A DNA stretch of 64,000 bases, taken from a virus. The translations under genes and the position numbers were made by a program. The notes below the pieces were generated by a model. It did no database searches and had not been told where the DNA came from. It worked only from the letters and a program-made list of their open reading frames with translations. The stretch's first letter is position 1, and every line of letters starts with the position of its first letter. The stretch lies in the IMG/VR virus record IMGVR_UViG_3300024262_003767. The stretch is one strand, 5' to 3'. This document shows positions 1-64,000 of the stretch, in pieces.

Positions 1-1280
1 AAGAAAAAGGCTAGTTTCTTAATATTTTTACCTTCACATTTTGGATTAACACACATAATTTCAACTCCACTTTTATTCCAAACTAACTCAGAACCACAAC
101 TTGGACAATGTGTTGGAACATCTGCTTGTGTCGGTACTGAAACTCCAACGATTTTAGGAATAACAGATCCTGAACGAATAATTTCCACAACAGCATCTTT
201 ACCAATTTTATTATCTAAAATAAATTTCGCATTATAACCAGTCGCTCTTGAAATTGTCACACCTTCAACGTCAAATGGTACAACATTCACAACAGGTTTT
301 ACATAACCATTTTTTGATGTTTCCCAATCATTGAAAAGTGTTGGTGTTGATATTGGTTTTGCCCAATCTGATTTGTATGCAATTGCGTATGATGGATTGT
401 TATTTGTTTCTCTACCTAATTGTTTTCGTAATTTTTCATCATTGACATCAAGAACAATACCATCAATTTCATATTTTTCACCCCAAGTGTAATATAATTC
501 ATCTAACATTTCTGATGTTAGTTCAGAAATGCGAATTTTTTTGAAAGGAACTTTAAATCCTGTTTCTTTTTCAATGAGTTCAATTTGTTCTAACTTGCTC
601 ATATCTTCATCAGCAACACCATAACGAACATGATCAACAAATTCCCAATAAGGCGATACTTCATCGTGATTAACTAAGCCAGCAACCATATTACGAGGAT
701 TTTTATAAGGTTCACCATTACTTCTCACAAAATTATTTTCTTCAAAAACTTGTCTTGGAATAATGAGTTCTCCAATTGTGTAAAATTCAACAGTTGATGG
801 TTTAGAATCTGTGAATGTGTTTAGATGTTCTGTGATATTTTGACCTTCAATACCATCACCTCTTGAGTGTGATACTTGTGTAAATTCATTTCTAAGTGCG
901 GAAACGCCATCATATTTGGCTGTTGCGATTAATATTGTATTTAAAGGTATACCTTTATTTTTTGCCCATTTTTTTACTTCTTCAACAGTTTTCTTTTTTT
1001 CAAGTGAGTACATTGGTTTATCCAATGTTTCCATTCTTTCTGTTGAACCTAAATCTTCAACATTTTCAATAACAGCGTTATCAAAAAGTTCATCATTTGG
1101 TTTGATTTCTTTCATTTTTTCAACTAATCTATCATAGTCTCTATCAGAAAGTTCACCACTTTTTTTACCTAAAAATTCTTGAATATCTTCTGTAAGTTCT
1201 GATATATCTACTGGATTACCAATTCTATACCTTGCATTTGAGATTAAAATTGCGTCTTTTAGGTTCTGTTGAAATGTCAT
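1..1280 (-). CDS. ligA: NAD-dependent DNA ligase (LigA), N-terminal roughly 425 aa; 3' end lies beyond the window start
   Basis: Manual translation of the minus strand from the ATG at about 1280: MTFQQNLKDAILISNARYRIGNP...; KYDGVSAL adenylation motif (KxDG); OB region; Zn finger CPSCGSELVWNKSGVEIMCVNPKCEG at positions about 1-130. Absent from the ORF track because no stop falls inside the window. Confidence 0.85.
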   Translation of the reverse strand, partial: MTFQQNLKDAILISNARYRIGNPVDISELTEDIQEFLGKKSGELSDRDYDRLVEKMKEIKPNDELFDNAVIENVEDLGSTERMETLDKPMYSLEKKKTVEEVKKWAKNKGIPLNTILIATAKYDGVSALRNEFTQVSHSRGDGIEGQNITEHLNTFTDSKPSTVEFYTIGELIIPRQVFEENNFVRSNGEPYKNPRNMVAGLVNHDEVSPYWEFVDHVRYGVADEDMSKLEQIELIEKETGFKVPFKKIRISELTSEMLDELYYTWGEKYEIDGIVLDVNDEKLRKQLGRETNNNPSYAIAYKSDWAKPISTPTLFNDWETSKNGYVKPVVNVVPFDVEGVTISRATGYNAKFILDNKIGKDAVVEIIRSGSVIPKIVGVSVPTQADVPTHCPSCGSELVWNKSGVEIMCVNPKCEGKNIKKLAFF

Positions 1281-1421
1281 ATTTTATGATTTTAATTTTT
1301 TGTTTTAAATTATAGTACAAAAGTAAGGATAATATTTGAATAAAAAAAGAAAATTTAATTTTTATATATAAGATATACTGTCTTTGTTTTTGATGTGTCA
1401 AAAAAAAATAAATAAAAATTA

Positions 1422-2321
1422 ATGATAAAAGAAAAAGAAATTGAAATATCTATAGGTTCTAGCAATTATTCACATTATGAAAAATACAAACCATATAAAA
1501 AGGGTGATAAAATTTTAGTTAAGATATATGACTTAATAGAAAATTCCACAGTTATCATTACCGCAATTTGTGATATTTGTAATAAAGAGAAGAAAATAAA
1601 ATATCAACCATACAACAATCAAATAAAAAAAAGCAATTTTTATTGTTGTTCTGAATGTAAAATGGTGAAAACTAGAGCTACAAATAAAAAAAAATATGGA
1701 TTTGATTATCCTATGCAAAGAGTGGAGGTTATGGTAAAGTCTAAAAATACATTATTAGAAAAATATGGAATAGAAAACATATCACAACGAGATGATATTA
1801 AACAAAAACGGAGTAAAATAATGTGTGATCCAAAATACCAAAAAAAACTTAAAAATGGGGTAATTAAAAAATATGGAGTCGATAATGCATCTTCTTTACA
1901 ATATGTTAAAGATAAAAAGAAAGAAACTACATTATCAAACTATGGTGTTGAGAATCCTTCTCAATCATCCGAAATTTTCATTAAGGCTCAAAAATCAGGA
2001 AAAAAAATTAAAGAGCATCACACAGGATTATTCTATAGAGGTACATATGAAAAAGATTTTTTAGACTTTTGTTATAAACATAAAGTACCTATCGAAAAGG
2101 GTAAAACACTTAAATATACACTAAATGGTAAAGAACGATATTATCATTCTGACTATTATATGAAAAATCTAAATTTAATAATTGAAATAAAATCAAATTA
2201 TTATTATGAGAAGTATAAAGAACAAAATATACAAAAAAAGATTTCTTCTATTAAAAATGGCTTTAACTACATTATTATTATTGATAAAGAATATGACGAA
2301 TTTTTAAGTAAATTTTCTTAA
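1422..2321 (+). CDS. Homing-endonuclease-like protein: Zn ribbon, five tandem KYG(V/I)xN(P/A)SQ repeats, and a C-terminal PD-(D/E)xK-like module (DYY...IIEIK)
   Basis: CDICNKEKK...CCSECK zinc ribbon; repeats KKYGFDYPMQ / EKYGIENISQ / KKYGVDNASS / SNYGVENPSQ; the C-terminus aligns with three paralogues in this window. Confidence 0.5.
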   Translation: MIKEKEIEISIGSSNYSHYEKYKPYKKGDKILVKIYDLIENSTVIITAICDICNKEKKIKYQPYNNQIKKSNFYCCSECKMVKTRATNKKKYGFDYPMQRVEVMVKSKNTLLEKYGIENISQRDDIKQKRSKIMCDPKYQKKLKNGVIKKYGVDNASSLQYVKDKKKETTLSNYGVENPSQSSEIFIKAQKSGKKIKEHHTGLFYRGTYEKDFLDFCYKHKVPIEKGKTLKYTLNGKERYYHSDYYMKNLNLIIEIKSNYYYEKYKEQNIQKKISSIKNGFNYIIIIDKEYDEFLSKFS

Positions 2322-3175
2322 TAATTTCTTTCATACACTCGTATATAATCAACTACAAAATCAGCGGGCATTTCTGATGGTTCAGGTAAATATCCTAAAT
2401 CTCCTGCGGTGTTGACAATAACACTCATTTTATTATTAGGTACATTATAAATTTGTCTATATACTGGAACATTATCGATATACCATTCAACATAATTCCA
2501 TTCCCATCTACAAGCATATGTGTGAAAGTCTTTACTCCAATCAATTCTATTATTATAAGTTCTACCCAATTGTGTGCCAAAGTATCCAGTTTTTTCTTTT
2601 TTTCCAGGTGTACCAAAATGTGTGGTTAAACTAATACCTTTTGTATAATCTTTTCCAACATCACTTGTACTCATAAATTCAAAAATGTCAATCTCTGGGG
2701 GCCAGGTACTTCCATACAACCAGAACGCTGTCCACCATTTTAAACCTTGTGTTGGTGGTTTACATCGTATTTCAAAATATCCATATTGTTGATCAAATCC
2801 AATATCTTCCCATCTTGCAGTATTTAACCACCCTCTTTTGAGTTTATACTCACCCCCTGGGTTATCTTTAACATATAAATGTAAATAATTATCTTTTAAT
2901 TCTATACAGTCCAATGAAGATTCACCAGCAACCTGTTGTGGTGTGTGTTCTGTATGAGTAGAATACCATTTATTCCATTTTGTCCAATCCATTTCAGTAC
3001 CATTAAACTCATCATTAAATGTTAGTGTCCAACCTTCTTTGTCTATTGGATTGATTGGTGGGTTTGAGAACAGTTTTTTATTTGAAAAATAAAATTTACA
3101 GTAATAGTAACCATTTAAGAAAATAACATAAATGTTCCATAAAATCTCTTTAATAGCGTATAGTAAATAAGTCAT
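2318..3175 (-). CDS. Glycoside hydrolase family 16 (beta-glucanase/laminarinase-like, concanavalin fold)
   Basis: GH16 catalytic motif E-I-D-I-F-E (PPEIDIFEF); Trp/Tyr-rich beta-sandwich composition. Confidence 0.7.
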   Translation of the reverse strand: MTYLLYAIKEILWNIYVIFLNGYYYCKFYFSNKKLFSNPPINPIDKEGWTLTFNDEFNGTEMDWTKWNKWYSTHTEHTPQQVAGESSLDCIELKDNYLHLYVKDNPGGEYKLKRGWLNTARWEDIGFDQQYGYFEIRCKPPTQGLKWWTAFWLYGSTWPPEIDIFEFMSTSDVGKDYTKGISLTTHFGTPGKKEKTGYFGTQLGRTYNNRIDWSKDFHTYACRWEWNYVEWYIDNVPVYRQIYNVPNNKMSVIVNTAGDLGYLPEPSEMPADFVVDYIRVYERNY

Positions 3176-3461
3176 ATCTATTTTTATTTTTATATATAAA
3201 AATGTTATGGTAATGTTATATTCTAATTTAGATTTTGTAACTTTTTTATTCTAACATATTTTAATAAGTCTGAAAAGTCTAATTTTACAACATTCAACAT
3301 TTGTCTCATATTAAATCTATTATAACTAGGTGTGGATTCAACATCAACAAAATATGCTATCTCACAATCACAATTAATATCTATAATACCGATATTTTTA
3401 TTATCAATTTGATAAATTGATTTGACACTCAAATTGTATTTGTGTTCTAAATAATCATTTA

Positions 3462-3671
3462 TTATTTGTTCTTTGAAAACCATTTTCTTGTGATTTTATC
3501 GAAAATCTTATCTCCATAATATTTTATAACGGTGGCAATTGTTGATATAACAAAAGATGCAACGATACTATCAAGTAATCCGAAACCATAAAATACCATA
3601 GATATTGTTATTACTATAAATATTAGTAAAAATAAGATTTTATATTTCTCCATTATTTGTGTAACTTTCAT
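3462..3671 (-). CDS. Small membrane protein (two predicted TM helices)
   Basis: Hydrophobic stretches LFLLIFIVITISMVFYGFGLL and VASFVISTIATVI. Confidence 0.3.
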   Translation of the reverse strand: MKVTQIMEKYKILFLLIFIVITISMVFYGFGLLDSIVASFVISTIATVIKYYGDKIFDKITRKWFSKNK

Positions 3672-3689
3672 ATTATGATTTATTTATTT

Positions 3690-4088
3690 TTAGTAATAAT
3701 TTATATAATTTACAATTGGTAAAAATAAATTTTTAGGGAAATTTTTCCAATCAAACCATCCAATTTCTGTACATTTTTCAGGTTCCATAATTTTGGCATC
3801 ATACGATTTAGATTGACACCTTACAAAAATTGTAATATAATGCAAATCCTCTTCAATAAACATATCATTAGTAAATCTATCAACTTGTAAATTGATGATA
3901 TCTAGTCCTGTTTCTTCTTTTGCTTCTCTGATTGCACAATCTACAATTGTTTCAAATTTGTCTAATTTTCCACCAGGGAAACTCCAGGTTCCTTCGCTGT
4001 GAGCACCTTTTCTTTTCATTAGAAGAACTTTACCATCGTAATCTTCTATTATAACACCTACGCCTATGTGTGGTCTATTACATTTCAT
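3690..4088 (-). CDS. Nudix hydrolase
   Basis: Nudix box GGKLDKFETIVDCAIREAKEETGL (GX5EX7REUXEEXGU). Confidence 0.8.
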   Translation of the reverse strand: MKCNRPHIGVGVIIEDYDGKVLLMKRKGAHSEGTWSFPGGKLDKFETIVDCAIREAKEETGLDIINLQVDRFTNDMFIEEDLHYITIFVRCQSKSYDAKIMEPEKCTEIGWFDWKNFPKNLFLPIVNYINYY

Positions 4089-4705
4089 TTTCTATTTTAT
4101 TTAATTTGGTTTTTCTTATATCTTTTTCTAATTTTTTCTTTAATCTATCAAAATCTGATATTTCAAAGAAATACTCAAATGCATTTTCATATGTTTCTTT
4201 TGTGATATAATATGTCTCTCCGTCTTTGGTATATGTTCGGGGTGGTAGTATTTTAAAAAAGTATGTAGTATCACGATTAAATCCAGAACTTCTTTCTAAT
4301 CTGATTATATCACCACTATATAAAAAAGTAAACATTCCTCTATCTACATATTTAGTATTGGTATTTTCATCGGGTATATCATATCCTTTCTGAACCCCAA
4401 TATCAATCAATCCTAATATAAATTCATCATTCATCATTTATTTGCTCTAATTTCTTTTTTCTCAAATTTTTTCTCAAATGTTCTTTATATCTATCAGATT
4501 TTAATAAGAAGTTTTTTATTTCATTTTGTGTTGATTTTAAACCACAAGTAATAGATCCACTTGAGTATGTTAGCCAACCATTATGAAAAAAAAGATATTG
4601 ACCTCTATTAATAATTATACATTCTCCTAGTAAACCACTATCTTTTTTCAAAACATATATATCCTCGGGTATATCAAAAAAATCTATTGCTTCTAATAAA
4701 GTCAT

Positions 4706-5215
4706 TTAAATGTTATTTTGTCTAATTATTTCTTCGAAAATAGTTGATTTTAAATCTTCATACAAATCTTCAAGTGAATTATTAATTTTCTGAGATGTTC
4801 GTATCACTCTTGTTTGTATTATTACATCATCTTTTCTTTCATATTCTGGATCTATACCAACCACTAATCTCATTGCTGTAGGTAAATATTTGCCATATTC
4901 AAATAATGTAATAGGATTTAGTGAACCTTTAGAAAACCAAAAAAGTATAATATTTGATTCTTTTAATTTATTATGTTCCCAAATGATTTGTTCTTTTAAT
5001 TTATTTCTTGATATTTTCTTTGACATTTTCTTCCGTCTCGGATTAAAAATGTCCGTGTGTTCAAACATATTTTTAGTTTGTGGATATTTTTCAGACTTTA
5101 TCTTTTCAATTATTTCATTTTGCCAATTTGGACAATTTGAAATTCCACCTGCTAAAAATAATTTAATTTTATTCAGGCTTTTAAGTTTACTCGGGGCTTC
5201 TAATATTTTTAACAT
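4706..5215 (-). CDS. Nucleoside 2-deoxyribosyltransferase / Rcl(DNPH1)-like protein
   Basis: N-terminal KLFLAGGIS resembles the NDT IYFGAGWF motif; ILFWFSKGSLNPITLFEYGKYLPTAMRLVVGIDPE aligns with the NDT catalytic-Glu region (..VGLGMELGYALSQGKYVLLVIPDE). Confidence 0.45.
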   Translation of the reverse strand: MLKILEAPSKLKSLNKIKLFLAGGISNCPNWQNEIIEKIKSEKYPQTKNMFEHTDIFNPRRKKMSKKISRNKLKEQIIWEHNKLKESNIILFWFSKGSLNPITLFEYGKYLPTAMRLVVGIDPEYERKDDVIIQTRVIRTSQKINNSLEDLYEDLKSTIFEEIIRQNNI

Positions 5216-5216
5216 T

Positions 5217-5651
5217 TTAATAGTCTGTTATTAATTTTCCAATTAGATGATCATATTCGTGTTGAATTATACGTGCCATAACACCTTCAAATTCTTGTTG
5301 TTTATACTCCCATGCTCTATTGTGATATTGTATTCTAACTCTACCTTTTCGTGTGACAGTTATTGGTATATCAGGCACACTCAAACAACCTTCAGTCATT
5401 TGTTCTGAATGACCAAATGCGTATATTTTAGGATTTATATATGTTTCCTCAAAACCTTCATATGAAACAATAAATAGGTTTAAATTTTTACTAACTTGTG
5501 GTGCTGCTAATCCAACCCCAGTTGATGATCTCAAAGTTTCAAACATATCCGATATTAACTTTTTAGAATGTTCATTATTTATAACATCTATGTTTGGTTT
5601 TCTTAATATACCTCTTGGATCTTGATTATATTTTATTACATCTAATATCAT
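5217..5651 (-). CDS. def: Peptide deformylase
   Basis: All three PDF motifs: GVGLAAPQ, EGCLS, QHEYDHL (HExxH). Confidence 0.9.
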   Translation of the reverse strand: MILDVIKYNQDPRGILRKPNIDVINNEHSKKLISDMFETLRSSTGVGLAAPQVSKNLNLFIVSYEGFEETYINPKIYAFGHSEQMTEGCLSVPDIPITVTRKGRVRIQYHNRAWEYKQQEFEGVMARIIQHEYDHLIGKLITDY

Positions 5652-5657
5652 TATTTG

Positions 5658-6491
5658 TTATATAATTTTTAATTTTTTAAGTTTATCTTTATCATAAACT
5701 TCTATTTTTTTGTCTCTATATTGTTTTTTAAAAGCAAGATATTTATCTTTTGCATCATCTCTCCACCAGCCTTTAACTTCAACATATAAATCACAATCAA
5801 TAAGGTAAAAATCTGGTCTATATGTTCCTTCAGCATTATTATAATTGATAGGAAATGCTTCTGGTTCAAAGAACCATTCTATGTTATTTTTATCCAAATA
5901 AGTTGCATATTTTATTTCCCAAGAACTTCTCATCCACACAGAATCACCATTTTTACATTTATACCATTCACCTTTACCATGATAACATTTACCATAAAAA
6001 TTAGATTCCTTACCTCTTTTTACATTTTTACTTTTATTGATTAGCATTTTTTGATATCTTATGTTTGCTTCTATTTCGCCATATTTTTCTAACCAAACAC
6101 TAAATACTGAACGACCATACATTGGATTTTTATCACCAGACATTTTGACACTTATCTTTTTTTTAGTTTTGTCTGAATGATAATTACCTATGTTAGATTG
6201 ACTTATTTTTTTCTTTACCTCGTCTGTTCTATGCTTACCTTTAAAATGATGTGTATTATTTTTGTGCCATTCGATAAGTTTTTCAATCTTAACATCTTTA
6301 TTTGTATTCGCATTCACTTTATTAGAACACGATAAGCATAGATCATTTTTAACTGCATATCTATATTTTTTTTCTACTTCAGCATCACAATCTTTACATT
6401 TCCAAATTACAGTCTTTTCGCTACTTGGTTTCAAATCATTTGAATAATACCCAAACATATCCTTTGTTTTTTGTTCTAAAATAATACCCAT
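5658..6491 (-). CDS. Homing-endonuclease-like protein: Zn ribbon, NUMOD3 repeats, and a PD-(D/E)xK-like C-terminus
   Basis: WKCKDCDAE..CLSCSNK; NUMOD3-like KGKHRTDEVKKKISQSNIG and HSDKTKKKISVKMSGDKNPMYG; C-terminal YRPDFYLIDCDLYVEVKGWW. Confidence 0.6.
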   Translation of the reverse strand: MGIILEQKTKDMFGYYSNDLKPSSEKTVIWKCKDCDAEVEKKYRYAVKNDLCLSCSNKVNANTNKDVKIEKLIEWHKNNTHHFKGKHRTDEVKKKISQSNIGNYHSDKTKKKISVKMSGDKNPMYGRSVFSVWLEKYGEIEANIRYQKMLINKSKNVKRGKESNFYGKCYHGKGEWYKCKNGDSVWMRSSWEIKYATYLDKNNIEWFFEPEAFPINYNNAEGTYRPDFYLIDCDLYVEVKGWWRDDAKDKYLAFKKQYRDKKIEVYDKDKLKKLKII

Positions 6492-6554
6492 AACATTTAT
6501 ATATTTTTCGATTATATATAAATATATACCAGTTGTATTTGTACCAAAAACAAA

Positions 6555-7016
6555 TTATATTATATATTTCCAAAATTCTTCAGGTAAATGAATATTTGTT
6601 AAAAACAAAACATTTTTAAATAATGGTGCAATGTCTGATGCTGCATAACCTGCTAACCCGCAACCTATTGGAGTAACTAAAAATATTTGTTCCTTATGTT
6701 TACAAGCATATTCAATAAAATTACCAACATACTTTTGGATTTCGATTACTGATAATGTTTTAATATTTTTATCTTTTGTTGGTATTGCATATGTTTGACC
6801 CTGAATTCCTTCACCTTGACCATAAATTGCGCCCCATTTAATTGCTTGTTTTGCTGCCCCTTTACCATGTCTTCCCGATTTGTTAGATCCAAAAATAAAC
6901 ACTTCATTGTCTTTTAATTTAGTAATTTTTTCTGGTGTTACTCTTTTTTCTTTATTAATATATTTACTATCACTAAAGTAAGAACCTCTCATTGCTTCTG
7001 ATCTTCCATCTGACAT
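6555..7016 (-). CDS. Glycine-rich Rossmann-like protein (SLOG/LOG/DprA-like?), function unknown
   Basis: FIFGSNKSGRHGKGAAKQAIKWGAIYGQGEGIQGQTYAIPTKD and TPIGCGLAGY glycine-rich loops; no confident family match. Confidence 0.25.
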   Translation of the reverse strand: MSDGRSEAMRGSYFSDSKYINKEKRVTPEKITKLKDNEVFIFGSNKSGRHGKGAAKQAIKWGAIYGQGEGIQGQTYAIPTKDKNIKTLSVIEIQKYVGNFIEYACKHKEQIFLVTPIGCGLAGYAASDIAPLFKNVLFLTNIHLPEEFWKYII

Positions 7017-7139
7017 TGTTTTAATTGTTTTAATTTTAATTTTCTTAAATAACTATTTAATCCTTTTTCATTATTTACAAAATGTGATAACCCCATATTT
7101 TATATAATGTATTTTACTTTTTGTGATTTGTTTAAATAA

Positions 7140-7166
7140 AAAAAGGGCTACAATAGCCCTTTTTCA
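7140..7166. terminator. Hairpin with flanking A/T runs at the 3' end of minus ORF 7148..7390
   Basis: AAAAAAAGGGCT-acaat-AGCCCTTTTT. Confidence 0.5.
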
Positions 7167-7838
7167 ATCCATTTTCCATTAATTTTAACTTTATCAAGTT
7201 TTGTTAATGTAAATCTCCATTTTTCAGGAAAATCTAATAATCTTAGATTCATTTGTGTTACCATTTTATGAGCAGTTTTATACTCATTTTGATTAGTGTT
7301 CACCTCTATCAATTGATAAGGTGCGTGATACCCATTACGGTGTATCAGATCAACTCTCCAAAGTTGACATCTTTCGCTTGTGTTTGCCATAATCTGAACT
7401 AGTCAGACTACGATGTATTAAAATACCTCATACAACTATATATTATTTATTCTGTGTGAAGTTTTCTTATTTTTGATTTTTTATTTAGTTCATCAAGTTT
7501 CATCTTTCTCAACGCCAAATTACCTAAAAATCGTTTAACAGTGGTCCAAACCATGGTGCCTTTATCACCTTGTATTTTTATTTTACCTGGTTTTTTATCT
7601 AAAACTTTATATACCTTACCAACTGTAAAAGATTGTATCTTTTCTGCTGTTCCATTTTTAGAAAATCTTGGATCAAATGATAAATCTCTATCATCAAAAC
7701 ACAATATAGTATCACCTATATTACAATCTCCATGTTTCAACAACATTCTATCAAGTTCTATTTGTTTTTGGTAGAAATGTAAATTATAAAATTTTTTTGA
7801 ACGTAATTTATTTATCATATAATGATATATGATAAACT

Positions 7839-8660
7839 TTAAGAAATGTTTTCAAGTTTTAATGCTCTGATTTGTTTTTTAGAAAAAATATTAGTTTTTG
7901 ACTTCTTTATTAAATGTGAAAATATTTTATTTTGTATTAATTTTTTCTTTACGGAAAAATCCGCATTTACTATTTTTTCTTCAAATTCAATTAAACATTC
8001 AGGCTCACGACCATCACCTAAATAAACTTTATCTCCTACTGTGTGAAACCAAAACCATTCTATTTTAATGTCATTTTCTTTAAACAATTTATCTACTTCT
8101 GAACTTAAATAATAATAAAAATATGTTAATAATTCAGTTAAAAATTCAGTTTCAGAAAATCCATCATTACTATTTAAATAATAATACCAAAAATTACTAG
8201 GTTCAACACCTAACTCAAGACAAAGATTATCAATTTTATCAATATTTTTGTTGGTTTTATTAAAAACATAGTCATTAAACAAACTTTTAAATGATTTAGT
8301 ATCTCCATTACCTTTATCACAATTACATTTTGAACACATTGTCTGATAATTGGTAGAAGTGTTTTTACCACCTTTAGATTTTGGTATGATGTGATCTTTC
8401 GTCATTAAAATTTCATCACCGTTTTCATTTACACCATACATATTGATGTGATATTTTTCAATTTCGGGTAAATGCTTCTCAATTGCTAAAAAAATTCCTT
8501 CAAGTCCACATTCAACACAGAATCTATTTTCTTGAAATAATTTGTATCGTTGTGAGGTTATCTTAACAGTAACCCCGTTAATTGTTCGGTATCTATTTGG
8601 TCCTACACTATCCTTTAGTTTTTTTAAATAACTTATATCTAATTTACTATGTCTTATCAT
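7839..8660 (-). CDS. HNH endonuclease
   Basis: HIIPKSKGGKNTSTNYQTMCSKCNCDKGNG HNH motif with Cys ligands. Confidence 0.75.
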   Translation of the reverse strand: MIRHSKLDISYLKKLKDSVGPNRYRTINGVTVKITSQRYKLFQENRFCVECGLEGIFLAIEKHLPEIEKYHINMYGVNENGDEILMTKDHIIPKSKGGKNTSTNYQTMCSKCNCDKGNGDTKSFKSLFNDYVFNKTNKNIDKIDNLCLELGVEPSNFWYYYLNSNDGFSETEFLTELLTYFYYYLSSEVDKLFKENDIKIEWFWFHTVGDKVYLGDGREPECLIEFEEKIVNADFSVKKKLIQNKIFSHLIKKSKTNIFSKKQIRALKLENIS

Positions 8661-8675
8661 CTTTTTATTTAAAAA

Positions 8676-9188
8676 TTATTTCAGGTAAATAGGATCAACG
8701 TGATCAACTAACCATACACCATTTTCTGATTGATAAAATTTAATTTTATCAACAATCATTGGATAAGTATCAATTTTGAAGATATATGGAGTATCATTTT
8801 TACAATATCTATTTGCAACATCTAAAGCAGTATCATAATCAGCACTTAGATGTACATGATTTCTTTTCATTTTAGAAAGTCCATTTTTTCTAATTGATTT
8901 AACATTTCTAGATGCTGTGCCGTGATATAAAAATTTTGGTGGCATCTTTGATTTCAATTCAACATCAACTTTTAAAGAATGTCCTTGATTTGCTCTAATT
9001 TTAGTTTCATCTTCATTAAAACTAAATCTTTTCTTATCATTATTATCTACAATCCATTGTAAATCTTCAAATGATATATTAACTTTATTCAATAAATCAT
9101 CAACATCAACCCAACCATTTTTATCCATAGACAAATCTTCTGGGTTATGTCTTAATAAATAACTTATTTGTATTCCTTTATTTTTCAT
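8676..9188 (-). CDS. kptA: RNA 2'-phosphotransferase Tpt1/KptA
   Basis: LSYLLRHNPEDL...NGWVDVDDLL, RANQGHS, HGTASRNVKSIRKNGLSKMKRNHVHL, matching Tpt1 family conserved blocks. Confidence 0.8.
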   Translation of the reverse strand: MKNKGIQISYLLRHNPEDLSMDKNGWVDVDDLLNKVNISFEDLQWIVDNNDKKRFSFNEDETKIRANQGHSLKVDVELKSKMPPKFLYHGTASRNVKSIRKNGLSKMKRNHVHLSADYDTALDVANRYCKNDTPYIFKIDTYPMIVDKIKFYQSENGVWLVDHVDPIYLK

Positions 9189-9227
9189 TTATTCCTTTAT
9201 TTTTCATCTATTTTATCTAATTACTCA

Positions 9228-9689
9228 TTATAATTGATTAAGTTTTAATTTTCTATTTTCTTTAATGAAAGAATTGTTGATTTTATTCCATAATTGTTCT
9301 TCTGAAAGTAGTTTTTGTATTTTATCATCAGAACAATACTCACATAAATATTTTTGTTTGATTAATCCCAAACAGACAGGACAATCTATGTCGCCATATT
9401 TACAGCCGTGGTTAATACAACAATGAGTTTCATGTACACCATATTTTTCCTTGGGTATTGTCGTTTTACCTTTTTTTACAGCTATCTCTTTTTCTTTTTG
9501 TTTTCGTTCAAACTCAGTTGTACTTTTGATATCTTCTAAAATATCATCACAAGTGAATTTGGAAAATTGATCTGATAATTTTTCATCCAAACCTTCAGTT
9601 CTCATTTTTTTAATAAAATCCGAAAATTCTTTCCTTTGCTCTTCATTTAAAGCAAATATTAAACTTGATATATCACTAAACATCTTCAT
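9228..9689 (-). CDS. Cys-cluster (putative Zn-binding) hypothetical protein
   Basis: HCCINHGCKYGDIDCPVCLG...CEYC. Confidence 0.3.
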   Translation of the reverse strand: MKMFSDISSLIFALNEEQRKEFSDFIKKMRTEGLDEKLSDQFSKFTCDDILEDIKSTTEFERKQKEKEIAVKKGKTTIPKEKYGVHETHCCINHGCKYGDIDCPVCLGLIKQKYLCEYCSDDKIQKLLSEEQLWNKINNSFIKENRKLKLNQL

Positions 9690-10019
9690 CTTTCAACTTA
9701 TTATAAATTTCAAAATCAACACTACCATCTTCATTAATGTATTGTTCGTAAGTAAACTCACAACATGCTCTAATATGCATCATTGAAAATCCTTTTCGGT
9801 GACACATACACATACAAATATTTTCTTTTTTCTTTTCCATACGGCAAATATAAACAAAAATATGTAAATAAAAAATGTTCACTAAATAGAAAATGTGTTC
9901 GTTTTTGATGCACATTTTTAATTCATTATTATCACATTATTATATAATATAATGCTAATTAAGTACTTAGTATTTTTGGCACACTTTATGAGATAGTAAT
10001 AAAAAACAATATAGAAATT

Positions 10020-10265
10020 ATGAAAAATTACTTTAAACAAAGATTAAAAAGAGACAAACAAAATAAGATGATTGCTGGCGTTTGTTCAGGAATCGCAAAT
10101 TATTTTGATGTAGATCCAGTATTAGTAAGATCGGTATTTCTCGTTGGATTATTAATGCCGATTAATGGTTTTCCATTGATATATATTGTATTATGGATTT
10201 TAACACCATACGAAGAAGTTGAAGTTAAACATTATAGTAATGAAAAATATTCAGATGAAAAATAA
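10020..10265 (+). CDS. PspC-domain membrane protein
   Basis: LKRDKQNKMIAGVCSGIANYFDVDPVLVRSVFLVGLL....IYIVLWILTP matches the PspC domain consensus. Confidence 0.75.
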   Translation: MKNYFKQRLKRDKQNKMIAGVCSGIANYFDVDPVLVRSVFLVGLLMPINGFPLIYIVLWILTPYEEVEVKHYSNEKYSDEK

Positions 10266-10275
10266 AATTAATAAA

Positions 10276-10515
10276 ATGAAAACAATGAAAACTATGCTAA
10301 TAATTTTAGCAATCCTAATGTTAGGAACAACACTTGGAACATCAACACCAAAAGTAAATGAATCTATTTTTGATTTTCCTGAAGAAGAATATATTGATGA
10401 TATTCCTTTTGATACAGATAAGGTAATTAACCAGGACACTTTTAAAATGGAAGAAGAAGGTTATATTGATGATATTCCATTTAATACAGAAAAAGTTGTA
10501 GAAGAATTATCATAA
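10276..10515 (+). CDS. Secreted small protein with a tandem acidic repeat (start re-assigned to the internal ATG)
   Basis: Signal-peptide-like MKTMKTMLIILAILMLGTTLG; repeats EEEYIDDIPFDTDKV / EEGYIDDIPFNTEKV. Confidence 0.4.
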   Translation: MKTMKTMLIILAILMLGTTLGTSTPKVNESIFDFPEEEYIDDIPFDTDKVINQDTFKMEEEGYIDDIPFNTEKVVEELS

Positions 10516-11070
10516 TTCCTCTACAACTATATTTGTCTTATTGTGTTCGTGATCTGAATAAATATATTTACTTCCAAATAATGGCACTTCTTTCAAATTA
10601 TCTTTTACATACTTACCCCCCATTCCTTTCTTAACATAAGCAATTGTCATGTGTGCATGATAATCTGGATGATTATTTGTGTATTCAAATCTAAAGCACA
10701 TAGTCTTATTAAGTTCTCTTAACTTATCTGAGTGAATATCAAATTTAACAACATCATATTCATCTTGTTCAAATATTGTTATATCACCTCTCATAATATC
10801 ATCTATATCTTCCAATTTAGGTAAATATGTTTTGATATCTTTTGCTATACCATCATAGTGATGAAATCCATATAAAATTGTACAATGTGCCTCATCTTCA
10901 TATCCATAATCATTTGTATCATCATCATCTTGTGATGTGTAAATATCTTCTTCTGGTATCATTCTTCTAATAAATTCGATCCAATTACTAAAAGAAAAAT
11001 ATAACATCAGACAACCTAATTTTGGTTTATCATCTTCCATATAGTTATCAAATTTTAGTATTTCAGCCAT
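10510..11070 (-). CDS. 2H phosphoesterase superfamily protein (LigT/CPDase/Acb1-like); start re-assigned to MAEILKF
   Basis: Two H-x-T-x motifs (AHCTILYG and AHMTIAYV) about 65 aa apart. Confidence 0.65.
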   Translation of the reverse strand: MAEILKFDNYMEDDKPKLGCLMLYFSFSNWIEFIRRMIPEEDIYTSQDDDDTNDYGYEDEAHCTILYGFHHYDGIAKDIKTYLPKLEDIDDIMRGDITIFEQDEYDVVKFDIHSDKLRELNKTMCFRFEYTNNHPDYHAHMTIAYVKKGMGGKYVKDNLKEVPLFGSKYIYSDHEHNKTNIVVEEL

Positions 11071-11120
11071 AATTTTAATGCTTTTTCTTTTATATATAAA
11101 TAAAAATATTTTTTGTTTAA

Positions 11121-11684
11121 ATGACTGAAAATTTAATAATTGTTGATGTACAACCAACATATAACAAATTTATAGATTTTGATATTGGTGAATTTGTTAG
11201 TTGGATAAATAACTCATCTTTTGATGAGGTTTTTTGTTTATATAATGGTCCTGAATTAGGTTATGAAGATGATGAATGGAGAATATCAAATTGGTATTAT
11301 GATTGGGGATTAGATAGGGATATAAGTTTTAGATTTTTTGAAAAATCTTATGGTTGGTTTCGTGATTTTATGGAAGATATGGATGATGATAATATAATTT
11401 CTATTGGTAAATATATGATAGAACACGACATATGGGATTCGAGATATTTTAAAAAGAAAGATATAAAAATTTTAAAAGATAGAGGAATAAGTACAAGGTA
11501 TTTAGGTAAAGAAAGTAGAGTAATGTATATACCTGAATTAAAAGATTACTTATCAAATAATATATATACTAACGAAGAAATTATTATTTGTGGTGGTGGT
11601 GTCGATGAATGTTACAAAGAAGTTAATATGTTATTGGAAATGATGGGATATAAATTTAAAGAAAAAATAAAATTTGTCTATTAA
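11121..11684 (+). CDS. Isochorismatase-like hydrolase (weak)
   Basis: N-terminal IIVDVQPTY and C-terminal IIICGGGVDECYKEV...GYKF resemble isochorismatase-family motifs. Confidence 0.3.
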   Translation: MTENLIIVDVQPTYNKFIDFDIGEFVSWINNSSFDEVFCLYNGPELGYEDDEWRISNWYYDWGLDRDISFRFFEKSYGWFRDFMEDMDDDNIISIGKYMIEHDIWDSRYFKKKDIKILKDRGISTRYLGKESRVMYIPELKDYLSNNIYTNEEIIICGGGVDECYKEVNMLLEMMGYKFKEKIKFVY

Positions 11685-12703
11685 TGTATAGTAAAGAACC
11701 AATTATAAAGTTATTAACATCTATGATCAAATCTTATGTAGAATATGGAGATGAGATAGGTTATACAAAAAAAGAGATGGATGATATTATTGAAAAATAT
11801 GAGTTATTATATTTAGATTATGACTATAACGATGCAATCTTATTATATGACGAAAAATATGTAACAAAAAAAGAGTTTACAGATAAAATTCGTGAACTTT
11901 TTGATGATGCCCAAAATGGTCATTTAGATATTGATATCGTAGAATATATTGAGTTTTTAGAAAAAAATAGTTTAGTTAATATTTGTATAGATAAAATGGA
12001 ACGATCTGATATTAAAAAAGATGATGATGGTAATTGGTATTTTTATGCAAAAGGTGGTTGGGATTATTTTTGTGATTGGTTTAAGGTTGATAGTGATTAT
12101 AGAGACAATGTTGTTAAAATGATATTAAATGGTGAAGGTTATGAATTGTTTGATTATAATCCTAGCGATTATTCTGATTTTTCGTATATAAATATAAATG
12201 ATGATAATTTGAAATATTTGAAAACTATTGTTCAAAATATGAAAGATGATTTTGAACTTGATCAAGATGAAATAGATAATATAGGTGATATAGATGATGT
12301 TTATAGTATTGCTAAAAATAATGATTTAGATGATTTAGAGACTGCATTAACAATGGTAAATTGTAGAGCGCAGGGTTATGCTGATGAGGGTGAAGCATAT
12401 GACTACACAACTAATCTAATTCTAGAACATTTTAATCTTACTCTTGATGGATTAAAATGGGTAAAATTTAATAAAAATTCCGAATATGATGATACTTTAA
12501 AAATAAAATTTAAAGATGAAGAATCCGCAAAAAATGCTATAATTTTATTATATAAGATCGAAAATAGAACTTATGATGATGATGATTTTTTTATAGAATG
12601 GAGTTCACCCTACGGTGGTTGGATTGGAGACGCAGATAAATATATTGATGATGAAATACAAGAAAGAGTTCCAGATTATGTTGATGAAAAATATTTGCCT
12701 TAA
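11684..12703 (+). CDS. Acidic hypothetical protein (D/E/Y-rich)
   Basis: ORF with 4-nt start/stop overlap with the upstream gene; no recognisable domain. Confidence 0.3.
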   Translation: MYSKEPIIKLLTSMIKSYVEYGDEIGYTKKEMDDIIEKYELLYLDYDYNDAILLYDEKYVTKKEFTDKIRELFDDAQNGHLDIDIVEYIEFLEKNSLVNICIDKMERSDIKKDDDGNWYFYAKGGWDYFCDWFKVDSDYRDNVVKMILNGEGYELFDYNPSDYSDFSYININDDNLKYLKTIVQNMKDDFELDQDEIDNIGDIDDVYSIAKNNDLDDLETALTMVNCRAQGYADEGEAYDYTTNLILEHFNLTLDGLKWVKFNKNSEYDDTLKIKFKDEESAKNAIILLYKIENRTYDDDDFFIEWSSPYGGWIGDADKYIDDEIQERVPDYVDEKYLP

Positions 12704-13767
12704 AAAATTAATATATACAGTACAATGAAAAGATTGAAAAAGTTAAACGAATTATTTTTTGATAGAAGTGAATTAGATGATGGTAATGTTAGATTTTACC
12801 TATTAAATCCCGATACAAATAAAGGTTTTGCGTTTGATGTAGAACGTGAAGATATGAATACTTTAGAAGATATCCTGAAACGCAACAATGTAGTATATGA
12901 AATTGATGATGGTGGAAATGATTTACCGTTTTAAAAAATGAAATAAAAAATTAAATATATACATTTGGAAAATAAAATACAACACATGTTTAAAAATACC
13001 TCTGAAAGATTTAAAGATATGAATTTCGGGCAAAAAATAATTATCGGCATTTTAACAACCGTTGGTGCCGCAATAATTATAGGGTTATTTATTATGGCAA
13101 CAAAAGTATATTCTTTTGAAGTTGATATAACAGACATTAAAGGTGATATGAAAGAAAAAGCGGCAATAGAGTATGTTGACAAATCTATCGAAAATATAGA
13201 TATTAGTGTTGGTACAAATGGCGAAAAAATAAAAGCTATCAAAGAAGAAGATATCAAAGACATAAAGGAAGGTATCAAAGATTTAAATAATAAAATAGAT
13301 GAAAACCAAAAATTCATCCTTGAGTATATCAAAAACAAATAAAAATTTCCATAAATTATACATTTTTTAAACTTCACAATATTTTTTAATATATAATCAT
13401 CAAATTAAAAAATAATTTGTGATATGAAAAGAAAATATAGTGATTATTTGGACGCATCAGGAAATTGGCAATTATTAGTAAATGGTGACGAAGATAGTTG
13501 GTGGGATTATAAAGGTGATTGTATTGAAAGAATTTTAGAATTATTAAGTTCAGAAAGTGGTTTACAGGAATTTGATTATGAAGGTGACATTCTAGATTTA
13601 GAAGATCTTAAATATGAATTGGAAAGTCTTTCTGAAGAAGATTTTTATACTGTATTAGAAGAAATAAAAAGAGAGTGTGATTTTTCAGGTGATATTAAAA
13701 TGTTTAATATATCAGATGAAGATGAAATAGATTTCTTAAAAGAAGAAAAAGAGTATTACGATTTCGA

Positions 13768-14487
13768 TTAATCTTTATCCAACATAAATAAAGCCAAATC
13801 ATATTTTATTGGATCTTGGCTATCCATCTTTTTCAAATTATTAGTTAGTTCAATAACTGATTTCCAATCGTTTTGATTTCTGGTAAGTAATCCAAATTCT
13901 CTTGACATGTTTCCAACATGAACATCAAGAGGTATGTATAAATTGGACTTATCTATATTTTTCCATAATCCAAAATCTACATTATCATCTCTAACCATCC
14001 ATCTTAAAAACATATTTAATCTTTTTGCCGCTGAATTGTTTTCTACGTTGGAAAGGTGTTTTTCACTTCGTTGTTCATGTTCAAGAGAGAAAAAAATTTT
14101 CCAAAATCTAATTAAACTATTTTTTATATCATTCGTGAAAAATGTTTCCAATCCACTATAATTCAAATAAATATATCTTAGAGATTTCATATAATATATC
14201 ATATCAATATCCTTAATTGTTCTATGTTTAAATCCTTTAAGATTATTAAAATCTCCATATAAAATATAATTGTGAGGTTCATTATTCATTAATTCCATTA
14301 ATGAGTTTGACTTATTTATGATAATATCTCTCCTACCAAATGATATTATAGAAGTTAAAAATGCTGAGATTTCTATATCATAGAAACATTCAAATCTATG
14401 TGGAATTGATATTGGGTCATTTTCTATGAATAATTTATTATTATTAATTTTATAACTTTCTTCAAGTTGCTCTTTTATGTCTTTCAT
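13768..14487 (-). CDS. DUF2400/TIGR02757-like hypothetical protein
   Basis: NDPISIPHRFECFYDIEISAFLTSIISFGRRDII block reminiscent of that family. Confidence 0.3.
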   Translation of the reverse strand: MKDIKEQLEESYKINNNKLFIENDPISIPHRFECFYDIEISAFLTSIISFGRRDIIINKSNSLMELMNNEPHNYILYGDFNNLKGFKHRTIKDIDMIYYMKSLRYIYLNYSGLETFFTNDIKNSLIRFWKIFFSLEHEQRSEKHLSNVENNSAAKRLNMFLRWMVRDDNVDFGLWKNIDKSNLYIPLDVHVGNMSREFGLLTRNQNDWKSVIELTNNLKKMDSQDPIKYDLALFMLDKD

Positions 14488-14500
14488 TCTGTATTTCCAT

Positions 14501-15514
14501 TTATAAATTTTTTAAATTATATTTTAAATACCAATCTATAAATTTCTTTATTCCAATTTTGTATGATGTTGAAGGTTTAAAATCTATTGCTTCTTCCAGT
14601 AATGTGGTGTCTGCACCAGCATATCGAATATTTGTTATGTTGTTTCCAACAAAATCTTTTTCTGACTCTTTATTTAAATTTTTTTCAATCTCTTTAATAA
14701 AATCCATAATATTAATTGGTTCAGAATTACCAATATTATAAATTTTACATAAACCTATACTATTATCCTTCATTAATAAATAAATGCTTTTTACAACATC
14801 ATCAATATAAGTAAAATCTCTATAAATTTTACCATCATTATAAATTGTTATTGGTTTATTATTTATTATTTTTTTAGTAAAAATATAAGCGGCACTATCT
14901 GGTCTACCCCAAGGACCATAAACACTAAATAATCTCATACCTATTGTTTTAATGTTATGTATATGGCTATATGTGTGAGCCATTAATTCGTTAGATTTTT
15001 TAGTTGATGCACACATAGATATTGGTAAATTGGTGTTGTCTGTTTCTTTTAATAATATTTTACTTCTATCTGCTGTTAATCCATATACTGAAGATGCGCT
15101 TGCATACATTATTTTATCTACACCATAATCTTTTGATATTTCTAAAACACTATTAAACCCATGAATATTAATATTAATAAATTTGCTTGGATATACTTCA
15201 CTTAATTTTATTCCCGTAAGAGCAGCAAGATGTATAACAATTTTTACATGAAATTCTGAAAATATTTCTCTTAACCTTTTTGTATCGTTAATTTCTACAT
15301 ACGAAAAATCAAAATTTGAATATTTTTTACTTGTTACTGCTCTACCAATTTCTATTGTATCTATTCCTAATTCTTTAAGTCTATCTAATTTAATAGTATT
15401 ACTATAACCTATTTCTTCAAGAAAATCAACGCCAATAACATCTTCACCTTGTTCAATTAAATATTTTGCCAAATTAAACCCTACAAATCCAGCAACACCA
15501 GTAATTAGTATCAT
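14501..15514 (-). CDS. NAD-dependent nucleotide-sugar epimerase/dehydratase (UDP-glucuronate 4-epimerase-like); start re-assigned to MILITG
   Basis: ILITGVAGFVGFNLAKYL Rossmann motif; YSASKKSNELMAHTYSH (YxxxK); the first 28 aa of the track ORF is an AT-rich leader. Confidence 0.8.
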   Translation of the reverse strand: MILITGVAGFVGFNLAKYLIEQGEDVIGVDFLEEIGYSNTIKLDRLKELGIDTIEIGRAVTSKKYSNFDFSYVEINDTKRLREIFSEFHVKIVIHLAALTGIKLSEVYPSKFININIHGFNSVLEISKDYGVDKIMYASASSVYGLTADRSKILLKETDNTNLPISMCASTKKSNELMAHTYSHIHNIKTIGMRLFSVYGPWGRPDSAAYIFTKKIINNKPITIYNDGKIYRDFTYIDDVVKSIYLLMKDNSIGLCKIYNIGNSEPINIMDFIKEIEKNLNKESEKDFVGNNITNIRYAGADTTLLEEAIDFKPSTSYKIGIKKFIDWYLKYNLKNL

Positions 15515-15604
15515 AATTTTTTGATGTTTTATTTTTATATATTGATTTTTTATAAATAAAAAATAATTTTTAATATATAGATAGAGAAAAAATAACAATT
15601 TCTA

Positions 15605-16657
15605 ATGAAACATATTACACCTTTTAAAATTTTTGAAAATATCTCATATGATAAATTAGTTCCAATAGCAACAAATGAAATTAATTGGGGTTGGGAAGAC
15701 GATTCTGTTCATATTAAAGCGACAGTATTTTTCGATCCAACTGGTTCAGGCGAATTATTTTTAAGTATAAGAAGAGTACACACAAAACATGGACTTGGTG
15801 CTGGCAAATTTCCAAGTGATGTAATATCTTACGAACCAATAGGAACAATTGATAAACCAGATTTAAGAAAAGTACAACAATTATTGAGTAAACATAAATA
15901 TGGAACTTCATCTCGTGCGGGTGGAGGTGGTTTCAAAAGACAGTGGACTGACAATAAAGGTGATAATGTAGCTCTTGGTAAAATTATAACTAATTCTAGA
16001 TATCTTAAAATGTCCAATTTAAAAAACAAATTAGCAAAAAAACATACACCAAAAACTGAGATAATTGAAGATATAAAGATTATGAAATATGGTAGAGGTT
16101 ATGTTGTTTATGGACAAGGTACAAAGGCTATTAAGGATAAATTAAAACAAATTGGTGCTAGATTTAATTTTAGATTAACACATCCTGTAACAAAAGAAAA
16201 ATTTGTAGGTTGGGTTATTTCACCAAGCAAATTAAATGATGTTAAACAACTAGCTGGGGTTAAAATTATAACAGAATCTTATGTTTCCCAAAATTTAAAA
16301 AATGATATAAAAGAAAATTTTGATGATGGCGAATTGGTTAGATTTTTTCCAAAAATATATGAAGAATTTTTTGATATTATAACTGAAGATGATGAATTGG
16401 ATTATTCTGATTCTGATGAAGATGATATAGAATTTGATTTTGCTGAAGCCGTCAAAATGTACATTATGGATAATTTTGATGAAACATTAGAAATTAATTT
16501 CTTAGAATCATATTTAAATGAAAAGGAATTTAGTTCACCTTCAAAAGATTATAGAGATCTAAGTGAAAATGCTAAAATTATTTATGATAATTTAGAACAA
16601 AGATTAGAAATAGTTTTTTGGACTGCGTTAGAAAATCAATTAATAAGTAGTTTATGA
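15605..16657 (+). CDS. Hypothetical protein; first of three translationally coupled ORFs
   Basis: ATGA overlaps at 16654 and 16983. Confidence 0.3.
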   Translation: MKHITPFKIFENISYDKLVPIATNEINWGWEDDSVHIKATVFFDPTGSGELFLSIRRVHTKHGLGAGKFPSDVISYEPIGTIDKPDLRKVQQLLSKHKYGTSSRAGGGGFKRQWTDNKGDNVALGKIITNSRYLKMSNLKNKLAKKHTPKTEIIEDIKIMKYGRGYVVYGQGTKAIKDKLKQIGARFNFRLTHPVTKEKFVGWVISPSKLNDVKQLAGVKIITESYVSQNLKNDIKENFDDGELVRFFPKIYEEFFDIITEDDELDYSDSDEDDIEFDFAEAVKMYIMDNFDETLEINFLESYLNEKEFSSPSKDYRDLSENAKIIYDNLEQRLEIVFWTALENQLISSL

Positions 16658-16986
16658 AATATTTAAAAGTTTACGAAGAACACACCAAAAAGTATATGCC
16701 TATCTGTATATGGATTGGAGAAGGTGAGGATAGTTGGGATAGTTATTTTTCTGATGATATTGAATTTGATTTTGATGAGGCTCAAACTCGGTTATCAACT
16801 ATGAGAAGCGATTGGGAAAAGAATCAACCTGATGTGTATGATCATTATAAATTATCATTTATGGTTATACCATATTACAAATATGTTGCTATTCAAGATA
16901 TCGAAAAAGGTAGTGAGATAATGGAGTTATTAAATGATAATGAAAGATTAAATTTATTGATACAGTCAAAAAAATATAATTTATGA
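16654..16986 (+). CDS. Hypothetical protein
   Basis: Coupled ORF. Confidence 0.3.
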   Translation: MKYLKVYEEHTKKYMPICIWIGEGEDSWDSYFSDDIEFDFDEAQTRLSTMRSDWEKNQPDVYDHYKLSFMVIPYYKYVAIQDIEKGSEIMELLNDNERLNLLIQSKKYNL

Positions 16987-17408
16987 AAAAATTTGAAGAA
17001 TTTAAAATTAATGAATCTTCAACACTCAAATACTCTGTTGTTGGAAGATTTATGACTAATAATGTTAAAAAATGGTTTTTTTCTGAGAATGACAATTTTG
17101 CTGAACTTAATTATTGGAACAAGAATCCAGATTATGCTTTTGAATTTAAACTCAAAAATTTCGATAAAGATATAATATCAAGGGTTGAAAAAATGAGAGA
17201 TTTTTTTAACTTAAAAAGAGATTGGAAAATAGTAGCAATAACATCAAGTAGAGTAGGGTTTTATTTTCATATAAAATCTGATGATATGCCTATAATCTTA
17301 GAAAGATTAAAAGAAATAGATCCTGAAAATATTAAAACAATTGATAGTCTTTTAAAAGGTTTAGAACAACGAAAAATATTAAATACTGCTAATAAATATA
17401 ATTTATAA
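16983..17408 (+). CDS. Hypothetical protein
   Basis: Coupled ORF. Confidence 0.3.
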   Translation: MKKFEEFKINESSTLKYSVVGRFMTNNVKKWFFSENDNFAELNYWNKNPDYAFEFKLKNFDKDIISRVEKMRDFFNLKRDWKIVAITSSRVGFYFHIKSDDMPIILERLKEIDPENIKTIDSLLKGLEQRKILNTANKYNL

Positions 17409-17500
17409 TTATAAACTTTTTGACTAAATTTTTTTATATATAGACAAGTTTTAAAAGAATTAATTGGAGGTAATTTACTTACCTTTAAAAAAAAATTTTT

Positions 17501-18367
17501 ATGACGAAAGTAGATTACAAAACGAATTATATTGAACCTCAAGATTTTAACCTCTTAATTTCAAAATTAAGAGGATTTTTTATGGAAAATGGTTTCCTTG
17601 AGACATTTCCACAACCTAAATTAACAATACTTGCAGCGTGTGAAGACCCAAAAACTGTTAGAAGTTTTGAATTTGGTGGTGAAAAATTTCCACTACCCCA
17701 AACAAATCAGATGAACTTGGAAGAAGAACTTATGGTAGACTCAACAATAGATGGACTTTTTTGCTTAACAGCATCATATAGAGATGAACCAAACCCTATT
17801 GAAGGTCGCCACATGAAATCATTTCCAATGTTTGAAGCAGAACATAAAGGGGATTTTTCAAATCTAATACAAACAATAAGTGAGTGTTGTGTGTATTTAG
17901 GTTTAGTCGAAAAGGTTGCCGATATCCCAATATTCACATATGATGAACTTTGTGAACATTATAAAGTTGAAGATTTAACTTCTACTGAAGAAACATTGAT
18001 GTGTAAAGAATATGGTGATGTTGTCGCTATTACTATGTTTCCTGATAGGACAGATCCATTTTTCAACATGCGTGTTGATGGTTGTAACTTAAAAGGTGAA
18101 AAATTGTCCAACAAAGTAGATTTTATTGTTTGTGGACAGGAAACATTTGGTTGTGCTGAAAGAGAGATAGACATAAACTTAATGAGGAATAACTTCCACA
18201 CAATTAGTAATGGCGGGTATTCTGGACTATTATTTGAAAAATTTGGTAAGGAAAGAGTTGAAAAGGAATTGGAAGACTTTTTGAAATTGCCAATGATTGA
18301 AAGGTGGGGATTTGGTTGTGGTTTGACTAGATTATCAAGAGCAATGAAAAAGAAAGGATTAATTTAA
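17501..18367 (+). CDS. Class II aminoacyl-tRNA synthetase catalytic-core paralogue (EpmA/PoxA- or AsnA-like), no anticodon-binding domain
   Basis: Aligns block by block with E. coli EpmA: LLISKLRGFFMENGFLETFPQPKLT (motif 1 region), YRDEPNPIEGRHMKSFPMFEAE (motif 2, fRxE...H.pEFTMLE), RWGFGCGLTRLSRAM (motif 3, G.G.G.DR). Confidence 0.65.
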   Translation: MTKVDYKTNYIEPQDFNLLISKLRGFFMENGFLETFPQPKLTILAACEDPKTVRSFEFGGEKFPLPQTNQMNLEEELMVDSTIDGLFCLTASYRDEPNPIEGRHMKSFPMFEAEHKGDFSNLIQTISECCVYLGLVEKVADIPIFTYDELCEHYKVEDLTSTEETLMCKEYGDVVAITMFPDRTDPFFNMRVDGCNLKGEKLSNKVDFIVCGQETFGCAEREIDINLMRNNFHTISNGGYSGLLFEKFGKERVEKELEDFLKLPMIERWGFGCGLTRLSRAMKKKGLI

Positions 18368-19362
18368 TTAATCCTTTCTTTTTTTAGTAAAATATAATTT
18401 TTACTGATGGAATTATTTATTATTCCTTCATAACTTATTCTATTTGAACCTATCAAATTTAATTTGATATTAAGTTCATTAAAATATTTTCTCATTTCAT
18501 TTCTACCTTGAAATTCTTCAATTTTATCATCTGGACATTTTATTGTATATAACATCAATTTTCTATGTGACATTTGTGATGATTTATTTGTTCTTTTATT
18601 TACACTCCAACTCATATTTCGATAATCATTAGATTTATTATATAGATTATATCCTTTAGATCCATTTTTATATAATATTGCTGCTGGGCTTATTTTGTGT
18701 TTACCTGTTAATTTTTTTTCTTCATTCAATTCTCTAAAATACCCATGTACATTTTTTGAACCACTCATTTTTATTATATCTCCTTGTGGTGTCTTTATTT
18801 CATAAATTACTGATAGTGTTTTTTTTATTTTGTCAATAGTAATGCTAGTTTTATTTTTTTTGTAATTGGCGTTTTTGTGTGTCTCATAATACCTTTTTAA
18901 AGAGTCTCCAATTTTTTTCAATTTAGTTGCACTTCGTTTACTTTCTTGAAATTTTTTTGATATTTTTAACGATGCTGATATATTCTTTTTATGTTTATCT
19001 GTAAAAATTACACCACTTTCACCTTCACCACCATCACTTAAATTTATTAATGATCCTAATTTTAAATCTTTCCTTCCTATCTTTTTTATTGTAAGTTTTT
19101 CTAAATTAAATGATATATTTTCCTTTAAATTTTCATACAATTTAATAATTATTGGTTCTACCCCACTCTCTCTAATTTTTTTAATTTTATAGTACCGTAT
19201 TTTACTTTTTTTTATAACACTTTCATATAAGTGTACTTTAAATCTATCACCCTTACCTTTACCGACATAAAATGGTTCATGATCAAAAATTAAATCATCA
19301 AAAATATATTTACCAGGTTTTCTTGGATCTAAATAAACATAAACATAAAATTCATCACACAT
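18364..19362 (-). CDS. GIY-YIG homing endonuclease
   Basis: N-terminal YVYVYLDPRKPG...FYVGKGKGDR (GIY...YIG) with catalytic R and later E/N. Confidence 0.8.
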   Translation of the reverse strand: MCDEFYVYVYLDPRKPGKYIFDDLIFDHEPFYVGKGKGDRFKVHLYESVIKKSKIRYYKIKKIRESGVEPIIIKLYENLKENISFNLEKLTIKKIGRKDLKLGSLINLSDGGEGESGVIFTDKHKKNISASLKISKKFQESKRSATKLKKIGDSLKRYYETHKNANYKKNKTSITIDKIKKTLSVIYEIKTPQGDIIKMSGSKNVHGYFRELNEEKKLTGKHKISPAAILYKNGSKGYNLYNKSNDYRNMSWSVNKRTNKSSQMSHRKLMLYTIKCPDDKIEEFQGRNEMRKYFNELNIKLNLIGSNRISYEGIINNSISKNYILLKKERIN

Positions 19363-19464
19363 TTCTTTTCTTTTTATTCTATATATAAAATAAAAAATGT
19401 CATATTTTTACACTTTTTTGTAAAAGTAGAACTTTATGAATTTATATATAAATATAAAAAGAAT

Positions 19465-19614
19465 ATGAAAAAAAAGAAAATAAAAGTATATTTTACTATG
19501 GACGAAGAATTATATATAGAATTTGAGAAACATATTGATAGAAATTTGGTAAATAAATCTAAACTTATTGAAAAATTAATAAAAGAATATATGAAAATTA
19601 AAAAATTAATATAA
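19465..19614 (+). CDS. Ribbon-helix-helix (CopG/Arc-like) small DNA-binding protein, 49 aa, not in the ORF track
   Basis: Manual ORF MKKKKIKVYFTMDEELYIEFEKHIDRNLVNKSKLIEKLIKEYMKIKKLI: a beta-strand followed by two helices, the RHH pattern. Confidence 0.45.
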   Translation: MKKKKIKVYFTMDEELYIEFEKHIDRNLVNKSKLIEKLIKEYMKIKKLI

Positions 19615-19619
19615 TAAAA

Positions 19620-19808
19620 ATGGAAAACAAAAAACGAATTTTTTGTCACACTTGCGAAAAAGAGTATGTTATTACTTCAAAAGAAAATAGTGAAAAATTA
19701 AAAAAAGATTATAAATGTGATTATTGTGACAATGAATTTATTCATGTTGAAAATGATAGAGGTCATAGCATATCTTTTAGATTCCAAAATTTAGATATGA
19801 TATATTAA
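19620..19808 (+). CDS. Small Zn-ribbon protein
   Basis: CHTCEKE...CDYCDNE two CxxC pairs. Confidence 0.35.
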   Translation: MENKKRIFCHTCEKEYVITSKENSEKLKKDYKCDYCDNEFIHVENDRGHSISFRFQNLDMIY

Positions 19809-20113
19809 GGATTTTTCAAATGTTTATTACAATTGTTATACATACATACACCCAAAATAATTGTAGACAATGCAACCAAACCTATAATTATTTTGTGGTA
19901 TAACATTGTGTCTACACCAGCGCAACAGCTAAAAAAACTAAATGTTATTATAAGTAGATAAGTTACAAATCCTATAGATGAACCTAATAGTGCAAAATTT
20001 ATTAAAAATGTTTTCATACACTATATATACTTATAATAACATTAAGTTGCTATTTTTGTGTGTGATAGATAATTCTATTTAATGTGATAAAAATCACATT
20101 TTTATTTTAGTTT

Positions 20114-20431
20114 TTAATTTTTTTCAACTAAAATAATATCTTTTTTTGAAAATCTAATAATGAAAAATTTACTGAGAATATTTTTTAGTTCATTATCCAA
20201 ATTTGAATCTGGTAGGGTTTCAAAATCAAAAATTCGTAATTGCTTTCCAAATATCTTATTTTCTAAAATTAATTTAAATAGAAATTCTCCCGCATTTAAA
20301 ATTTCACCTTTAATATCCAATTCAATATCATTGGTAGTTTCACCATTAATTTTAATCTGCCCATTTTTAAACCGTTGTCTTATATCATTCGAAAAAAGCC
20401 CCATCGATTTAAGCACTTCTGAAATTTTCAT
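20114..20431 (-). CDS. S4-like RNA-binding domain protein
   Basis: ISEVLKSMGLFSNDIRQRFKNGQIKINGETTNDIELDIKGEI fits the S4 consensus (L..G...S...a...i..G.V.vNG). Confidence 0.4.
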   Translation of the reverse strand: MKISEVLKSMGLFSNDIRQRFKNGQIKINGETTNDIELDIKGEILNAGEFLFKLILENKIFGKQLRIFDFETLPDSNLDNELKNILSKFFIIRFSKKDIILVEKN

Positions 20432-20790
20432 TATTATATAATTTGTTCAATCTTGATTTGCGTATCAATGATTGTAAAAGTTAAACATTTCTTTATTTTT
20501 GATCCAAAGTAGATATATAATACTCTTACACTATCATAATGTTCATCTTTTACTTTACTTATTTTCACGTCAATAGAGTCTTTAAGCAAAGTTCTAACAT
20601 CTGATATTTTAAACTTGAAGTTGTTTTGTATAATAAAAGATTTTACAATAGCACTTATTAATTCACCATCTCTCATTTATATTAATTTTGAAGTTATTTA
20701 TACCATTTATATATTCAATGTTTTACACAAGTTTAAAAATTATTATATAAACTACATTGCAAAACTACTAAAAAGATTTAGAAATAAAAA

Positions 20791-21897
20791 CTATTTACCA
20801 AATCTACTTTTTGTTGAATTGTAAATTTGTAAACTCTCATCTGATGTTAAATTTCTATCATATATCATCAATTTACCAATAGAACCATTGCCGAAAGTAA
20901 AACTTCCATATTGGTTGAATTGTATCTGAGTCCATGATGATAATGCAACATTTTTAAATTCTAACATATGCCATTCACCATCTCGGATATAATCATATAT
21001 GTTTGGTGTATCAACCGTGTCCATATAAAAATCAGGAGTACCACAATTACCATAATATTCTTTGTTAGATGAACTATATGCACCAAGGTAAAATGCTGTC
21101 GTTTGTGCACCTAAAAATAATGCCTGTGTGTCTGTTGTTTTTATCCAAAATATAACCGTACAAGTATTTGAGTTTGTTATTGTGTCTGTACAGGTTATAC
21201 CACCATCAGTTAAATTAAATATTTCTTCAAAACTGTCATGAACTATACCAGAACCGTCAAGAGAGAAAGATAAGTTTCTATTCACATCATACCAAGTAGT
21301 GTTGGTTCGTTGAGGTCCAGTAAAATTTGTCATATAAGATTTCTGTTCTATTTGTGGCGCATAAAAAGCATATTTATTTCCAGTTGAACCACCATAAGAA
21401 CTAATATACATTGAAGTCACATCTGTAGCAGGAGTTGTAAAAGTTTTAGATATTCTTATCCATCTATTTGAGGGCCAGGTGTTCCACGATGAACTTCCTT
21501 TATATTCTAAATATCCTTGATTTGTGTTGTGTGGTTGAGGTCTACAATACGGTGAACTTCCACCAATTATAGGTTCATTTTGCCAGAACCAAACAGATGC
21601 GGTATATTCTGTAGATGTTGTGACTGCGGCATTTCCACATCCCATATGGAGACTACCTGTTGTTGTAACTAGTTCAGATAATACACTATAACCTGGAAAA
21701 GGAGGATCAATAGTCAAATCGTTTGAACTCCAAGTAGCAGCACCAGAATTAACCCAACTAGATCTCCAACTTAATGAATTGTCAGATTGATATGATAGAT
21801 TAGTAGTAGATTCACCAGGAAATGAATTCAAATCTTTGGCATCTAAATTTATTAAAAGTCCATCTGTTACTATTTTTGGTCCTATTGATACTCCCAT
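20791..21897 (-). CDS. LamG/concanavalin-A-like lectin-fold protein (virion or fibre candidate)
   Basis: Ser/Thr/Gly/Trp-rich beta-sandwich composition; shares N-terminus MGVSIGPKIVTDGLLINLDA and C-terminus YNSTKSRFGK with the upstream paralogue. Confidence 0.45.
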   Translation of the reverse strand: MGVSIGPKIVTDGLLINLDAKDLNSFPGESTTNLSYQSDNSLSWRSSWVNSGAATWSSNDLTIDPPFPGYSVLSELVTTTGSLHMGCGNAAVTTSTEYTASVWFWQNEPIIGGSSPYCRPQPHNTNQGYLEYKGSSSWNTWPSNRWIRISKTFTTPATDVTSMYISSYGGSTGNKYAFYAPQIEQKSYMTNFTGPQRTNTTWYDVNRNLSFSLDGSGIVHDSFEEIFNLTDGGITCTDTITNSNTCTVIFWIKTTDTQALFLGAQTTAFYLGAYSSSNKEYYGNCGTPDFYMDTVDTPNIYDYIRDGEWHMLEFKNVALSSWTQIQFNQYGSFTFGNGSIGKLMIYDRNLTSDESLQIYNSTKSRFGK

Positions 21898-23243
21898 TAT
21901 TTACCAAATTTACTTTTTGTTGAATTATAATTTTGAATGGCTTCTGACTCTAAAATTGCTCTATTGTAATATTTAAAAATTGATATATATCCGTCAAAAT
22001 AAGATCCATATGATGCGTGAGCAGTTCCATACCCTTTACCAATACTACTAATAGTCACATTATTGGTTGTGAATGATGGAGAATACACTCCGATATATTC
22101 CCCATCAAAATAAAGAGTTTGTGCTCCATTAGTTGATGTTATTATCACATGGTGCCAGTTTAAATCGGCAACAACACCAGTATTAAAAACTCCCCAATAT
22201 TCTTCATTAATATCTCTTTCACCTCTAAATTGAAATGTATTTGAAACTATTGTATAATCAAGAAGTTGCATATAACCAGCAACACCATTCAATAATCGTA
22301 ATGCGTTATTAGTATTTGTTACATCTTGTGAAGTTAATGTGTTTCGTTTAACCCAAAATTCAACAGTACAAGAATTGAGATCTATTATTGTTGTGTTTAT
22401 ATCAACTTTATTGCCGCTTGTTACACCACCACTAAAATATATTTGTTTGTTACTATCATAGGACATATTTGTAATGTCTCCATTATTGTTACCTATTAAA
22501 TCCACCCAACCTTTTGTTGGTGATACACCCAATAAATCTCTAATATAAGGTTCTGAACCATCACACTTATCCATTCTTGGGTCATAAAATTGTAATTGAG
22601 TTGTACCATCAGTACAATAGTAATGATAAGTTCTATGATATGATGTTGTTGTTGATGGGTTCCACTTACAATCAACACCTATATTACAACCATTAATATC
22701 ACCAATTCTACCACTAGTTGAATACACACCCGTATCATTGTGTCTAGTTGTACCGTCATATGTATGGTAAAAACAATGTCCAACATATAAATACCATTGA
22801 TCTTTTATTAAAGATGATGTTGCTGAACAATTCCAATATGGATTACCACCTTCAGAACCATCTAATTTTACAACAGTAGGACCTAATCCAAAATAAAAAG
22901 TGCCACCACCAGAATCAGAAATTCGTTTTACCCAAATGGAAAATCTATAAGTATAATTAACATCTACACTATAAGATGATGTATTCCAACCACCATCTGC
23001 GTCACTAATTGTGTTTCCACTTGTCTTCCATACAACTGCCGATTCCCCCATAGGGTTTATATCTACAATTCTACTATTCTCACTAGTTGCACCATTTTGA
23101 CTAAATCCAGTCACACCACCTGTTCCAACAGTCCAATTATCCATATTAATATCAGAATGTCTAACATAAGATCTACTATTTGTTGCATCTAAACATAAAA
23201 CTAAACCGTCTGTTACTATTTTAGGACCAACAGTTACACCCAT
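21897..23243 (-). CDS. LamG/concanavalin-A-like lectin-fold protein (paralogue)
   Basis: MGVTVGPKIVTDGLVLCLDA ... YNSTKSKFGK; stop overlaps the start of the downstream paralogue. Confidence 0.45.
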   Translation of the reverse strand: MGVTVGPKIVTDGLVLCLDATNSRSYVRHSDINMDNWTVGTGGVTGFSQNGATSENSRIVDINPMGESAVVWKTSGNTISDADGGWNTSSYSVDVNYTYRFSIWVKRISDSGGGTFYFGLGPTVVKLDGSEGGNPYWNCSATSSLIKDQWYLYVGHCFYHTYDGTTRHNDTGVYSTSGRIGDINGCNIGVDCKWNPSTTTSYHRTYHYYCTDGTTQLQFYDPRMDKCDGSEPYIRDLLGVSPTKGWVDLIGNNNGDITNMSYDSNKQIYFSGGVTSGNKVDINTTIIDLNSCTVEFWVKRNTLTSQDVTNTNNALRLLNGVAGYMQLLDYTIVSNTFQFRGERDINEEYWGVFNTGVVADLNWHHVIITSTNGAQTLYFDGEYIGVYSPSFTTNNVTISSIGKGYGTAHASYGSYFDGYISIFKYYNRAILESEAIQNYNSTKSKFGK

Positions 23244-23295
23244 AAAACTTTATTAGTTTTACAAATATATATTTTAATAAAAAATTGGGTATTTT

Positions 23296-24060
23296 TTAAC
23301 CGTAGTATTTTTCACACAAAACCTTATCATTATACATATCACCAGTTTCTAAAACCATAGGTATATCGTATAATTTAATCATATTTACAATATTATCAAC
23401 CTCACGATTATTAAATTTTCCTGTTTCATCGAAAAGAGAAATATTATGTCTATCAAGGTGTTTTCCAAATTCAACTTCGGGACTTGGATTATTTAGGTGA
23501 ACTAAATCAATATACTTATGATATTTTTCAATAATTTCAAGAACATCATAACCAGCAGCGTAAGAATGTGCAGTATCAAAACACATACCTAAATTTAATT
23601 CAGGATTATTATCAATAAATTCAATAATATCATTAAGATTTAACCGATTACCACCTTCAGCAGTACTTTCAATTAAAATTTTAGTTTTTGCATTTGTTTT
23701 TTGGTAGGCTCTTTTTAGATTATAAAGTGTGTTTTTAATACCTTCTTCTTTGTCTTTATTTGAACCCATATGTATAACTAATCCACTTGCTTCAATAGCA
23801 TCACAAAAATTAAGATTGTCGGCTAATGATTTAGGTAAAACTGGTTTATCTGATGCAAGGTTTACATAATAATTAATGTGTACAAATATAGGAATGCGCA
23901 ATTCTTTCATTGCTTGAACATTTTCGTTTGTGTGGTTTGAAGGAAAATAACTTCTTGGACTACCAGGAAAAATCTGTATAGAACCAAGTTTCTCAATCTT
24001 TGCTTGTTCAGCAGCGATTTTTAATCCTTTTGATATTGATAAGTGATATCCTATTTTCAT
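23296..24060 (-). CDS. nfo: Endonuclease IV (AP endonuclease family 2, TIM barrel)
   Basis: VHINYYVNL, ESTAEGGN, CFDTAHSYAAGYD, VHLNN, matching Nfo conserved metal-ligand blocks. Confidence 0.85.
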   Translation of the reverse strand: MKIGYHLSISKGLKIAAEQAKIEKLGSIQIFPGSPRSYFPSNHTNENVQAMKELRIPIFVHINYYVNLASDKPVLPKSLADNLNFCDAIEASGLVIHMGSNKDKEEGIKNTLYNLKRAYQKTNAKTKILIESTAEGGNRLNLNDIIEFIDNNPELNLGMCFDTAHSYAAGYDVLEIIEKYHKYIDLVHLNNPSPEVEFGKHLDRHNISLFDETGKFNNREVDNIVNMIKLYDIPMVLETGDMYNDKVLCEKYYG

Positions 24061-24113
24061 ATATTTTAAAATTAAAAGTGTTTACCCATTATATAATGAG
24101 TAAACACTTTTGT

Positions 24114-24923
24114 TTATTTGATATTTACAACATAAAATGCTTTCTTCTTATGAAGAACATCAATGAAAGTGATGCTAGTGTTGTCACCTTTATATGGTTT
24201 TAAAGTGTGAACATCACCACAAGGATTATGTCCAACTATCTGATGATATCCAACTATTGGTTTATTTGCCAATTCTTTATCTAACCATAGTGGTCCACCT
24301 ACTTTACAATGTCCACCTCTACGATGACCAACATCAAACATACATTCCATTCTATGAGTAAATGCCAAATTCAATTTATCTGCAAGGTTGTTGATTGTAT
24401 AATCAATTTCCATTCTTTTTAGAAATTCTTCTACTTTATAGAATTCTTTATCAAATCTAGTATTGTACCAACCTTTGTGTACGCCTGCGTGAGTGAATAG
24501 ATAATTTTCAACTTGAAATGCCATTTGAAACAACTCAAAGTTTTTATTAAATAGTTCATATAAATCAAATCGCATTTCTGGACGATAACCACTACATTCA
24601 TATTTATTGCTATGAATCCAAGGTGAAGTTAATGCGTAATGTAATTCGTGATTACCCCACAACAGAATAACATTCCGTGGATAAAGTGTTTTGAATTTAA
24701 TTAAATCAATTATATTTTCTCGTATCTGATTGTTATCTTTATCAAAAGCATCACAGTAGTCACCAAGAAAAACATAATAATCATAATCCATATCAACAAT
24801 ATCATATATCTGGTTGCCTTCTTCCATTTGAAGAAGGTAACTGATATCGGCAAAAGTTTTCCAAACATTTCTACCGTGCAAATCTCCTATGACCATTATT
24901 TTTTTCATAATGCAAAGATACAA
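24114..24923 (-). CDS. PPP-family (lambda-phosphatase-like) Ser/Thr/Tyr protein phosphatase
   Basis: VIGDLHG, GDYCDAFD, WGNHE, THAG, GHNP phosphoesterase motifs in lambda-PPase order. Confidence 0.7.
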   Translation of the reverse strand: MYLCIMKKIMVIGDLHGRNVWKTFADISYLLQMEEGNQIYDIVDMDYDYYVFLGDYCDAFDKDNNQIRENIIDLIKFKTLYPRNVILLWGNHELHYALTSPWIHSNKYECSGYRPEMRFDLYELFNKNFELFQMAFQVENYLFTHAGVHKGWYNTRFDKEFYKVEEFLKRMEIDYTINNLADKLNLAFTHRMECMFDVGHRRGGHCKVGGPLWLDKELANKPIVGYHQIVGHNPCGDVHTLKPYKGDNTSITFIDVLHKKKAFYVVNIK

Positions 24924-24949
24924 CTTTTCTTATTATAAAAAAAGAGGTA

Positions 24950-25249
24950 TTACCTCTCTTTTTTTAATCGTTTTGTTTTTTGTTTTCGTAATTGCCTTCG
25001 TAATGCTTCAGTTGCCATATCAATTGAACGTTCAAAGTTTTCAGATTGTTTTTTTGAATATAAAGAACAACCTTGACAATTTAATTTAATTTCAACAATT
25101 TTATTTTCAGGTTTATTCCCTATTCCTAATATTACGTCAACATCTATAATATGTTGATGATGTTCTGTTAATTTTTTAATTTTTTCTTTTATAAAAAAAA
25201 CGAGTTTATTGTCTGTTTTAAAATGAACAGATTCAATGTTTAAATTCAT
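24950..25249 (-). CDS. hpf: Ribosome hibernation promoting factor (HPF/RaiA, short form)
   Basis: MNLNIESVHFKTDNKLVFFIKEKIKKLTEHHQHIIDVDVIL matches the HPF N-terminal fold consensus; 99 aa. Confidence 0.8.
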   Translation of the reverse strand: MNLNIESVHFKTDNKLVFFIKEKIKKLTEHHQHIIDVDVILGIGNKPENKIVEIKLNCQGCSLYSKKQSENFERSIDMATEALRRQLRKQKTKRLKKER

Positions 25250-25701
25250 TGTGCGAATTTTTATTTGTGAAATGAGATTTGATCATCTTATGTTTTATAT
25301 AAGATATTTGAAATGAAGTTTTAAACTTTGGTATTATTTTTCAACATTTTTTGGAATAAACACAGATTTGTTATATCTATTTGTTGTTTCATTATTTAGA
25401 GTGGCAACTTTTTGCACATTTCTAACATTTTTACTTGCATTAAGTACATCCATTTTAAATGCATCTATATAATGATATCTGATGATTTTATTCTTTTTAA
25501 CTTTAGTATAATCCTTTTCAAGATTGATTACTTTTTTTACTTCTAAAAGTGCATCTTCATACCTCTTAAATGGTAATTTATTATATTTTCTCCAATATTT
25601 TATAAATAAAAACCATTTGGTATATTGAATGGTATACTCTTTACTTTCTCCAATAATTATTTCTTTTATTCTAAAATGTCTCATATGTTATATATTATTA
25701 A

Positions 25702-25974
25702 TTAAAAATCCCCAGAAGTAGTAATTTTTTTCACCAAACCATTCTCATCAATTCTAACTGTGTCACCTTCAACTAATGATTTGCTGATTGCATTTGTGGT
25801 TGCTGTTTTATAAATAGTAAACACCTTATTATCACCATCTCTTAATACAATAGAACTTGTTTCTGGATCTATTGCTACCACAATTACTGGTGGTTTGCGA
25901 TTATTTATTCTATTATTTGATGAATAATGACACCCAAACATTAAGAATAATAATAATATGAGTATTTTTTTCAT
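25702..25974 (-). CDS. Putative lipoprotein
   Basis: MKKILILLLFLMFGC signal peptide with lipobox. Confidence 0.5.
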   Translation of the reverse strand: MKKILILLLFLMFGCHYSSNNRINNRKPPVIVVAIDPETSSIVLRDGDNKVFTIYKTATTNAISKSLVEGDTVRIDENGLVKKITTSGDF

Positions 25975-26320
25975 ACTACTTTCTTTTTTTATTATATATT
26001 AAATATTATATTTGTAAAAAAATTGTACATATGTTTGATAAATTACCATATACATCTAAGTTGAAAGTTTGTGAATTGTTTTATCTTGAAACAATTAGGA
26101 TTCCTAAAGATTATTTGTTACCGAAAAAAATATTTTTTTCGTGGAGTTGGATAACTGTTGAAACGTTATCAGGTGAAAGACTATTTAGAAGGGTTGAGGT
26201 TGAGAATTGGTATAATAATAATTTAAAATCAATTAGAAAACATAAATTACTTAGCATAACAAAAAGAGAAATGGTTAGCTAAACTAACTACCTCTCTTTA
26301 ATGTATATTTCTTAGGATGA

Positions 26321-26473
26321 CTATTTATCTTTTTTAGTCTCTTTGGTTTCCTTTTCTTCTTTCTTTTCAAGAACATCTTTAGCAACGTCTGTTCTCTTAG
26401 TTTTCTTTGCTGGCTTGTTGTACTTTTCACTATGTTCTGTGAAAGAAAGTAAGTTATTTAATTTATCTGCCAT
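26321..26473 (-). CDS. Small lysine-rich basic protein (50 aa), not in the ORF track
   Basis: Manual ORF MADKLNNLLSFTEHSEKYNKPAKKTKRTDVAKDVLEKKEEKETKETKKDK; preceded by a TATATATTAAAAA box on its strand; the overlapping plus ORF 26343..26525 looks spurious. Confidence 0.3.
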   Translation of the reverse strand: MADKLNNLLSFTEHSEKYNKPAKKTKRTDVAKDVLEKKEEKETKETKKDK

Positions 26474-26649
26474 TTCTTTGTTTTATTTTTTATTATATAT
26501 TAAAAATATAAACTCATTTTTATAGTCTATATATTAATATTTTTCTTTGTTTTTTCTAACTATCAGAAAAAAGAAAAAACTTATCATACACTTTTTTATA
26601 TATATTAGAAATTTAAACTATAAATGAAACATATTTATTCATACAAATC

Positions 26650-26760
26650 AGGTCTAACAGCGGATTTTTGTTTTAGTGGTTTTAAACAAAAATTCCGTAT
26701 ATGATTTGCTATATAGTTTAAAACCACTTCATTACGAGGTGGTTTTTTATTTTTAAAAAC
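26650..26760 (+). promoter_or_regulatory. Structured leader upstream of ORF 26773..27324: a 13-bp stem (about 26675-26687 with 26716-26728) and a mutually exclusive terminator-like hairpin plus T-run (about 26723-26750)
   Basis: Inverted repeat AGTGGTTTTAAAC / GTTTAAAACCACT; CCAC..GTGG followed by TTTTTT. Confidence 0.4.
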
Positions 26761-26772
26761 ATACTATAAAAA

Positions 26773-27324
26773 ATGGAACAATTAATTTGGAAAAAATGGA
26801 ATCGGGAAACTATTGATGATATCAATCAGTATGTCTTGGATTATGTAAAAAATGTTGATAGGAATGTTAAGATTATTGTTGGTTGTGACTCACATCCACA
26901 TAGAAGAAGATTAGTATATGCTGTCACTATTATTTTATATAATGAATCACTCAGAAAGGGTGCTCACGTTGTTTATGCTAAAGTAAAAATACCAAGATTG
27001 CGTGATGTTAGTGCAAAAATTAGAAAGGAAGCAGAATTTGTTTATACTGTTGCTGAATCCTTAGACCAAACATTAAGGGGCACTTACTATCATAAGTTTG
27101 ATAAAAATACTTACGATGATACTATCCCAACCAAATTAGTTGAAGTTCACGTTGATGTTAATCCTAAGAGAAACACAAGAAATGGTAGAAAATATTCAAA
27201 TAACTTATCTAATGATGTATATCAAGAAATTATGGGTTGGTTATGTGGTTCAGGTTTCAAGGTGTTCGCTAAACCACATGCGTATGGTTCAACTGGATCT
27301 GCGGATAAATTATCAAAAAGTTAA
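26773..27324 (+). CDS. Hypothetical protein (possible RNase-H-like YkuK/DUF458?)
   Basis: KIIVGCDSHPHRRRLVYAVTII block; weak. Confidence 0.25.
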   Translation: MEQLIWKKWNRETIDDINQYVLDYVKNVDRNVKIIVGCDSHPHRRRLVYAVTIILYNESLRKGAHVVYAKVKIPRLRDVSAKIRKEAEFVYTVAESLDQTLRGTYYHKFDKNTYDDTIPTKLVEVHVDVNPKRNTRNGRKYSNNLSNDVYQEIMGWLCGSGFKVFAKPHAYGSTGSADKLSKS

Positions 27325-27352
27325 ATTAAAAAGCCTAATTATATTAGGCTTT

Positions 27353-28216
27353 TTAATTTAATTCACCTTCCCAAACAATTTTATATTCATATTTACCTGG
27401 TAGTAGTATAATTTCTCTTTGATTTGTATGGTAATATTGTGTTGGTAATTTCTGTACGTCAACTAGTACATCTTTAGGTTGTACTTCCATCATAATAACA
27501 AAAGGTGGTGATGATGGTTGTTCATCCACAAATCTTCTAGCCACTAATATATTTGTAGTCCAAGATGTCGACATATTGAAATCGGATATAACTTTTTCAC
27601 CAACTTTGTATGGTGGGGTTTTTTTTGAAAAATGTTTTATTTGAACTTCTTCAATACCTTTATAAATCTTTAAAGGTTTATCTGGTTTAAAAGGTTTTAA
27701 TTCGTCTATAATATCTTGTGTTAATTTTGATAATAACAAAGAGCCAGAACCTATATATGAATATAACCAATCATCAGTTTTTTCAGATAATTCAACATTT
27801 ATCCTTTCAGGTGTATGTTTATCATATTTAGTAAATCCTCCAATGTAACGAAAAGATATCACATCTCCATTTTTAATTCTTGCTAACCATTCACCTGTTA
27901 TTGAATGTTTATAAAAATAACCAGAATAATCATCAACATCAACTTCTTCATCTTCACTAAATCCAAAAAAATCTACAATTTGTTTATATAGAGGTTTTTT
28001 TGTTTTAATTTGATAGATATATTCACTATTTATATCAGATGCGTCTGCTCTATTTGTTAAATAGATTCTTTTTAAATGATTTAGATTACTAAAATCTATA
28101 TCTTCTAATTTTAATGGTTCATCAGAATATAAATATAAATTTCCATTATATGTTTTTTGATCGTAATCTACTTCATTATAATCTACAAGTTCAAATAATT
28201 TGAATTTAGTTATCAT
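27353..28216 (-). CDS. Hypothetical protein with a possible C-terminal ADP-ribosyltransferase-like domain
   Basis: FNMSTSWTT (STS) followed about 55 aa later by NQREIILLPG (Q-x-E); upstream IYKG in the position of the YRG Arg; overlaps the CCA-enzyme gene by 11 nt. Confidence 0.3.
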   Translation of the reverse strand: MITKFKLFELVDYNEVDYDQKTYNGNLYLYSDEPLKLEDIDFSNLNHLKRIYLTNRADASDINSEYIYQIKTKKPLYKQIVDFFGFSEDEEVDVDDYSGYFYKHSITGEWLARIKNGDVISFRYIGGFTKYDKHTPERINVELSEKTDDWLYSYIGSGSLLLSKLTQDIIDELKPFKPDKPLKIYKGIEEVQIKHFSKKTPPYKVGEKVISDFNMSTSWTTNILVARRFVDEQPSSPPFVIMMEVQPKDVLVDVQKLPTQYYHTNQREIILLPGKYEYKIVWEGELN

Positions 28217-29465
28217 TCATAAGATATTCATTTTTGAAACGCACAATCTCTCGTCTTTTCTTTTCTATTTCAATTTCAATTCCTTTGAAACCTTCAGCAG
28301 CTAAATCATTACCATTAACCACAAATCCATCATTACAATAATCAACAAATGGTTTATAGAATTCTTCACCCAAAAACTCATAAATTAAATCATCATCAAT
28401 ATGATATTGATTTTTCATTTTAGCCAAACCGTAAACATTTGAAACGTCAATGTTTTTAAATGATTTCCAATGTAAATCTAATTCCTTCTCAAGTTTGAGC
28501 AAAAATTCAATCTGGTTCACTAACTTGGAACTAAATTTCAATTCACTAATCATATATTTTCTCAATTTACGAATATCATTATCACGAAGTAAATGTGCAA
28601 ATAATATTGCGGAAATAGGTTTTGGTGTAAATCCATCGGGAGATATTTTCAATTTGGGAAACATTTGTTCCCACATATCATATTCAGTTAATAGTCTGAT
28701 ATAATTTTCTAATATTTTGTTTCCGCCTTTTTCTGCGTGTTCAATTACCTTATTCCATTCTTCATGTATTCTTTCTTGTGATACATCTTCTTTGGTACTT
28801 ATACCACGTAGTCTGTTATCACTTTTAATGGCTCTTGATGTCTCAGGTGATATGATACCACCTTTTCTACCTTGGGCTCTTGCAGCGAATCTAAATACTC
28901 TTAAAATTCTTAATCTATCTTCTTTAAATCTCTCAGCAGGATCACCAACAGCACGTATAACATTATTTTCAATATCTTTAACTCCACCAACCAAATCTAC
29001 AATTTCTTTTTTATTTATATCATAGAAAAGAGCATTGATAGTTAAATCTCTACGTTTAACATCATCTTCGATTGTAATATGGTTTCCAATTTCTACTTTA
29101 TCATCATCACCTTTTGTATCTCTACCTCCAGAAATATCTTTTCTAAAAGTTGCTAATTCGTGTCCGAGTGGTTCATCTTCAGTATAAATTCTAAGTACGC
29201 CAAAATTTTTACCTTGTTCATCAGAAACATTCCAACCTTTCAAAATTCTTTTACTTTCTTCTGGTAGAGCATTTGTGACTAAATCAAAATCATGTGGTAT
29301 CTTTTTTTGCAAAAAATCACGAACCGCTCCACCAACAACATAGATATCTTTACCAGCATTATTGAAGGCTCTTGATATTTCTTTAATGTCATAAGGAATA
29401 GGCATCTCAACAGAGATAGTATTTTCAGTTATAAATTCTAAATATTTTTTTAATTTTTCTACCAT
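28206..29465 (-). CDS. cca: tRNA nucleotidyltransferase (class II CCA-adding enzyme / polyA-polymerase head domain)
   Basis: VVGGAVRDFLQKKIPHDFDLV (GGxVRD...DxD) and RRDLTINALFYD motifs. Confidence 0.85.
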   Translation of the reverse strand: MVEKLKKYLEFITENTISVEMPIPYDIKEISRAFNNAGKDIYVVGGAVRDFLQKKIPHDFDLVTNALPEESKRILKGWNVSDEQGKNFGVLRIYTEDEPLGHELATFRKDISGGRDTKGDDDKVEIGNHITIEDDVKRRDLTINALFYDINKKEIVDLVGGVKDIENNVIRAVGDPAERFKEDRLRILRVFRFAARAQGRKGGIISPETSRAIKSDNRLRGISTKEDVSQERIHEEWNKVIEHAEKGGNKILENYIRLLTEYDMWEQMFPKLKISPDGFTPKPISAILFAHLLRDNDIRKLRKYMISELKFSSKLVNQIEFLLKLEKELDLHWKSFKNIDVSNVYGLAKMKNQYHIDDDLIYEFLGEEFYKPFVDYCNDGFVVNGNDLAAEGFKGIEIEIEKKRREIVRFKNEYLMNDN

Positions 29466-29485
29466 TTTACAAAGATAAGGTTTTT

Positions 29486-29520
29486 CTGTTTACATTTTTT
29501 ATATATATTAAAAAGAATTT
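29486..29520. promoter_or_regulatory. Example of the recurring TATATAT(T)AAA upstream box, here in a divergent intergenic region
   Basis: TTTTTTATATATATTAAAAAGAAT between divergent starts 29465(-) and 29530(+). Similar boxes occur about 10-65 nt upstream of ORF starts near 3175(-), 6491(-), 11070(-)/11121(+), 15514(-)/15605(+), 17501(+), 19362(-), 25974(-), 26473(-), 38334(-), 44050(-)/44140(+), 56407(-), 62968(+). Confidence 0.45.
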
Positions 29521-29529
29521 TTTAGTTTC

Positions 29530-30435
29530 ATGAAAATAAAATTATTTGAAAATTTTGGGGGTGACACTATATTAGATAAACCTTTTGTTAAAAAAATAAG
29601 AGGTAAATATTTTTTACCAAATGTTGACTTTACCTGTTTTGATTTGAATTGTCTTAAAACCAGCAAAAAATTATCTACACTTAATTATTCATCACTTATT
29701 AGATTTTATTTATTTGTTTGGTTGTTAAAATATAATGGTACTGATGATTGGACTAATTATATTATTAGTGTTTTGAAAGATCCATCTAATCCAACATATG
29801 ATAAAGTGTGGAGAAATTTAAATCAGATGGGAAATAATAACGCAGTTCTCAAATATTTTAAATCTAAACTTGGGTTAAATATAAAAGATAATAAAGATGA
29901 TAATATTGATACTCTCACCAAAATGGATGAAATGAAAGATATGCTATTTAATGATATGAATTTTAGAGAAATAACATCTATTGTAAGTGATTTAACTAAA
30001 AAGGCAACAGAAAGTGAAACTAATGTTAAATTTTTCTTGAAAAGAATATGGGGTAAATATTATAAGATTAACGACCCTACTGATGCGGAAGATATAAAAG
30101 GTGTTGATTTATGGAGGTTGAATATTAAAACTGGTGATAGAGATAGATTACAAGTTAAAAATATTAGTGAAAGTGTAAGTGTTAATGTGTCTGGTGAAAC
30201 AATTGCGATTAAACCTTCAAGAATAGATCTAAGAGATTACTATTCAGGTACAGATACTTTAAAATTTGACTATTTAATTTTATATGATAAATTTAGAGAA
30301 AAATTGTGGGTTATAAATGGTAAAGCCATTTTCAAAATTAAGAAATATGATAGTATGGTTTTAATTATTTTGAAAAAATGGGATCCTAAATATAATCCTA
30401 TGAAAGAGTATGATATACCTAAAAGATTTACTTAA
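29530..30435 (+). CDS. Hypothetical protein
   Basis: ORF only. Confidence 0.3.
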
Positions 30436-31357
30436 TAGATTCTAAATAAGATTCATATGTCATTTTAATACCTTCTTCTAGAGAATATTTATGTTTCCAA
30501 CCTAAATTGTGTAATTTATCAACATTCAATAATTTTCTTGGTGTACCATCAGGTTTAGTTGTATCATATTTAATTTCACCTTCATAACCAATAACGTTTT
30601 TCATTATTTCAACTAATTCTGTAATCGACACATCTTCACCTGTTCCAATATTTACAATTTCACCATCTTCATATGTTTGCATCAAATAAAAACACGCATC
30701 AGCAACATCATCAACATATAAAAATTCACGTTTTGGTGTTCCTGTTCCCCACATTTCAATAAATGGTGTGTTGTTTATTTTAGCTTCATGAACTTTTCTA
30801 ATTAACGCAGGAAAAACGTGAGATGTTTCTAAATTATAATTATCATTTGGTCCATATAAATTTGTTGGCATCATTGAGATAAATTTAGTGCCATATTGAT
30901 TGTTATAACTTTGGCACATTTTAATTCCTGCAATTTTTGCAGTTGCATAAGCGTCATTAGTTGGTTCTAAGTAACCACTCATCAATTCAGATTCTTCTAT
31001 TGGTTGTTTTGCAAATTTTGGATAAATACAAGAACTACCTAAAAACAACAATTTTTTAACACCAAATACACAAGAATTATGAATTAAATTGTTTTGTATT
31101 TGTAAATTATCATAAATAAATTCTGCTGGATAATCTTTATTTGCCATTATACCACCAACTTTAGCCGCTGCGATAAAAACATAATCTGGTTTTTCTTCTT
31201 CAAAAAATTTTTGAGTATCGATTTGATTTTTTAAATCCAGTTGTGAATGTGTTCTAGTTATTATATTTTCATATCCTTCAGATTGTAATTTTCTAACAAT
31301 TGCACTTCCAACCATACCTCTATGACCTGCAACATAAATTTTATCATATTTATCCAT
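30428..31357 (-). CDS. fcl: GDP-L-fucose synthase (GDP-4-keto-6-deoxymannose epimerase/reductase)
   Basis: [19 protein letters not shown], YxxxK ([12 protein letters not shown]), length 309 aa, colinear with Fcl/WcaG. Confidence 0.85.
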
Positions 31358-31773
31358 TTAATAATATTATTTTTTTTGAAACTTTTTTATACGCTTAATA
31401 GTTTCTTTAAGATCTTCTTCATAATATAATATTAAAAAGTCAACATCCCTCTCATTAATATTATATCTTTTCATTAAATCATCTATCTCTTCTTTTTTAA
31501 ATTTAGATTTGATTTTTGTGGTTTTATTTATTTTAGTTTGCCAATACCAACCAGGTATATTTGTTGTACTACCAAATATTGCGAACCAAATATCTAATGA
31601 TGATGGTTTATTTATATTTTTATTATTAAAAAATTGTGCTTTTTTTATATCCTTATAGGCGAATTTGCGATTGAGAATAAAAAAATTTCTTTCTTTATCA
31701 TCATCAGTAATAAACCTATATTTATCTTTATCTTTGAAGATGATGTTTCCTAAACTTATAAAATCAATTGCCA

Positions 31774-33954
31774 TTAATAAAATTGTTTAAATATTTTTGA
31801 GATTTTTTCTTTTGTTATTGGTTTTACAATTTGAAAATCTATATTCTTCTCTACCATATCTGTGGTAGATATTGTAATTATAGTTAACTCTTCATCTATT
31901 TGTTTTAATTTTTCTATGAAATCTAGTATATTAATATTTGATAAACTCATATCTATAAATATTGCATCAATATCACCTAATTTTTCTTCAAGTACATCAA
32001 GTGTTTCCTTTGATGATAGTGTCCATTTAATTTTAACATTCATAGATTTTAACATTATACCTAATAATGAATAGTTTTCAGGTATATCTTCTAATACTAT
32101 CACTTTAATATTAGAAAAATCATACACAATTTTATTAACTTGTTTTGTTTGAATATTTTGAACTTCTTGTAATGGAAGAGTAAAAAAGAATGTGCTTCCT
32201 TCTTTTTGAGTTGAATCTACCCATATATTTCCACCAAGTATATTAACTATACTTTTTGCGATAGATAATCCCAATCCTGTACCTTGGTATTGTTTTTTTG
32301 ATGATGCATCAACTTGCATAAATTTATCAAAAACTATTTCTAATTTATCTTCTGGAATACCAATACCAGTATCTTCAACAAAGAATGTTATAATATTGTC
32401 TTTTATTCTTGTACCAATTCTTATATGTCCACTTTCAGTAAATTTAATTGCATTACTAATCAAATTATATAATACCTGTTTTAATCTAAGAAAATCAGAC
32501 ACTATTATTTCATTATCTTCTCGTTTTTCGAAAGTTAATTTTACCGAATCTATATTCTTTCTAATATTTATATCTATAAAAATTTCTTCTAATTCTTCAA
32601 ATAAATCATTGATTGGGAATCGTTCATATAATAGTTCTAAATTTAATTCACCTGCTTCAATTTTAGCATAATCTAATATGTTATTTAATAATTCTTCTAA
32701 ATGTTTTGCATTAGCATTTATAGTTTTAAGAAATTTTTTATTATTGGTAGTATCAAACTTATCATCTAATAATATATCTGAAAAGCCTATAATCGAATTC
32801 ATTGGCGTTCTTATTTCGTGACTCATATTTGCCAAAAATAGTGACTTTAAAAGATCACTTTTTTCTGCTTCTATTTTTGATTTTTCTAATTCTATTTTAA
32901 TATTTTCTTGTTCTGTAATATCTTTACAATGAATTGCAATATACTCCGTTGAGCCATTATCATTTAAAATGGGATATATGTAATTTTCAAAATATTTATT
33001 ATTTATAACATCAATAAAATGTACTGGTTTGCCTGTAAATATTGCTTCAAGTGTTCTTTTTCTTTTGGGTTCTACACTCTCTTTAGGTAAAATCTGTGAT
33101 ATGTTCACTCCTACTAATTCTTCTCTTGTTTTATTAAAATATTTACAACCTCTATCATTTATTGCTAATAACTCACCTACTTTATTTGTTAAATAAGATG
33201 CACTTAATGTTGAATTTATAATATCTAAGTGTTGTCTCTCCTTTATTTTCATATCAGTAATATCTTGAAATATGGTAACAAAACGATGTGAGTTTTGTTT
33301 ATATGCATCAATTAAAAACCATTTCTGAAAAATATATGAATATTTTTCAAAATGTAAAGTCTTATTATCAGTAAATATTTGAGAATATATCCTTATCCAT
33401 TCACTCGAATCTTTATCTAATATTTCAGTTATATTTTTTCCAATAATTTCTGAATCTAAACCTGTGGTTTCGGTGAACGCTTTATTTATTCTAACAAATT
33501 TATAATCAATAGGTTTGCCACTATTATCAAATATCATTTCATGTAGAGAAAATGCTCGACTCATATTATCAATAATCTTTTCAAGTTCTTCACTTTTAAA
33601 AATATAATCTTTACTTATTTGAGATAAATGTTTTTCATCTTGATATACAACATGTACAAAATTTTCCTCACCTCGATAGATATAATTATATCTCCAACGA
33701 TTAAATTTATCGTCTTTATACTCTTTTAATTCGTGTGTCATACATTCTCCACTATCATACACTTTTAATATTTTATCATAAATACCAAAGTCGATTACTT
33801 TAGAAAAAACATCAACCAATTTTTTATCAATAACATCATATTCAATTCTTTCTACCGTATAAAAATTTTCTGATACTTCGTGAAAATATATATCTTCATC
33901 GATAATTTTATATGTGATAGAAACAAAATCAAAAATTTTTTCAAAATTTTTCAT
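31774..33954 (-). CDS. Cytoplasmic hybrid sensor histidine kinase (PAS domains, HisKA, HATPase_c, C-terminal receiver)
   Basis: H-box MSHEIRTPMNSIIGFSDIL; N, G1/G2 boxes (NLISNAIKFT, DTGIGI, GTGLGLSIAKSIV); receiver with VIVLEDIPEN and DAIFIDMSL; no TM segment. Confidence 0.9.
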   Translation of the reverse strand: MKNFEKIFDFVSITYKIIDEDIYFHEVSENFYTVERIEYDVIDKKLVDVFSKVIDFGIYDKILKVYDSGECMTHELKEYKDDKFNRWRYNYIYRGEENFVHVVYQDEKHLSQISKDYIFKSEELEKIIDNMSRAFSLHEMIFDNSGKPIDYKFVRINKAFTETTGLDSEIIGKNITEILDKDSSEWIRIYSQIFTDNKTLHFEKYSYIFQKWFLIDAYKQNSHRFVTIFQDITDMKIKERQHLDIINSTLSASYLTNKVGELLAINDRGCKYFNKTREELVGVNISQILPKESVEPKRKRTLEAIFTGKPVHFIDVINNKYFENYIYPILNDNGSTEYIAIHCKDITEQENIKIELEKSKIEAEKSDLLKSLFLANMSHEIRTPMNSIIGFSDILLDDKFDTTNNKKFLKTINANAKHLEELLNNILDYAKIEAGELNLELLYERFPINDLFEELEEIFIDINIRKNIDSVKLTFEKREDNEIIVSDFLRLKQVLYNLISNAIKFTESGHIRIGTRIKDNIITFFVEDTGIGIPEDKLEIVFDKFMQVDASSKKQYQGTGLGLSIAKSIVNILGGNIWVDSTQKEGSTFFFTLPLQEVQNIQTKQVNKIVYDFSNIKVIVLEDIPENYSLLGIMLKSMNVKIKWTLSSKETLDVLEEKLGDIDAIFIDMSLSNINILDFIEKLKQIDEELTIITISTTDMVEKNIDFQIVKPITKEKISKIFKQFY

Positions 33955-33955
33955 A

Positions 33956-34525
33956 TCATTTTAATTTTTTGAAACAAACTCTACATAAAGGTTTATAACT
34001 TTCATTACCACCAATTTCTATTTGTTCTCCTTCGGTAACTATAATATTATCTTTAAATCTACTATTTACAATGGCTTTTTTGTTTTTACATTCAGAACAT
34101 ATCGTTTTTATTTCTTCTATACTATCTGCCATCGTCATTAAATATTTTGAACCTTCAAATGGTTCCAATCTATAGTCTGATCTTAAACCATAACATATTA
34201 CAGGTATGTTTAATATATCGACAATATCTGACAATTGAAAAATGTGGTCTTTTGTTAAAAATTGTGATTCGTCCACTAAAATAGCCTTTATTTCATATGC
34301 CATTGGTTTAACATATTGGTATATATTTAATTTTTTATCTACAGGAATTGCAGGTTTACTTAAACCTACCCGAGACTTAACCACACCTTCTCCATACCTA
34401 GTATCTAAGGCTGATGTGAAGATTAAAATTTTTTCATTATTCTCTTCATAATTATATGAAACTTTCAGTAAATCAAGGCTTTTACCAGCACCCATGCTGG
34501 AATATCGGAAAAATAATTTTGCCAT
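33956..34525 (-). CDS. tdk: Thymidine kinase (TK1 type)
   Basis: P-loop SSMGAGKS; C-terminal Zn ribbon CSECKNKKA...CRVCF. Confidence 0.9.
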   Translation of the reverse strand: MAKLFFRYSSMGAGKSLDLLKVSYNYEENNEKILIFTSALDTRYGEGVVKSRVGLSKPAIPVDKKLNIYQYVKPMAYEIKAILVDESQFLTKDHIFQLSDIVDILNIPVICYGLRSDYRLEPFEGSKYLMTMADSIEEIKTICSECKNKKAIVNSRFKDNIIVTEGEQIEIGGNESYKPLCRVCFKKLK

Positions 34526-34879
34526 TTTTTTAATTATTTTTTGTAAAAAGTCATTTTATATTCTCATAATTTTATATATACTTTCGATGACTTTAGTTAT
34601 TATAATTCCGAATTTTATAAAGGTTGAATTCTCAGCCTTATTTTTAAAAAATAATCATTCATTATGGAAGATGTTAAAAAATCTAATGGTAATTTACCAT
34701 GGAAGCTTGTATGGGATGCTGAAACAAAAGAAGTTTTGTTTTGCAATAAAATTGATGGGGAATTTGAAACAATCAACGAACTCTTTGAGTCAAAAACGAA
34801 AGTTGATGTTTTTAGAAAAATAGATGAATTGGGACTCAAATATAACCCAAGTATTTTAGAAGAAGAATGGGTATAAAAT

Positions 34880-34912
34880 AAAAAAAGGGAGATGAAAGTC
34901 TCCCTTTTTTTT
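34880..34912. terminator. Bidirectional intrinsic terminator between convergent genes
   Basis: A-run, GGGAGA-tgaaag-TCTCCC hairpin, T-run. Confidence 0.7.
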
Positions 34913-35438
34913 ATTTGTAATATAAGTTGTCAAGTTCTTTCCACATATCAGGATATAAACCTCTAACTTTTAATGCGTACTTAAAGATTGGATATTCTTT
35001 TTTATACATTTGAAATAGAGAATCACCATTTGAGTTTGTTTCAAATGATTTTTTACTATTTCGAGTATTTGCGATTCTATCACAAAGTTTTACAAAAATT
35101 GAAAAATCACAACCCCAAATTTTAGGATATGTTTTGAAGTTTTTTTCTTTTCTATCTAATCCTCTTTCATTTGATACATTGAAGATAATTCTACTTACTC
35201 GTTCATTTGTCCATTGAACAATATCTCTTACTGAAACTTCTGTATCTTCTATTAAATCATGACCCAAACAAGCGTGTTCAACATCTTCTTTATCTTCATC
35301 TTTTAGGTAATACTCATATTCTTTCATCACATCGACTACATCTTGTAGATGTTTTGAATAAGGTGCGGAACCGTAACGTTGTGAGCCTGAAGGTTGGTTG
35401 TGTTTTTCTGTTACAAAGATTTTAAATTTTTCGTTCAT
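34911..35438 (-). CDS. HD-domain phosphohydrolase
   Basis: H...HD metal-ligand motif SKHLQDV....EHACLGHDLIEDT. Confidence 0.6.
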   Translation of the reverse strand: MNEKFKIFVTEKHNQPSGSQRYGSAPYSKHLQDVVDVMKEYEYYLKDEDKEDVEHACLGHDLIEDTEVSVRDIVQWTNERVSRIIFNVSNERGLDRKEKNFKTYPKIWGCDFSIFVKLCDRIANTRNSKKSFETNSNGDSLFQMYKKEYPIFKYALKVRGLYPDMWKELDNLYYK

Positions 35439-35490
35439 AGTTTTTATCTCCTTTCTTTTGCTAAGATAATAAATATTGTTGAATAAAAAA

Positions 35491-35772
35491 TTAAATATTA
35501 AGCTTATTTTTATTCTTGATAGCAGTTTTTAAGAGATACTTCATTAGAGCATCAAATTTAATTCCTTTTTCTTGACATAGTTCTGATGTTTCTTTTAACA
35601 ATTCATCATCCAAATCTAACAAAACAACATTATCACTTTCTACATAAAACTTGGAGAAGTTTCTGAGAACTTCAGACATTGTTTTATTTTTATCATCACA
35701 AGTCTCTTGAAAATACCCATACAACTCTTCTGATATTCTTAATTTTAAAAATTTTTGTTTTTCCATAGACAT
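35491..35772 (-). CDS. Ribbon-helix-helix-like small protein
   Basis: KFLKLRISEELYGYFQETCDDKNKTMSEVLRNFSKFYVE RHH-like pattern. Confidence 0.35.
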   Translation of the reverse strand: MSMEKQKFLKLRISEELYGYFQETCDDKNKTMSEVLRNFSKFYVESDNVVLLDLDDELLKETSELCQEKGIKFDALMKYLLKTAIKNKNKLNI

Positions 35773-36229
35773 ATATATTATAGAAATTGAGGAAAGTTTT
35801 TATAAATAAATTGGATCTCTATATGGATATAATTGATTAAAGAGGTTATTATAAAAATCTAATGACTCTCTTGAAAATATATTATCATAGGAATCTAATA
35901 TAGTATCTGTCACTAATGAAATCATACTACCTTCATACTCATTAATATTAACTACGTATAGTCTATCTTTAAAAGATAATAACCAATAATAATTAACACC
36001 ATCTTCATCAATGTATGGTGTTCCAAATTTTAATTTCATCAAAGCTATTGGTATACCGTGCGGGTTTCTTGTTTTTCTAATTTCATCAGAAGAATCGTAA
36101 AATTTACTTATAAAATAATGTGCGTTTGATATTGGTTCTCTATCATTTTCTTCTAAGAATTTTTTCAATTCATAGTCTGATTTATGTACTTTTTCTATTT
36201 TAGAAAATGTTTTAAGTGAATCTAACATA

Positions 36230-36649
36230 TTATATATATTTTTCTTTTATTATTACAATTTCTCTTGCTTTTGAGTTATGAAATTTTCTGATAAATCTAT
36301 CAAGAGTGCGAACAAAATCATCATTATGGTTTGCTCCTGATTTAAAATGGTAATTGTGTGCGTGTGCGAATTCGTGAACTAATGTACCAACACTTTTGTC
36401 ACAATTTGCAATGGTGACAAAAGGTTTACCTCTCCTTTTACCACCCCAAGAACGATTACAATTTCTGAAATTGATATTCAATTCCATTTGGCATGAACGA
36501 GCCAACCATTTCAGTATTGTTTCAGATTCTTCTTGTGTTACACGAATCTTATTATATTTAAGTAATAACTCATATTCTTTGGTTTTATATGAAACCATAT
36601 GATATTCCCCTGGTATTTTTTCACGATTAGTGTACGTTGTTAATTTCAT
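36230..36649 (-). CDS. SprT-like zinc metallopeptidase domain protein
   Basis: HExxH-type VHEFAHAHNYHF with downstream HNDDF; SprT/Wss1-like. Confidence 0.45.
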   Translation of the reverse strand: MKLTTYTNREKIPGEYHMVSYKTKEYELLLKYNKIRVTQEESETILKWLARSCQMELNINFRNCNRSWGGKRRGKPFVTIANCDKSVGTLVHEFAHAHNYHFKSGANHNDDFVRTLDRFIRKFHNSKAREIVIIKEKYI

Positions 36650-37323
36650 ATTACTTTTGTTCTAAGTTAAATAATCTAAATTCGAGCCATTCTACGTATT
36701 CATATGTGTTTCCAACATATGATAATCCTGTTTCTTTTTTGAATTCTTTTTTAAGTTTATCTGTATAACTCATAATTTCTACCCATTTTTATTTTTTAAA
36801 TAGTTAAACACCAATTATGATACAAAGATATAAATTTAGTTTCGATTAAAAAAATTAATATATAATGATATGATTACCATTTTTAAAATATATGAGACTT
36901 GGAATGATGATACCATAGATAAATCGTTATTTGTTAGTGGTCGTGCTAAACATAATCCTAAAGTAAAAAACGATATAATAGAGTATAAAACTGATAATGG
37001 TAAATATGTAGCAAAGATTAAAAAATTGTCAAATGGTAAGTTTATTTGCAAAGTATATAGAATAAGAGACGATGGTAGTAAAATTAGAATTAGAAAGAAA
37101 GTAAAAAAAACGTTACAAACCGCTCATAATTTTATTAGAGAATTTCTAAATGATAGACTTGAAGGTAAAAAAATTAAAAAATCTAAAAAGAAAGAAAACA
37201 AAAAACAAAAGGATGATGATCCTCTTGATAAATTATTTGTGGATATTGACGAACCTGGGTTTTCAGATTCAGATTTTGATTTTAGCGAACCTAAAAAACC
37301 AAGAAAAACTATAATTAGAAGGT

Positions 37324-38334
37324 TTACTTAATCTTATTTTCTAAAATATTTTCAATATTTTTAAATTGAGTGTAGGCTATTCTCAACATTTTTATATCAT
37401 TTTCCTTACAATATTTATTTTTAATTTTATCATTTTGTTTCGTATATTTTAATCTTTCTTCACCTCCAAAATGTTCAACAGATTTATAATGTTGTATACC
37501 ATCATATTCCACACACATATTAAGTTCAGGTAAATAAAAATCAAAATGTAAAACTTGTTTATTTTTACATCCATTGAAAGTATATTGAGGTTCAAATTTA
37601 ATATTATTTTCTTTCAAATAATTTAATATTATTTCTTCTCCTTTAGATTGTTTACAACCTGGACAACCAACACCTCGCAAAATAGCGTTTGGTGTTATTT
37701 CCCATATATTATCACATTGATTACATTTTATTTTAACTTTATTATTTGCTTTAATATATTTACCTATAACTTCATATTTATCACCATGTACATTAAAAAC
37801 ATCTTTGATAAATTGTTCAGGTGTTTTTCTTTGTTTTTCACCCTTTTCTTTTGCTGAACATTCTGGACATTCACATTTTGTGTGTGATAAATGATACGGT
37901 TTAATTTTCCATATATTTTCACATATTTTACACCTAACCTTTACTTTTGTATTAGCATTAATATAATCTGATAAAAGTTCATACTTATCACCATAGTTAT
38001 TATTAAATTCTTCTTTAAATTTTTCTGGGGTTTTTCTTTGTTTTAAAACTGCACATTGTTTACAACCTCTACCCCTTAATAATGAATTACCGTTAGTTTT
38101 CCATTTATATCCACATTCATTACATCTAACTTCTATTTCTGATTTAGAATTTATGTAAGGTGATAATGTTGTAAATTTATCACCATAATTTTCCTTTAGT
38201 CTTTTTTGAAACCTTTCTTCTGAAAAACTTTTTGGTGCTAATTCGTGTGTTTCCCTATATTTTTCTTTTAGTTTTTTAAGTATTTTTTCTTTATTTTTTA
38301 GATAATATTGTTTATGCCATTCCTTATTATACAT
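37324..38334 (-). CDS. Homing-endonuclease-like protein: three Zn ribbons and a PD-(D/E)xK-like C-terminus
   Basis: Three copies of C.ECGYKWK.....LRG.GC..C; C-terminal VLHFDFYLPELNMCVEYDGIQH. Confidence 0.5.
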   Translation of the reverse strand: MYNKEWHKQYYLKNKEKILKKLKEKYRETHELAPKSFSEERFQKRLKENYGDKFTTLSPYINSKSEIEVRCNECGYKWKTNGNSLLRGRGCKQCAVLKQRKTPEKFKEEFNNNYGDKYELLSDYINANTKVKVRCKICENIWKIKPYHLSHTKCECPECSAKEKGEKQRKTPEQFIKDVFNVHGDKYEVIGKYIKANNKVKIKCNQCDNIWEITPNAILRGVGCPGCKQSKGEEIILNYLKENNIKFEPQYTFNGCKNKQVLHFDFYLPELNMCVEYDGIQHYKSVEHFGGEERLKYTKQNDKIKNKYCKENDIKMLRIAYTQFKNIENILENKIK

Positions 38335-38389
38335 ATAAGTTTTTATTCTTATATATTAAAATAAAATTATGGCTTTTTTCTCCCATCAA

Positions 38390-39280
38390 TCAAAATATAA
38401 GGCTACTTTTCGTTTCCCAACGTGAATATAATTTTCCGTTCTCCCTCAATATCAAATATTTGTATGTATCTTTAACTTCTTCATTCATACAATCATCATC
38501 AACTACGACAGACATTTCATCAATATCGTAAATTGATGCACCAAAAGGAAGTTTACCTAAATATCTACCATTCTTTACAACATATTCAGAAATTTTATCA
38601 TAAAATATTGAAGATGCGTTTTCTTCAATCCATTTATCAATTTCATTGTTTGTTTCTGATTTGTAAAGTTTCCTAAATGTAATCTGATCTGCACCCATTT
38701 CTTTACATTTATTTAAAACTTCATCAACTGAATATTTATCATAATCATCAACAAGATTTAATGATAATCTAAGATTGAAATCATATTTTTTGATAAGAGA
38801 AATAATTTCATTCATATCAAATTTCAATTTATCTTTACATCCAATTATACTCATATTTTTTTCATTATCAAAAACATTAGATATTGAAAGTGAGATTGTT
38901 GTTACTCCAATATTCCTTAAAAATTTAAGGCTTATATCATCTAATAACACACCTGTACTTTGAATTTCAATACTTTTAAAAGGTGTAATCAATTTTGAAT
39001 TTGTCTCAGAAAAGAATTTCAAAAATGGAAAATTTTGTGTTGGTTCACCTGTACCTGTTAATATAACAACATTACAACCATTATCTCTTGCAAATTGTAA
39101 ACGATTAAAATAATCTTTATATTCAATTGTAGTAGTATCTACATCAACCCAAAATTTATCTTTCTTTTTTAAACAATTAGAAACTTTATCACTATAAGGA
39201 TTTGTGTGCGTCCTACTCACACAAAATTTTACACATTTGTTTTTTGTAGGGACAACAATCGATAAACTCTGTATATTCAT
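38390..39280 (-). CDS. Radical-SAM-like protein with an atypical Cys motif
   Basis: CVKFC (CxxxC, third Cys not in the canonical position) and VVILTGTGEPT glycine-rich SAM-motif-like block. Confidence 0.25.
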   Translation of the reverse strand: MNIQSLSIVVPTKNKCVKFCVSRTHTNPYSDKVSNCLKKKDKFWVDVDTTTIEYKDYFNRLQFARDNGCNVVILTGTGEPTQNFPFLKFFSETNSKLITPFKSIEIQSTGVLLDDISLKFLRNIGVTTISLSISNVFDNEKNMSIIGCKDKLKFDMNEIISLIKKYDFNLRLSLNLVDDYDKYSVDEVLNKCKEMGADQITFRKLYKSETNNEIDKWIEENASSIFYDKISEYVVKNGRYLGKLPFGASIYDIDEMSVVVDDDCMNEEVKDTYKYLILRENGKLYSRWETKSSLIF

Positions 39281-39402
39281 TTCTTTGTATTTTAACGTTA
39301 TAATTTTATTTTATATTGCAAATATATAACTTTTATTCAACACAAAAAAGAAATGTGAAATAATTTATATTAATTATTAACAAATAAAAATCAAAAATAT
39401 TT

Positions 39403-39912
39403 ATGAATTGGTATGTAATACGAGTAGTAACTAGTAAAGAAAAGAAAACAAAAGAATTAATTGAAAAAGAATTGGAACTATATAAATTAGATAATAAAGT
39501 GTCTCAAATTTTGGTTCCAAGTAAGAAAGTGATGCAAATGAGAAATGGTAAAAAATATACTATTGAAAAGAATGATTTTCCAGGATATATTCTCATCGAA
39601 ACGGATAAAGTTGATGAACTAGTTTCAACTATTAAAAATGTTTCAAATGTTTTAGGGTTTTTAGGTGTGACTCACCCAGAACCACTAAGGCAAAGAGAGG
39701 TGGAAACAATCGTTGGTAGACAAAATAACACAATAGTTGAAGATAAATATTTTATTGGTGAAGTTGTAAAAGTCACCGACGGTCCTTTTAACTCATTTGT
39801 TGGTGAAATTATTCTAGTGAATGATAAGAAGAAAGCTGTAAAAGTGAACATTAAAGTTTTTGGACGTGATGTTCCAGTAGATTTGACTTATATTCAGATA
39901 GAAAAGAATTAG
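39403..39912 (+). CDS. nusG: Transcription antitermination factor NusG
   Basis: NGN domain MNWYVIRVVTSKEKK; KOW GEVVKVTDGPFNSFVGEIILVNDKKKAVKVNIKVFGRDVPVDL. Confidence 0.9.
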   Translation: MNWYVIRVVTSKEKKTKELIEKELELYKLDNKVSQILVPSKKVMQMRNGKKYTIEKNDFPGYILIETDKVDELVSTIKNVSNVLGFLGVTHPEPLRQREVETIVGRQNNTIVEDKYFIGEVVKVTDGPFNSFVGEIILVNDKKKAVKVNIKVFGRDVPVDLTYIQIEKN

Positions 39913-39930
39913 AACAAAAACTTTTCTAAA

Positions 39931-39960
39931 CAAAAAAAGAGGCTCACGCCTCTTTTTTTG
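39931..39960. terminator. Bidirectional intrinsic terminator between nusG(+) and the S1 gene(-)
   Basis: AAAAAAAGAGGC-tcac-GCCTCTTTTTTT. Confidence 0.75.
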
Positions 39961-39975
39961 TTTAGAAAAAATGGA

Positions 39976-41106
39976 TTATTCCTCTTTTTCTTTAACTAAG
40001 TTAAGATATATCTTTCTATCATCTTTGATAACAGAAATAACCTTAACTTTTACTTGATCACCTTTCGTTAATTTGGCATTATTCTTCACAAGGTATGTGG
40101 TTTGTATTAACCCCATAGTTTCATAGTCAAGTGAAATTAATGCTCCAAAATTTTTCACATCAATTACTTTTCCTGATAATATTTTACCTACTTTAATTTT
40201 ATCCCAAAGAGACTCTTTTAAAGATTGTGTTAGTATAATCTTTTGACTTTTTGTGATTTCCTTAACATAAAAATCAATTGCCATACCAGGTAGGATTTGG
40301 TGCCATCTATCTTGCCACTCAGTATTTATGTTCATTTTATGAATCATACCTGTAAGACAATTATTGAATTGAACAAATACTCCAAATGGTGTTGTTCCAG
40401 TAACTTCGCCTGCATAAACGACATCATTTTTTAGTTTTTTGATCTCTTCTGGTATAAGTGTCTTAAGATATTTTCTTCGTGAAACAACATAAACCCCCTT
40501 TTCTTGTTGCAATGTCTCTAACATCACATTTAGAGTTTCACCAATAATTGATTCAGGATTTGCGAGTTTATTAACATCAGCTAATGTATTTGGCATAAAC
40601 GCATCGATAGTTACATTATCCATATAAATATCAAGCATATAGCCTGCTGGTATTAATTCCTTCACCTTAGCAACAAGTGATAATCTTTCTTCATAATAAG
40701 TTTTCAATTTATTATGAACATTCATTTTAATTAATTCTGTAATAGATCCTCTTATTAAGAATGGATCGTCTTGAATTGATGTTATTAGTACATCAATTTG
40801 TGAACCAGGCTCTAACCCTATCACTAATTTTCCTTTTGGTGTGTCAACATAAATGTAGTCTTTATACCCAAAATCAACAGTTATTTCTGTATCATCTATA
40901 GATACTATCACACCTTTGATTATTTCCCCTTCTCTTACTTCTCTTAAATCAAGAAAAGTTTTTTCCATCATACGATAAAGATTTTGATAATCTTCAGTAA
41001 GATTAGATAAATCACCTTTTACTTTGATTATTTCTCTATCATTAGTTAGAAACGGAAAAGGATCAGGAAGTGATCCTACATTTACGCCTTCGATTAATTT
41101 CGACAT
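39976..41106 (-). CDS. rpsA: Ribosomal protein S1-like (multi-S1-domain RNA-binding protein)
   Basis: Three to four S1 repeats: GEIIKGVIVSIDD, GEVTGTTPFGVFVQF, GKILSGKVIDVKNFGALISLD...KGDQVKVKVISV. Confidence 0.7.
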   Translation of the reverse strand: MSKLIEGVNVGSLPDPFPFLTNDREIIKVKGDLSNLTEDYQNLYRMMEKTFLDLREVREGEIIKGVIVSIDDTEITVDFGYKDYIYVDTPKGKLVIGLEPGSQIDVLITSIQDDPFLIRGSITELIKMNVHNKLKTYYEERLSLVAKVKELIPAGYMLDIYMDNVTIDAFMPNTLADVNKLANPESIIGETLNVMLETLQQEKGVYVVSRRKYLKTLIPEEIKKLKNDVVYAGEVTGTTPFGVFVQFNNCLTGMIHKMNINTEWQDRWHQILPGMAIDFYVKEITKSQKIILTQSLKESLWDKIKVGKILSGKVIDVKNFGALISLDYETMGLIQTTYLVKNNAKLTKGDQVKVKVISVIKDDRKIYLNLVKEKEE

Positions 41107-41175
41107 ACGATTTTTTTTAAGTTAAACATTTATTTTAATTACTCACAATATTATAGAACCATTAAAAATAAAGGT

Positions 41176-41832
41176 TTACTTTTCTTTATCTTCTTTGTAA
41201 ATATTTTGTTTTCTTTGTGAAGGTAATTGCTCGGTATGAGTCCAAACTTCTGTATCATAGATACTTTCTTCTTGAATTTCTTGTGTTGTGCTAAGAGCCC
41301 AATCTATATCCAAATATAAAAATTTGAAAGTTAATGAGAATGTTTGTTCTGATATGTCTTGTATATTATATGCAAGTCTAAGTTCAGATTCTGATTTCCA
41401 TAAAACTGAACGAAACTTAACTACATAAATCACATCTCCATCCTTATCAAGAATATCTAAAGTTAACCAAGGCATATAATATTTTCTTGTATTATTATAA
41501 TATTCAGTTAGTATTTGTCTTAACATGAAATAGTTGGCATGCGAATCTATACTTCTAAATGTTATATCTAATTCTTGGGAATTTAAATCGTGAATATTTT
41601 GTGTTGGTTTATATTCAATTTGTTTACTATATTTATGAACCTGTTGTGAACCATCAATTTGCATTGATGGAAAAACAATTTCTTTTATTGTTGAATTTAA
41701 GTAATCAATAGGTTTATTATATGGTATAAAATTCTTATCCATAAACCTTTGAAGTTTATCATTTGTTTCTTCTGAAACAAAATCAGTTGGAAAATTAAAC
41801 TTAAATTGATTATTTTGTGATCCTAATCTCAT
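41176..41832 (-). CDS. Hypothetical protein (possible virion/baseplate component)
   Basis: ORF in the block downstream of the 614-aa protein; no motif. Confidence 0.25.
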   Translation of the reverse strand: MRLGSQNNQFKFNFPTDFVSEETNDKLQRFMDKNFIPYNKPIDYLNSTIKEIVFPSMQIDGSQQVHKYSKQIEYKPTQNIHDLNSQELDITFRSIDSHANYFMLRQILTEYYNNTRKYYMPWLTLDILDKDGDVIYVVKFRSVLWKSESELRLAYNIQDISEQTFSLTFKFLYLDIDWALSTTQEIQEESIYDTEVWTHTEQLPSQRKQNIYKEDKEK

Positions 41833-41846
41833 TTTTAAACATTATT

Positions 41847-42188
41847 TTATCCTGCAACACCACCTGCGCCAGGAACATTTTCACTATCATCTGTACTTTC
41901 ATTTGATAAATCTTGAAAGGCGATAGTCGTATTTTGTACTGTTACTGTTGGAATATCAGAAGTTTGATTGTTGCTGTATCTCTTTAATGGTAGCACTTCT
42001 AATGCTTCTATGTATGGACTTTTTAACAATTCTCTATATAACTCTTCTGATATTTCAGAAGCTACAATTATATTACCAGATTGATATACAACTGAACCAC
42101 CTTCATTTTTAATTAAGTTAGATATTTCAGGATTAAATGTTGAAGCTATTACTGATTCTGCTGTATTATTAGATGATGATGTTGCCAT
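41847..42188 (-). CDS. Hypothetical protein
   Basis: ORF only. Confidence 0.25.
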   Translation of the reverse strand: MATSSSNNTAESVIASTFNPEISNLIKNEGGSVVYQSGNIIVASEISEELYRELLKSPYIEALEVLPLKRYSNNQTSDIPTVTVQNTTIAFQDLSNESTDDSENVPGAGGVAG

Positions 42189-42205
42189 TTTTATATTATT
42201 AATTT

Positions 42206-44050
42206 TTAAGTTGCTCTTATTTGCTCTGCTGGTGAACTTGTTACAGAACTTCGTGATTTCGTGTAAATTATTAACGTTTTACCTGCTTTTGGTTGCCATC
42301 CAGTATTTCCAATATTTACTGGTTTAATATTTGATGTATTAGATGAACTTAATGAACCATCATCCGTTATAGTTATACCATCTTCAACAAATCTAACATC
42401 TTCATAAAATGTGAACGTACCTGAGTATAATAATGTTTTTAATTTGTTGGCTTCTAACGCTATATAAAAATTATTATATCCCTTATCATATATTTTCTTT
42501 AGTACATTTAAATCATTTTCAGCAATTTTAAAATTAACTATACCTAATGTGAAATTATTTGTAGATTCTTTAAAAATTGATTTTTCAATTGATTCTGAAT
42601 CAGATTTAAATATTAATTTAACATCTGAACCTTTTGTTAATTCTGATAAATTAAAAGGTTGTAAACTTTTATTATTTATTAATTTTCCAAGTTTAAATTG
42701 AATCACATTATCAAACGGGGTTATAATTATGTTCAATAACCCCATACCTTTATAATTTTGTGGTTGTGAACTCTTTGGACTATTTACAATAACTTTACCA
42801 ACATCTATTAGAAGAGGATAAGGTATTTTTCTAATTTCAGTCACAAGAGGCTTAGTGCTAAAATCCCTATTAAGTTGAATTTGCTCTGGTTTAGCATTGT
42901 ATATCTTTAAATTATTAATATTTCCAACATCAAGAGAAATTAATCTTTTACCATATTTATGAATACTATCCCTAATTCCAAGTGTTGTAAATCTCACAAT
43001 TTGTGACATATCAACCAAATCAACAACTCTCATTGTAACTTTAATGGCAGCGGTTGTATTAGAGAATGTCATAATTGGTCTATAATATAATTTCTTTGTG
43101 AATATAGCTAAACCTAATGTTGGATCTTCTTCAACAGAAAATGTTTGTTTTGACGTTTGAATATTTTCTTCATAAAGATATACATCATATTCAAATTTTA
43201 CTCGTCTACCTTTTGTATATACATCTTCAATAAATTCGTTAAGATTCTCATTTGATTCACCATAAGTGCCATATATTTCAAAAAAATCACCTTCAGTAGA
43301 TTCTTCGACTTTAACTGCAAGAGTTTGATATTCAGGTGTTTGTGGTATAGACATTCTATACTCATTTGTGGCATAATAGTAATTCACCCCTAATATCGTA
43401 TCTTTACTAGTTAAAAATCTAAAATCTAAGAATATAGGTGCAGTTTGACTTAATCCTTCATGACTTGTTGTTAAATTATAATTTATAGTATTAGGTATTA
43501 CACTATTTGTGTTATCACTTAAAACTCGTTGATTAGATACGTAATTTATAGAAGGCACCTCAAATTCAAAATATTTACCCCATTCAATTTCATCATATAT
43601 GAATGGTATTGCCAAATTCAATAATGTTGAACCACTACGAGCATCTGTATTATCATAGAAAATGTTACTTAGATTATATGTTTTTGTATTATCAAATCCA
43701 TAAGCGAATGTTTTTAAATAAAATCCAACATAACCTTCTGTTTCAAAATTGTAATTTGTTGGTAAATAAACTCTTACCCTATCATATTGTATTGGTGCTG
43801 AACTATAATCTTGTTCTTGTAGATAATTATAACTATTATCAAATACGGTATATTTTCTTAAAACTGGATCGATTTGAAATAAGTTTCTACTTTTACTATT
43901 TAAAAGTGATGTTGAAAGGAAATTTTTCGTATTGTTTTCGTTAATATTTGTTATTATCTGATAATTCTCTGATATAAAATTATTACTATCAAATCCCCAC
44001 TCAATTAATACTTTTGGGTTTATTTTTATATACTTAGAAACAGTCGCCAT
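42206..44050 (-). CDS. Large hypothetical protein (614 aa; Asn/Tyr/Ser-rich, possible structural protein)
   Basis: Composition typical of phage structural proteins; TATATATATTAAA box upstream. Confidence 0.3.
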   Translation of the reverse strand: MATVSKYIKINPKVLIEWGFDSNNFISENYQIITNINENNTKNFLSTSLLNSKSRNLFQIDPVLRKYTVFDNSYNYLQEQDYSSAPIQYDRVRVYLPTNYNFETEGYVGFYLKTFAYGFDNTKTYNLSNIFYDNTDARSGSTLLNLAIPFIYDEIEWGKYFEFEVPSINYVSNQRVLSDNTNSVIPNTINYNLTTSHEGLSQTAPIFLDFRFLTSKDTILGVNYYYATNEYRMSIPQTPEYQTLAVKVEESTEGDFFEIYGTYGESNENLNEFIEDVYTKGRRVKFEYDVYLYEENIQTSKQTFSVEEDPTLGLAIFTKKLYYRPIMTFSNTTAAIKVTMRVVDLVDMSQIVRFTTLGIRDSIHKYGKRLISLDVGNINNLKIYNAKPEQIQLNRDFSTKPLVTEIRKIPYPLLIDVGKVIVNSPKSSQPQNYKGMGLLNIIITPFDNVIQFKLGKLINNKSLQPFNLSELTKGSDVKLIFKSDSESIEKSIFKESTNNFTLGIVNFKIAENDLNVLKKIYDKGYNNFYIALEANKLKTLLYSGTFTFYEDVRFVEDGITITDDGSLSSSNTSNIKPVNIGNTGWQPKAGKTLIIYTKSRSSVTSSPAEQIRAT

Positions 44051-44690
44051 GTTATTTGATTATTTATTATTTACTTATATATATTAAATTGTAAACTTTA
44101 AACCGAAAAATTAATAAAAAGTAAAAATAAAGTCCAACAATGTCATTAACAACAACTGCGGTAAGTTCTAACTATGGCACATTAACCGTCTCAGGTACAC
44201 TTTCAGGTTACACAACAACATCATCGACAATAACAATATGTACAGGGTACACTTACGCAGGTTATGGGTATTCACCTTATCTAATGGGTGTTGATGTTGC
44301 TTATTCAAAATTATCAAATTTAGATTATGAAATAGAATTTTCATATGATGTTGACGATCATTTAAAAAATAGTGTAAGTTTTATAAATCATAAAAAAATC
44401 ACATTTAATTGTGATTTTGTGGAGAAAGATAGAATTCAACCTTATGAACTAATAATGAAAATGATAAGTGAAAAAATAAAATTCGATATCACAATTGATG
44501 TGAGTGATATTTTAACAGTTAAATATCTAGATGTTAGGTTTAAAGATATTGAAAATAATTTTTTATTTAATGGTAAGTGTGACTTTAGTACATTACAAGT
44601 TAAAATTAAATATAAGAGTATAATTTACGATAACCATAAATTACACATAACAGAAAAACGAAAAGATAAATTAAATAAAATAATGGAATT

Positions 44691-45284
44691 GTGATAGATA
44701 GAAGAAATGATATATACAAAATTCTCAATTTAAAAAATTATAAACTTGGTATAGAAGTGGGTACTTTTGAAGGTGATTTTTCAAGAACTATTTTAAGTAC
44801 TTGGAATGGTACATTATATTCTTTAGATATTTGGAAAACATTAGATAATGAAGAATATGTTGATACTAGTAATAATATCACACCATTTGACACATTAGGT
44901 AAGACTATTATTAATATTGAAGGATTTGAAGATAGGAGTGTCTTAATAAGAACCTCATCAGAAAATGGTTCAAAAATATTTCCTAATGAATATTTTGATT
45001 TTGTTTATATTGATGCAAATCATAAATATTCTTATGTTAAACAAGATATAGAATTGTGGTATCCAAAAATAAAACATGGTGGTATGATATCAGGTCACGA
45101 TTATATTAACGATTATAAACCTGATCAAACGGTTAATGGATATGATACTAATGTATGGATAGATAATAATTTTTGTGGATTGTTTGGAGTAAATCCTGCG
45201 GTTGATGAATTTGTTAAAAAATATAATCTAGATTTAAATATAACAAGTGAATATTTTGGTACATGGTACACATTTAAAAAATAA
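44691..45284 (+). CDS. Class I SAM-dependent methyltransferase (Methyltransf_24/TylF-like)
   Basis: LGIEVGTFEGDFS (motif I-like), FDFVYIDANH...HGGMISGHDY. Confidence 0.55.
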   Translation: MIDRRNDIYKILNLKNYKLGIEVGTFEGDFSRTILSTWNGTLYSLDIWKTLDNEEYVDTSNNITPFDTLGKTIINIEGFEDRSVLIRTSSENGSKIFPNEYFDFVYIDANHKYSYVKQDIELWYPKIKHGGMISGHDYINDYKPDQTVNGYDTNVWIDNNFCGLFGVNPAVDEFVKKYNLDLNITSEYFGTWYTFKK

Positions 45285-45491
45285 TTAAATTATGAAAACG
45301 TTAAAGAAAAACAATGAAATTAAAAGAGTAAAAGATTCTTCACCATCAGACGAGGCACAAATTCAAAGTTTATTAAACTCTGGATGGAAATATTGTCCGA
45401 AAAGTGAATGGAAAGCAACAAGACCTGTAAAGGAAAAAGTTGACAAGAAAAAAGTTGACAAGAAAGAGAATAAAAAAAGAGGTATAGATTC

Positions 45492-46370
45492 GTGAGTTTA
45501 AAATTGAAAAAAATTGTAAAATCAACACATGATAATACAATTAAATACATTTATTACACCAACGACAATTTAATTATAGAATTTTCTTACATAGATAAAA
45601 ATGATGGTAAAAATATTATATGTGCACCATCACAAACAATGTGTAATATTGGTTGTAAATTTTGTCACACCACAGATCATATTGGAAAAATCAAAACTAG
45701 AAATTTAACGGAATATGAAATATCTGATGGTGTTGAATATATATATAATGATTTGAATTTATCAAAAAATCCAAAAACATTATTGATATCATATATGGGT
45801 TGTGGTGAACCAATTCTCAATGTAGATGGTGTAGTTAACTCTATGCGTATCATAAACGAGATGTATGATGTATATACAAGGTTTGCAATTGCAACATCAA
45901 TACCAGAATATAAATATATTGAATTTTTTAATTTTACTAATAAAATTGATGAATTAAAATTACCAGTAAAATTACACTTATCGTTACACTATACTATGGA
46001 TCAAATTAGATCGCAATGGATGCCAAAATCTATGAATATTATTGAATCTTTAGCTGCTGTTGATTTTTTCAAAAAGAAAACTAATAATTCAGTTGAAATA
46101 CATTACGCTTTACTTGATGGTGTTAATGATACTGAACAAGATGCAATACTTTTAACTAATTTAATAAAAGATAGAGACTTTAATGTAAAATTTTTATTTT
46201 ATAATAAAAGAGAGATATTGGATATTGAACCATCAGACAAACAAAAATTGAGAACATTTAAAAGATATTTCAATAAATATAATATTGAACATGAGTATTA
46301 TATACCACCAGGATTAGATGTTGGGGCATCATGTGGACAATTCTTAATGGAAGAATATACCGAAAAATAA
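45492..46370 (+). CDS. RlmN/Cfr-family radical SAM RNA methyltransferase lacking the N-terminal domain
   Basis: CAPSQTMCNIGCKFCHT vs RlmN CVSSQVGCALECKFCST; MGCGEPILN vs MGMGEPLLN; HLSLHYT; ALLDGVNDTEQDA; GLDVGASCGQF vs GDDIDAACGQL. Confidence 0.8.
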   Translation: MSLKLKKIVKSTHDNTIKYIYYTNDNLIIEFSYIDKNDGKNIICAPSQTMCNIGCKFCHTTDHIGKIKTRNLTEYEISDGVEYIYNDLNLSKNPKTLLISYMGCGEPILNVDGVVNSMRIINEMYDVYTRFAIATSIPEYKYIEFFNFTNKIDELKLPVKLHLSLHYTMDQIRSQWMPKSMNIIESLAAVDFFKKKTNNSVEIHYALLDGVNDTEQDAILLTNLIKDRDFNVKFLFYNKREILDIEPSDKQKLRTFKRYFNKYNIEHEYYIPPGLDVGASCGQFLMEEYTEK

Positions 46371-46380
46371 AATAAACACA

Positions 46381-46914
46381 ATGAAAGTAATAGTAATTAA
46401 TGGTACAGCACAAACTGGAAAGGATAAGTTTGTCTCTTTTTTTAATGAAGTCGCAACCGAACTAAGAGTAAAGAATTATTCATCAATTGATAGAGTTAAA
46501 CAAATAGCCGAAATATGTTTTGGTTGGGACACTAAAAAGAATGATAAATCTAGAAGATTTTTATCAGAAATTAAAAGAATTTGGACTGATTTTAATGATG
46601 GTCCGTTTGAGGTTATTAAAAATCAAATAGATGTTGATATAATATATTCAAAAAATAATAATAAAGATGTAAGTAAAAATATCTATTTTATACATATACG
46701 AGAACCAGAAGAAATAAAAAAAGTTAAAAAATATTACGATATTTTCTGTGTTACACTTTTAATAAAAAAAGATGTAGATTTTATTCCTGATAATGATTCA
46801 GATAAAAATGTTGAAAATTTTGATTATGATTATATTGTAGATAATAATGGTTCAGAAGAAGAATTAAAAATACGAGCCGAAGAATTTCTAACACACATAA
46901 AAAAAACCTTGTAA
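46381..46914 (+). CDS. Deoxynucleoside monophosphate kinase-like (T4 gp1-like)
   Basis: MKVIVINGTAQTGKDKFVSFF resembles T4 dNMP kinase MKLIFLSGVKRSGKDTTADF. Confidence 0.5.
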   Translation: MKVIVINGTAQTGKDKFVSFFNEVATELRVKNYSSIDRVKQIAEICFGWDTKKNDKSRRFLSEIKRIWTDFNDGPFEVIKNQIDVDIIYSKNNNKDVSKNIYFIHIREPEEIKKVKKYYDIFCVTLLIKKDVDFIPDNDSDKNVENFDYDYIVDNNGSEEELKIRAEEFLTHIKKTL

Positions 46915-46935
46915 GAAATTACAAGGTTTTTTTAT
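46900..46935. terminator. Bidirectional intrinsic terminator between the dNMP-kinase-like gene(+) and clpC(-)
   Basis: AAAAAACCTTGTAA-gaaa-TTACAAGGTTTTTTT, overlapping the stop codon. Confidence 0.7.
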
Positions 46936-46955
46936 GCTTATTGGCGGGTTAATTT

Positions 46956-49472
46956 TTAGGCTTCTAAAAGTGGAGTTTCATCTTTTGGTGGTAATTCTTT
47001 ACTATTCAAATTAACAATAGTAATCTCACCATCTTTACTTCTAAGTGAAACTTTATCACCAATTTTAATTTCACCATTGAGAATAGCATCTGTTAGAGTA
47101 TCTTCAATGTGTCGTTGAATTGCTCTTTTCAATGGTCTTGCACCATATTCAGCATCCCATCCTTCTTCAAATAAGAAGTCTTTAAGTGACTTTGTGATAT
47201 TTACAACATAACCAATATCTTTAAGTCTATCGAGAGTTGTTTTAATTTCAAGGTCAATAATTCTGAAAATGTTGTCTTTTGAAAGAGCGTTGAACATTAT
47301 AAGTTCATCAACTCTATTAAGAAATTCTGGTGCAAATTTCTTTTTCAATTCTTTATCAATAACAGCGTTCTTCTTATCTTGAATGTTTTTGTTGGTGGCA
47401 TTTGTTTGAAATCCCATACCTGTACCAAAATCTTTAAGTTGTCTTGAACCTGTATTCGATGTCATTATGATAATTGCGTTTTTAAAATTAACTCTTCTAC
47501 CATAACTATCAGTAAGAATTCCATCATCAAGAACTTGTAGAAGTATATTAAATACGTCTGGATGCGCTTTTTCCATTTCATCAAGAAGAACAATTGAATA
47601 TGGTTTTCTTCTGATGGCTTCAGTTAATTCACCACCATCATCATAACCAACATATCCTGGAGGCGCTCCAATCAATTTTGAAACTGAATGTTTTTCCATA
47701 TATTCAGACATATCAATTCTAATGAGGTTTTCTTCTGAACCAAAGAGTTCTTTTGCTAGAACCTTTGCTAAGTAAGTTTTACCGACACCTGTAGCACCTA
47801 AGAACATAAATGTTCCGACAGGTTTTTTAGGATCTTTGATACCAATTCTACTACGTTTGATTGAACGAACAATTTTATCAACAGCATCATCTTGTCCAAT
47901 AACAATATTTTTCATTTTAGTTCCAAGATTTCTCAATTTGTTTGATTCATCATCATCAACAGCATCAAGTGGGATTTTGGTCATCATTGAAACAACTTCA
48001 GCAATATCTTCTTTTCCAACGATTTCACGATTTTCGTCCAATTTTTCGTTCCATTCCTCTTTCAATTTTTTCAATTGTTCTGTAAGGTTTCTTTCTTTAT
48101 CTCTCCAAGAAGCAGCTTTTTCAAATTTCTGTTCGTCAACACATTCAGTTTTCTTTTTCTCGGCTTCTGAAATTTTACTTTCAAGAATAGAAATAGCTTT
48201 AGGTTGATTTGAATTTGAATCTACATGAACTTTGGCACCAGCTTCATCCAAAGCGTCAATTGCTTTATCTGGCATAAATCTATCATTCATATATTTATCA
48301 GTCAATTTTACACAAGCTTCAATTGCTTCATCTGTGTACACGACTTTGTGATAATCCTCATATCTAACTTTGAGTTGTTTAAGGATTTCAATAGTTTCTT
48401 CAATGGTAGTAGGTTCTACCACAACTTTTTGAAATCTTCTTTCTAATGCACCATCTTTTTCAATATGTTTTCTATATTCTTCGAGAGTAGTTGCACCAAT
48501 ACATTGGAATGTTCCTCTTGCTAATGCTGGTTTTAACATATTAGATGCATCAAGTGAACCTTGTGCGCTACCAGCACCAATAATTGTATGAATTTCATCA
48601 ATAAAAAGTATAATGTTTGATGTTTCTTCAATTTCTTTGATAATTCCTCTTAAACGAGATTCAAATTCGCCACGATATTTTGTTCCTGCAACAAGGGCAC
48701 CCATATTAAGGGTGAAAATTCTTTTATCTTTAATGTTGTTTGGCACTTTACCATCAACAATTCGTTGTGCTAAACCTTCAACAATTGCAGATTTGCCAAC
48801 TCCAGGCTCACCTATAAGAATAGGATTATTTTTCTTTCTACGTGAAAGAATTTGACTTATTCTTTTAATCTCAATTTTTCTACCAACAACTGGATCGAGA
48901 GAACCTTCTTTTGCTTTTTTGGTAATATCTTCACCAAATTGTTCAATAAGTTTAGGTTTCTTATTTTTATTTGATGCTGTTGTATCACTATGATGCATTT
49001 CTGGATCATCCCAATCTGCACTATTACTTATTCCAGTAACTTTTTCGTGTAATTTTTTAATTATCTCACCTTCATCAATTTTTGAAAACATATCATTTAA
49101 AATATTATTTTTAGTATTTAAGAGTGAAAGTAATACTACATCAGTATCAACATATTTGACATCCATTTCATCAATTATTCCAACACAATTTTCAAGTATG
49201 TCCGTAACTTCTTGTGATAATTGTACTTTATCTTTTCTCTCTGCCAATTGAATATGCTCCATTTGGTTTCTCATTACCAAAGCATCTTGAATAGTTTTTT
49301 TGATTGTTGGAATACGAATATCAATTTCTTGAAGAACTTGATAAGCACGATAATTTTCATCCTCAATTAGAGCCAAAAACAAGTGTTCTGGTTCAATTTC
49401 AGATGATTTATATTGCAACGCAATCGTCTTACTATTCTTAATCACATTATCTACGTCTTTGTTAAAGTTCAT
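46956..49472 (-). CDS. clpC: ClpC-type AAA+ unfoldase (Clp_N, two AAA modules, UVR-like M-domain)
   Basis: Clp_N repeats ([16 protein letters not shown]); Walker [19 protein letters not shown] and GATGVGKT; UVR motif [11 protein letters not shown]; sensor-2 [10 protein letters not shown]. Confidence 0.9.
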
Positions 49473-49538
49473 AATTAATTTTTTTAGTTATAATTTATAT
49501 ATTTAATTTTCTTTATAGGAGTTTTCCTCTTTTGTTTA

Positions 49539-49760
49539 TTAAAATAAATTGAAAATATCAATGTTTTTTGTTTCTCTCTCAAATATCATACCAAGATAAA
49601 ATAATGGAAAAAAGATAATAGATGCTACCCAAATATATATTCCTCGTACAAACCAAGCTGGTTTGATAAATGGTATCGCCCAATTTTTATATAAGTCCCA
49701 ATCTTCTTTCACAAAATTTAGATAAATATATAACATATATTTTGCTATAAATATTTTCAT
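49539..49760 (-). CDS. Small membrane protein
   Basis: Hydrophobic WVASIIFFPLFYLGMIF. Confidence 0.3.
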   Translation of the reverse strand: MKIFIAKYMLYIYLNFVKEDWDLYKNWAIPFIKPAWFVRGIYIWVASIIFFPLFYLGMIFERETKNIDIFNLF

Positions 49761-49777
49761 TCGTTTTTTATTATTTT

Positions 49778-50080
49778 TTAATCTTTCTCAATCGTGAGTG
49801 TTAATCCTTGTTCTTCAAGTGCGGATTTAAAAGGTTTTAATTTATCTTTTGAACCAGTTTTTAAGATACTCGCACCTTTCATATGAACTGTCCAAGCTGT
49901 GTTTTCAGCTTTTTCTGGACTAAAACTCATAATTGATATCAGACATAAAATTACATGATCAAAAGAATTGACTTCATCATTCCATAAAATCAATTTATAG
50001 ACTTTATCATCCGATGGTTCAATACCCGCTTTACTGAGTATTTCTTCTAATGTTTTTGTTATTTCTTTTGTGTCGCTCAT
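49778..50080 (-). CDS. clpS: ClpS adaptor protein
   Basis: YKLILWNDEVNSFDHVILCLISIM...AENTAWTVHMKGASIL matches ClpS (YKVILLNDDYTPMEFV...ATQLML.VH..G). Confidence 0.85.
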   Translation of the reverse strand: MSDTKEITKTLEEILSKAGIEPSDDKVYKLILWNDEVNSFDHVILCLISIMSFSPEKAENTAWTVHMKGASILKTGSKDKLKPFKSALEEQGLTLTIEKD

Positions 50081-51375
50081 ATTCCTAATTCCTCTTTATA
50101 TAGTTTAACAGTATTAAAGTTTCCAGTATATTTTCCTTCACTATCAGACAACTTTACACAATCTCTCCAAACTTTCATTCCTTCAGGTAAGGCTTCAGAC
50201 ATCTTAATTACCATATTTAAAGGTTTTGCCTTTTTTAAAGTTTCCATAAAATAACCACCATTTGGATTTGGTATCGATTCCCAATTAAATTGGTTATGAT
50301 AATCTTCATCATAGATACCATTTTGTGAAACCAAAACAACATCGTTTGATAGCCAAGTACCTATACCATAGGAAGATAATATTTTATTTCTCACACAATT
50401 TTCAATTGTTTTAATTTTTTCTATACTATTTATAGAGTCAGAAAATACAATTGTTTTTGGAATCATACCATTAGGCATTTTAATACCTTTATTTATGTAA
50501 TGTTTGATAGTTTTTTCTGCGAATTCAACAGGTTCACCAGAATCTTGACGAACACCGTCAAATAATTTTGAATAAAATAAATCAAAACCTTCAAAGAAAA
50601 TATCTGTTGTATATGTATCAGAAAGTGCAATTCCTAATGCTCCTTTATAAGCATCTACCCAACGACCCATTCCTACACGATTAGCCATCATCACACCGTA
50701 TTTAGCAGCGTGAAACATAAACCATTCGTGTGCCTGAGTTCCAATTGCTTTAATACCATATTTACGAGCAAACATCACATTGGATGTACCAACGATTGTT
50801 TTTGGTGCAACTTTCAAAAATTCTTCAATAACTCTACCTTGGATAAATTTTGAAAATCTTCTGCGGGTTCCAAATTCAGATAATGAAATTCCAAGTTCAG
50901 ATAATTGTTTAAATTTTTCATCCCAAATTTCCATTGACTTTTCTAAGTCAACTTCTTCACCTGAGAAAAGGAAGAATAATTCTGATATTAAAGCCATTAA
51001 TTGAACTTCCCAAAATATAGTTTTGTGCCAAAAACCTTCAATTTCTATTTCTAATACACCATTTTTTTGAGTAACTTTAACTTCATTAGGATCATATTGA
51101 TAACTCCTAAGATACATATAATAGGAAATATCAAAGAATGGAAGTTTACTTTTCAAATGTTCTTCAATTTCTTTGGTAAATTTTAAATTTTTGAAATGAG
51201 CAATCTGTTCTTTTAACTCGGTAGCAAAACCTTTTGGAAATTTACGGGTTTTATCTCTGAGTATGAACTTATACTTAACCTTAGCGTTAGGATAGTGTTT
51301 TAGTATGGCAAATTGCATGAAATACTTATAGGCGTCCTGATCATCAAATTCGGTAATTATTGGTTTAAATCTCAT
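50077..51375 (-). CDS. pncB: Nicotinate phosphoribosyltransferase (PncB/NAPRT)
   Basis: Colinear with E. coli PncB: DDQDAYKYFMQFAILKHY, LPFFDISYYMYLRSYQYDPNEVKVTQKNGVLEIEIEGFWHKTIFWEVQLMALISE, EFGTRRRFS, VGTSNVMFARKYGIKAIGTQAHEWF. Initially mistaken for NAMPT. Confidence 0.9.
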   Translation of the reverse strand: MRFKPIITEFDDQDAYKYFMQFAILKHYPNAKVKYKFILRDKTRKFPKGFATELKEQIAHFKNLKFTKEIEEHLKSKLPFFDISYYMYLRSYQYDPNEVKVTQKNGVLEIEIEGFWHKTIFWEVQLMALISELFFLFSGEEVDLEKSMEIWDEKFKQLSELGISLSEFGTRRRFSKFIQGRVIEEFLKVAPKTIVGTSNVMFARKYGIKAIGTQAHEWFMFHAAKYGVMMANRVGMGRWVDAYKGALGIALSDTYTTDIFFEGFDLFYSKLFDGVRQDSGEPVEFAEKTIKHYINKGIKMPNGMIPKTIVFSDSINSIEKIKTIENCVRNKILSSYGIGTWLSNDVVLVSQNGIYDEDYHNQFNWESIPNPNGGYFMETLKKAKPLNMVIKMSEALPEGMKVWRDCVKLSDSEGKYTGNFNTVKLYKEELGI

Positions 51376-51376
51376 A

Positions 51377-52078
51377 TTATAAAAATTTTCCTATTGTTTC
51401 TGATTCAATTTCAATATCTTTTACTGAATTAATAACAAGTATATTATAATCGATTACTAACATTTCAATATATTTATCTAATTCTTCTTCTGTTCCTAAC
51501 CCTTTTGTTGCGGCAAGATTTAAGATAACTTGAAATCCAGCATTGGACAAATCCTTTAAAGTTTCACCTACACAGTAATTAAGTGCTAATCCACCAACAA
51601 TAATTGTTGTTATATTGTGATAATTATAAAATTCAATCAACCCAGTCGAAATTTTACCTTCTTGATCGTGATAAACACTTGTGTAAGGGTGTAGGTGTGG
51701 ATCGACTCCCTTATTTACAATAAAGTTAAAATCTTCAATTTTACCAAGTTCATCAAGAATTTCCGAACCAAATGTTCCTGATTCACAATGCAAATTCCAA
51801 AACATATCAACATTTTTGTGTCCAACTATAGGTGTGAATTGAGGATTTTCTTCAGTTGCTACCCATAACGCATTTTTTGAGTGCATATCTCTTGATATGG
51901 TTTTAACAATTCCTATTAAATTTTGTTTTGCTAATTCTTTACCAATTAGGTGTCCATCAGGTACAGGTAGTTCATTAGGACAGAGTGGAGTAAATCCCTT
52001 TTGAGGGTCAACGTTGTGACTTGCTGTTCTTTCGCTAATCACTCTAATCTTATTCGTATTTTCAAAACTTATATTCAT
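51377..52078 (-). CDS. pncA: Nicotinamidase (PncA, isochorismatase family)
   Basis: VDPQKGF (Asp), NLHCESG, KGVDP (Lys), IIVGGLALNYCV (Cys), in PncA order. Confidence 0.8.
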   Translation of the reverse strand: MNISFENTNKIRVISERTASHNVDPQKGFTPLCPNELPVPDGHLIGKELAKQNLIGIVKTISRDMHSKNALWVATEENPQFTPIVGHKNVDMFWNLHCESGTFGSEILDELGKIEDFNFIVNKGVDPHLHPYTSVYHDQEGKISTGLIEFYNYHNITTIIVGGLALNYCVGETLKDLSNAGFQVILNLAATKGLGTEEELDKYIEMLVIDYNILVINSVKDIEIESETIGKFL

Positions 52079-53033
52079 AATATTTTATTTATTTTTATGT
52101 TACAAAAGTAATACTTTTTTTAATAATAAAAAAATTGTATTGTTAAAGAATAACAATACAATTTTTATTCGTGAATTCTTTTAAAGTTTTCAATATATTT
52201 AGACATATTTACGGAGCCTATAATATTTTGAGTGTGAATTATACATATTGGTAATTTTTCATTATTATCAATACAGTAATCACACAACCATTTGACACAC
52301 TCCATACCTGTTTTTTCGGTGTATTTTGAGTAATCAACATCATCTTGATTTAATAAATATTGATAATGTTCATCTGCTAAATCGTGATCAAAACTAATCA
52401 TTTGAGGTAAACCATTTAACTCAATACATTTAATAAATTGATCGTAAGACCTAACAATAACCCAATCGAGATTTATATAGTCCATATTTTGTGTATAGTA
52501 ATATGCGTCCTCATAATTTCCATGAGGGGAATATGGAACTCTTTCATCATCTAAAAACAAATTGTACATAATTTTACCTTTTAAGTGTGCTAAATTAATA
52601 AAAAAAATTGGAATAAAAAATTACAGTTTCTGTAACATAGTTATTATTTCGGTTAATGTTTCATCGTAATTGAGAATTCTTTTGTGTAAACTCTCATATC
52701 TTTCGTGGAAAAAGACATCACGATTTTTTACTGTAATATATGTGTCGTCTTTTTTGAAATTTATCTTAAATTGGTAGTTTCTATTATCATACTCAATATT
52801 ATGAATAACTTCATTATATTGAAAATCTCTCCACGTTCTACTAAATCTAGTTTTAATAACAAATTTGCATGGTTCATTTTTAAAAACCTTATTTAGATTT
52901 TCCAGTTCAATACGTATATGTCGTCCTCTTTGGTTATACATATTATATTCATCTATTTTTGTTATCATAATCACTATATATAAAAAAAACCTCCCAAAAA
53001 ATTGAGAGGTTTTTTAAGATTAAACATTAAAGT

Positions 53034-54539
53034 TTACTTCTTATCAGGTTTTTCAGTTTTTTTGGTTTTTGCTTTTTCTTCAAGCAATTTAACCATATCT
53101 GCATTACCTTCTAAGAATCCAGGCATATTCTGACCAACCATTTTAAAAGCGTCATCCATTGGAGGAACAGATTTTAAAAGGTTTGTCAACCAATTAGAAG
53201 TAGATGATCCAGCACCTTCACCACCATTACCAGTATCCCAAACTGTGATGTTATCAAATTTAATTTCTTTGATAGCTTCAACTTGAGTTCTAATAATTTC
53301 TGGAAGTTTGTCTGCAATCATCATTTGGACAGCCTTATCAGGATCACCACCCGCTGCACTTACATAAGCGGCAAAACCTTCGGCTTGTTTTGTCATTTGT
53401 TCAAACGTACCACGAGCCTGAGCATCCATCATAAAGAATACTCCATCAGCCTTACCTTTTTCAACTCTACGAATTCTTTCAGCTTCAGCCTCAGCATCTA
53501 CTTCAATTTTTTCTTTTTGAATCTGTGCAGGTACAACAATATCAGCGAATTTTTGAGAACGTTCTCTTTCTGCTCTCGCATCTTCAGCGATTTTCTCAGC
53601 TTTGTATGACTCTTCAAGAGCGTTTGCTGATTTTGTTTTTTGAGCAACGACAATTTTACGATCAGCCTCAGCTTCGGCTTCTCTCCTACCAGCAATAGAA
53701 TTTGCGATTTCAATAGCCGCTTTATTTTCACCATCAACAGCAGTTGAGTTAAAGGCTGCAGTATCAATTCTCATATTCTTATCTGCTTCTTTTTCACCAA
53801 TAACGGCTCTTGAATTAGCAGATGCGACTTTAATTCTTTGCTCTCTTTGAGCCTCAGCGACACCAATATCCCCATCTCTATCTTTCTCAGCAACTGATTT
53901 CTTTGCTTCGTTAATAGCCTGAGCCGCAGCTTCTTTACCAAGAGCCTCAATATAACCAGATTCATCATCAATATCTTTAATATTAACGTTGATAAGTTTC
54001 AAACCAACTTTCTTAAGTTCGTTTTCAACATTATCTTGAATCTTACTCAAGAAAGCGTCACGGTTAGCGTTGATTTCTTCAATAGTAAGAGTTGCGATAA
54101 TCGCCCTCATTTGACCAAAAATAATATCCTGAGCCAACGCTACGATTTGTGTATCTTGAAATCCCAACATTCTTTCAGCGGCATTAATTTTGAATTCATC
54201 TTCTGATGAAATCGCAACGGTGTACGTTGAAGGAACATTTACACGAATATTCTGATTCGAAAGTGCAGATTTCAAATCAACTTCAAAAGACATAGGTTTC
54301 AGAGATAAGAACTTGTATTCCTGAATGATAGGCCAAACAAATACACCACCTCCGTGATATACTCTGGCGCTGGCGTGTCCTGACCGTCCTTGTGAGTCGG
54401 CTTTTCCCTTCACACGCCCATATACAACTAAAAGTTGATCAGAAGGGCACCTTTTATATCTTGCTTTAAAAGTAAAGAAGAATGCGAAAAAGGCAATCGC
54501 TGCTAATCCAATGATAATAGCAATCGAAAATGATACCAT
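53034..54539 (-). CDS. SPFH/band-7 flotillin-like protein (YqiK type) with a long Ala/Glu-rich coiled-coil tail
   Basis: N-terminal TM helix, SPFH core, EA-rich repeats AEAEADRKIVVAQ..., 501 aa. Confidence 0.85.
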   Translation of the reverse strand: MVSFSIAIIIGLAAIAFFAFFFTFKARYKRCPSDQLLVVYGRVKGKADSQGRSGHASARVYHGGGVFVWPIIQEYKFLSLKPMSFEVDLKSALSNQNIRVNVPSTYTVAISSEDEFKINAAERMLGFQDTQIVALAQDIIFGQMRAIIATLTIEEINANRDAFLSKIQDNVENELKKVGLKLINVNIKDIDDESGYIEALGKEAAAQAINEAKKSVAEKDRDGDIGVAEAQREQRIKVASANSRAVIGEKEADKNMRIDTAAFNSTAVDGENKAAIEIANSIAGRREAEAEADRKIVVAQKTKSANALEESYKAEKIAEDARAERERSQKFADIVVPAQIQKEKIEVDAEAEAERIRRVEKGKADGVFFMMDAQARGTFEQMTKQAEGFAAYVSAAGGDPDKAVQMMIADKLPEIIRTQVEAIKEIKFDNITVWDTGNGGEGAGSSTSNWLTNLLKSVPPMDDAFKMVGQNMPGFLEGNADMVKLLEEKAKTKKTEKPDKK

Positions 54540-54567
54540 AATTTTAAAATTTAAATGTTAATAATTA

Positions 54568-55134
54568 TTAATTTGATTTACTTACTTTAACTAAATTATC
54601 TGTGATAAATTCAGTTACAATTACTTGTGAATTTGTATCAATTTTTTCACCAGTTTCTGAAAGAGCGTCAATAGTTCTCAATGCGCCACGAATGGACATT
54701 TGAATTTTTCCTCTCTTATCTTTTCCTGGTATAACCAGATACACGGTTGCAGGTTGTTTCAATACATCATTTTTATCGATGTCATTTGGTGTTGCTTGAA
54801 GTTTTTTGAAACCGAACATAATAGATGCGAAGATGATAGTTAGAACTAAACCAGAACCAACCGAAATTATAATTGATAGCCAAGTATTATAACCTTGTTC
54901 AATGCAAAAAACACCTACCCAACCAAAGAATGCTAAAAAATTAATCAAACTTCTTAGAGTAAATGCTTCACCCATTATACCACTTGCACCATCAACATCA
55001 AAATCACCATCTACGTCACCTATACCATCAGCATCCATATCTGAATCCATTCCGAAAAAGGCAGAACCATTCAAAAATAAAAAAATCGCACCGAATACGA
55101 TTGCGATGATGTAAAATACTGTTAAAAGTGTCAT
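54568..55134 (-). CDS. NfeD-like membrane protein (partner of SPFH)
   Basis: N-terminal TM helices and a C-terminal OB-like beta domain (ATVYLVIPGKDKRGKIQMSIRGALRTIDA...VIVTEF); sits immediately upstream of the SPFH gene. Confidence 0.65.
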   Translation of the reverse strand: MTLLTVFYIIAIVFGAIFLFLNGSAFFGMDSDMDADGIGDVDGDFDVDGASGIMGEAFTLRSLINFLAFFGWVGVFCIEQGYNTWLSIIISVGSGLVLTIIFASIMFGFKKLQATPNDIDKNDVLKQPATVYLVIPGKDKRGKIQMSIRGALRTIDALSETGEKIDTNSQVIVTEFITDNLVKVSKSN

Positions 55135-55720
55135 TTGTGTTAATTTAGAGATTAAACTTAATTATTTATCTGTATTTCTTAGTAATCGAAAAATAAAAAG
55201 TTTAGAAATTTTAATTAAAATCACTAAACTTTTATACCCCATAAGGGTTTTTGATCACCTTTCAGTTATAAATTATATTTATCCATTTGATCCATTTGAT
55301 CTTTCACATTCTTTCTCAAATCATCCAAATTTGTGAGTTGTTGTCTTGGATGACGAATTTTCAGTCTATCAGATATTGCATCCAATATAAAAGGTTCTAT
55401 ATCTTGATATCCTTTATTTTCTACCATATCACTAATATCTTTTGGTAACCAAATTTGATAATATTTAAGTTCACTATCAAAATTTCCTCTTGCTTGCAAT
55501 CCTTGTATATTAGACATTCCTTGACGGTCTTTATTAATTTTTATCATCTTTTCAATACCTAGAACTTTTTTAAATCTACCATCTTTTTCTTCAATAAATT
55601 CAGGTCTTGCCACAAAAGCAAATAAGTCATGTTCTTTACTATTTGGATTCATATCAAATAGTTCTTGAAATACTTTTAAATCTTCTTCACTATATCCTTC
55701 AAAATATTTTAAATGTTCCA

Positions 55721-56407
55721 TTATATTACGTTTATTTCATTAGCCATACAAACTTCACCATAATCTTTGATAAGTTTGTCCATATCATCAAATGAGATAT
55801 ATGCAAATCCTTTTTTACCCCATTCTCTACCCCAAGAATTTTTAATTCTTATTAGTTTCTTTTTAACATTAACACCATCTAATAAATATGCGTGTCCGCC
55901 CATTTTATTTCCTGTTGGAGTTATAATACCTTCACTATTTGGAAAAAACATATCATAGTACCACCAAGTACCAACAACAACAGGACCTAATGTTAATAAT
56001 GCGTTTACTGTTGTGTCAATATCCCAAGCCCAATTATATCCATTAATATACCCTGCAGATTGTAAAACTTTAGCACCAGCTCTAACACTAGTTCCATCAT
56101 AATCTTCACCAGGCCAACGATCTATCTTTTGTGCTTCATTATATAAATATTCTGTATCATAAGGTGCTACTCCACCTTTTCTACTTGCTTTTTGTGTTAT
56201 TGGACCAGAGGCTAACCAATGTATCCAACTAAATGCAACACAATGAGGTTTATAACCTTGATTTCCCCACCATCCATTTGTCCACCAATATTTATAATCT
56301 ATACCTGGTAATTTTTTAGGTAGCATTGAACTAATTAGGAATTGATGATCCCTATCATCAGGTTTTATAAATCTACCTAATCTTGATTTTAATTGATTTT
56401 CATTCAT
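55721..56407 (-). CDS. Papain-like cysteine peptidase (C1 family)
   Basis: QGYKPHCVAFSWIH (Cys region, cf. QGSCGSCWAFS), GGHAYLLDG (His), NSWGREWGKKGF (Asn/Trp). Confidence 0.75.
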   Translation of the reverse strand: MNENQLKSRLGRFIKPDDRDHQFLISSMLPKKLPGIDYKYWWTNGWWGNQGYKPHCVAFSWIHWLASGPITQKASRKGGVAPYDTEYLYNEAQKIDRWPGEDYDGTSVRAGAKVLQSAGYINGYNWAWDIDTTVNALLTLGPVVVGTWWYYDMFFPNSEGIITPTGNKMGGHAYLLDGVNVKKKLIRIKNSWGREWGKKGFAYISFDDMDKLIKDYGEVCMANEINVI

Positions 56408-56431
56408 AGAATGTGATTTTTATTCTATATA

Positions 56432-57583
56432 TTAAAATTCAGAATTATAAATGGATTTGTAAAATTTACCCCAATTAAAATACTTATCCATTGTTTGAAA
56501 TATATCATCAAGAGTTATCTTATGAATAAGGTGTTCCATACTCCAACATTCAGGTTCAATATATTTATTGACATTTGCGTGTCTTAATATGTCGTTCTTT
56601 TTTAGTTTAACTAAAAAATTATCTTTAATAATATCAAATCTATCTTGTGTCAAATAAATTTCTTTATTACTTAATACTTTACCTATTTCTTCTTGCAAAT
56701 GCTCTACATTCTTATTTGAAGTCTCAGTTAAGATTGTAACAACTGAAGATGTATTATTTAATTTTTGGTTAATACATTGAACATAATATGCTAATCCTGA
56801 TTTTTCTCTAATTTCTTGATATAGTGGAGAATTTAATCCAGAACCTAACATACTACAAGTATAACTAATTAATGGAAAATCTTCAGTTGCAACATTTGAA
56901 ATATTTATAATTGATTGTTTATTTTTATATTCGTTAATTAACTCTAACGGCACTAAACCTTCGGGTATAATGATATCATCATTAGTTCTAATTCCAAATG
57001 TTTCCGTTTCGATAAATTTGAATGGGGTATTTATAATACTATCTCTAAAATCAACATTAAAATCAAAATCATTGTTTTTAGATACATTAATTATCATTGT
57101 AGGTTTCTTATAGAAAAGATTTAAATATTCTTTACAATCATCTAAAGTGAAATTTTCTATATCACACCTTAATCCTATTGGGTGATAATAACCAAACATT
57201 TTTCTATTTAAATTTAGAAAATGGTTATTCATCTGTTCATTAAATGAATCTTTATATTCTTCCAAAACAATTTTTTTCTCATTTTCTAATTCTTCTTCTG
57301 TTGGATCATAAGATAGAATCAATTCTAGAAATTCATATTTATATTTATTAACATATTCATCCAATCCATTCATATAAAAAACTACTTCTGTATTAGATGT
57401 ATATGCGTTCCAAGCGACACCATATCTTTGAAAATCATCTTGTAAATGTTCAAATGACTTACAAATTAAATGCTCACAGATATGGGAGGCTCCAAATGTT
57501 CCAACTTTTTCTACCATTGTAGATCCATCAAATATTATATAAAATGAGGATAATTCTATTTCACTTTTAATGTTTTTTATCAT
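56432..57583 (-). CDS. M16 (pitrilysin) family metallopeptidase-like protein
   Basis: Inverted zincin HICEH (HxxEH) followed by GVAWNAYTSNTEVVFY (cf. NAFTSREHTVYY). Confidence 0.7.
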   Translation of the reverse strand: MIKNIKSEIELSSFYIIFDGSTMVEKVGTFGASHICEHLICKSFEHLQDDFQRYGVAWNAYTSNTEVVFYMNGLDEYVNKYKYEFLELILSYDPTEEELENEKKIVLEEYKDSFNEQMNNHFLNLNRKMFGYYHPIGLRCDIENFTLDDCKEYLNLFYKKPTMIINVSKNNDFDFNVDFRDSIINTPFKFIETETFGIRTNDDIIIPEGLVPLELINEYKNKQSIINISNVATEDFPLISYTCSMLGSGLNSPLYQEIREKSGLAYYVQCINQKLNNTSSVVTILTETSNKNVEHLQEEIGKVLSNKEIYLTQDRFDIIKDNFLVKLKKNDILRHANVNKYIEPECWSMEHLIHKITLDDIFQTMDKYFNWGKFYKSIYNSEF

Positions 57584-58111
57584 AATATTCTTTTTAATTT
57601 TATTTTACGAATTCTTTTTTCTATTTCTCTTAATTGTTTATCTGATATTTCACCTTTATCTATCTTACTTAAATATACATCAAATAGTGCTTCATCAGGT
57701 TCTTTACCTGTATATCCTAAAACACAATGTTTAAAGGCTTCTAATATTTCTTCACCATTTTCAACCTTTTTAATGTCACCATGATGATTATAATACACAT
57801 CCCCATTATTTCTAAATTCGAGTAATGGTTTATCTATTCCATTAATTGTGAATACTACTCCTGGAGTTAATCCTATCACATACCTAATATTTTTTTATAA
57901 TATTCTGATTGAATATTTTTTAATGAGCCATATAATTTATCTAAAAAATCTATTCTATCTTCAAGATTATCTATTTCTTCATCTGAACCATCTGTTATTT
58001 TTTCATCAAGTTCATCTCTAGTCTTTTTTACTTCTTCCATTAAATCTTCTAAACTAATATAAGGTTTCCCATCATCCCCACGCATTGTTTTTAACATATA
58101 TTCTATTATTT

Positions 58112-61100
58112 TTAAAAATCTGTTATCAAAGATGATATCAAATTATCATTTTTCTTAACAGTTATTAATCCATCATAATTTATTGGATGAACATGCTCAA
58201 TTATAATAATTTTATCAATTTTATTTTTTATTTCGTCTAATAGTTCAATAAATTCCATAACAGATTTTTCATATAATTTGCCCATAATCTCATCAAGAAT
58301 AATAAAATTAGGTCTTGATTTTACATTAATTTGTCTTAATGCAATTTTTAATGTTAATGCACAAAATGTTCTTTCTTTACCTGATGATTCGATTGCATTT
58401 TGTGAAACATCTAATCTATCATCCATACTTAATTTTAAAATTAAATCATCATTAAAGAATAATGTAAAATCAACATTAGTCAATAAGTCGTTCAATTCTT
58501 TATTTATTAGATGTATAGATTTTTTTAGAAGATAAGTAGGAATACCGTCTCTGGATATACATCTCTGGTACTCTTTCATTAGTTCTTCTTGCTTTTTTTG
58601 TTGAATAAATTTCTCAATTCGTGATTGAATATCTTCTATTGATTTTTCTAATAATGCTATTTCTTTTTTAATTTCAGATATTACTATATATTTTTCATCA
58701 ATATTACTTTTCAATTCTAAAATATACACATCTTTATCATCAATGTCTAATTGAGTTTGTTTATTTTCCTCAATTTGTGATTCATACATTTTAAAATTAT
58801 TAATAGTTTGTTCTATTTCTTTAATCTTCAAAAGATAATTATCAATATTTAATGTTAGTTTTTCTTTTAAATTGACTTTATCTTTTCTTAGTTCGTAATT
58901 TTCTTTAATTTTTTCTTCATGTTGAATATCATCTTCAATAGATTCAATATTTAATGATTTTAACTCGTTTTCAAGATTTTTAATTACCGATAAATTGTCA
59001 TTTTTATCTTTATCTAATTTTTTCAATAACATTTTACCTTTATCAAATTTATTTTTTAATTCTTCATTAATTGATAAATCATTATTTTTTAATCTTTCAA
59101 TTAACGATTCAATCATTAATATTTCATTCTCAAGATATTTAGTATCTTGAAGAACGTTTAATTCTGATAATATTTCTTCGTCATATTCACCACTTGTTAA
59201 TTTATCTCGTTTTAATCTGAGAGTCTGAATTTTTTCCTCTAATTCGGGTATAATAGGTGTTAAATCTTTATATTCCTCAATTAAATCCTTTATTTTAATA
59301 GTATTAATTTCTATATCATGTTCTAATGTTTTAATCTTTTCTTGAATGTGTTCTAAATGATCGGGTGTAGATTCGTCATAATCTCTACCACATGCAGGAC
59401 AAAAACTTGAATTTTTAAATTCTTCAATTTCTTGAAGTTTCTCATCATTTCGTGATTTTAAATTTGAACCATCTTTTTTCAGATTTCTAATTTTATTTTC
59501 GAGATTAATTTTTTCAAGTTCATTCTTCTTTATCTCATCTTTAATTGATATTATTTTTGAGTTTATTATACTCAATTTTTCACTTTCAACATTAGAAATT
59601 TCTTTTTCTTTAATGTTAATTTTGTCTTTTAAATTATTAATTTCTTTATCTCTAAACTCTCTAAGTTTTTGTTTTACTTTATCAACCTTCGTATCAATTT
59701 CATTATTATTTGTTTTAACTGATGATATTTCTTCTTTTATTTTTGAAATTTTATCATTAGTTAATTTTAATTTATCTTTTAAATTGTTAAGTTTATCTGG
59801 CTCAAATTTAGAAGGTAATTCATTTATATCTCTATCATAGATACTTATTTGTACTTTATTATCATCAATCTTTTGATTATAATTTGATAATGTATTATTT
59901 GAAATATTCAGATCAAAATTGATCATCGATTCATCAATTTTATTTAATTTTTTAATTAAATTATCTCTTAAAGAATTTTCACTATCCAATTCTAATTTAA
60001 AATCTATAATCAATTTCTTTTGTTCTTTTATCGTATTTTTCTTCTCTTCTATTACATTTACGATTTCAGAAATCTCTTGCTCTGATTGACTAACATCAAC
60101 TATAATTTTTTCAATGTTGAGATCTTTTTTATAATCTTTATATTCATTTTGTTTCTTTTCAAAAATATCATAACCAGCATCTCTAATGATGCTATCCATA
60201 AACACACTTCTATCAGCAGATAAAAGTTCATTCAAATTATCTGCATTAGTTAATGATATTCTAACAAAATCTTTAAAATCACCAAGAATAAGATCTAATT
60301 TCTTTTGAGTTTGAGTTTTTCTTTCACCAGTTTGTTTATTCTTTTCTTTTATTTCTTCAGTATCATAATAGTCCACATTGGTAGAACAAGATTTTATTTC
60401 TCCACTTCTATTTTCATCTCGTTCAGTTTTTCTCAAAATTGTAATTTTTTCACCATCAATATCTAAAACAGCGCCACCTGAACATTTATTTAATTTTCGT
60501 TTATTGTTAATATATCTATTATCACCGTGTTTTTCTCTTTTTACGGTAGTTGTGGTTGTACCATAAAGAATATATGTTATAACATCTAAAATAGTAGTTT
60601 TTCCTTGTTGGTTTTCACCATGAATTTGTATGATACCATTTAAATCTTTCCAATCAATTTTATTTTTATCACCAAAAACTCTAAAATTATCAAACCAAAA
60701 TTTTTCAATTTTCCACTCAATGTTAGTTTTTTGTTCTTTAATCTCTAATCTATCATTAATTAAATCATCAATTTTTAAAATTTCATCAATATCATTTTTT
60801 TTATATCCTTGTTCTTCAAGATATTCTTTAAATATTTTACGTTGAGTTTCAACATTTGTTAAATCTAATGTTTCAGATAACATTTTAGATGAAACCATAT
60901 CTGTATAAATGTATGTTTTATCAAATTTTACTTTGGTTGAATCATATTTATTTTTAATAAAGTTTCGTATTTTTCTTTCATTTTCAGTATTGATGTTGGA
61001 ACTTAAATCTTTCCAATGCACTTTAAATTCAGGAAAATTTCCAATTCTTTCATTTGTGTGTAATGTCAAATTATCATAATCTTCACCTTCATTGATATAT

Positions 61101-61279
61101 AAATTGATAAATGTATATTCATTAAGAATATCTATTTCTTCAACTCTAAAGTCAGTTTTACTTTTTATATCCCAAACCAAAAATCCATGTTTATCAACAT
61201 CTTCACCAAATGATTGTTGAACTGGACTACCAGGGTAACCAATAGTTGGTATTTTTTTCTTTATTTTTATTTTAGACAT
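58112..61279 (-). CDS. sbcC: Fusion ORF: C-terminal half of SbcD/Mre11 (about 190 aa, starting ..IGYPGSPVQQSFGED) joined in frame to SbcC/Rad50-type ATPase (Walker A, coiled coil, CxxC hook, signature/Walker B)
   Basis: IGYPGSPVQQSFGED matches SbcD VRYCGSPIPLSFDE just after motif V; Rad50 N-lobe IEKFWFDNFRVFG...GENQQGKTT; zinc hook SSFCPACG; C-terminal IIILDEIMGKL. Confidence 0.8.
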   Translation of the reverse strand: MSKIKIKKKIPTIGYPGSPVQQSFGEDVDKHGFLVWDIKSKTDFRVEEIDILNEYTFINLYINEGEDYDNLTLHTNERIGNFPEFKVHWKDLSSNINTENERKIRNFIKNKYDSTKVKFDKTYIYTDMVSSKMLSETLDLTNVETQRKIFKEYLEEQGYKKNDIDEILKIDDLINDRLEIKEQKTNIEWKIEKFWFDNFRVFGDKNKIDWKDLNGIIQIHGENQQGKTTILDVITYILYGTTTTTVKREKHGDNRYINNKRKLNKCSGGAVLDIDGEKITILRKTERDENRSGEIKSCSTNVDYYDTEEIKEKNKQTGERKTQTQKKLDLILGDFKDFVRISLTNADNLNELLSADRSVFMDSIIRDAGYDIFEKKQNEYKDYKKDLNIEKIIVDVSQSEQEISEIVNVIEEKKNTIKEQKKLIIDFKLELDSENSLRDNLIKKLNKIDESMINFDLNISNNTLSNYNQKIDDNKVQISIYDRDINELPSKFEPDKLNNLKDKLKLTNDKISKIKEEISSVKTNNNEIDTKVDKVKQKLREFRDKEINNLKDKINIKEKEISNVESEKLSIINSKIISIKDEIKKNELEKINLENKIRNLKKDGSNLKSRNDEKLQEIEEFKNSSFCPACGRDYDESTPDHLEHIQEKIKTLEHDIEINTIKIKDLIEEYKDLTPIIPELEEKIQTLRLKRDKLTSGEYDEEILSELNVLQDTKYLENEILMIESLIERLKNNDLSINEELKNKFDKGKMLLKKLDKDKNDNLSVIKNLENELKSLNIESIEDDIQHEEKIKENYELRKDKVNLKEKLTLNIDNYLLKIKEIEQTINNFKMYESQIEENKQTQLDIDDKDVYILELKSNIDEKYIVISEIKKEIALLEKSIEDIQSRIEKFIQQKKQEELMKEYQRCISRDGIPTYLLKKSIHLINKELNDLLTNVDFTLFFNDDLILKLSMDDRLDVSQNAIESSGKERTFCALTLKIALRQINVKSRPNFIILDEIMGKLYEKSVMEFIELLDEIKNKIDKIIIIEHVHPINYDGLITVKKNDNLISSLITDF

Positions 61280-62148
61280 TTATTTAATTTTATTTTAAAT
61301 TCACCATTTAGAATATTGGTTTCCCAGAACCTTAAAATATTAAAATTATTAGATTTTGAAAGTTCATCTTTAAAAATATCATTTTCAATATTTAACATCT
61401 GAGTCTTATTTAATTCATTTATATTAAATATGTTGGGGTTAGCATGCCAATAATCACCATCTGCCTCAATAATTATATTTTTATCTATTAACATAAAATC
61501 ATATATTTTATATCTTAATTTACCATCAAGTTTATAGTATATTCTAAATTGTGGTTTATATTTTATTGATTTTTCATCTAAAAAATCACCTATAATTTTT
61601 TCTATTTTAGTTTTACTTTTTTTAAATAACCCTTTATGTGCGATTTCCGTCATACTTAAACCATATCTTTCAATGCAAGTATTATTAATTTTTTTTCTAC
61701 ATTCATCGTCTTTCCAATTATGTGTTGTACCATATCGTTCTAAGAACGTATTTTTTCTTTTTATTTTTGATTCAGGTTTCCATCCAAATGGAAATTCATT
61801 ATTTTGATTATATTCTAATTTAGATTTCCTAACTTTATTTTTATAATTTTCATCACTCCACAATTTTTTAGTTATTTTTGAATGTAAATCTTTACTTTCT
61901 TGTGTTTTTACCTTACCAAACATTGGATTTTTTTCACCAACATATATAATTTTTTTATGCTCATCACAACATTTCCTTGAGCAATATTTTTTATCATCAG
62001 ATACTAATACTTCAATATCAACTCCACAATTTATACAATAAATAATTTTTCTTTCAACCTTAGATTTCTTATAATCTTTATATTGACATTTCCTTGAACA
62101 ATATTTCTTATTATTATGTTTCTCACCACAAACTATACATTTTTTCAT
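61267..62148 (-). CDS. Homing-endonuclease-like protein (Zn ribbons, NUMOD3, PD-(D/E)xK-like C-terminus) inserted within sbcD
   Basis: CIVCGEKHNNKKYCSRKC, CINCG...CSRKC; NUMOD3-like GEKNPMFGKVKTQESKDLHSKITKK; C-terminal YKIYDFMLIDKNIIIEADGDYWH. Confidence 0.55.
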   Translation of the reverse strand: MKKCIVCGEKHNNKKYCSRKCQYKDYKKSKVERKIIYCINCGVDIEVLVSDDKKYCSRKCCDEHKKIIYVGEKNPMFGKVKTQESKDLHSKITKKLWSDENYKNKVRKSKLEYNQNNEFPFGWKPESKIKRKNTFLERYGTTHNWKDDECRKKINNTCIERYGLSMTEIAHKGLFKKSKTKIEKIIGDFLDEKSIKYKPQFRIYYKLDGKLRYKIYDFMLIDKNIIIEADGDYWHANPNIFNINELNKTQMLNIENDIFKDELSKSNNFNILRFWETNILNGEFKIKLNKCLK

Positions 62149-62191
62149 AGATTTTTTGTTGTTTTATAGTATATATAAAAATATAATACTA

Positions 62192-62848
62192 CTATTCTGA
62201 TAATATCCAACCATTTTTTAAATATTCATCTAAGTCTTTATCATCTATCTCCATTTCTACTTCTTTATATTTGAAAAACTGCCTTTTATGTATATCACCA
62301 AGAAAAAGAAAATCATTCTTTTTAAAATCATTAATACTCTTGTACATACTATCAGTAAAAAATTTACCTCTATCGGTAGAACTATTTTGTATAGGGTCAT
62401 GAAACAAACCTATATAAATTTGTTCTTTTTTCTTTGTTTGTCCAACCCAAGGATCATTTAATTTGTCAGGGTGATCATATACAACCCAAGATATATTACC
62501 TTCATCATAAATACCTGTTGTGTCATAATATGTCACATTAGGATTATCAATCAATTTAACTACAACCTTTATACTATCAGTTCTATTTAAATTTTTCTTA
62601 CGCAAATCGTGATTACCTCTTGTTATAATAACTTTGGCTATATGTGAAAGTTTGTTTAAAAATTCACCACCGAGTATTTTTGCTTCATTGGAAATTTCAA
62701 TAAAATTTTCAAATAAATCACCAACAATTACAATTTTTTCTGGTTGTCTTATTTTTAATTCGTTATATATTTTTTCAAATACTTCTCTATACTCATCATG
62801 TCTCTCTACATTTCTAATGTGTACATCTGCTAAATGTGCTATCTTCAT
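62192..62848 (-). CDS. sbcD: SbcD/Mre11 nuclease N-terminal fragment (phosphoesterase motifs I-V)
   Basis: LADVHI, VGDLFE, RGNHD, LFHDPI, FLGDIHKRQ (cf. E. coli ALGHIHRAQ); ends about 25 aa after motif V. Confidence 0.8.
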   Translation of the reverse strand: MKIAHLADVHIRNVERHDEYREVFEKIYNELKIRQPEKIVIVGDLFENFIEISNEAKILGGEFLNKLSHIAKVIITRGNHDLRKKNLNRTDSIKVVVKLIDNPNVTYYDTTGIYDEGNISWVVYDHPDKLNDPWVGQTKKKEQIYIGLFHDPIQNSSTDRGKFFTDSMYKSINDFKKNDFLFLGDIHKRQFFKYKEVEMEIDDKDLDEYLKNGWILSE

Positions 62849-62967
62849 TCAACTTCTTATTTTTTATTTAGAATAAATCTAATTATTATATGTTATACCC
62901 TTGAAATAGTTTAATGAAAAATAAATTATGAATTTTTATATATAAAAGAAAATTAATCATTAGTCAC

Positions 62968-63768
62968 ATGAAAAATATTACAAGTAGAGAAAAATTTCTA
63001 AAAAAAGTATATGAATATAGTCAAGGAATCCAAGATTATATAGGTTTAGTAGATTATACTATGTTAGGTTTAGATGCCACGGAAGGAGATATACTAGGTT
63101 TGTGTAAAAGAGCAAAAGAATATGGAGTCGCAACTGTTTGCGTTAGACCTAATATGGTATCTTTAGCAAAAAGAGAACTCGATGGTTCAGATGTTGGAGT
63201 TACAACAGTTATATCGTTCCCTGAAGGTACAAATTCTAAAGAAGCAAAATTATTTGAATGTAAGAAAGCGATTTCTGATGGTGCTGATGATATTGATATG
63301 GTTTTAAATTATCAAAAACTTAAAGAAGTATGGAATAAAATTGGTTCCGCTGATGAAGATGAACGTGAAGAGGAAATGTTTGATGTTATCTATTATGAAT
63401 TGGTTGATGAAGTTAAAGCATTAGTGGATATGTGTCATAATGCTAGTAAAATTTTAAAAGTTATTGTTGAATCTGGTAAATTAAATTCTGAACAAACAAA
63501 ATTTGTTACAGAGATATGTATAGAAGCAGGAGCAGATTTTATTAAAACATCAACTGGTATGGTAGATATTGGTGCGGAATTAGATAAAATTAAAATTTTC
63601 TATGATACAATTAAAGAAAAAGGTTCAGATATGTTAATTAAAGCATCAGGTGGAATTAGAACAATTGAAGATATTAAAAAATTCGCACCATACACAGATA
63701 GATTTGGTGTTGGTTCGGGTTCTATTGATAATATGATGGGTGTTAGTTCGGGTAGTTCATCATACTAA
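62968..63768 (+). CDS. deoC: Deoxyribose-phosphate aldolase
   Basis: ATVCVRPNMV, TTVISFPEGTN, GADDIDMVLNY, catalytic Lys in FIKTSTGM. Confidence 0.85.
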   Translation: MKNITSREKFLKKVYEYSQGIQDYIGLVDYTMLGLDATEGDILGLCKRAKEYGVATVCVRPNMVSLAKRELDGSDVGVTTVISFPEGTNSKEAKLFECKKAISDGADDIDMVLNYQKLKEVWNKIGSADEDEREEEMFDVIYYELVDEVKALVDMCHNASKILKVIVESGKLNSEQTKFVTEICIEAGADFIKTSTGMVDIGAELDKIKIFYDTIKEKGSDMLIKASGGIRTIEDIKKFAPYTDRFGVGSGSIDNMMGVSSGSSSY

Positions 63769-63780
63769 ATGAAATTCTAA

Positions 63781-63829
63781 ATACAAATAAAAAAACCAAT
63801 CATTTTTGATTGGTTTTTTTATTTGTATT
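63781..63829. terminator. 49-nt near-perfect palindrome / intrinsic terminator after deoC
   Basis: ATACAAATAAAAAAACCAATCA-ttttt-TGATTGGTTTTTTTATTTGTAT. Confidence 0.7.
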
Positions 63830-64000
63830 TTTTTATTACTTTTGTGACATTATTATAAAATTTTTAATATGTCATATCATAATAAATTATCAGAAGTCAC
63901 ACACAAATTAAATACTCTTAAAATTAGGGTTACTATTTTATCGGTTTTTACCATATTGATATGGTTATTTAATGTTAGTTTATCAACATCTATTTTACTA

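Follow-up and report, generated by a model that had tools for sequence, protein, structure and literature searches.

The window analysed here, 64,000 nucleotides of viral DNA (IMG/VR record IMGVR_UViG_3300024262_003767), belongs to a "Mahaphage"-type huge phage infecting Bacteroidota, and its proteins share ~41-46% amino-acid identity with those of the 735-kb genome LR756501. The mention of a mimivirus motif in the first-pass annotation suggests that a eukaryotic giant virus was in mind, whereas the window is from a Bacteroidota phage. Short AT-rich boxes precede genes on both strands (Table 1), and many of the genes behind them are not classical late genes (glycosidase, epimerase, CCA-adding enzyme, ClpB-like, DeoC and homing endonuclease genes).

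Table 1. Candidate promoter boxes and associated features of the window. Distances are from the box to the start of the named gene.
Feature	Position	Strand	Context
Box TTTT-TATATATA-A	3191..3198	-	15 nt before ATG, GH16 glycosyl hydrolase gene 2318-3175
Two boxes, 6513-6520 and 6498-6505	6498..6520	-	21 and 6 nt before homing-endonuclease-like gene 5658-6491
Box CTTT-TATATATA-A	11091..11098	+	22 nt before gene 11121-11684
Box AATATATA	12710..12717	+	7 nt before gene 12725-12934; short spacing, predicted leaderless
Box TTTTTT-AATATATA	13388..13395	+	28 nt before gene 13424-13771
Box AATATATA-A	15536..15543	-	21 nt before NAD-dependent epimerase gene 14501-15514; divergent spacer
Box TTTTT-AATATATA-G	15572..15579	+	25 nt before gene 15605-16657; same divergent spacer as 15536..15543, opposite direction
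Box TTTTTT-TATATATA-G	17435..17442	+	58 nt before gene 17501-18367; long leader, or true start further upstream
Box TTT-TATATATA-G	19380..19387	-	17 nt before GIY-YIG endonuclease gene 18364-19362
Box TATATATA-A	19443..19450	+	14 nt before small ORF 19465-19614
Box TATATATA-G	20022..20029	-	4 nt before ORF 19805-20017; short spacing
Box AATATATA-A	25689..25696	-	4 nt before gene 25334-25684; short spacing
Box TTT-AATATATA-A	25993..26000	-	18 nt before gene 25702-25974
Box TTTTT-AATATATA-A	26494..26501	-	20 nt before ORF 26321-26473
Quasi-palindromic box TTTTT-TATATATAT-TAAAAA	29500..29509	.	Divergent spacer, readable both ways; 22 nt before gene 29530-30435 (+), 34-36 nt before CCA-adding enzyme gene 28206-29465 (-)
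Box AATATATA	36857..36864	+	5 nt before gene 36870-37331
Box TTTT-AATATATA-AG	38350..38357	-	15 nt before endonuclease-like gene 37324-38334
Box AAAGTTTACAATTT-AATATATATA-AG	44076..44085	-	25-27 nt before conserved 614-aa gene 42206-44050
Box AATATATA-A	49496..49503	-	23 nt before ClpB-like gene 46956-49472
Box TTTTTTT-TATATATA-G	52975..52982	-	6 nt before gene 52621-52968; adjoins terminator hairpin
Box TTTT-AATATATA-G	56426..56433	-	18 nt before papain-like peptidase gene 55721-56407
Box TTTT-TATATATA-C	62170..62177	-	21 nt before homing-endonuclease-like gene 61267-62148
Box TTTT-TATATATA-A	62937..62944	+	23 nt before deoxyribose-phosphate aldolase gene 62968-63768
Second class, TACTTTTG + upstream T-tract	1318..1325	-	37 nt before NAD-dependent DNA ligase gene 3-1280
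Second class, TATCTTTG	24913..24920	-	4 nt before gene 24114-24908; preceded by hairpin + T-run
Second class, TATATTTG (TAHHTTTG, −7 element) + upstream T-tract	39319..39326	-	38 nt before gene 38390-39280
Second class, TACTTTTG + upstream T-tract	52103..52110	-	24 nt before isochorismatase-like gene 51377-52078, head of NAMPT-like operon
Intrinsic-terminator-like hairpin CCTCTCAATTTTTTGGGAGG + T-run	52982..53009	-	Ends flotillin-like gene 53034-54539
Phage-encoded NusG homologue	39403..39912	+	

A TATATA-type box was found at all 13 positions where the first-pass annotation had placed the motif (3186, 6497-6530, 11085, 15528-15590, 17440, 19383, 25990, 26495, 29497, 38345, 44075, 56420, 62935). 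In the 4,423 nt of spacer DNA (6.9% of the window) such boxes are about 11 times as dense as in coding sequence. TATATA occurs 114 times in the window and 51 copies lie wholly within spacers, against 11.0±3.4 (maximum 21) in dinucleotide-preserving shuffles of each spacer; in coding sequence 62 copies were observed against 71±7, which is no excess. A box is present in 29 of the 48 spacers of at least 20 nt (8.1±2.5 in shuffles), and 23 of the 58 upstream spacers have the oriented 8-mer WATATATA on the coding strand at most 48 nt from the ATG (2.0±1.4, maximum 8, in 500 shuffles). Since the spacer boxes lie far above the shuffles without an excess in coding sequence, their frequency exceeds both the AT-rich background and the coding regions. 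The spacers have 18% GC and the coding sequence 27%, which would suit a compositional artefact in which TA repeats are merely common in such spacers, but the shuffles yield 4-10 times fewer boxes, the boxes are strand-oriented and kept in orthologous spacers, and a relative with 32% GC shows the same enrichment, with 7.64 boxes per kb of spacer versus 0.87 per kb of coding sequence. The artefact reading, to which we give practically no credence, is refuted by these four observations.

On the coding strand the consensus reads 5'-TT(W)ATATATA(R)-3', i.e. 5'-TT(A/T)ATATATA(G/A)-3'. The form TATATAT(T)AAA given previously is the reverse complement of this functional orientation, having been taken from the wrong strand because most genes of the window lie on the minus strand. 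Orientation was scored as sense/antisense copies in co-directional spacers, and the counts were 8/2 for AATATATA and 4/0 for ATATATAG in the window, 16 sense and 1 antisense for TTTTATATATA in the window and 30 related loci together, and 76/4 for AATATATA, 54/0 for TTAATATATA and 44/1 for ATATATAG in LR756501. T is enriched at −3 to −1 relative to the box and uncommon immediately behind it (about 6-10% at the first position), A reaches 75-79% at 6-8 nt after the box, and neither a T-tract nor TTG was found at a −35-like distance. Distances between box end and ATG are bimodal (5-9 nt and 15-24 nt), and about one fifth of the boxes fall in the closer class, for which the spacing predicts leaderless mRNAs.

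The box is kept in orthologous spacers of relatives with protein identities of 35-91%. The block AAAGTTT-N-TTTT-TATATATA-GAAAAAAAG upstream of the 614-aa gene recurs in 32 distinct relatives (51-91% protein identity) and also in relative L004 (35%) and LR756501; the 614-aa protein itself had no Pfam or PHROG matches, and its AlphaFold model has a pLDDT of 56. Upstream of the ClpB-like gene the box is kept in relatives L001 and L002, and the orthologues of gene 36870 show the same short spacing in these two, with the box further upstream in L003. In LR756501 a box lies 17-24 nt upstream of the genes for the T4-like portal, the prohead protease, the gp23-type capsid protein and the two gp17-type terminases, and no box was found there upstream of uvsW, gp46 or the gp55-like gene. 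A "late" timing of the box genes may be inferred solely from this choice of genes in LR756501.

The boxes mark operon starts: of the tightly coupled genes in the window, 1 of 27 has a box, versus 27-43% of the genes behind a spacer; with LR756501 included, where 15 of 468 tightly coupled genes have one, the range for genes behind a spacer is 27-50%. A terminator is directly followed by a box at 52975-53009, and the 614-aa orthologue of LR756501 has the same arrangement upstream. Alternatively, the box might act in the mRNA as an AU-rich translation enhancer in place of a Shine-Dalgarno sequence, for example by binding ribosomal protein S1 or the S1-repeat protein of the phage. Shine-Dalgarno sequences are missing from Bacteroidota mRNAs (PMC6847099), a protein with S1 repeats is encoded at 39976-41106 of the window (domains read from the translation), and the distance from box to ATG is fairly fixed. 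All genes would then need such a signal, however, whereas coupled genes almost never carry it, the spacing is bimodal, and the boxes directly behind a terminator would lie outside the upstream transcript; we regard this explanation as very improbable. The orientation with the downstream gene, the location at operon starts, the occurrence behind terminators and the conservation in relatives bear out the earlier proposal of a viral promoter, and on these criteria the recurring TATATA box is taken to be a genuine and strand-specific promoter element of this huge phage.

The window also has a second class of sites, TAHHTTTG accompanied by a −33 T-tract (26 sense and 9 antisense). These sites avoid G at both middle positions and match the Bacteroidota housekeeping promoter (−33 TTTG, −7 TAnnTTTG/TAHHTTTG; sigma ABfr), whose sigma requires the TTTG of TAHHTTTG, nearly invariant as T−8 T−7 T−6 G−5 (PMC6847099). 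The −7 element at 39319..39326 is kept in the orthologous spacers of L001-L003. The TATATA box has neither the invariant TTTG nor a −33 element and is therefore not of the housekeeping type. The NusG homologue encoded by the phage is consistent with transcription by a host-type multisubunit RNA polymerase.

T4 late promoters have an 8-bp box at −10 followed by an AT-rich segment, lack a −35 element and are used in either polarity; 9 of 50 sites carry A at −13 (PMC2988020). The boxes described here are alike in being 8-bp A/T boxes at −10 with T or A as first base, in the missing −35 element, in the A/T-rich (here A-rich) stretch just downstream and in the use of both polarities, so that the likeness to T4 late promoters noted in the first-pass annotation seems well founded. 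Both kinds of box precede head and packaging genes as well as free-standing homing endonuclease genes, and the box end lies 14-35 nt from the ATG in T4, measured in the same way, versus 15-24 nt here. In T4, TATAAATA is read by gp55 together with gp33 and the gp45 sliding clamp, and the clade of the window likewise has a gp55 homologue. T4 (T/A)ATAAATA and WATATATA differ at one position (position 5, A to T), and the canonical word TATAAATA is neither enriched in the window (16 copies, 3 in spacers) nor oriented (1 sense versus 1 antisense copy in co-directional spacers). Unlike in T4, a T-run stands just upstream of the box, the 5-9 nt spacing class occurs with its predicted leaderless mRNAs, the sigma of the clade is short (124 aa) and its match to gp55 is confined to residues 4-102, gp33 and gp45 went undetected with T4 queries, and the host belongs to the Bacteroidota. 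Late-promoter consensus variants are known in silico from KVP40, 44RR, cyanophage S-PM2 and Aeh1 and change −13/−12 (PMC2988020); these are likewise lineage-specific gp55-type boxes deduced from sequence, but here the change lies inside the box, and the clade, whose genomes measure 0.5-0.7 Mb, is far more distant. Our literature searches found no description of a WATATATA late-promoter variant. Taken together, the comparison supports a T4-type late promoter, as a variant of a known promoter kind.

The candidate sigma factor is a gp55-like protein of 124 aa encoded at 69450-69824 of LR756501. Its family aligned with the gp55 family with an hhalign probability of 94% (E 1.4e-7, 89 columns, gp55 residues 4-102), and the top match of the family profile among all PDB sequences was T4 gp55 (7d7c_F, E 0.007); the best PHROG match, "late sigma transcription factor", was weak (E 0.19), a single-sequence phmmer comparison with gp55 gave E 0.04, and in a database of 1,004 proteins the gp55 HMM matched at E 0.008. 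The match is remote and limited to the sigma-2-like N-terminal part, and the 124-aa protein falls 60 residues short of gp55. Homologues were found in LR756500-04, LR745206, all Lak phages, Tenacibaculum phage pT24, Sphingomonas phage PAU and 456 IMG/VR loci, and every complete relative encodes one, which by this distribution makes the gp55 homologue a core gene of the clade. A sigma gene was found neither in the window, whose own contig is about 70 kb, nor in a further 8.5 kb contributed by L008 (the window's genome is available as contigs of ~40-70 kb). With T4 queries, the gp44 clamp loader was found (E 1.5e-20) but no homologue of gp33 or gp45, so that the search for gp55/gp33-like factors suggested in the first-pass annotation succeeded for gp55 in the complete relatives and not for gp33. 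Iyer et al. (2021) placed Bacteroidetes megaphages in a T4-like group with phage sigma factors and a gp33 orthologue (PMC7824862). The genome of the window probably encodes this sigma too, in keeping with the virus-encoded sigma or late-transcription system that the first-pass annotation expected elsewhere in the genome, and the 124-aa protein probably reads the box.

We thus consider it likely (probability about 0.7) that the boxes are −10-type promoters of a Mahaphage-type phage, most likely read by a phage gp55-like sigma on the host polymerase. The host RNA polymerase core would carry the phage-encoded 124-aa "minimal" sigma factor, which would recognise the 8-bp box as T4 gp55 recognises its own; initiation is predicted in the A-rich stretch 6-8 nt after the box, which would give short leaders of about 8-18 nt where the box end lies 15-24 nt from the ATG and essentially leaderless transcripts where it lies 5-9 nt away. 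The housekeeping sigma of the host would serve a separate set of genes through the host-type promoters (−33 T-tract/TTTG, −7 TAHHTTTG), and these genes are presumably transcribed before the phage sigma is made. Recognition of the box itself by a host sigma, housekeeping or alternative, is unlikely: the phage clearly uses host RNA polymerase, as the oriented TAHHTTTG promoters and its NusG indicate, and the window has no sigma gene, but the box lacks both the TTTG needed by the housekeeping sigma (PMC6847099) and the −33 T-tract seen at the TAHHTTTG sites of the window, it is one base away from the gp55 target, and the gp55 homologue belongs to the core of the clade.

The palindromic core of the box (TATATATA, AATATATT) makes a dimeric DNA-binding protein also conceivable, and the box might then be an operator of a phage activator or repressor beside promoters rather than a core promoter element; some boxes in divergent spacers, e.g., 29500-29509, could serve both directions, and the promoter of the 614-aa gene carries the extra conserved AAAGTTT element, which suggests that further factors may act on box promoters. 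We consider an operator quite unlikely, given that the flanks have a strong asymmetry tied to gene direction (TTAATATATA and ATATATAG in LR756501), that no other conserved promoter-like element accompanies the box, and that the spacing to the ATG is as expected of a −10 element with short or absent leaders.

Compared with other viruses, the TATATA late-promoter motif of asfarvirus, faustovirus and kaumoebavirus is a similar word reported to be enriched upstream of genes (PMC5974111), but these viruses have their own eukaryote-type RNA polymerase, whereas the window carries T4-like phage genes. The promoters of phiKZ and AR9 are likewise AT-rich, phage-specific motifs in very large phage genomes; these phages encode multisubunit polymerases and use no sigma, whereas the group containing the Bacteroidetes megaphages is reported to have sigma factors and no RNA polymerase of its own (PMC7824862).

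TATATA occurs 114 times in the window (24-31% GC, spacers 18% GC; 93% coding, with 91 ORFs from a simple ORF caller), and 51 of these copies lie wholly within spacers, which make up 6.9% of its length, compared with 11.0±3.4 expected from dinucleotide-preserving shuffles. Coding sequence showed no excess (62 copies vs. 71±7 in shuffles). A box was present in 29 of the 48 spacers of at least 20 nt (8.1±2.5 in shuffles), and the sense 8-mer WATATATA (W = A/T) was found at most 48 nt from the ATG in 23 of 58 upstream spacers (2.0±1.4, maximum 8, in 500 shuffles). The first-pass annotation had described recurrent TATATAT(T)AAA boxes upstream of many genes, with the AT-rich background and the coding regions as the comparison to be made; every one of its examples contains a TATATA-type box, and on that comparison the excess in spacers is far beyond chance and coding sequence has none. 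The enrichment is real. Genome-wide, the complete relative LR756501 (32% GC) has 7.64 copies per kb of spacer vs. 0.87 per kb of coding sequence. A Markov k-mer enrichment also gave TATATA as the top 6-mer, but at the 8-mer level single GC-rich words filled most of the list, which was of no use.

Because the hexamer is palindromic, the orientation test used longer words and was confined to spacers flanked by co-directional genes, in which sense can be told from antisense without ambiguity. The window has 8 sense and 2 antisense copies of AATATATA and 4 and 0 of ATATATAG; the corresponding counts in LR756501 are 76/4 for AATATATA, 54/0 for TTAATATATA and 44/1 for ATATATAG. When 30 non-redundant related loci were added to the window, TTTTATATATA gave 16 sense sites, before about 12 different genes, and 1 antisense site (related loci share ancestry and such cross-locus counts are not fully independent, hence the separate counts for the window and LR756501). 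On the coding strand the box appears as TTTT-ATATATA-R followed by an A-rich stretch. The motif of the first-pass annotation is therefore a genuine recurrent box written on the wrong strand, as the reverse complement of the coding-strand motif, because most genes of the window lie on the minus strand. Counts of T and A flanking every TATATA in co-directional spacers, where weak and strong sites are mixed, revealed no clear asymmetry, and it was the longer words that resolved orientation. A home-made EM motif search of upstream regions was too permissive (lambda 0.75); it served to reveal the T-run and nothing else, and gave way to word counts and anchored matrices.

Matrices anchored on WATATATA showed T at 65-80% at positions −3 to −1 before the box in LR756501, a near absence of T at the first base 3' of it, A at 75-79% 6-8 nt after it, and no −35-like signal. 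Box ends lie at two preferred distances from the ATG in LR756501 (5-9 nt at 49 sites, 15-24 nt at 107 sites) with the same pattern in the window, some distances being approximate because the ORF caller accepts ATG starts only. The short-spacing class comprises about one fifth of the boxes in LR756501 (49 of 219) and, were transcription to begin about 6-8 nt past the box, would be predicted to give leaderless mRNAs. Such mRNAs are uncommon in Flavobacterium, in which 87% of transcripts have leaders of more than 10 nt (PMC6847099).

The position of the box relative to gene order bears on its function. Among genes that start less than 15 nt behind their neighbour, a box at most 48 nt upstream was found in only 1 of 27 in the window and 15 of 468 in LR756501, compared with 27-50% of genes that belong to divergent pairs or are preceded by a spacer; the box is a marker of operon starts. 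A translation signal would be needed by all genes, yet nearly all of the closely following genes lack it. In the window one box directly follows an intrinsic terminator, and a second case of a terminator followed by a box was found upstream of the LR756501 orthologue of the gene encoding a 614-aa protein. Upstream of the 614-aa gene itself, the block AAAGTTT-N-TTTT-TATATATA-GAAAAAAAG is kept in 32 distinct relatives (51-91% protein identity) while the flanks drift, and the T-run and box are kept before the orthologues in the related locus L004 (35% identity) and in LR756501. Orthologues of the ClpB-like gene and of the gene at 36870 have likewise retained the box upstream. The box is under selection. 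Operon-start position, adjacency to terminators, conservation and enrichment throughout LR756501 together favour a promoter, as had been proposed at first pass. The AAAGTTT element is an addition at the 614-aa gene, preceding the T-run and box by 7-8 nt; it was seen in the orthologous spacers of the 32 relatives (among the related loci L001-L048) and at no other box.

In LR756501 the box lies 17-24 nt before the ATG of the portal, protease, gp23-type capsid and two gp17-type terminase genes, and is absent upstream of uvsW, gp46 and the gp55-like gene, i.e., virion and packaging genes carry it and replication and recombination genes do not, which is the pattern that would be expected of a late promoter. 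In the window it precedes about 28 genes, many of them auxiliary (e.g., the 614-aa gene, several homing-endonuclease-like genes, a GH16 glycosidase, an epimerase, the CCA-adding enzyme, the ClpB-like gene, a papain-like peptidase and DeoC). Databases contain upwards of 425 homologues of the 614-aa protein, whose predicted fold is a beta-sandwich; Pfam and PHROGs returned no hit from which to assign a function, and its AlphaFold2 model is poor (pLDDT 56, pTM 0.38). Foldseek against the PDB returned generic beta-sandwich matches only (TM-scores about 0.1). It was not called a capsid protein. The 64 kb contain at least six homing-endonuclease-like genes of several types; in four of them a box lies no more than about 20 nt from the ATG, the gene at 1422-2321 has one 51 nt upstream, and that at 7839-8660 has none.

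T4 late promoters consist of an 8-bp box at −10 and an A/T-rich downstream segment, have no −35 element and occur in either polarity; A replaces the first T of the box at 9 of 50 sites (PMC2988020). The promoters described here share the 8-bp A/T box, the A/T-rich downstream segment and the lack of a −35 element, with the −10 position predicted, and WATATATA differs from the T4 form (T/A)ATAAATA at one position. Box-end-to-ATG spacing, measured in the same way, is 14-35 nt in T4 vs. 15-24 nt here, plus the 5-9-nt class, and in T4, too, late promoters precede homing endonuclease genes (e.g., segE). The T4 box TATAAATA (or AATAAATA) is not the one in use, WATATATA taking its place: TATAAATA is neither enriched (3 of its 16 window copies lie in spacers) nor oriented (1 sense/1 antisense in co-directional spacers of the window, 11/13 in LR756501). 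The base at position 5, the upstream T-run and the short-spacing class thus set these promoters apart from those of T4, and the candidate sigma factor is 60 residues shorter than T4 gp55. The T4 system also has gp33 as co-activator and the gp45 sliding clamp as activator, and its transcripts begin roughly one helical turn downstream of the box start, late in infection and coupled to replication. By phmmer against 1,004 LR756501 ORFs, neither T4 gp33 (best E 0.41) nor gp45 (best E 0.26) had a detectable homologue, and the clamp loader gp44 had one (E 1.5e-20); gp33 orthologues have been reported in this phage group by Iyer et al. (PMC7824862). A gp55 homologue is present in the relatives and not in the window itself. 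The likeness to T4 late promoters suggested by the first-pass annotation holds, with the strand corrected, for box layout, spacing, gp55 homologue and gene class, and fails for TATAAATA itself. Judged by its sequences, the system is a variant of the T4 late system that would work like it, not all defining features of the latter being present. The TATATA box does not match the Bacteroidota housekeeping (sigma ABfr) promoter (TAHHTTTG with TTTG or a T-rich stretch at −33), and no phage RNA polymerase genes, multisubunit or single-subunit, such as go with promoters of the phiKZ/AR9 type, were seen among the scanned window proteins.

A virus-encoded sigma factor had been expected elsewhere in the genome. 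None was found among the scanned proteins of the window, nor any sigma-family Pfam domain among the called genes of its obtainable flanks (L007, L008), and the expectation was borne out in the complete relatives, all of which have a gp55 homologue. T4 gp55 and a gp55-family HMM gave weak matches in LR756501 to a 124-aa ORF. Its family (93 database clusters) aligned to the gp55 family with an hhalign probability of 94% (E 1.4e-7) over 89 columns, gp55 residues 4-102, the sigma-2-like part. The top match of the family profile among all PDB sequences was T4 gp55 (7d7c_F, E 0.007; next E 0.54), and the best of 38,880 PHROGs was, weakly, “late sigma transcription factor” (E 0.19). The conserved C-terminus (ISLDSxNDGxGxxNI) recalls by eye the clamp-binding C-terminal tail of T4 gp55 (...SLDFLYEAND). 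The gene occurs in 6 of 6 complete Mahaphage-type records, 15 of 15 Lak phage records, Tenacibaculum phage pT24, Sphingomonas phage PAU and 456 IMG/VR loci (contigs up to 676 kb); in LR756501 some 2 kb separate it from the portal, protease and capsid genes downstream. From homology and co-occurrence we infer that the 124-aa protein is the reader of the box. LR756501, itself from Lac Pavin, contains no significant homologue of the ECF sigma factors that another phage from there, LP_PHAGE_29_14 (supplement of PMC7162821), encodes, and no sigma factor is annotated in Tenacibaculum phage PTm1.

Upstream of the gp55-like gene itself lies a conserved block, in which repeated AAGC(A/C) words are followed by (C)CAAAAAATAAT 15-25 nt before the ATG. 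The block contains neither the TATATA box nor TAHHTTTG, its word is rare elsewhere, and it may be a gene-specific, middle-type control region. As a third promoter class CCAAAAAATAA, found there, was rejected (14 matches in the window vs. 12.8 expected; rare in LR756501 spacers) and it appears specific to the gp55-like gene.

The Bacteroidota housekeeping promoter has TTTG or a T-rich stretch at −33 and TAHHTTTG at −7, in which T−8 T−7 T−6 G−5 hardly vary (PMC6847099). A second promoter class with the characteristics of this element was found: TAnnTTTG is oriented (26 sense/9 antisense in the window and loci, 48/18 in LR756501), the two middle positions avoid G, and 18-24 nt upstream of the element there is a T-tract. 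Examples precede a DNA ligase gene, the NAD-salvage operon and the gene at 38390-39280, upstream of whose orthologues the element is kept in three relatives; by sequence the class matches the housekeeping promoter. The NAD-salvage pair (an isochorismatase/nicotinamidase-like and a NAMPT-like gene, both assigned by eye) has such a host-type promoter, and TAHHTTTG is retained upstream of the NAMPT-like gene in relatives. Together with a phage-encoded NusG gene, the TAHHTTTG class supports a Bacteroidota host and use of the host polymerase.

Features in the window and, where indicated, in relatives
Feature	Coordinates (strand)	Remarks
614-aa gene	42206-44050 (-)	box at 44076-44085
AAAGTTT element	44086-44100 (-)	
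Short-spacing boxes	12710, 20022, 25689, 36857, 52975	5-9 nt to ATG
Intrinsic terminator, then box	52982-53009; box 52975-52982	
TAHHTTTG sites	1318-1325(-), 23262-23269(-), 24913-24920(-), 26007-26014(+), 39319-39326(-), 52103-52110(-), 63837-63844(+)	
NAD-salvage pair	50077-52078 (-)	
NusG homologue	39403-39912 (+)	Pfam NusG 3e-19, weak KOW match
Bidirectional terminator	39916-39959	
Translation/proteostasis cluster	5217-5651, 8676-9188, 24950-25249, 28206-29465, 39976-41106, 46956-50080	
Homing-endonuclease-like genes	1422-2321, 5658-6491, 7839-8660, 18364-19362, 37324-38334, 61267-62148	DUF7487, Phage_endo_I/NUMOD3, HNH, GIY-YIG, CapR/treble-clef
Mre11/Rad50-type (gp47/gp46) gene	58112-62848 (-)	apparently split
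Metallophos part	62192-62848	
DUF7487 gene	61267-62148	own box
gp46-like ORF	58112-61279	1,055 aa
gp55-like gene, LR756501	69450-69824	124 aa
Block upstream of gp55-like gene	LR756501 69226-69449; related loci L066-L142	in the loci, upstream of match start (~3001)

The best complete-genome relatives of the window proteins (31-46% identity) are LR756501/03 (735 kb), LR756502, LR756504 and LR745206, the “Mahaphage” genomes of Al-Shayeb et al. 2020, with predicted Bacteroidetes hosts (PMC7162821); ENA sample ERZ27249621 holds the window sequence as 40- and 70-kb contigs. LR756501 encodes T4-like homologues (gp17, gp18, gp20, gp21, gp23, UvsW, gp46, gp44, gp32 and RNase H), in keeping with the assignment of Bacteroidetes megaphages to a T4-like group that has sigma factors and lacks its own RNA polymerase (PMC7824862).

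Literature searches, incomplete in coverage, returned no description of the motif or of megaphage promoters, and nothing on the transcription programme of Mahaphage- or Lak-type phages in the searchable literature. To our knowledge these phages have the largest known phage genomes and none has been cultured. What is new is a sequence variant of a known phage promoter type, useful for annotating the largest phage genomes; its mechanism would not be surprising. With it, the gp55-type late system would reach as far as a very remote T4-superfamily branch, one with a much smaller sigma factor. TTWATATATAR and TAHHTTTG could be used to assign each genome's roughly 1,000 genes, most of them unannotated, to regulatory classes, and also help to correct start codons, delimit operons and assign a Bacteroidota host from sequence. 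A compact sigma-promoter pair might serve as an orthogonal expression tool in Bacteroidota. A bolder reading, which we consider rather unlikely, is that this clade has a stripped-down T4 late system, in which a single-domain sigma factor of 124 aa, among the smallest known, would by itself let the Bacteroidota RNA polymerase recognise WATATATA, with neither a gp33-type co-activator nor activation by a sliding clamp, about one fifth of the promoters would start transcription at the start codon, and the box would be a general post-early promoter of 0.5-0.7-Mb phages, not a strictly late one. It would imply leaderless mRNAs in a phylum whose mRNAs mostly have leaders.

Further gene content of the window was recorded. 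The translation and proteostasis genes encode peptide deformylase, Tpt1 RNA 2'-phosphotransferase, a ribosome hibernation factor (S30AE), the CCA-adding enzyme, an S1-repeat protein, and ClpS with the ClpB-like ATPase (the S1-repeat and ClpB-like assignments come from reading translations only). The NusG and S1-repeat genes face each other across the bidirectional terminator. The Mre11/Rad50-type gene is apparently split by a homing-endonuclease-like gene; its homologue in Tenacibaculum phage PTm1 is a single ORF of 1,318 aa.

Follow-up and report, generated by a model that had tools for sequence, protein, structure and literature searches.

Gene sets that combine the RNA 2'-phosphotransferase Tpt1/KptA with a 2H phosphoesterase have been predicted to carry out NAD+-dependent RNA repair in jumbo phages (Iyer, Burroughs, Anantharaman and Aravind, Viruses 2021, PMC7824862, section 3.4.9; Viruses 2022, PMC9503650, sections 3.4.5 and 3.7.3), the proposed role being the clearance of 2',3'-cyclic phosphate and 2'-phosphate ends produced by host nucleases. 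In the pathway by which fungi and plants splice and repair tRNA, the Trl1 ligase-kinase-CPD protein acts with Tpt1, followed by Cpd1 and Poa1 for Appr>p. Phage end healing also counters tRNA cleavage in T4, where Pnkp and Rnl1 act against the PrrC anticodon nuclease, although there the cyclic phosphate is removed by a HAD phosphatase and neither a 2H enzyme nor Tpt1 is needed. End healing is coupled to CCA addition in the HD-domain CCA-adding enzyme of E. coli, for which Yakunin et al. in 2004 reportedly described 2',3'-cyclic phosphodiesterase, 2'-nucleotidase and phosphatase activities. A further phage-encoded 2H-fold protein with two HxT motifs is the anti-CBASS nuclease Acb1 (phage T4 gp57B; phage FBB1 structures 7t26 and 7t27).

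The window, by which we mean the whole 64-kb stretch of DNA analysed, derives from a large low-GC phage. As in the predicted jumbo phage systems, Tpt1 and 2H genes are found in a genome that also carries a CCA enzyme, a Nudix hydrolase, NADAR (just outside the window) and NAD-salvage genes (PncA/PncB). Unlike in those systems, approximately 72 kb of this phage showed neither an RNA ligase nor a Macro domain or Pnkp, the genes lie scattered without being co-transcribed, and the 2H clade scores equally for Acb1 and LigT.

The Tpt1 and 2H genes and their surroundings

The features of the window considered here are as follows.

3690..4088, minus strand: NUDIX hydrolase (PF00293, 1.9e-21)
6555..7016, minus strand: A1S_2505-family phage non-structural protein (phrog_2072; NF049995, 1.9e-42)
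7148..7818, minus strand: two small ORFs, of 80 and 123 aa, with conservation in L005
7839..8660, minus strand: HNH endonuclease protein (HNH_5, 1.6e-12; HNH domain at residues ~86-119)
8676..9188, minus strand: Tpt1/KptA RNA 2'-phosphotransferase, 170 aa, full-length (PF01885, 6.6e-47)
9228..9689, minus strand: Cys-rich protein, 153 aa, just upstream of Tpt1
10020..10515, plus strand: PspC-domain protein (81 aa; PspC, 5.6e-22) and small membrane protein (91 aa)
10494..10528, no strand assigned: hairpin with a 16-bp stem where the 2H gene and the plus-strand membrane ORF meet tail to tail
10510..11070, minus strand: 2H phosphoesterase, 186 aa, HxT motifs at residues 62-64 and 140-142
11121..11684, plus strand: 187-aa protein with a probable isochorismatase/nicotinamidase-like cysteine-hydrolase fold, transcribed divergently from the 2H gene
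11684..12703, plus strand: acidic protein, 339 aa
24114..24923, minus strand: calcineurin-like metallophosphoesterase (Metallophos, 2.2e-10)
28206..29465, minus strand: Class II CCA-adding enzyme / poly(A) polymerase head domain (PolyA_pol, 1.5e-30)

Profile matches and the catalytic tetrad identify the 8676..9188 product as a genuine Tpt1/KptA and predicted enzyme, confirming the call made in the original prediction, which had left the Tpt1 motifs to a profile search. PF01885 matched residues 7-162 at 160.3 bits, well over its cut-off of 26, and covered profile positions 9-176 of 177; NCBIfam equivalog models gave 197.5 bits, under their strict 239-bit cut-off. Matches were also obtained to phrog_5470 (1.6e-57) and to Runella Tpt1 (PDB 7kw8, 1.1e-39), whilst an exact-sequence look-up returned no match. 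The tetrad R13-H14-R65-R109 is intact, with all four residues invariant in the homologue alignment and aligned to the Runella protein at its LRH, IRANQGHS and RHHVHLS segments. The second enzyme is likewise as first proposed, having a confident 2H fold and two HxT motifs. Among 38 homologues H62-C-T64 is invariant, and in H140-M-T142 the threonine is invariant and the histidine present in at least 90%. In the viral scan for this protein a single-sequence query gave nothing and an alignment-based query worked.

The two genes lie 1.3 kb apart in separate transcription units. The PspC and membrane ORFs, which are missing in the relative L007, sit between the Tpt1 unit and the 2H gene on the opposite strand, and the hairpin at 10494..10528 is likely a bidirectional terminator. 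A sigma-70 promoter scan was discarded because shuffled sequence matched more often than the window itself. The HNH nuclease noted earlier was recovered; its C-terminal domain (residues 122-272) has a free-standing counterpart in L007, encoded directly after Tpt1, and the HNH part is probably a homing-endonuclease-type insertion. Conservation of the Cys-rich protein is confined to its C-terminal Cys cluster, which L007 and L009 encode as ORFs of 79-95 aa; L005 lacks the protein. The description of the 6555..7016 product as SLOG-like found no support: it belongs to the widespread A1S_2505 family (2863 homologues), has no PDB sequence match and was not matched by hhalign to the DrHyd-type protein at 4706-5215. 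This family has no specific link to Tpt1 or 2H, with Tpt1 at none of 80 A1S_2505 loci, and a literature search on it was uninformative. Residues D9, K75 and C164 of the 187-aa protein are conserved. Its adjacency to 2H is lost in distant homologues and therefore no functional link is claimed. Elsewhere in the window, 27353-28216 was considered as an ADP-ribosyltransferase on the strength of STS and Q-x-E-I-I-L-L-P-G motifs and rejected, as support came neither from PDB or PHROGs nor from comparing it with the ART-PolyVal region of L012.

Search for an RNA ligase and kinase

No relatives of Rnl1, Rnl2, RtcB or Pnk were detected in the window or in the 8.6 kb beyond its left end, bearing out the earlier observation that no recognisable RNA ligase is encoded here. 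Searches by jackhmmer with T4 Rnl1 and Rnl2 seeds retrieved Rnl1 genes at other loci and none in the window. The only convincing KxDG motif in the window is that of an NAD-dependent DNA ligase (3-1280), and the RtcB motif is carried by no real ORF of the window. It had been suggested that a ligase might lie among four ORFs, which the present data contradict: 7447..7818 and 9228..9689 are too small, 11121..11684 was rejected for its probable isochorismatase/nicotinamidase-like fold, and 11684..12703 shows no invariant lysine when 18 sequences are aligned and has no Pfam, PHROG or PDB match.

In L007 and L009 a P-loop kinase is encoded beside the 2H gene, matching AAA_33 above cut-off and carrying a T4-Pnk-like P-loop and NRD motif. 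As similarity to T4 Pnk spans just ~50 residues, these proteins are termed P-loop kinases and not Pnk orthologues. The 2H and Tpt1 enzymes, together with this kinase, which has no phosphatase domain, resemble the non-ligase activities of the fungal and plant pathway. The differences from that pathway are that no ligase domain of the Trl1 or Rnl1 type was detected, that each enzyme is a small protein of its own, that the window has no kinase and that the kinase of the relatives is Pnk-like only in the P-loop and NRD region. The window likewise differs from T4, having no T4 Pnk, Rnl1 or Rnl2 homologue.

Recurrence of the Tpt1-2H pair and association with CCA addition

L005, L007 and L220, all close relatives, retain the pair, which is co-directional in L007, whilst the genes between Tpt1 and 2H vary among relatives. 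A metagenome scan yielded few further close relatives. The pair also recurs in a distinct phage lineage (Tpt1 51% identical, 2H 42%) in a cassette of the order NADAR-Macro-Tpt1-(Thg1-like)-metallophosphatase-2H-YqeY; here the metallophosphatase between Tpt1 and 2H is a homologue of the 24114..24923 product. The NADAR-Macro-Tpt1 cassette was found in L001/L002, L095, L102-104 and the TARA scaffold L234. A 2H gene of this type lies near Tpt1 at 6 of 43 Tpt1 loci compared with 1 of 80 control loci. Other phage Tpt1 genes adjoin a bifunctional Pnkp (L094), Rnl1 (L090/91) or a Thg1-like enzyme (12/43 loci). Within 10 kb of 2H loci a Pnk relative was present at 6/80 (1/80 in controls) and YqeY at 9/80 (1/80 in controls). 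The compared loci are not phylogenetically independent, so that all such enrichments are suggestive only.

The presence of a CCA-adding enzyme at 28206..29465, another element of the original prediction, is supported by its PolyA_pol match. The gene lies 19 kb from the Tpt1 and 2H genes and its product is a candidate partner acting downstream in the repair of tRNA 3' ends. In L022/L243 a CCA-adding enzyme and a 2H protein of this clade form a fusion, an arrangement analogous to the E. coli enzyme, although in the window CCA enzyme no HD domain was detected and 2H and Tpt1 would provide the healing in trans, as we infer. Other members lie within polyvalent proteins alongside CCA and ART domains (L012, L055/56), and some have Pol-beta nucleotidyltransferase fusions with a CCA gene 2-3 kb upstream. 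A CCA enzyme was encoded within 10 kb at 12/80 2H loci, compared with 4/80 controls, and at 0/43 Tpt1 loci.

These comparisons bear on whether the proximity of Tpt1 and 2H reflects only chance or simple synteny, the two having unrelated roles in a mosaic region riddled with homing endonucleases; Tpt1 might, for example, cap RNA or DNA 5'-phosphate ends with ADP-ribose, and a 5'-phosphate ADP-ribosylating activity of Tpt1 exists (PMC6182162). The separate transcription units and the differing intervening genes are consistent with this, as are the lack of Tpt1 at all 80 other loci of this 2H clade and the cultured phages AR1086-1 and Y3, whose Tpt1 genes have no 2H gene nearby. We nevertheless consider chance an unlikely explanation, as a second lineage, sharing almost no other window genes, also has the two genes within 1-3.5 kb of each other, and Tpt1 and 2H are each independently associated with tRNA-repair genes.

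A proposed role in RNA end healing

Our leading interpretation, which we rate at about an even chance of being correct, is that Tpt1 and 2H form the core of a dispersed NAD+-dependent toolkit of a large phage for healing RNA ends, mainly those of tRNA. Its target would be host ribonucleases leaving 2',3'-cyclic phosphate ends. The Tpt1 step might take place on the healed end itself, after which the phage CCA enzyme would rebuild the tRNA 3' end with no ligase, or at the junction once a ligase from elsewhere in the genome or from the host has sealed it. The ADP-ribose by-products could then be disposed of by the 2H enzyme, the Nudix hydrolase (3690..4088 being a candidate clean-up enzyme for ADP-ribose derivatives) and NADAR of the same phage. 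Every substrate in this scheme, and the order of its steps, is inferred. The original prediction of a tRNA/RNA repair or counter-defence module thus stands in part: gene context, including the recurring Tpt1-2H pair and the CCA fusions, leans to tRNA repair, but the two genes are not co-transcribed and the 2H clade does not generally travel with Tpt1.

More specific versions of such repair appear improbable, to about the degree that chance proximity does. In a ligase-free version the cyclic phosphate would be opened by 2H, the terminal 2'-phosphate stripped by Tpt1 with NAD+ and the acceptor end rebuilt by the CCA enzyme. Some Tpt1 enzymes take off terminal 2'-phosphates, but the one from Runella, which among characterised homologues is the closest, is inept at this reaction (PMC6573784), which weakens the ligase-free route. 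Alternatively, 2'-phosphate-dependent sealing of the fungal and plant type would be performed by a ligase of an unrecognised family, for which the candidates are a gene outside the window or a 387-aa ORF following the 2H gene in L009, which has no Pfam, PHROG or PDB match.

Less probable again is a role of the 2H protein as an Acb1-type anti-signalling nuclease against host cyclic oligonucleotides (CBASS or type III CRISPR), with Tpt1 a mere neighbour in an accessory island. Acb1 (PF23474) is the best single-sequence Pfam match (4.6e-5; 23.6 bits, below the gathering cut-off of 27) and Acb1 7t27 the top Foldseek neighbour (7e-6), with 9q2g also found; precomputed PF23474 matches are present on many members of the clade, and some members lie inside injected polyvalent proteins with anti-restriction domains. 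Matches of the family profile to PDB Acb1 chains (2.8e-3 and 0.072) were weaker than that to LigT-like PH0099. The LigT/ThpR model PF13563 reached 22.2 bits (cut-off 27) and TIGR02258 15.2 bits (cut-off 65.7) on the window protein, whilst six of the eight larger clade members scanned exceeded the PF13563 cut-off widely (35-52 bits). The window protein may accordingly be LigT/CPDase-like or Acb1-like. A literature search on BCSR5 phosphodiesterase was without result. Similarly doubtful is a reading that overlaps our preferred one save for the 2H substrate, which would be the Appr>p released by Tpt1, RNA ends being healed otherwise: with Tpt1 at 0/80 other 2H loci this cannot be the general substrate of the clade, and the 2H-CCA fusions point to RNA ends.

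The Tpt1 and 2H set of this phage adds one more case to the gene sets predicted earlier in jumbo phages and is not a new type of system; as it fits those comparative-genomic predictions, its value lies in providing a testable example and in the evidence from 2H-CCA fusions. What role Tpt1/KptA plays in bacteria and phages without a Trl1-type ligase is a question to which the Shuman laboratory has returned several times (for example PMC6573784). A lineage of phages in which Tpt1 stays next to 2H, with relatives contributing a kinase and sister 2H proteins fused to CCA-adding enzymes, offers a compact natural system for testing that role. If true, ligase-free repair or sealing by an unrecognised ligase would provide the physiological substrate that has long been missing for Tpt1 of bacteria and phages.

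Identity and arrangement of the Tpt1 and 2H genes

All ORFs named in the original prediction were present in the window, and its central gene assignments held. The features concerned are:

3-1280 (-), NAD-dependent (LigA-type) DNA ligase, running off the left end (7898-9859, 653 aa, in L217, another assembly of the same phage)
6555-7016 (-), A1S_2505-family protein
7839-8660 (-), composite protein with an HNH domain, as predicted
8676-9188 (-), Tpt1/KptA (PF01885, 6.6e-47; phrog_5470, 1.6e-57)
10510-11070 (-), 2H phosphoesterase (two HxT motifs, AF2 2H fold)
11121-11684 (+), conserved 187-aa protein
28206-29465, CCA-adding-type nucleotidyltransferase, in which no HD domain was detected

Both profiles identified Tpt1 unambiguously and its catalytic tetrad (Arg13-His14-Arg65-Arg109) was intact; the nearest solved structure was Runella slithyformis Tpt1 (1.1e-39). 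As a single sequence the 2H protein fell slightly below the Pfam cut-offs for Acb1 and for 2_5_RNA_ligase2. It has 44 homologues; in the family H62-x-T64 showed no variation and H140-x-T142 little or none, the profile matched LigT-like PH0099 (3.6e-4) and Acb1 (2.8e-3), and the AF2 model (pLDDT 88.9) had a clear 2H fold.

From 9915 to 6555 the minus strand carries a small ORF, a Cys-rich protein, Tpt1, the HNH protein, two small ORFs and the A1S_2505 gene. This unit is set apart from the 2H gene by two plus-strand genes, which encode a PspC-domain protein and a membrane protein, and by a hairpin (10494-10528) whose perfect 16-bp stem, at the tail-to-tail overlap of the 2H gene and the membrane-protein ORF, is likely a bidirectional terminator. 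The 2H gene and the 187-aa gene are divergently transcribed. Given this layout, Tpt1 and 2H are neighbours and do not form an operon. Among close relatives, locus L005 (2H 80% identical) retains the 2H, PspC, Tpt1 and HNH genes without the Cys-rich and A1S genes; in locus L007 (2H 64% identical) 2H and Tpt1 are co-directional and PspC is absent. The C-terminal 150 residues of the HNH protein correspond to a separate L007 ORF (12496-12945) abutting the Tpt1 stop codon. As this ORF matches only the non-HNH half, the HNH domain looks from the sequences like a mobile insertion: the window lineage gained it by insertion and fusion, or L007 lost it.

The RNA ligase, neighbouring proteins and wider genome

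The ligase partner had been expected to be either absent or one of the nearby unknowns. When T4 Rnl1, Rnl2 and Pnk (from NC_000866) served as seeds for iterative searching, such genes came up in other loci, and no relatives were found in the 64-kb window or in L217, which reaches 8.6 kb past the left end (ENA k141_1281268). The sole convincing ligase motif in the window was that of the NAD-dependent DNA ligase. The 11684-12703 product is one of a family of 31 proteins that lacks an invariant lysine and matches nothing in Pfam or PDB, and the proteins at 7447-7818 (123 aa) and 9228-9689 (153 aa) are smaller than any known RNA ligase. An RNA ligase is genuinely missing from the neighbourhood and not concealed among the unknowns.

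A P-loop kinase (244-252 aa) lies beside the 2H gene in L007 (6345-7103) and in a further close relative, L009 (9233-9967), where it is directly upstream. It is AAA_33/KTI12-like, scoring above the AAA_33 cut-off, with a T4-Pnk-like P-loop and an NRD motif and no phosphatase domain, its likeness to T4 Pnk being confined to some 50 residues. The window has no counterpart; a 125-aa coiled-coil/membrane ORF (12965-13342) occupies the corresponding position. Directly 3' of the L009 2H gene, a 387-aa ORF (10669-11832) starts with an 'LYHGS' motif recalling ART-fold enzymes and has no match in Pfam, PHROG or PDB.

The protein at 6555-7016 had been described as SLOG-like; its family has homologues in thousands, and no connection to SLOG or any other fold was found. 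The 187-aa protein matches nothing in Pfam or PHROG; its confident model (pLDDT 92.5) predicts an isochorismatase/nicotinamidase-like hydrolase fold with conserved Asp9, Lys75 and Cys164. Tpt1 releases nicotinamide in its reaction, and a functional tie between the two proteins is speculative; distant homologues of the 187-aa protein do not adjoin 2H. The same phage encodes a second isochorismatase-like protein, PncA-like, among these further genes:

1422-2321, 5658-6491, 18364-19362 and 37324-38334, free-standing endonuclease-like genes
17501-18367 (+), truncated class II aaRS-like protein, 288 aa
27353-28216 (-), 287-aa ORF with an 11-nt overlap into the end of the CCA-enzyme gene
31774-33954, PAS-histidine kinase with a receiver-like tail
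39403-41106, NusG-like and S1-domain proteins
46956-49472, ClpB-like chaperone
50077-51375 and 51377-52078, adjoining PncB and PncA-like isochorismatase-family protein (NAD salvage)
58112-61279 (-), SbcC-like protein
61267-62148 (-), 293-aa ORF with a weak DUF7487 match
62192-62848 (-), SbcD-like metallophosphatase

The window (26% G+C) is densely packed in phage style, with several homing endonucleases and no tRNA genes found; the 293-aa ORF between the SbcC- and SbcD-like genes looks like a homing-endonuclease-type insertion. The window's S1-domain and aaRS-like proteins, an AP endonuclease, PncB and the PncA-like protein, the homing endonucleases and the NusG-, ClpB-, SbcC- and thymidine-kinase-like ORFs, the last four identified by eye only, are auxiliaries typical of large phages; the aaRS-like, NusG-like/S1-domain, ClpB-like and histidine kinase sites hold translation or regulation auxiliaries uncommon among phages. 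Motifs of the 27353-28216 ORF ('STS' and 'Q-R-E-I-I-L-L-P-G') resemble the STS/ARTT motifs of C3-like ADP-ribosyltransferases, an assignment that found no support in databases or pairwise comparison. Farther left than the DNA ligase, L217 carries two TPM_phosphatase genes, LemA, NADAR (3483-3929) and a DUF4326 gene. At the DNA level the window resembles isolated phages only in short stretches under the Tpt1, HNH and A1S_2505 genes.

Gene neighbourhoods and fusions of the 2H clade

IMG/VR loci with 10-kb flanks on either side were collected around the window's 2H clade, Tpt1 and, as a rough control, A1S_2505, and scored by profiles with Pfam-verified labels.

Loci with each family within 10 kb; the loci are not independent, so the counts are only suggestive
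Family; 2H loci; Tpt1 loci; A1S_2505 control
Tpt1; 0/80; 43/43; 0/80
Window's 2H clade; 80/80; 6/43; 1/80
Thg1-like; 1/80; 12/43; 1/80
Metallophosphatase; 2/80; 8/43 (11/43 by looser BLAST clustering); 3/80
NADAR; 0/80; 10/43; 5/80
Macro; 0/80; 7/43; 0/80
YqeY; 9/80; 9/43; 1/80
Rnl1; 3/80; 2/43; 2/80
Pnk; 6/80; 1/43 (L094, bifunctional Pnkp adjoining Tpt1); 1/80
CCA-adding enzyme; 12/80; 0/43; 4/80
Nudix; 19/80; 5/43; 7/80

The Tpt1-2H pairing is not general for either gene. It recurs in a second lineage that otherwise shares almost nothing with the window, and all six Tpt1 loci with the window's 2H clade (L001/L002, L095, L102-104) carry one cassette, NADAR-Macro-Tpt1-(Thg1-like)-metallophosphatase-2H-YqeY (7672-13468 in L001), a compact island joining tRNA repair with ADP-ribose clean-up. 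TARA scaffold L234 has a partial version (Tpt1-metallophosphatase-2H-YqeY). L099 is a further locus of this cassette, and near some members there are also ADP-ribosylglycohydrolase and NMNAT-Nudix genes.

Of the new results, the most informative is the fusion of this 2H clade to tRNA nucleotidyltransferases. Stand-alone proteins like the window's make up 64/80 clade members, and the following are fused (polyvalent proteins, 1373-2417 aa):

L022 9695-11758 (= L243), 2H and CCA-adding enzyme, 687 aa
L012 6755-10876, polyvalent protein with CCA, ART-PolyVal and 2H
L055 4913-12166 (= L056), polyvalent protein with SAM lyase, ART, 2H, CCA and a second CPD-like domain resembling fungal tRNA-ligase CPD
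L020 9221-10912 and L242 9230-10954, Pol-beta-nucleotidyltransferase (domain confirmed) and 2H

Proteins in L015, L024 and L026 have an N-terminal region homologous to the Pol-beta-nucleotidyltransferase-2H proteins, whose genes have a CCA gene 2-3 kb upstream. These fusions link the clade more strongly with RNA 3'-end chemistry than with the breakdown of cyclic oligonucleotides.

Possible role of the pair

The role we favour, with about an even chance of being correct, is NAD+-dependent RNA end healing. The 2H protein would open a 2',3'-cyclic phosphate to leave a 2'-phosphate, as LigT and Trl1-CPD enzymes generally do; Tpt1 would strip that phosphate, and the repaired 3'-OH end would pass to the CCA-adding enzyme or an unlinked ligase, ADP-ribose by-products being cleared by Nudix, NADAR and possibly 2H. 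Some Tpt1 enzymes remove terminal 2'-phosphates; the closest one characterised, from Runella, fails to do so (PMC6573784), and this weakens the ligase-free version. Three rival readings each have a smaller chance of being correct. Coincidental neighbours would fit the separate transcription of the two genes, and the recurrence of the pair in a second lineage would not be expected of them. A 2H protein confined to Appr>p, the cyclic phosphate made by Tpt1, would leave the nucleotidyltransferase fusions aside. An Acb1-like anti-signalling enzyme agrees with the profile match to Acb1 and poorly with those fusions. The predicted repair or counter-defence module is partly supported: in its gene identities and in lacking a nearby ligase, and not in a ligase hidden among the unknowns or a SLOG-like protein.

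Among 50,697 records of isolated phages, 97 carry a Tpt1 annotation, and almost all of these are jumbo phages; 2H was not next to it in the two of them inspected. Iyer et al. listed 2H, KptA, Macro, NADAR, Nudix, CCA-adding enzyme and Thg1 as jumbo-phage RNA-repair components (PMC7824862 section 3.4.9; PMC9503650 sections 3.4.5, 3.7.3), with KptA in some serving NAD+-dependent tRNA restoration (PMC7824862; PMC9503650); the window's set therefore belongs to a known kind, hitherto only predicted. Its value lies mainly in the chance to test the substrate of a phage Tpt1 and in the 2H-CCA fusions, a pointer to tRNA 3'-end repair.

Follow-up and report, generated by a model that had tools for sequence, protein, structure and literature searches.

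The stretch of viral DNA analyzed here (the window; 64,000 nucleotides, from a contig of 70.3 kb) has a GC content of 24 to 32% throughout and resembles a segment of a large phage genome. Its assignment to phages rests on relatives (IMG/VR contigs and LR756501), as the window open reading frames (ORFs) scanned included no identifiable capsid or terminase gene. Asparagine makes up 7.2% of the encoded residues, with AAY codons at 710 of 9,929. Genes on the minus strand include those for Tpt1/KptA (8676-9188), a 2H/Acb1-like phosphoesterase (10510-11160), DUF2400 plus an epimerase (13768-15598), a PolyA_pol/CCA-adding-family nucleotidyltransferase (28206-29465), and an S1-domain protein (39976-41106). 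The window also encodes a hybrid histidine kinase, a thymidine kinase, NusG, ClpB, NAPRTase plus an isochorismatase-family protein, and two Laminin_G_3-type proteins. Part of this gene block is syntenic with a relative, L249, that has HPF, PDF, and Tpt1. The initial annotation had credited the virus with an unusually broad translation-modifying toolkit. This holds in part: the S1-domain protein, Tpt1, the CCA-adding-family nucleotidyltransferase, NusG, and the 2H phosphoesterase lie in the window, whereas HPF and PDF were seen in L249 only.

The gene under study (17501..18367, plus strand) encodes a 288-amino-acid (aa) protein, a class IIb aminoacyl-tRNA synthetase (aaRS)-like catalytic core that is AsnRS-like and has no anticodon-binding domain. 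It converges with a GIY-YIG homing-endonuclease-like gene (18364..19362, minus strand; PF22945, E = 1.2e-8). Both convergent stop codons are overlapped by a perfect 18-bp palindromic hairpin with A/T-run flanks (18346..18383; folding, terminator scan, and cmscan), which has a minimum free energy of -18.4 kcal/mol (z = -6.2) and was matched in stability by 0 of 200 shuffles. The hairpin is predicted to be a bidirectional intrinsic terminator, which would close the gene as a stand-alone unit with no RNA co-transcribed downstream. A meaning for the adjacency of the GIY-YIG gene, as implied by the title of the initial annotation, is not borne out by relatives. In three at 71 to 78% identity (P0003, P0015, and P0009), a peptidase M16, a metallophosphoesterase, or a small ORF lies downstream instead, no GIY-YIG gene is present at this position (loci L247/L248, L249, and L250), and no tRNA occurs within 10 kb on either side. 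Thus, the endonuclease appears to be an insertion peculiar to the window lineage and not a component of the system, and a functional partnership is ruled out by the lack of conserved adjacency. Genes of the HNH and NUMOD3/Endo-I types are also present in the window.

The protein matches the Pfam profile for class II aaRSs of the D/K/N type (PF00152; E = 4.3e-16; 59.3 bits against a cut-off of 25) from aa 19 to 282, corresponding to profile positions 28 to 292 of 308. As the match extends across nearly the whole 288 residues, the protein is essentially the catalytic core alone; its aa 19 aligns to AsnRS residue ~140 to 165, and the protein starts at the core. It belongs to subclass IIb. Motif 1, which we assign by the class II consensus, is NGFLETFPQPKL (aa 30-41; 17588..17623) with near-invariant E34 and Q38. 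An amino-acid pocket segment, P64-L-P-Q67-T68-N-Q70-M-N-L73-E74 (17690..17722), is delimited by HMMER alignments to AsnRS (3m4p and 2xti) and AspRS (9m5m), and alignments likewise place motif 2, S-Y-R94-D-E96-PNPIEG-R103-H104-...-F-E112-A-E114 (aa 92-114; 17774..17842). The block K205-V-D207-FIVC-G212-Q-E214-T215-F-G-C-A219-E-R221 (18113..18163), aligned to both AsnRS and AspRS, is predicted to hold the class IIb metal/ATP-binding acidic residues and the side-chain-binding Arg. Motif 3, R268-W-G270-F-G272-C-G274-L-T-R277-LSR (aa 268-280; 18302..18340), contains the ATP-binding Arg, and its G270-x-G272-x-G274-x-x-R277 pattern is intact. All of these features are on the plus strand. The initial description of a stand-alone class II core with motifs 1 to 3 and no anticodon-binding domain therefore stands.

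An alignment of 236 family sequences (104 tRNA-linked viral, 52 other viral, and 80 cellular), with an overall identity of 40 to 50%, has 78 positions that are at least 97% identical, all catalytic residues among them. Invariant or nearly so are R94, E96, G102, R103, H104, E112, E114, D207, E214, R221, and R277; the pocket residues Q67, T68, Q70, L73, and E74 are invariant. Loss of the ATP-binding Arg/His residues of motifs 2 and 3 had been named as the sign of a pseudo-enzyme. Since R94, R103, H104, and R277 are kept across the 236 sequences, and motif 3 is intact, the protein looks like an active enzyme, and a pseudo-enzyme is ruled out by this degree of conservation.

The residues expected to surround the amino-acid side chain resemble those of AsnRS rather than AspRS. 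In the HMMER alignments, the segment L65-P-Q-T-N-Q-M-N-L73-E74 pairs without gaps with AsnRS "LTQSSQLYLE" and F-E112-A-E114 with AsnRS "VEAE". The K205...R221 block has counterparts in AsnRS (VDLLMPGVGEIVGGSMR) and in AspRS (YDFFMRGEEILSGSQR); within it, K205-V-D207...G212-Q-E214-T-F-G-C-A-E-R221 pairs with AsnRS "VDLL..GVGEIVGGSMR". The Plasmodium vivax AspRS (9m5m), in contrast, reads "QSPQLYKQ" and "LDVE", with Lys and Asp where the window family has L73 and E112. Its K-Q corresponds to L73-E74 of the family, and its motif 2 ends in D-x-E, whereas the family and AsnRS have E-x-E. In AspRS, this Lys and this Asp bind the aspartate beta-carboxylate, and the replacement of both distinguishes AsnRS. 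By these signature residues, the side-chain pocket appears to be of the AsnRS type and set apart from AspRS, a distinction that does not separate AsnRS-like chemistry from that of archaeal AsnA (AS-AR).

By sequence and fold, AsnRSs are the closest relatives of the window protein, with archaeal AsnA, EpmA, AspRS, and LysRS lower. A profile of the family searched against PDB sequences returned AsnRS entries as its top seven matches (E = 1.4e-9 to 8.5e-7), followed by an AspRS (2.4e-5), archaeal AsnA 3p8t (1.3e-4), and LysRS (1.3e-3); EpmA was not among the matches at E <= 0.01. Identity is 25% for AsnRS, 17% for AS-AR, and 14% for GenX. Given that AsnRSs rank first against the PDB, we consider the family a distinct, deep branch of subclass IIb nearest to the archaeal/eukaryotic-type AsnRSs. 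No curated family claims the window protein. Its NCBIfam scores are 25.6 bits for non-discriminating AspRS (ND-AspRS), 24.8 for AsnRS, and 13.4 for archaeal AsnA, where cut-offs are 353 to 414. The AsnRS score comes from NF003037/TIGR00457 (equivalog cut-off, 414) and the AsnA score from NF005055 and siblings (389). EpmA/GenX (TIGR00462 and NF006828) is absent among its NCBIfam matches, and Pfam AsnA (Escherichia coli type) does not match it. When 60 family members were compared with NCBIfam, 50 matched ND-AspRS, 38 AsnRS, 30 EpmA, 16 archaeal AsnA, and 13 LysRS, with best E values of 2.7e-9 for ND-AspRS, 7e-7 for archaeal AsnA, and 9.6e-5 for EpmA; none of the 60 approached a cut-off. Neither the window nor the 735-kb megaphage described below yielded a further class IIb paralogue in a tblastn search, which has low sensitivity.

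The family is large and is not restricted to phages. A protein search with the window sequence returned 640 clusters, nearly all of ~260 to 310 aa (about 234 to 310 aa among the best matches listed), and identity falls to 50% within the top 120 of these clusters as listed. Relatives are encoded on at least 582 IMG/VR viral contigs. Among GenBank phages, a 735-kb megaphage (LR756501/LR756503) carries the gene at 66% identity to the window protein, as do the Prochlorococcus phages P-SSM2, P-SSM5, and P-SSM7 at 42% (over 98% of the length for P-SSM2 gp198), where it is annotated as "tRNA ligase"; the 484-kb LR756508 has it as well. In PHROG, the protein matches family 29758, which is listed as "unknown function" (E = 1.5e-68). 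In species-representative cellular genomes, at least 415 loci encode proteins 44 to 51% identical, which rules out a phage-restricted family. These carriers are mainly CPR/Patescibacteria, DPANN archaea, Chlamydiae, Coxiellaceae, Rickettsiales, and Dependentiae, and some of the loci are on contigs of 0.7 to 3.8 Mb. NCBI names the cellular proteins "amino acid--tRNA ligase-related protein" or "transposase", the latter evidently a misnomer. In cells, the gene occurs singly among housekeeping genes with no conserved neighbor, and tRNA-Asn was adjacent in 0 of 60 loci scanned. The tRNA-linked viral, other viral, and cellular groups of the 236-sequence alignment agree at all catalytic and pocket positions. 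Therefore, the whole family very probably shares one biochemical activity and varies in where the substrate is encoded. In a neighbor-joining tree of these sequences, the window protein falls within a purely viral clade of eight, together with the megaphage, L006, L008 to L011, and L007. Beside the active site, this clade has the substitutions N69 for G, A113 for F, Q213 for M, and C218 for S.

The central new finding is the association of the family with an unusual tRNA. In P-SSM7, P-SSM2, and P-SSM5, a tRNA of 86 to 88 nt with anticodon GUU lies 6 to 8 nt 3' of the gene. A downstream tRNA(GUU) of 77 to 100 nt on the same strand was found in 22 of the 80 best IMG/VR loci, at a distance of -9 to 373 nt (1052 nt in one case), and no other tRNA species was consistently placed among these 80. 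The association was also apparent from the opposite direction. When IMG/VR was scanned with a pattern describing the tRNA only (Leu-like D-arm, GUY anticodon, T-loop, and A72-G73), at least 120 stretches matched, and the family gene was immediately upstream on the same strand, mostly 10 to 40 nt off, in 103 of the 118 new loci listed. In at least 10 of the 15 loci in which no gene was seen, the contig extends <130 nt upstream of the tRNA, too little to show the gene; three others are of the GUC type. The linkage between gene and tRNA(GUU) in phages is thus tight and two-way, and in the tree the coupling occurs in three viral clades.

These partner tRNAs have U1-A72 (rarely A1-U72), discriminator G73, and often an encoded CCA; U1-A72 is present in 118 of 121 distinct tRNAs of this type. 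Their D-arm (GUGGCGAAAUUGGUAGACGC) is of the tRNA-Leu type, and a covariance model built from them scores genuine tRNA-Leu genes at 64 bits. The variable region ranges from 5 to 33 nt, that is, from short to a long helical arm, and compensatory changes at 23 of 26 pairs support a cloverleaf with an extra arm. Canonical tRNA-Asn has A37, and U37 occurs in 104 of the 121 (86%), a position imposed by none of the search patterns. BLAST against GenBank phages gave no informative matches for the partner tRNAs. The identity of tRNA-Asn lies in the anticodon plus G73, and bacterial GatCAB picks Asp-tRNA-Asn via U1-A72 (PMC9976931, PMC2330236). The partner is therefore a tRNA-Asn acceptor-end identity on a foreign body, as would be expected for the substrate of an enzyme unable to read anticodons. 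Two loci, L039 and L007, have partners that were missed by ARAGORN and found by the covariance model; these have a still longer arm on the same body, and their anticodon loops, CUGUCUC and CUGUCUA, specify GUC (Asp). A GUC-specific scan detected 46 such tRNAs in viral contigs, with the family gene adjacent only in L039 and L007. GUC partners are compatible with an anticodon-blind enzyme.

The window copy is an ordinary member of the family without this adjacent tRNA. No partner tRNA (U1-A72, G73, Leu-like D-arm, and GUU) follows the gene on its strand within ~400 nt. Neither ARAGORN nor Rfam at the gathering score detected any tRNA in the 64-kb window, Rfam at E <= 10 gave no credible tRNA near the gene between 15 and 21 kb, and the best score of the partner covariance model in the window was 11 bits with filters off; these searches thus give no support for a hidden or degenerate tRNA beside the gene. 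The whole 735-kb genome of LR756501 encodes 59 tRNAs, none of them of the partner type. Among them are three tRNA-Asn(GUU) and three tRNA-Asp(GUC), all ordinarily shaped, and one tRNA-Asn has U1-A72, G73, and CCA. A 111-nt covariance-model match in this genome was rejected as a partner because it is tRNA-Leu(CAG).

Our preferred reading, held tentatively and with slightly less than even confidence, is that the enzyme is an anticodon-independent ligase for tRNA-Asn-type acceptor ends that probably loads asparagine. The core-only class IIb enzyme would use ATP to activate an amino acid, in all likelihood asparagine in view of the AsnRS-type pocket, and transfer it to the 3' end of tRNA-Asn-type acceptors. 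Being unable to read the anticodon, it would recognize these through the acceptor end (U1-A72 plus discriminator G73). The position of the gene directly upstream of an odd tRNA-Asn in >100 marine phage contigs suggests that it probably charges that tRNA with the anticodon unread, so that in many phages the gene for the enzyme would be followed directly by that for its substrate, a dedicated tRNA(GUU). We infer a similar activity for the window copy because catalytic and pocket residues are identical across all groups; as the adjacent tRNA is absent in its clade, the substrate there may be ordinary phage-encoded or host tRNA-Asn.

The initial annotation listed AsnA-like amidation as a candidate, and this is still the main live rival, although an unlikely one. 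The protein would be an ammonia-dependent asparagine synthetase that, as in AS-AR, activates the aspartate beta-carboxylate and amidates it to free asparagine; with tRNA-Asn, it would form an "asparagine supply" module in phages with AT-rich, Asn-rich proteomes. AS-AR indeed has the same core-only architecture at about 290 aa. However, AsnRSs are nearer to the family than AS-AR is (E of 1e-9 versus 1e-4; identity of 25% versus 17%), the AsnA model gives 13 bits against a cut-off of 389, Pfam AsnA is unmatched, and the near-obligate, operon-like coupling to a structurally aberrant tRNA (103 of the 118 tRNA loci listed) is left unexplained. Many carrier lineages (Chlamydiae and Rickettsiales) probably use GatCAB and have no known AsnRS, so free asparagine would be useless for translation there. 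This would run against the rule that genomes with AsnA use AsnRS and not GatCAB (PMC2330236). The GatCAB route of these lineages would suit a minimal ND-AspRS, an enzyme that charges Asp and feeds GatCAB. Partners with either GUU or GUC keep that alternative alive, as tRNA-Asn and tRNA-Asp are exactly the substrates of an ND-AspRS; "aspartate--tRNA(Asn) ligase" is the top NCBIfam family across members (50 of 60; best E, 2.7e-9), and U1-A72, the bacterial GatCAB determinant (PMC9976931), is present in 118 of 121 partners. It is nonetheless improbable, as the pocket is a misfit, with invariant L73 and E112 (236 sequences) where the P. vivax AspRS has K and D.

The linkage to the tRNA could also reflect a non-canonical acceptor, such as an anticodon-loop nucleotide of GUN tRNAs (in the manner of GluQ-RS) or the supply of aminoacyl groups to a non-ribosomal process. 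There is precedent, as cited in PMC9437257 (Salazar 2004), for a truncated synthetase that modifies tRNA; G34-U35 is common to the GUU and GUC partners, and U37 in 86% of them argues that they are poor ordinary decoders. We rate this as very improbable, since the encoded CCA in many partners and the conserved G73 and U1-A72 point to chemistry at the 3' end, and no special tRNA lies near the cellular members. Least credible of all is the EpmA/EF-P lead of the initial annotation, in which a protein aminoacylase modifies EF-P or another protein. EpmA ranks under AsnRS and archaeal AsnA, GenX identity is only 14%, no EpmA was matched in the PDB at E <= 0.01, and the pocket signature is of the AsnRS type; Q70 and E112-x-E114 presumably differ from the residues of LysRS and EpmA. 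A search for EF-P or EpmB homologues, as had been proposed, found none among window ORFs of at least 150 aa, and the tRNA linkage would be unexplained. The family also occurs in DPANN archaea, which have aIF5A rather than bacterial EF-P.

The tRNA(GUU) linkage in phages and the wide cellular presence of the family go beyond what the initial annotation described. A further-reaching form of our preferred reading, which we regard as quite unlikely as a whole, is that the enzyme is a naturally occurring, anticodon-blind minimal synthetase. In marine phages, it and a purpose-built tRNA (tRNA-Asn acceptor identity and U37 on a Leu-like body, with a GUU or, in a few cases, GUC anticodon) would make up an orthogonal pair that is self-contained. 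Such a pair would do more than boost Asn decoding: it might let a phage recycle free asparagine in hosts that make Asn only on tRNA, permit escape from anticodon-loop nucleases or recoding of Asp/Asn codons, or serve as an aminoacyl donor in a non-ribosomal reaction. The enzyme would then also provide CPR, DPANN, and obligate intracellular bacteria with a route to Asn-tRNA that has gone unrecognized.

The interest lies at the level of the family, as the window copy is without the most intriguing feature, the adjacent tRNA. If our preferred reading is correct, a class IIb catalytic domain is able to work without anticodon reading, and genetic-code engineering may find a natural orthogonal pair in the ~270-aa enzyme and its one unusual tRNA. 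Carriers of the family number in the hundreds both among phages that infect globally abundant cyanobacteria and among CPR, DPANN, chlamydial, and rickettsial genomes; in the latter organisms, reconstructions of Asn-tRNA synthesis and amino-acid dependence could change. The family has been invisible to annotation under the names given above. If the protein is instead an asparagine synthetase, it would represent a widespread third AsnA type and a new phage auxiliary metabolic gene.

We found no published description of the family or of its pairing with a tRNA in the searchable literature, and we conclude that it is an uncharacterized class IIb aaRS paralogue. Of the complete genomes that carry the gene, the closest is the 735-kb phage of Al-Shayeb et al. 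(2020), who proposed that the aaRS and tRNA sets of huge phages charge the phage's own tRNA variants (PMC7162821). Those aaRSs are full-length and were found with TIGRFAM models, whereas the window family fails all such models. The nearest known system is AsnRS of the archaeal/eukaryotic type (Pyrococcus horikoshii 1x54, human NARS1, and Brugia malayi). Compared with it, the family lacks the entire N-terminal OB-fold anticodon-binding domain (288 aa versus about 430) and has invariant features of its own ("ILAACEDP", the motif 2 loop "YR-x-E-PNP-x-x-GRH", and "PF[FW]NM"); it scores 25 bits against a cut-off of 414, and tRNA charging by the family is putative. AS-AR (Pyrococcus abyssi 3p8t) is more distant (17% identity; profile E, 1.3e-4; 13 bits against 389), and we know of no linkage of AS-AR to any tRNA gene, in contrast to the tight tRNA(GUU) linkage that the window family shows in phages. 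EpmA/GenX/PoxA, the EF-P beta-lysine ligase (3a5y), is not the nearest relative (14% identity); it is derived from LysRS, and its pocket presumably differs from that of the window family. GluQ-RS (YadB), which is a truncated GluRS of class I and glutamylates Q34 of tRNA-Asp, is similar in being a synthetase without an anticodon-binding domain that acts on a tRNA with a GUN anticodon, but it is of another aaRS class and fold, and the likeness is an analogy only. AsnA, EpmA, and HisZ are the textbook examples of core-only aaRS paralogues that were recruited away from tRNA. If the preferred reading holds, this core-only family has apparently done the opposite, having either kept its tRNA or returned to it.

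The window carries, all on the minus strand, a Tpt1/KptA RNA 2'-phosphotransferase (8676-9188; E = 6.6e-47), a 2H-phosphoesterase/Acb1-like protein (10510-11160), and a PolyA_pol head-domain protein of the CCA-adding-enzyme family (28206-29465). Together, these genes look like a capability for tRNA repair or maturation, and this RNA-end-processing set possibly counters host anticodon nucleases. Two radical-SAM-like proteins, at 38390-39280 (minus strand) and 45492-46370 (plus strand), score 27.1 and 25.9 bits, respectively, versus a Pfam gathering score of 29.5, and neither has a lysine-aminomutase C-terminal domain. They are probably what the initial annotation listed as "RlmN-like" genes. 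For the core-enzyme family itself, 13 of the 60 members scanned (those of alignment A2) weakly match the TrmL tRNA 2'-O-methyltransferase model TIGR00185 (best E = 1.4e-4), matches that are possibly spurious.

The remaining cargo is diverse. A complete hybrid sensor histidine kinase (31774-33954, minus strand) combines PAS, HisKA, HATPase_c, and receiver domains; such a gene is unusual for a virus, and it is kept in two relatives (L249 and L250). Also on the minus strand, an NAPRTase gene (50077-51375) adjoins an isochorismatase-family (nicotinamidase-like) gene (51377-52078) in what looks like an NAD salvage pair, which may be linked to countering NAD-depleting defense systems. Adjoining paralogues at 20791-21897 and 21897-23243 (both minus strand), the second with a Laminin_G_3/ConA-like domain (E = 3.4e-12), have the N terminus MGV[ST][IV]GPKIVTDGL in common and may be receptor-binding or fiber proteins. 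Mobile endonucleases appear to have colonized this genome heavily: the 64 kb contain at least three, and perhaps four, genes of the homing-endonuclease type, namely NUMOD3 plus Endo I (5658-6491), HNH (7839-8660), GIY-YIG (18364-19362), and, by a weak match, NUMOD3 plus DUF7487 (61267-62148), all on the minus strand.

Unusual tRNAs also occur in other viruses. About 44 viral contigs (L204 to L246) encode a tRNA of class II shape that carries a GUC anticodon (e.g., L230, 6787-6898, and L217, 966-1065). Its loop is YUGUCUC (U37), it has U1-A72 and G73, and its extra arm is very long, with a variable region of up to about 42 nt; no aaRS-like gene was found near these tRNAs in any of these contigs. 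In the 735-kb megaphage LR756501, two neighboring CUA-anticodon tRNAs of the amber-suppressor type (L265, a piece of that genome, 43186-43339; ~690.6 kb in LR756501) are labeled "tRNA-Pyl" by ARAGORN, and they suggest TAG recoding in this phage.

The Prochlorococcus phage P-SSM2 record AY939844.2 gives 164094-164179, a stretch within the coding sequence PSSM2_205, as the position of its tRNA-Asn feature PSSM2_199. According to both ARAGORN and Rfam, the tRNA lies ~2,010 nt upstream, at 162082-162169 (6810-6897 of our P-SSM2 locus, L001), between PSSM2_198 and PSSM2_200, the position that the locus tag itself fits. Coordinates in AY939844.2 and GU071092.1 differ by 2,007 nt, which agrees with this offset, so the feature seems to bear the coordinates of the latter record.

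Follow-up and report, generated by a model that had tools for sequence, protein, structure and literature searches.

A candidate leader-peptide attenuator upstream of a nuclease-like DUF458 gene in viral DNA

Introduction

Positions 26474-26772 of the virus record IMGVR_UViG_3300024262_003767 form a spacer that separates two divergent genes, and its sequence can fold in two ways that exclude each other, directly before a gene for an RNase H-like protein of the DUF458/YkuK family. What is this segment, and does it control the gene that follows it? A preliminary description, made from the sequence letters, had taken it for a 240-nt non-coding region carrying either an antiterminator/terminator switch or a small structured RNA. 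Leader-peptide attenuation is textbook knowledge for bacterial amino-acid operons and for some resistance genes; attenuators in which a short upstream ORF (uORF) responds to translation stress or antibiotics include those of ermK, Bacillus subtilis vmlR, Listeria lmo0919, and other ARE-ABCF leaders. In the literature that we searched, we found no description of a leader-peptide attenuator in a phage.

Results

Genomic context of the locus

The whole stretch of DNA that was analysed (64,000 nt, hereafter the window) encodes a ClpB-like ATPase, a hybrid histidine kinase, an S1-domain protein, a NAPRTase, an M16 peptidase, an SPFH protein, a ribosome hibernation factor, a CCA-adding enzyme, and GDP-sugar enzymes. 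The leader sits among the phage genes for the hibernation factor, the CCA-adding enzyme, and the S1-domain protein. ARAGORN predicted 0 tRNA or tmRNA genes in the window, and a nucleotide similarity search against a phage collection returned no DNA match; the ClpB-like protein shares 60% identity with homologues in two uncultured phages of 635-642 kb. The genes of the window lack a Shine-Dalgarno signal and have A-rich start regions, and the TATATA motif peaks 21-40 nt upstream of gene starts. Huge phages with S1-like proteins have been found to use Shine-Dalgarno sites seldom, and Bacteroidetes are the predicted hosts of the largest huge-phage clade (PMC7162821); the missing Shine-Dalgarno signals and A-rich starts of the window match the pattern reported there for S1-carrying huge phages and for that clade. 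The leader probably comes from a huge-phage lineage, with Bacteroidota as its probable hosts.

The gene downstream of the spacer (Table 1) belongs to a family known solely as a predicted RNase H-like fold (PMC3985635), and a search for a solved structure or an NCBIfam name for this protein and its neighbours found none. On the other side, a gene for a 50-aa lysine-rich protein (called at 47-61 aa in the relatives, with 68-85% identity) uses the same spacer, yet lies outside the switch. The preliminary description had seen this ORF behind a promoter-like box of its own on the opposite strand: the gene is indeed conserved, and a minus-strand TATATA (26494-26499) stands 26 nt 5′ of its ATG, the usual position in this genome, but the TATATATTAAAAA box occupies 26494-26506, outside the 240-nt region in which it had been placed.

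Table 1. Positions of the features of the spacer and its flanking genes in the window (MFE, minimum-free-energy fold)
Feature	Position	Strand	Remark
Divergent neighbour, gene for 50-aa lysine-rich small protein	26321..26473	-	conserved in relatives
Promoter-like box, AAAAACTTA (26575-26583), 14-nt spacer, TATATATAT (26598-26606)	26575..26606	+	conserved 5′ of the DUF458 gene
P1 5′ strand, UUUAAACUAUA, in the 5′ UTR	26612..26622	+	pairs with 26712-26722; MFE
uORF, 26 codons + TGA, peptide MKHIYSYKSGLTADFCFSGFKQKFRI	26624..26704	+	ATG-started frame open in all leaders
Hairpin H0, holds the uORF AUG	26624-26628 / 26638-26642	+	MFE
Helix P3	26644-26650 / 26702-26708	+	MFE
Hairpin H1	26661-26673 / 26684-26697 (26661..26697)	+	stacks on P3, follows H0; MFE
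Antiterminator 5′ arm (putative), AGUGGUUUUAAAC, uORF codons 18-22	26675..26687	+	exact complement of 26716-26728
Antiterminator 3′ arm (putative), GUUUAAAACCACU	26716..26728	+	overlaps P1 3′ strand (26712-26722) and terminator 5′ arm (26720-26730)
Intrinsic-terminator-like hairpin, 26720-26730 / 26736-26746, loop AUUAC, then UUUUUUAUUUUU	26720..26754	+	terminator scan
Putatively regulated gene, 183-aa DUF458/YkuK RNase H-like protein	26773..27324	+	Pfam PF04308, E = 2e-23

Two mutually exclusive hairpins upstream of the DUF458 gene

Within the spacer, AGTGGTTTTAAAC (26675-26687) and GTTTAAAACCACT (26716-26728) are exact reverse complements that can form a 13-bp stem around a 28-nt loop. The hairpin that follows, with the arms AAAACCACTTC (26720-26730) and GAGGTGGTTTT (26736-26746) and then TTTTTTATTTTT, is also found by a consensus terminator scan; the T-run extends to 26754, and the end of the hairpin is 25 nt from the ATG (26773). 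On both points, the perfect stem that overlaps the 5′ arm of the terminator-like hairpin and the distance of the hairpin and its T-run from the gene, the preliminary description proved exact. Since 26720-26728 are common to the 3′ arm of the long stem and to the terminator hairpin, the two structures cannot form together. Perfect inverted repeats of at least 13 bp with a loop of at most 40 nt gave 0.44 k-mer hits in composition-matched shuffles of the window, and the 13-bp stem is the only such repeat in the window with a large loop, the others being short-loop terminator hairpins. The T-run, the promoter-like box, and the orientation of the gene all favour the plus strand for the element; on this strand, the 243-nt region folds better than its shuffles (z = -4.4, 0/200 as good); the fold of the opposite strand has a z of -3.8.

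RNA folding had been named as a check on the two alternative hairpins: the region folds better than shuffled sequence, but the minimum-free-energy fold (-35.6 kcal/mol) omits the 13-bp stem and consists of a three-way junction plus the terminator. With the stem enforced, the best fold reaches -23.5 kcal/mol; the fold with the terminator (hereafter OFF) is 12 kcal/mol more stable than any fold of the window that contains the stem. The loop and 3′ arm of hairpin H1 enclose most of the antiterminator 5′ arm, which makes H1 a candidate anti-antiterminator.

Distribution of the leader among related loci

Searches of metagenomes returned 41 DUF458 homologues at E < 1e-10, and 97 loci were assembled from scans of metagenome, viral, and genome collections and from contig look-ups. 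The related loci are found on IMG/VR contigs of up to 501 kb, and three further ones lie on contigs binned with Muribaculaceae or Bacteroidetes genomes. We sorted the regions upstream of the DUF458 genes into four kinds (Table 2). About 38 leaders, from contigs that resemble huge phages, keep the promoter box, the uORF, the alternative hairpins, the T-run, and the gene, with DUF458 proteins that are 53-92% identical.

Table 2. Four kinds of upstream region among the DUF458 loci
Kind	DUF458 protein identity	Loci	Upstream region
Group A	72-92%	window, L002-L006, L084, L085, L087, L091, L092	window-like leader
Group B	53-63%	~27 distinct sequences, including L094	same architecture, diverged sequence
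No leader	53-76%	L027, L040, L042, L063, L089	box AAACTTA-N10-12-AATATATA directly 5′ of the gene, 25-35 nt from the ATG
Distant	~40%	remaining homologues	preceded by an upstream gene and the terminator of that gene

The promoter-like box is kept in nearly all related DUF458 loci, including the leaderless ones, and its full form is rare in the window (2 exact matches); it may well function as a promoter. Since the leaderless loci carry the same box right before the gene, we assign the box to the gene and regard the leader as inserted between the two. Most members of group A have no promoter-like box 3′ of the terminator. Two relatives of 630-640 kb (LR756502 and LR745206) have distant DUF458 homologues and no leader, and one locus (L093) has the promoter, the hairpin, and the T-run, with no uORF and no obvious antiterminator. 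An nhmmer search for copies found the leader once per locus, with the DUF458 gene as the sole downstream gene; paralogous leaders before other genes were looked for in this way, and none were found.

The element, of about 135 nt, is missing from Rfam: a scan with Rfam 15 (4227 families) at the gathering threshold, a check that the preliminary description had suggested, gave 0 matches in the window as well as at 20 related loci; under permissive settings, the only matches were sub-threshold, chance microRNA-like ones (for example, mir-203 with 32 bits against a threshold of 65). With no Rfam match, and with the element located solely in cis before the DUF458 gene, the alternative of a small structured RNA is not favoured.

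Co-variation of the antiterminator and the terminator

Every leader of groups A and B has the hairpin and its T-run in the corresponding position. In group A, 95% of the cells of the terminator hairpin are paired and compensatory pairs occur in it; in the RNAalifold consensus of group B, compensatory changes are seen in 4/7 pairs. The hairpin is a likely site of both termination and read-through.

The competing pairing, for which covariation in related genomes had been proposed as a check, and whose lack of conservation would have refuted the preliminary reading, is both conserved and co-varying in the relatives. In group A, the 13-bp stem is paired in 91.2% of cells, vs 39-62% in slid controls, and includes two compensatory pairs (UA to GC in L005 and UA to CG in L092): in L005, GGGAUU pairs with AACCCC, and the terminator 3′ arm has changed to match; in L092, GUGGUUUC pairs with GAAACCAC. 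In group B, the sequence that can pair with the 5′ arm of the terminator is a box located where the uORF ends. GGTG is present in this upstream box at each of the loci with CCACC terminators (13/13), and in those with CCACTT terminators GGTG is absent (6/6) and TGTAAGTG, complementary to CACTTACA, is found instead; terminators of the CCAT type have GATGG(C) or AGATGGCAT upstream. Counted column-wise in one register, the group B pairing reaches 89% and 75% of cells, vs 18-62% when slid, with few compensatory changes, because different clades use different registers. RNAalifold on the MAFFT alignment of group B recovered the terminator only.

The energies of the antiterminator duplexes give a register-free view of the same pairing. 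Compared with shuffles sequence by sequence, the signal is weak for the 5-bp pairings of group B (mean z = -1.2), and this test was superseded by a comparison of cognate with non-cognate duplexes. The 48 nt around the uORF stop form a duplex of -9.18 kcal/mol with the 5′ half of their own terminator, vs -7.09 kcal/mol with those of other loci, and 0/20,000 permutations reach the observed value (22 representatives); the control, of equal relatedness, was the initial 45 nt of the uORF, and it gave p = 0.13. An earlier cognate test on the group B alignment gave p < 2e-4, and six other segment pairs were not significant. We regard the antiterminator/terminator pair as established at the level that comparative sequence analysis allows, and the architecture put forward in the preliminary description thus holds across the family.

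A conserved short ORF in the leader

Contrary to the initial view of the region as non-coding, it contains a conserved uORF of 26 codons (Table 1). This uORF starts about 20-26 nt after the TATATA box (26 nt from the start of the box), as ordinary genes of the window do, and its start context is likewise A-rich and devoid of a Shine-Dalgarno sequence. In 38/38 leaders, a frame that begins with ATG in the corresponding position stays open for 18-28 codons: counted from the conserved ATG, frame 0 has a median of 24.5 open codons (minimum 18), whereas frames +1 and +2 close early (medians of 0 and 7.5 codons). In shuffled leaders, at least 18 open codons occur with a chance of ~0.21 per sequence; the chance that this frame is open in every sequence is 1e-16 as a product over 23 divergent representatives, and ~4e-6 if only eight independent lineages are assumed. 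In addition, indels between close relatives keep the frame, and the stop lies 13-33 nt 5′ of the terminator arm in every leader. By this comparison, the frame is under selection to stay open. At two loci (L087 and L088), the uORF ATG is replaced by ACG; their frame stays open, with an in-frame ATG 11 codons on. Gene callers annotated the uORF in none of the relatives.

The encoded peptide gives a different picture. Substitutions in the uORF are distributed over the three codon positions as 114/88/95, with no third-position excess, and synonymous changes are slightly commoner in frame 0 (42/207) than in the other frames (28/198 and 30/208). A conserved nucleotide box, GGTGTAAGTGA, is read in frames that differ between loci. 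Relative to the proteins of the phage, the composition is skewed, with Cys (3.6-fold), His (2.4-fold), Arg, and Ser up and Glu down (0.17-fold), and the uORF contains no run or cluster of a regulatory codon. The peptide sequence is neither conserved nor under selection at the amino-acid level; a frame that is kept open while its product is not conserved fits a regulatory leader peptide. We rejected a functional micropeptide as the main reading (no third-position excess, odd composition), an attenuator specific for one amino acid (no codon run, a composition that is merely skewed), and the sensing of queuosine-dependent tRNAs (Tyr, His, Asn, and Asp), since only His is enriched and Asp is depleted.

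Upstream helices

In group A, the helices upstream of the terminator are together paired in 87% of cells, vs 40-53% when slid. P1 is paired in 89% of cells, with matched changes (CUAUA/UAUAG, CUAAUA/UAUUAG, and CUAAAA/UUUUAG), H1 in 83.5%, with 2 compensatory pairs, and P3 in 81.5%; in L087, for example, H1 has changed from GGAU../..AUUCC to GGUAU../..AUACC. In group B, the conserved AAUAUUCACAUACA (uORF codons 4-8) pairs with the box UGUAAGUGAUAUU in about half of the predicted folds. Family-wide, neither the upstream region with the antiterminator arm (p = 0.07-0.09) nor the 5′ UTR with the pre-terminator spacer (p = 0.19) reached significance. A middle hairpin (P2) is strong at some loci and absent at others, and we do not claim it as a shared element, given this inconsistency. 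We consider an anti-antiterminator likely in group A but uncertain in the other leaders. Between groups A and B the wiring of the upstream helices has changed, whereas the uORF, the antiterminator, and the terminator stayed.

Discussion

A model of ribosome-mediated attenuation

It is quite probable that the leader is a cis-acting terminator/antiterminator switch that controls the DUF458 gene. That translation of the uORF is the input of this switch we consider an evenly balanced proposition. Ribosome-mediated transcription attenuation of the nuclease-like gene is the best explanation that we can offer for the observations together, and we hold it with as much doubt as conviction. According to this model, transcription would start a few nt past the TATATA box, so that the 26-codon uORF would be the first thing on the transcript. 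In untranslated RNA, the three-way junction (P1, H0, and P3-H1) would bury the uORF start and the antiterminator 5′ arm; with the junction formed, the terminator hairpin would follow and transcription would stop at the U-run, 25 nt from the gene, which would make OFF the default state. In silico folding of the nascent RNA forms the junction first.

A ribosome that reaches the uORF stop would cover or sterically block the antiterminator arm and would again leave the switch OFF. Family-wide, the position of the arm relative to the uORF stop falls between about -30 and +14 nt; in the window, the arm ends 15 nt before the stop, which is borderline for occlusion by a terminating ribosome. A ribosome at the stop would cover the arm in group B, L085, and L092, and in the window it would fit exactly between both arms, because the 28-nt loop equals a ribosome footprint. 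A ribosome held earlier in the uORF would instead melt the junction and leave the arm free; the free arm could then pair with the nascent terminator 5′ arm, and RNA polymerase would read into the nuclease-like gene (ON). The most likely signal would be a general one, stalled ribosomes or translation that has slowed down during infection, similar to what resistance-gene leaders read out, rather than shortage of a single amino acid.

Some observations sit uneasily with this attenuation model. L087 and L088 have no uORF ATG, L093 has no uORF, and there is no regulatory codon run that would tell what is sensed. The candidate anti-antiterminator falls short of significance over the family (p = 0.09), and single-register counts in group B yield few compensatory changes. 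When segments of the uORF were blocked in silico, P1 and the terminator were still predicted; with this result, helix P1, and the large energy gap between the folds, the ON state would need kinetic trapping or capture, or more than one (queued) ribosome. We know of no work that establishes transcription-translation coupling in the presumed host phylum.

Alternative explanations

The same anatomy could be read without a ribosome as its sensor. It is possible, though unlikely, that the leader is a riboswitch or a factor-controlled attenuator, in which the junction is an aptamer or a protein-binding site, the uORF is secondary or modulating, and a ligand or protein either stabilises the junction, so that the terminator forms, or frees the antiterminator arm. 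In the standard layout of riboswitches, the 3′ strand of the closing helix competes with a terminator arm, and the leader matches this layout; it is strongly structured (z = -4.4), its helices are kept in group A, its nucleotides are conserved rather than its peptide (the frame of the GGTGTAAGTGA box varies by locus), and L087 and L088 do without the ATG. Such a reading, however, gives no reason for a frame that is open in 38/38 leaders with a stop that is always near the antiterminator arm; moreover, 0/4227 Rfam families match the window or the 20 related loci, RNAalifold found no aptamer-like conserved core in group B, the middle hairpin is inconsistent, and groups A and B wire their upstream helices differently.

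Two further explanations take the promoter and the terminator as the essential parts. An independent small gene, for a micropeptide or a small RNA with its own promoter and terminator, seems quite improbable to us: expression of the DUF458 gene would then depend on leakage through the terminator or on a weak internal promoter, and the role of the alternative pairing would be confined to adjusting how stable the RNA is. The predicted short transcript (~135 nt), stable, highly structured, and with a good terminator at its end, would suit this, as would a TATATA-like stretch just 5′ of the terminator, a possible internal promoter, in the window and many group B leaders. This stretch, however, is missing in most of group A, where the segment co-varies with the 5′ UTR instead, the unit has been found only in front of the DUF458 gene, the peptide is of odd composition and not conserved, and the co-variation of the near-stop region with the terminator 5′ arm would be left without a role. 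Processive antitermination of the lambda Q/tR′ type, which we think very improbable, would make the promoter box the loading site for a phage factor that lets RNA polymerase ignore the terminator, with the short transcript as a by-product. The promoter-proximal terminator does resemble lambda pR′-tR′, where this layout is known, the AAAAACTTA-N-TATATA box is gene-specific and strongly conserved, and at L093 promoter and terminator are retained, with neither a uORF nor an obvious antiterminator; but the box is kept also at loci without any terminator, and so is not tied to antitermination, and neither the antiterminator co-variation nor the conserved open frame would be explained.

Comparison with known attenuators

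Returning to ribosome-mediated attenuation, the leader most likely works like a leader-peptide attenuator, to judge from its sequence, and differs from the known ones in being phage-borne, in lacking a Shine-Dalgarno sequence and an amino-acid theme, and in having a nuclease-like target. With the attenuators of amino-acid operons (trpL, hisL, pheL, thrL, and leuL; Trp_leader and His_leader in Rfam) it shares the promoter-proximal short ORF, and with the trpL type the intrinsic-terminator layout just 5′ of the regulated gene (the activity here is predicted), an antiterminator that shares the terminator 5′ arm and co-varies here, and a uORF stop placed so that a terminating ribosome would occlude the antiterminator arm. 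An upstream helix that would sequester this arm without translation is a further, likely counterpart in group A and an uncertain one in group B. Unlike the trpL type, the leader has no codon run for one amino acid, its target is nuclease-like and phage-borne rather than a biosynthetic operon, its start has no Shine-Dalgarno sequence and in group B may come close to being leaderless, and in group A the 5′ UTR is joined to the pre-terminator segment by an additional outer helix, P1; its sequence and structure match none of the Rfam leader families.

The leaders of the ermK, vmlR, and lmo0919 type similarly have a short uORF without an amino-acid theme, on which a stalled ribosome would shift the terminator/antiterminator balance, and the signal would likewise be the state of the ribosome, not a metabolite; they precede bacterial resistance genes, however, and their uORFs are usually shorter, whereas the present ones are phage-borne, have 18-28 codons, and contain no recognised stalling motif. 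With terminating riboswitches the leader has in common a folded 5′ domain in which the closing strand and a terminator arm compete, in cis, in one copy, and directly before the gene, but it has no Rfam match, no conserved junction core was found in it, and a conserved open frame runs through the whole "aptamer". The layout of a phage promoter with a close and strong predicted terminator, which has to be overcome before the downstream gene can be expressed and should give rise to a short terminated RNA, recalls lambda pR′-tR′ under Q. There, the switching is done by a protein that acts at the promoter on RNA polymerase, whereas the present leader has an RNA antiterminator that co-varies with the terminator, and a conserved ORF.

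Implications

Huge phages are known for carrying translation-related genes (PMC7162821). One tentative extension of ribosome-mediated attenuation is that such a phage carries its own sensor of the state of the ribosome and that the RNase H-like nuclease is turned on only when ribosomes stall or lag behind RNA polymerase. What would make them do so is no less conjectural; host defences that attack tRNAs or ribosomes, or hibernation, are conceivable causes. If the sensor reading is true, this would be the first described leader-peptide attenuator of a phage, one that would operate in a Bacteroidota-type host with no Shine-Dalgarno sequence. The leader also brings to light a short ORF that automated annotation had overlooked in all relatives, and it gives a first regulatory handle on the uncharacterised DUF458/YkuK family. 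If a phage switch makes the transcription of a nuclease-like gene depend on how a short frame is translated, it would offer a concrete and testable example of huge phages that monitor translation in their hosts.

Minus strand of the spacer and the lysine-rich gene

We identified, on the minus strand of the spacer preceding the DUF458 gene, another box, which matches the plus-strand promoter-like box in type. Downstream of it come a mini-ORF of five codons (ATG AGT TTA TAT TTT TAA) and, after this, the lysine-rich gene's TATATA box; the divergent promoters of the spacer are arranged back to back. Relatives encode versions of the lysine-rich protein of 47-61 aa, sharing 68-85% identity and the invariant core FT.H.EKY.K.AKKTKRT.VAKD.LEKK. 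No family match was found for this protein, whose ORF is a genuine small gene, conserved among relatives.

Features of the spacer and of its surroundings in the window
Feature	Position	Strand	Remarks
Ribosome hibernation factor (S30AE) gene	24950-25249
50-aa lysine-rich ORF	26321-26473	minus	conserved in relatives
Second box AAACAAAGAAAAATATTAATATATAG and mini-ORF	26527-26552 and 26500-26520	minus	box of the plus-strand promoter-like type
19-bp perfect hairpin	27321-27361		A-/T-runs on either flank; lies where the DUF458 gene and ORF 27353-28216 converge
CCA-adding enzyme gene	28206-29465	minus
Box AAACTAAAAAATTCTTTTTAATATATA and start-stop pair	29466-29528	minus	box similar to those of the spacer; upstream of the CCA-adding enzyme gene
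S1-domain protein gene	39976-41106

Start regions, terminators, and neighboring genes

Across 68 genes of the window, TATATA peaks 21-40 nt upstream of the start codons (27 of the 62 occurrences within 120 nt), and it is a general promoter-like element in this genome, for example at 26598-26606 in the plus-strand box of the leader. The start regions are A-rich and contain almost no G, so a Shine-Dalgarno signal is absent in the window's genes. The hairpin downstream of the DUF458 gene resembles a bidirectional terminator. About eight long perfect hairpins of this kind occur in the window (e.g., near 18347, 39922, 46900, 52130, and 63779).

Translation-related phage genes, encoding the hibernation factor, the CCA-adding enzyme, and the S1-domain protein, cluster around the DUF458 locus, and an ATG-TAA start-stop pair lies between box AAACTAAAAAATTCTTTTTAATATATA and the true start of the CCA-adding enzyme gene. 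In the related locus L084, a fragment of a class II aminoacyl-tRNA synthetase is found near the DUF458 locus; in two unrelated loci (L001, 3557-4720; L089, 1-346), the DUF458 gene is adjoined by IS605 OrfB/TnpB-like genes.

Variant leaders in relatives

In two related loci, L087 (at 2857-2859) and L088 (identical to L087, from a different sample), ACG replaces ATG as the uORF start codon, with the frame still open; hairpin H1, inside the uORF, carries compensatory changes there, resulting in two amino acid substitutions (D to Y, F to Y). The leader of L093 (170-275) has the promoter box, then a plain AU-rich hairpin and a T-run, and the uORF is absent; AAAGGA, a Shine-Dalgarno-like sequence, precedes the DUF458 ATG, and L005 likewise has AAAGGAAAAACAATG. 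In L008 and L066, the uORF segment GCUCAUAUAU(UA) is complementary to AUAUGCAUGAGC, located just before and inside the terminator. Unlike the pairing in other group B members (the loci with diverged leaders), this complementarity may represent a third wiring of the terminator switch.
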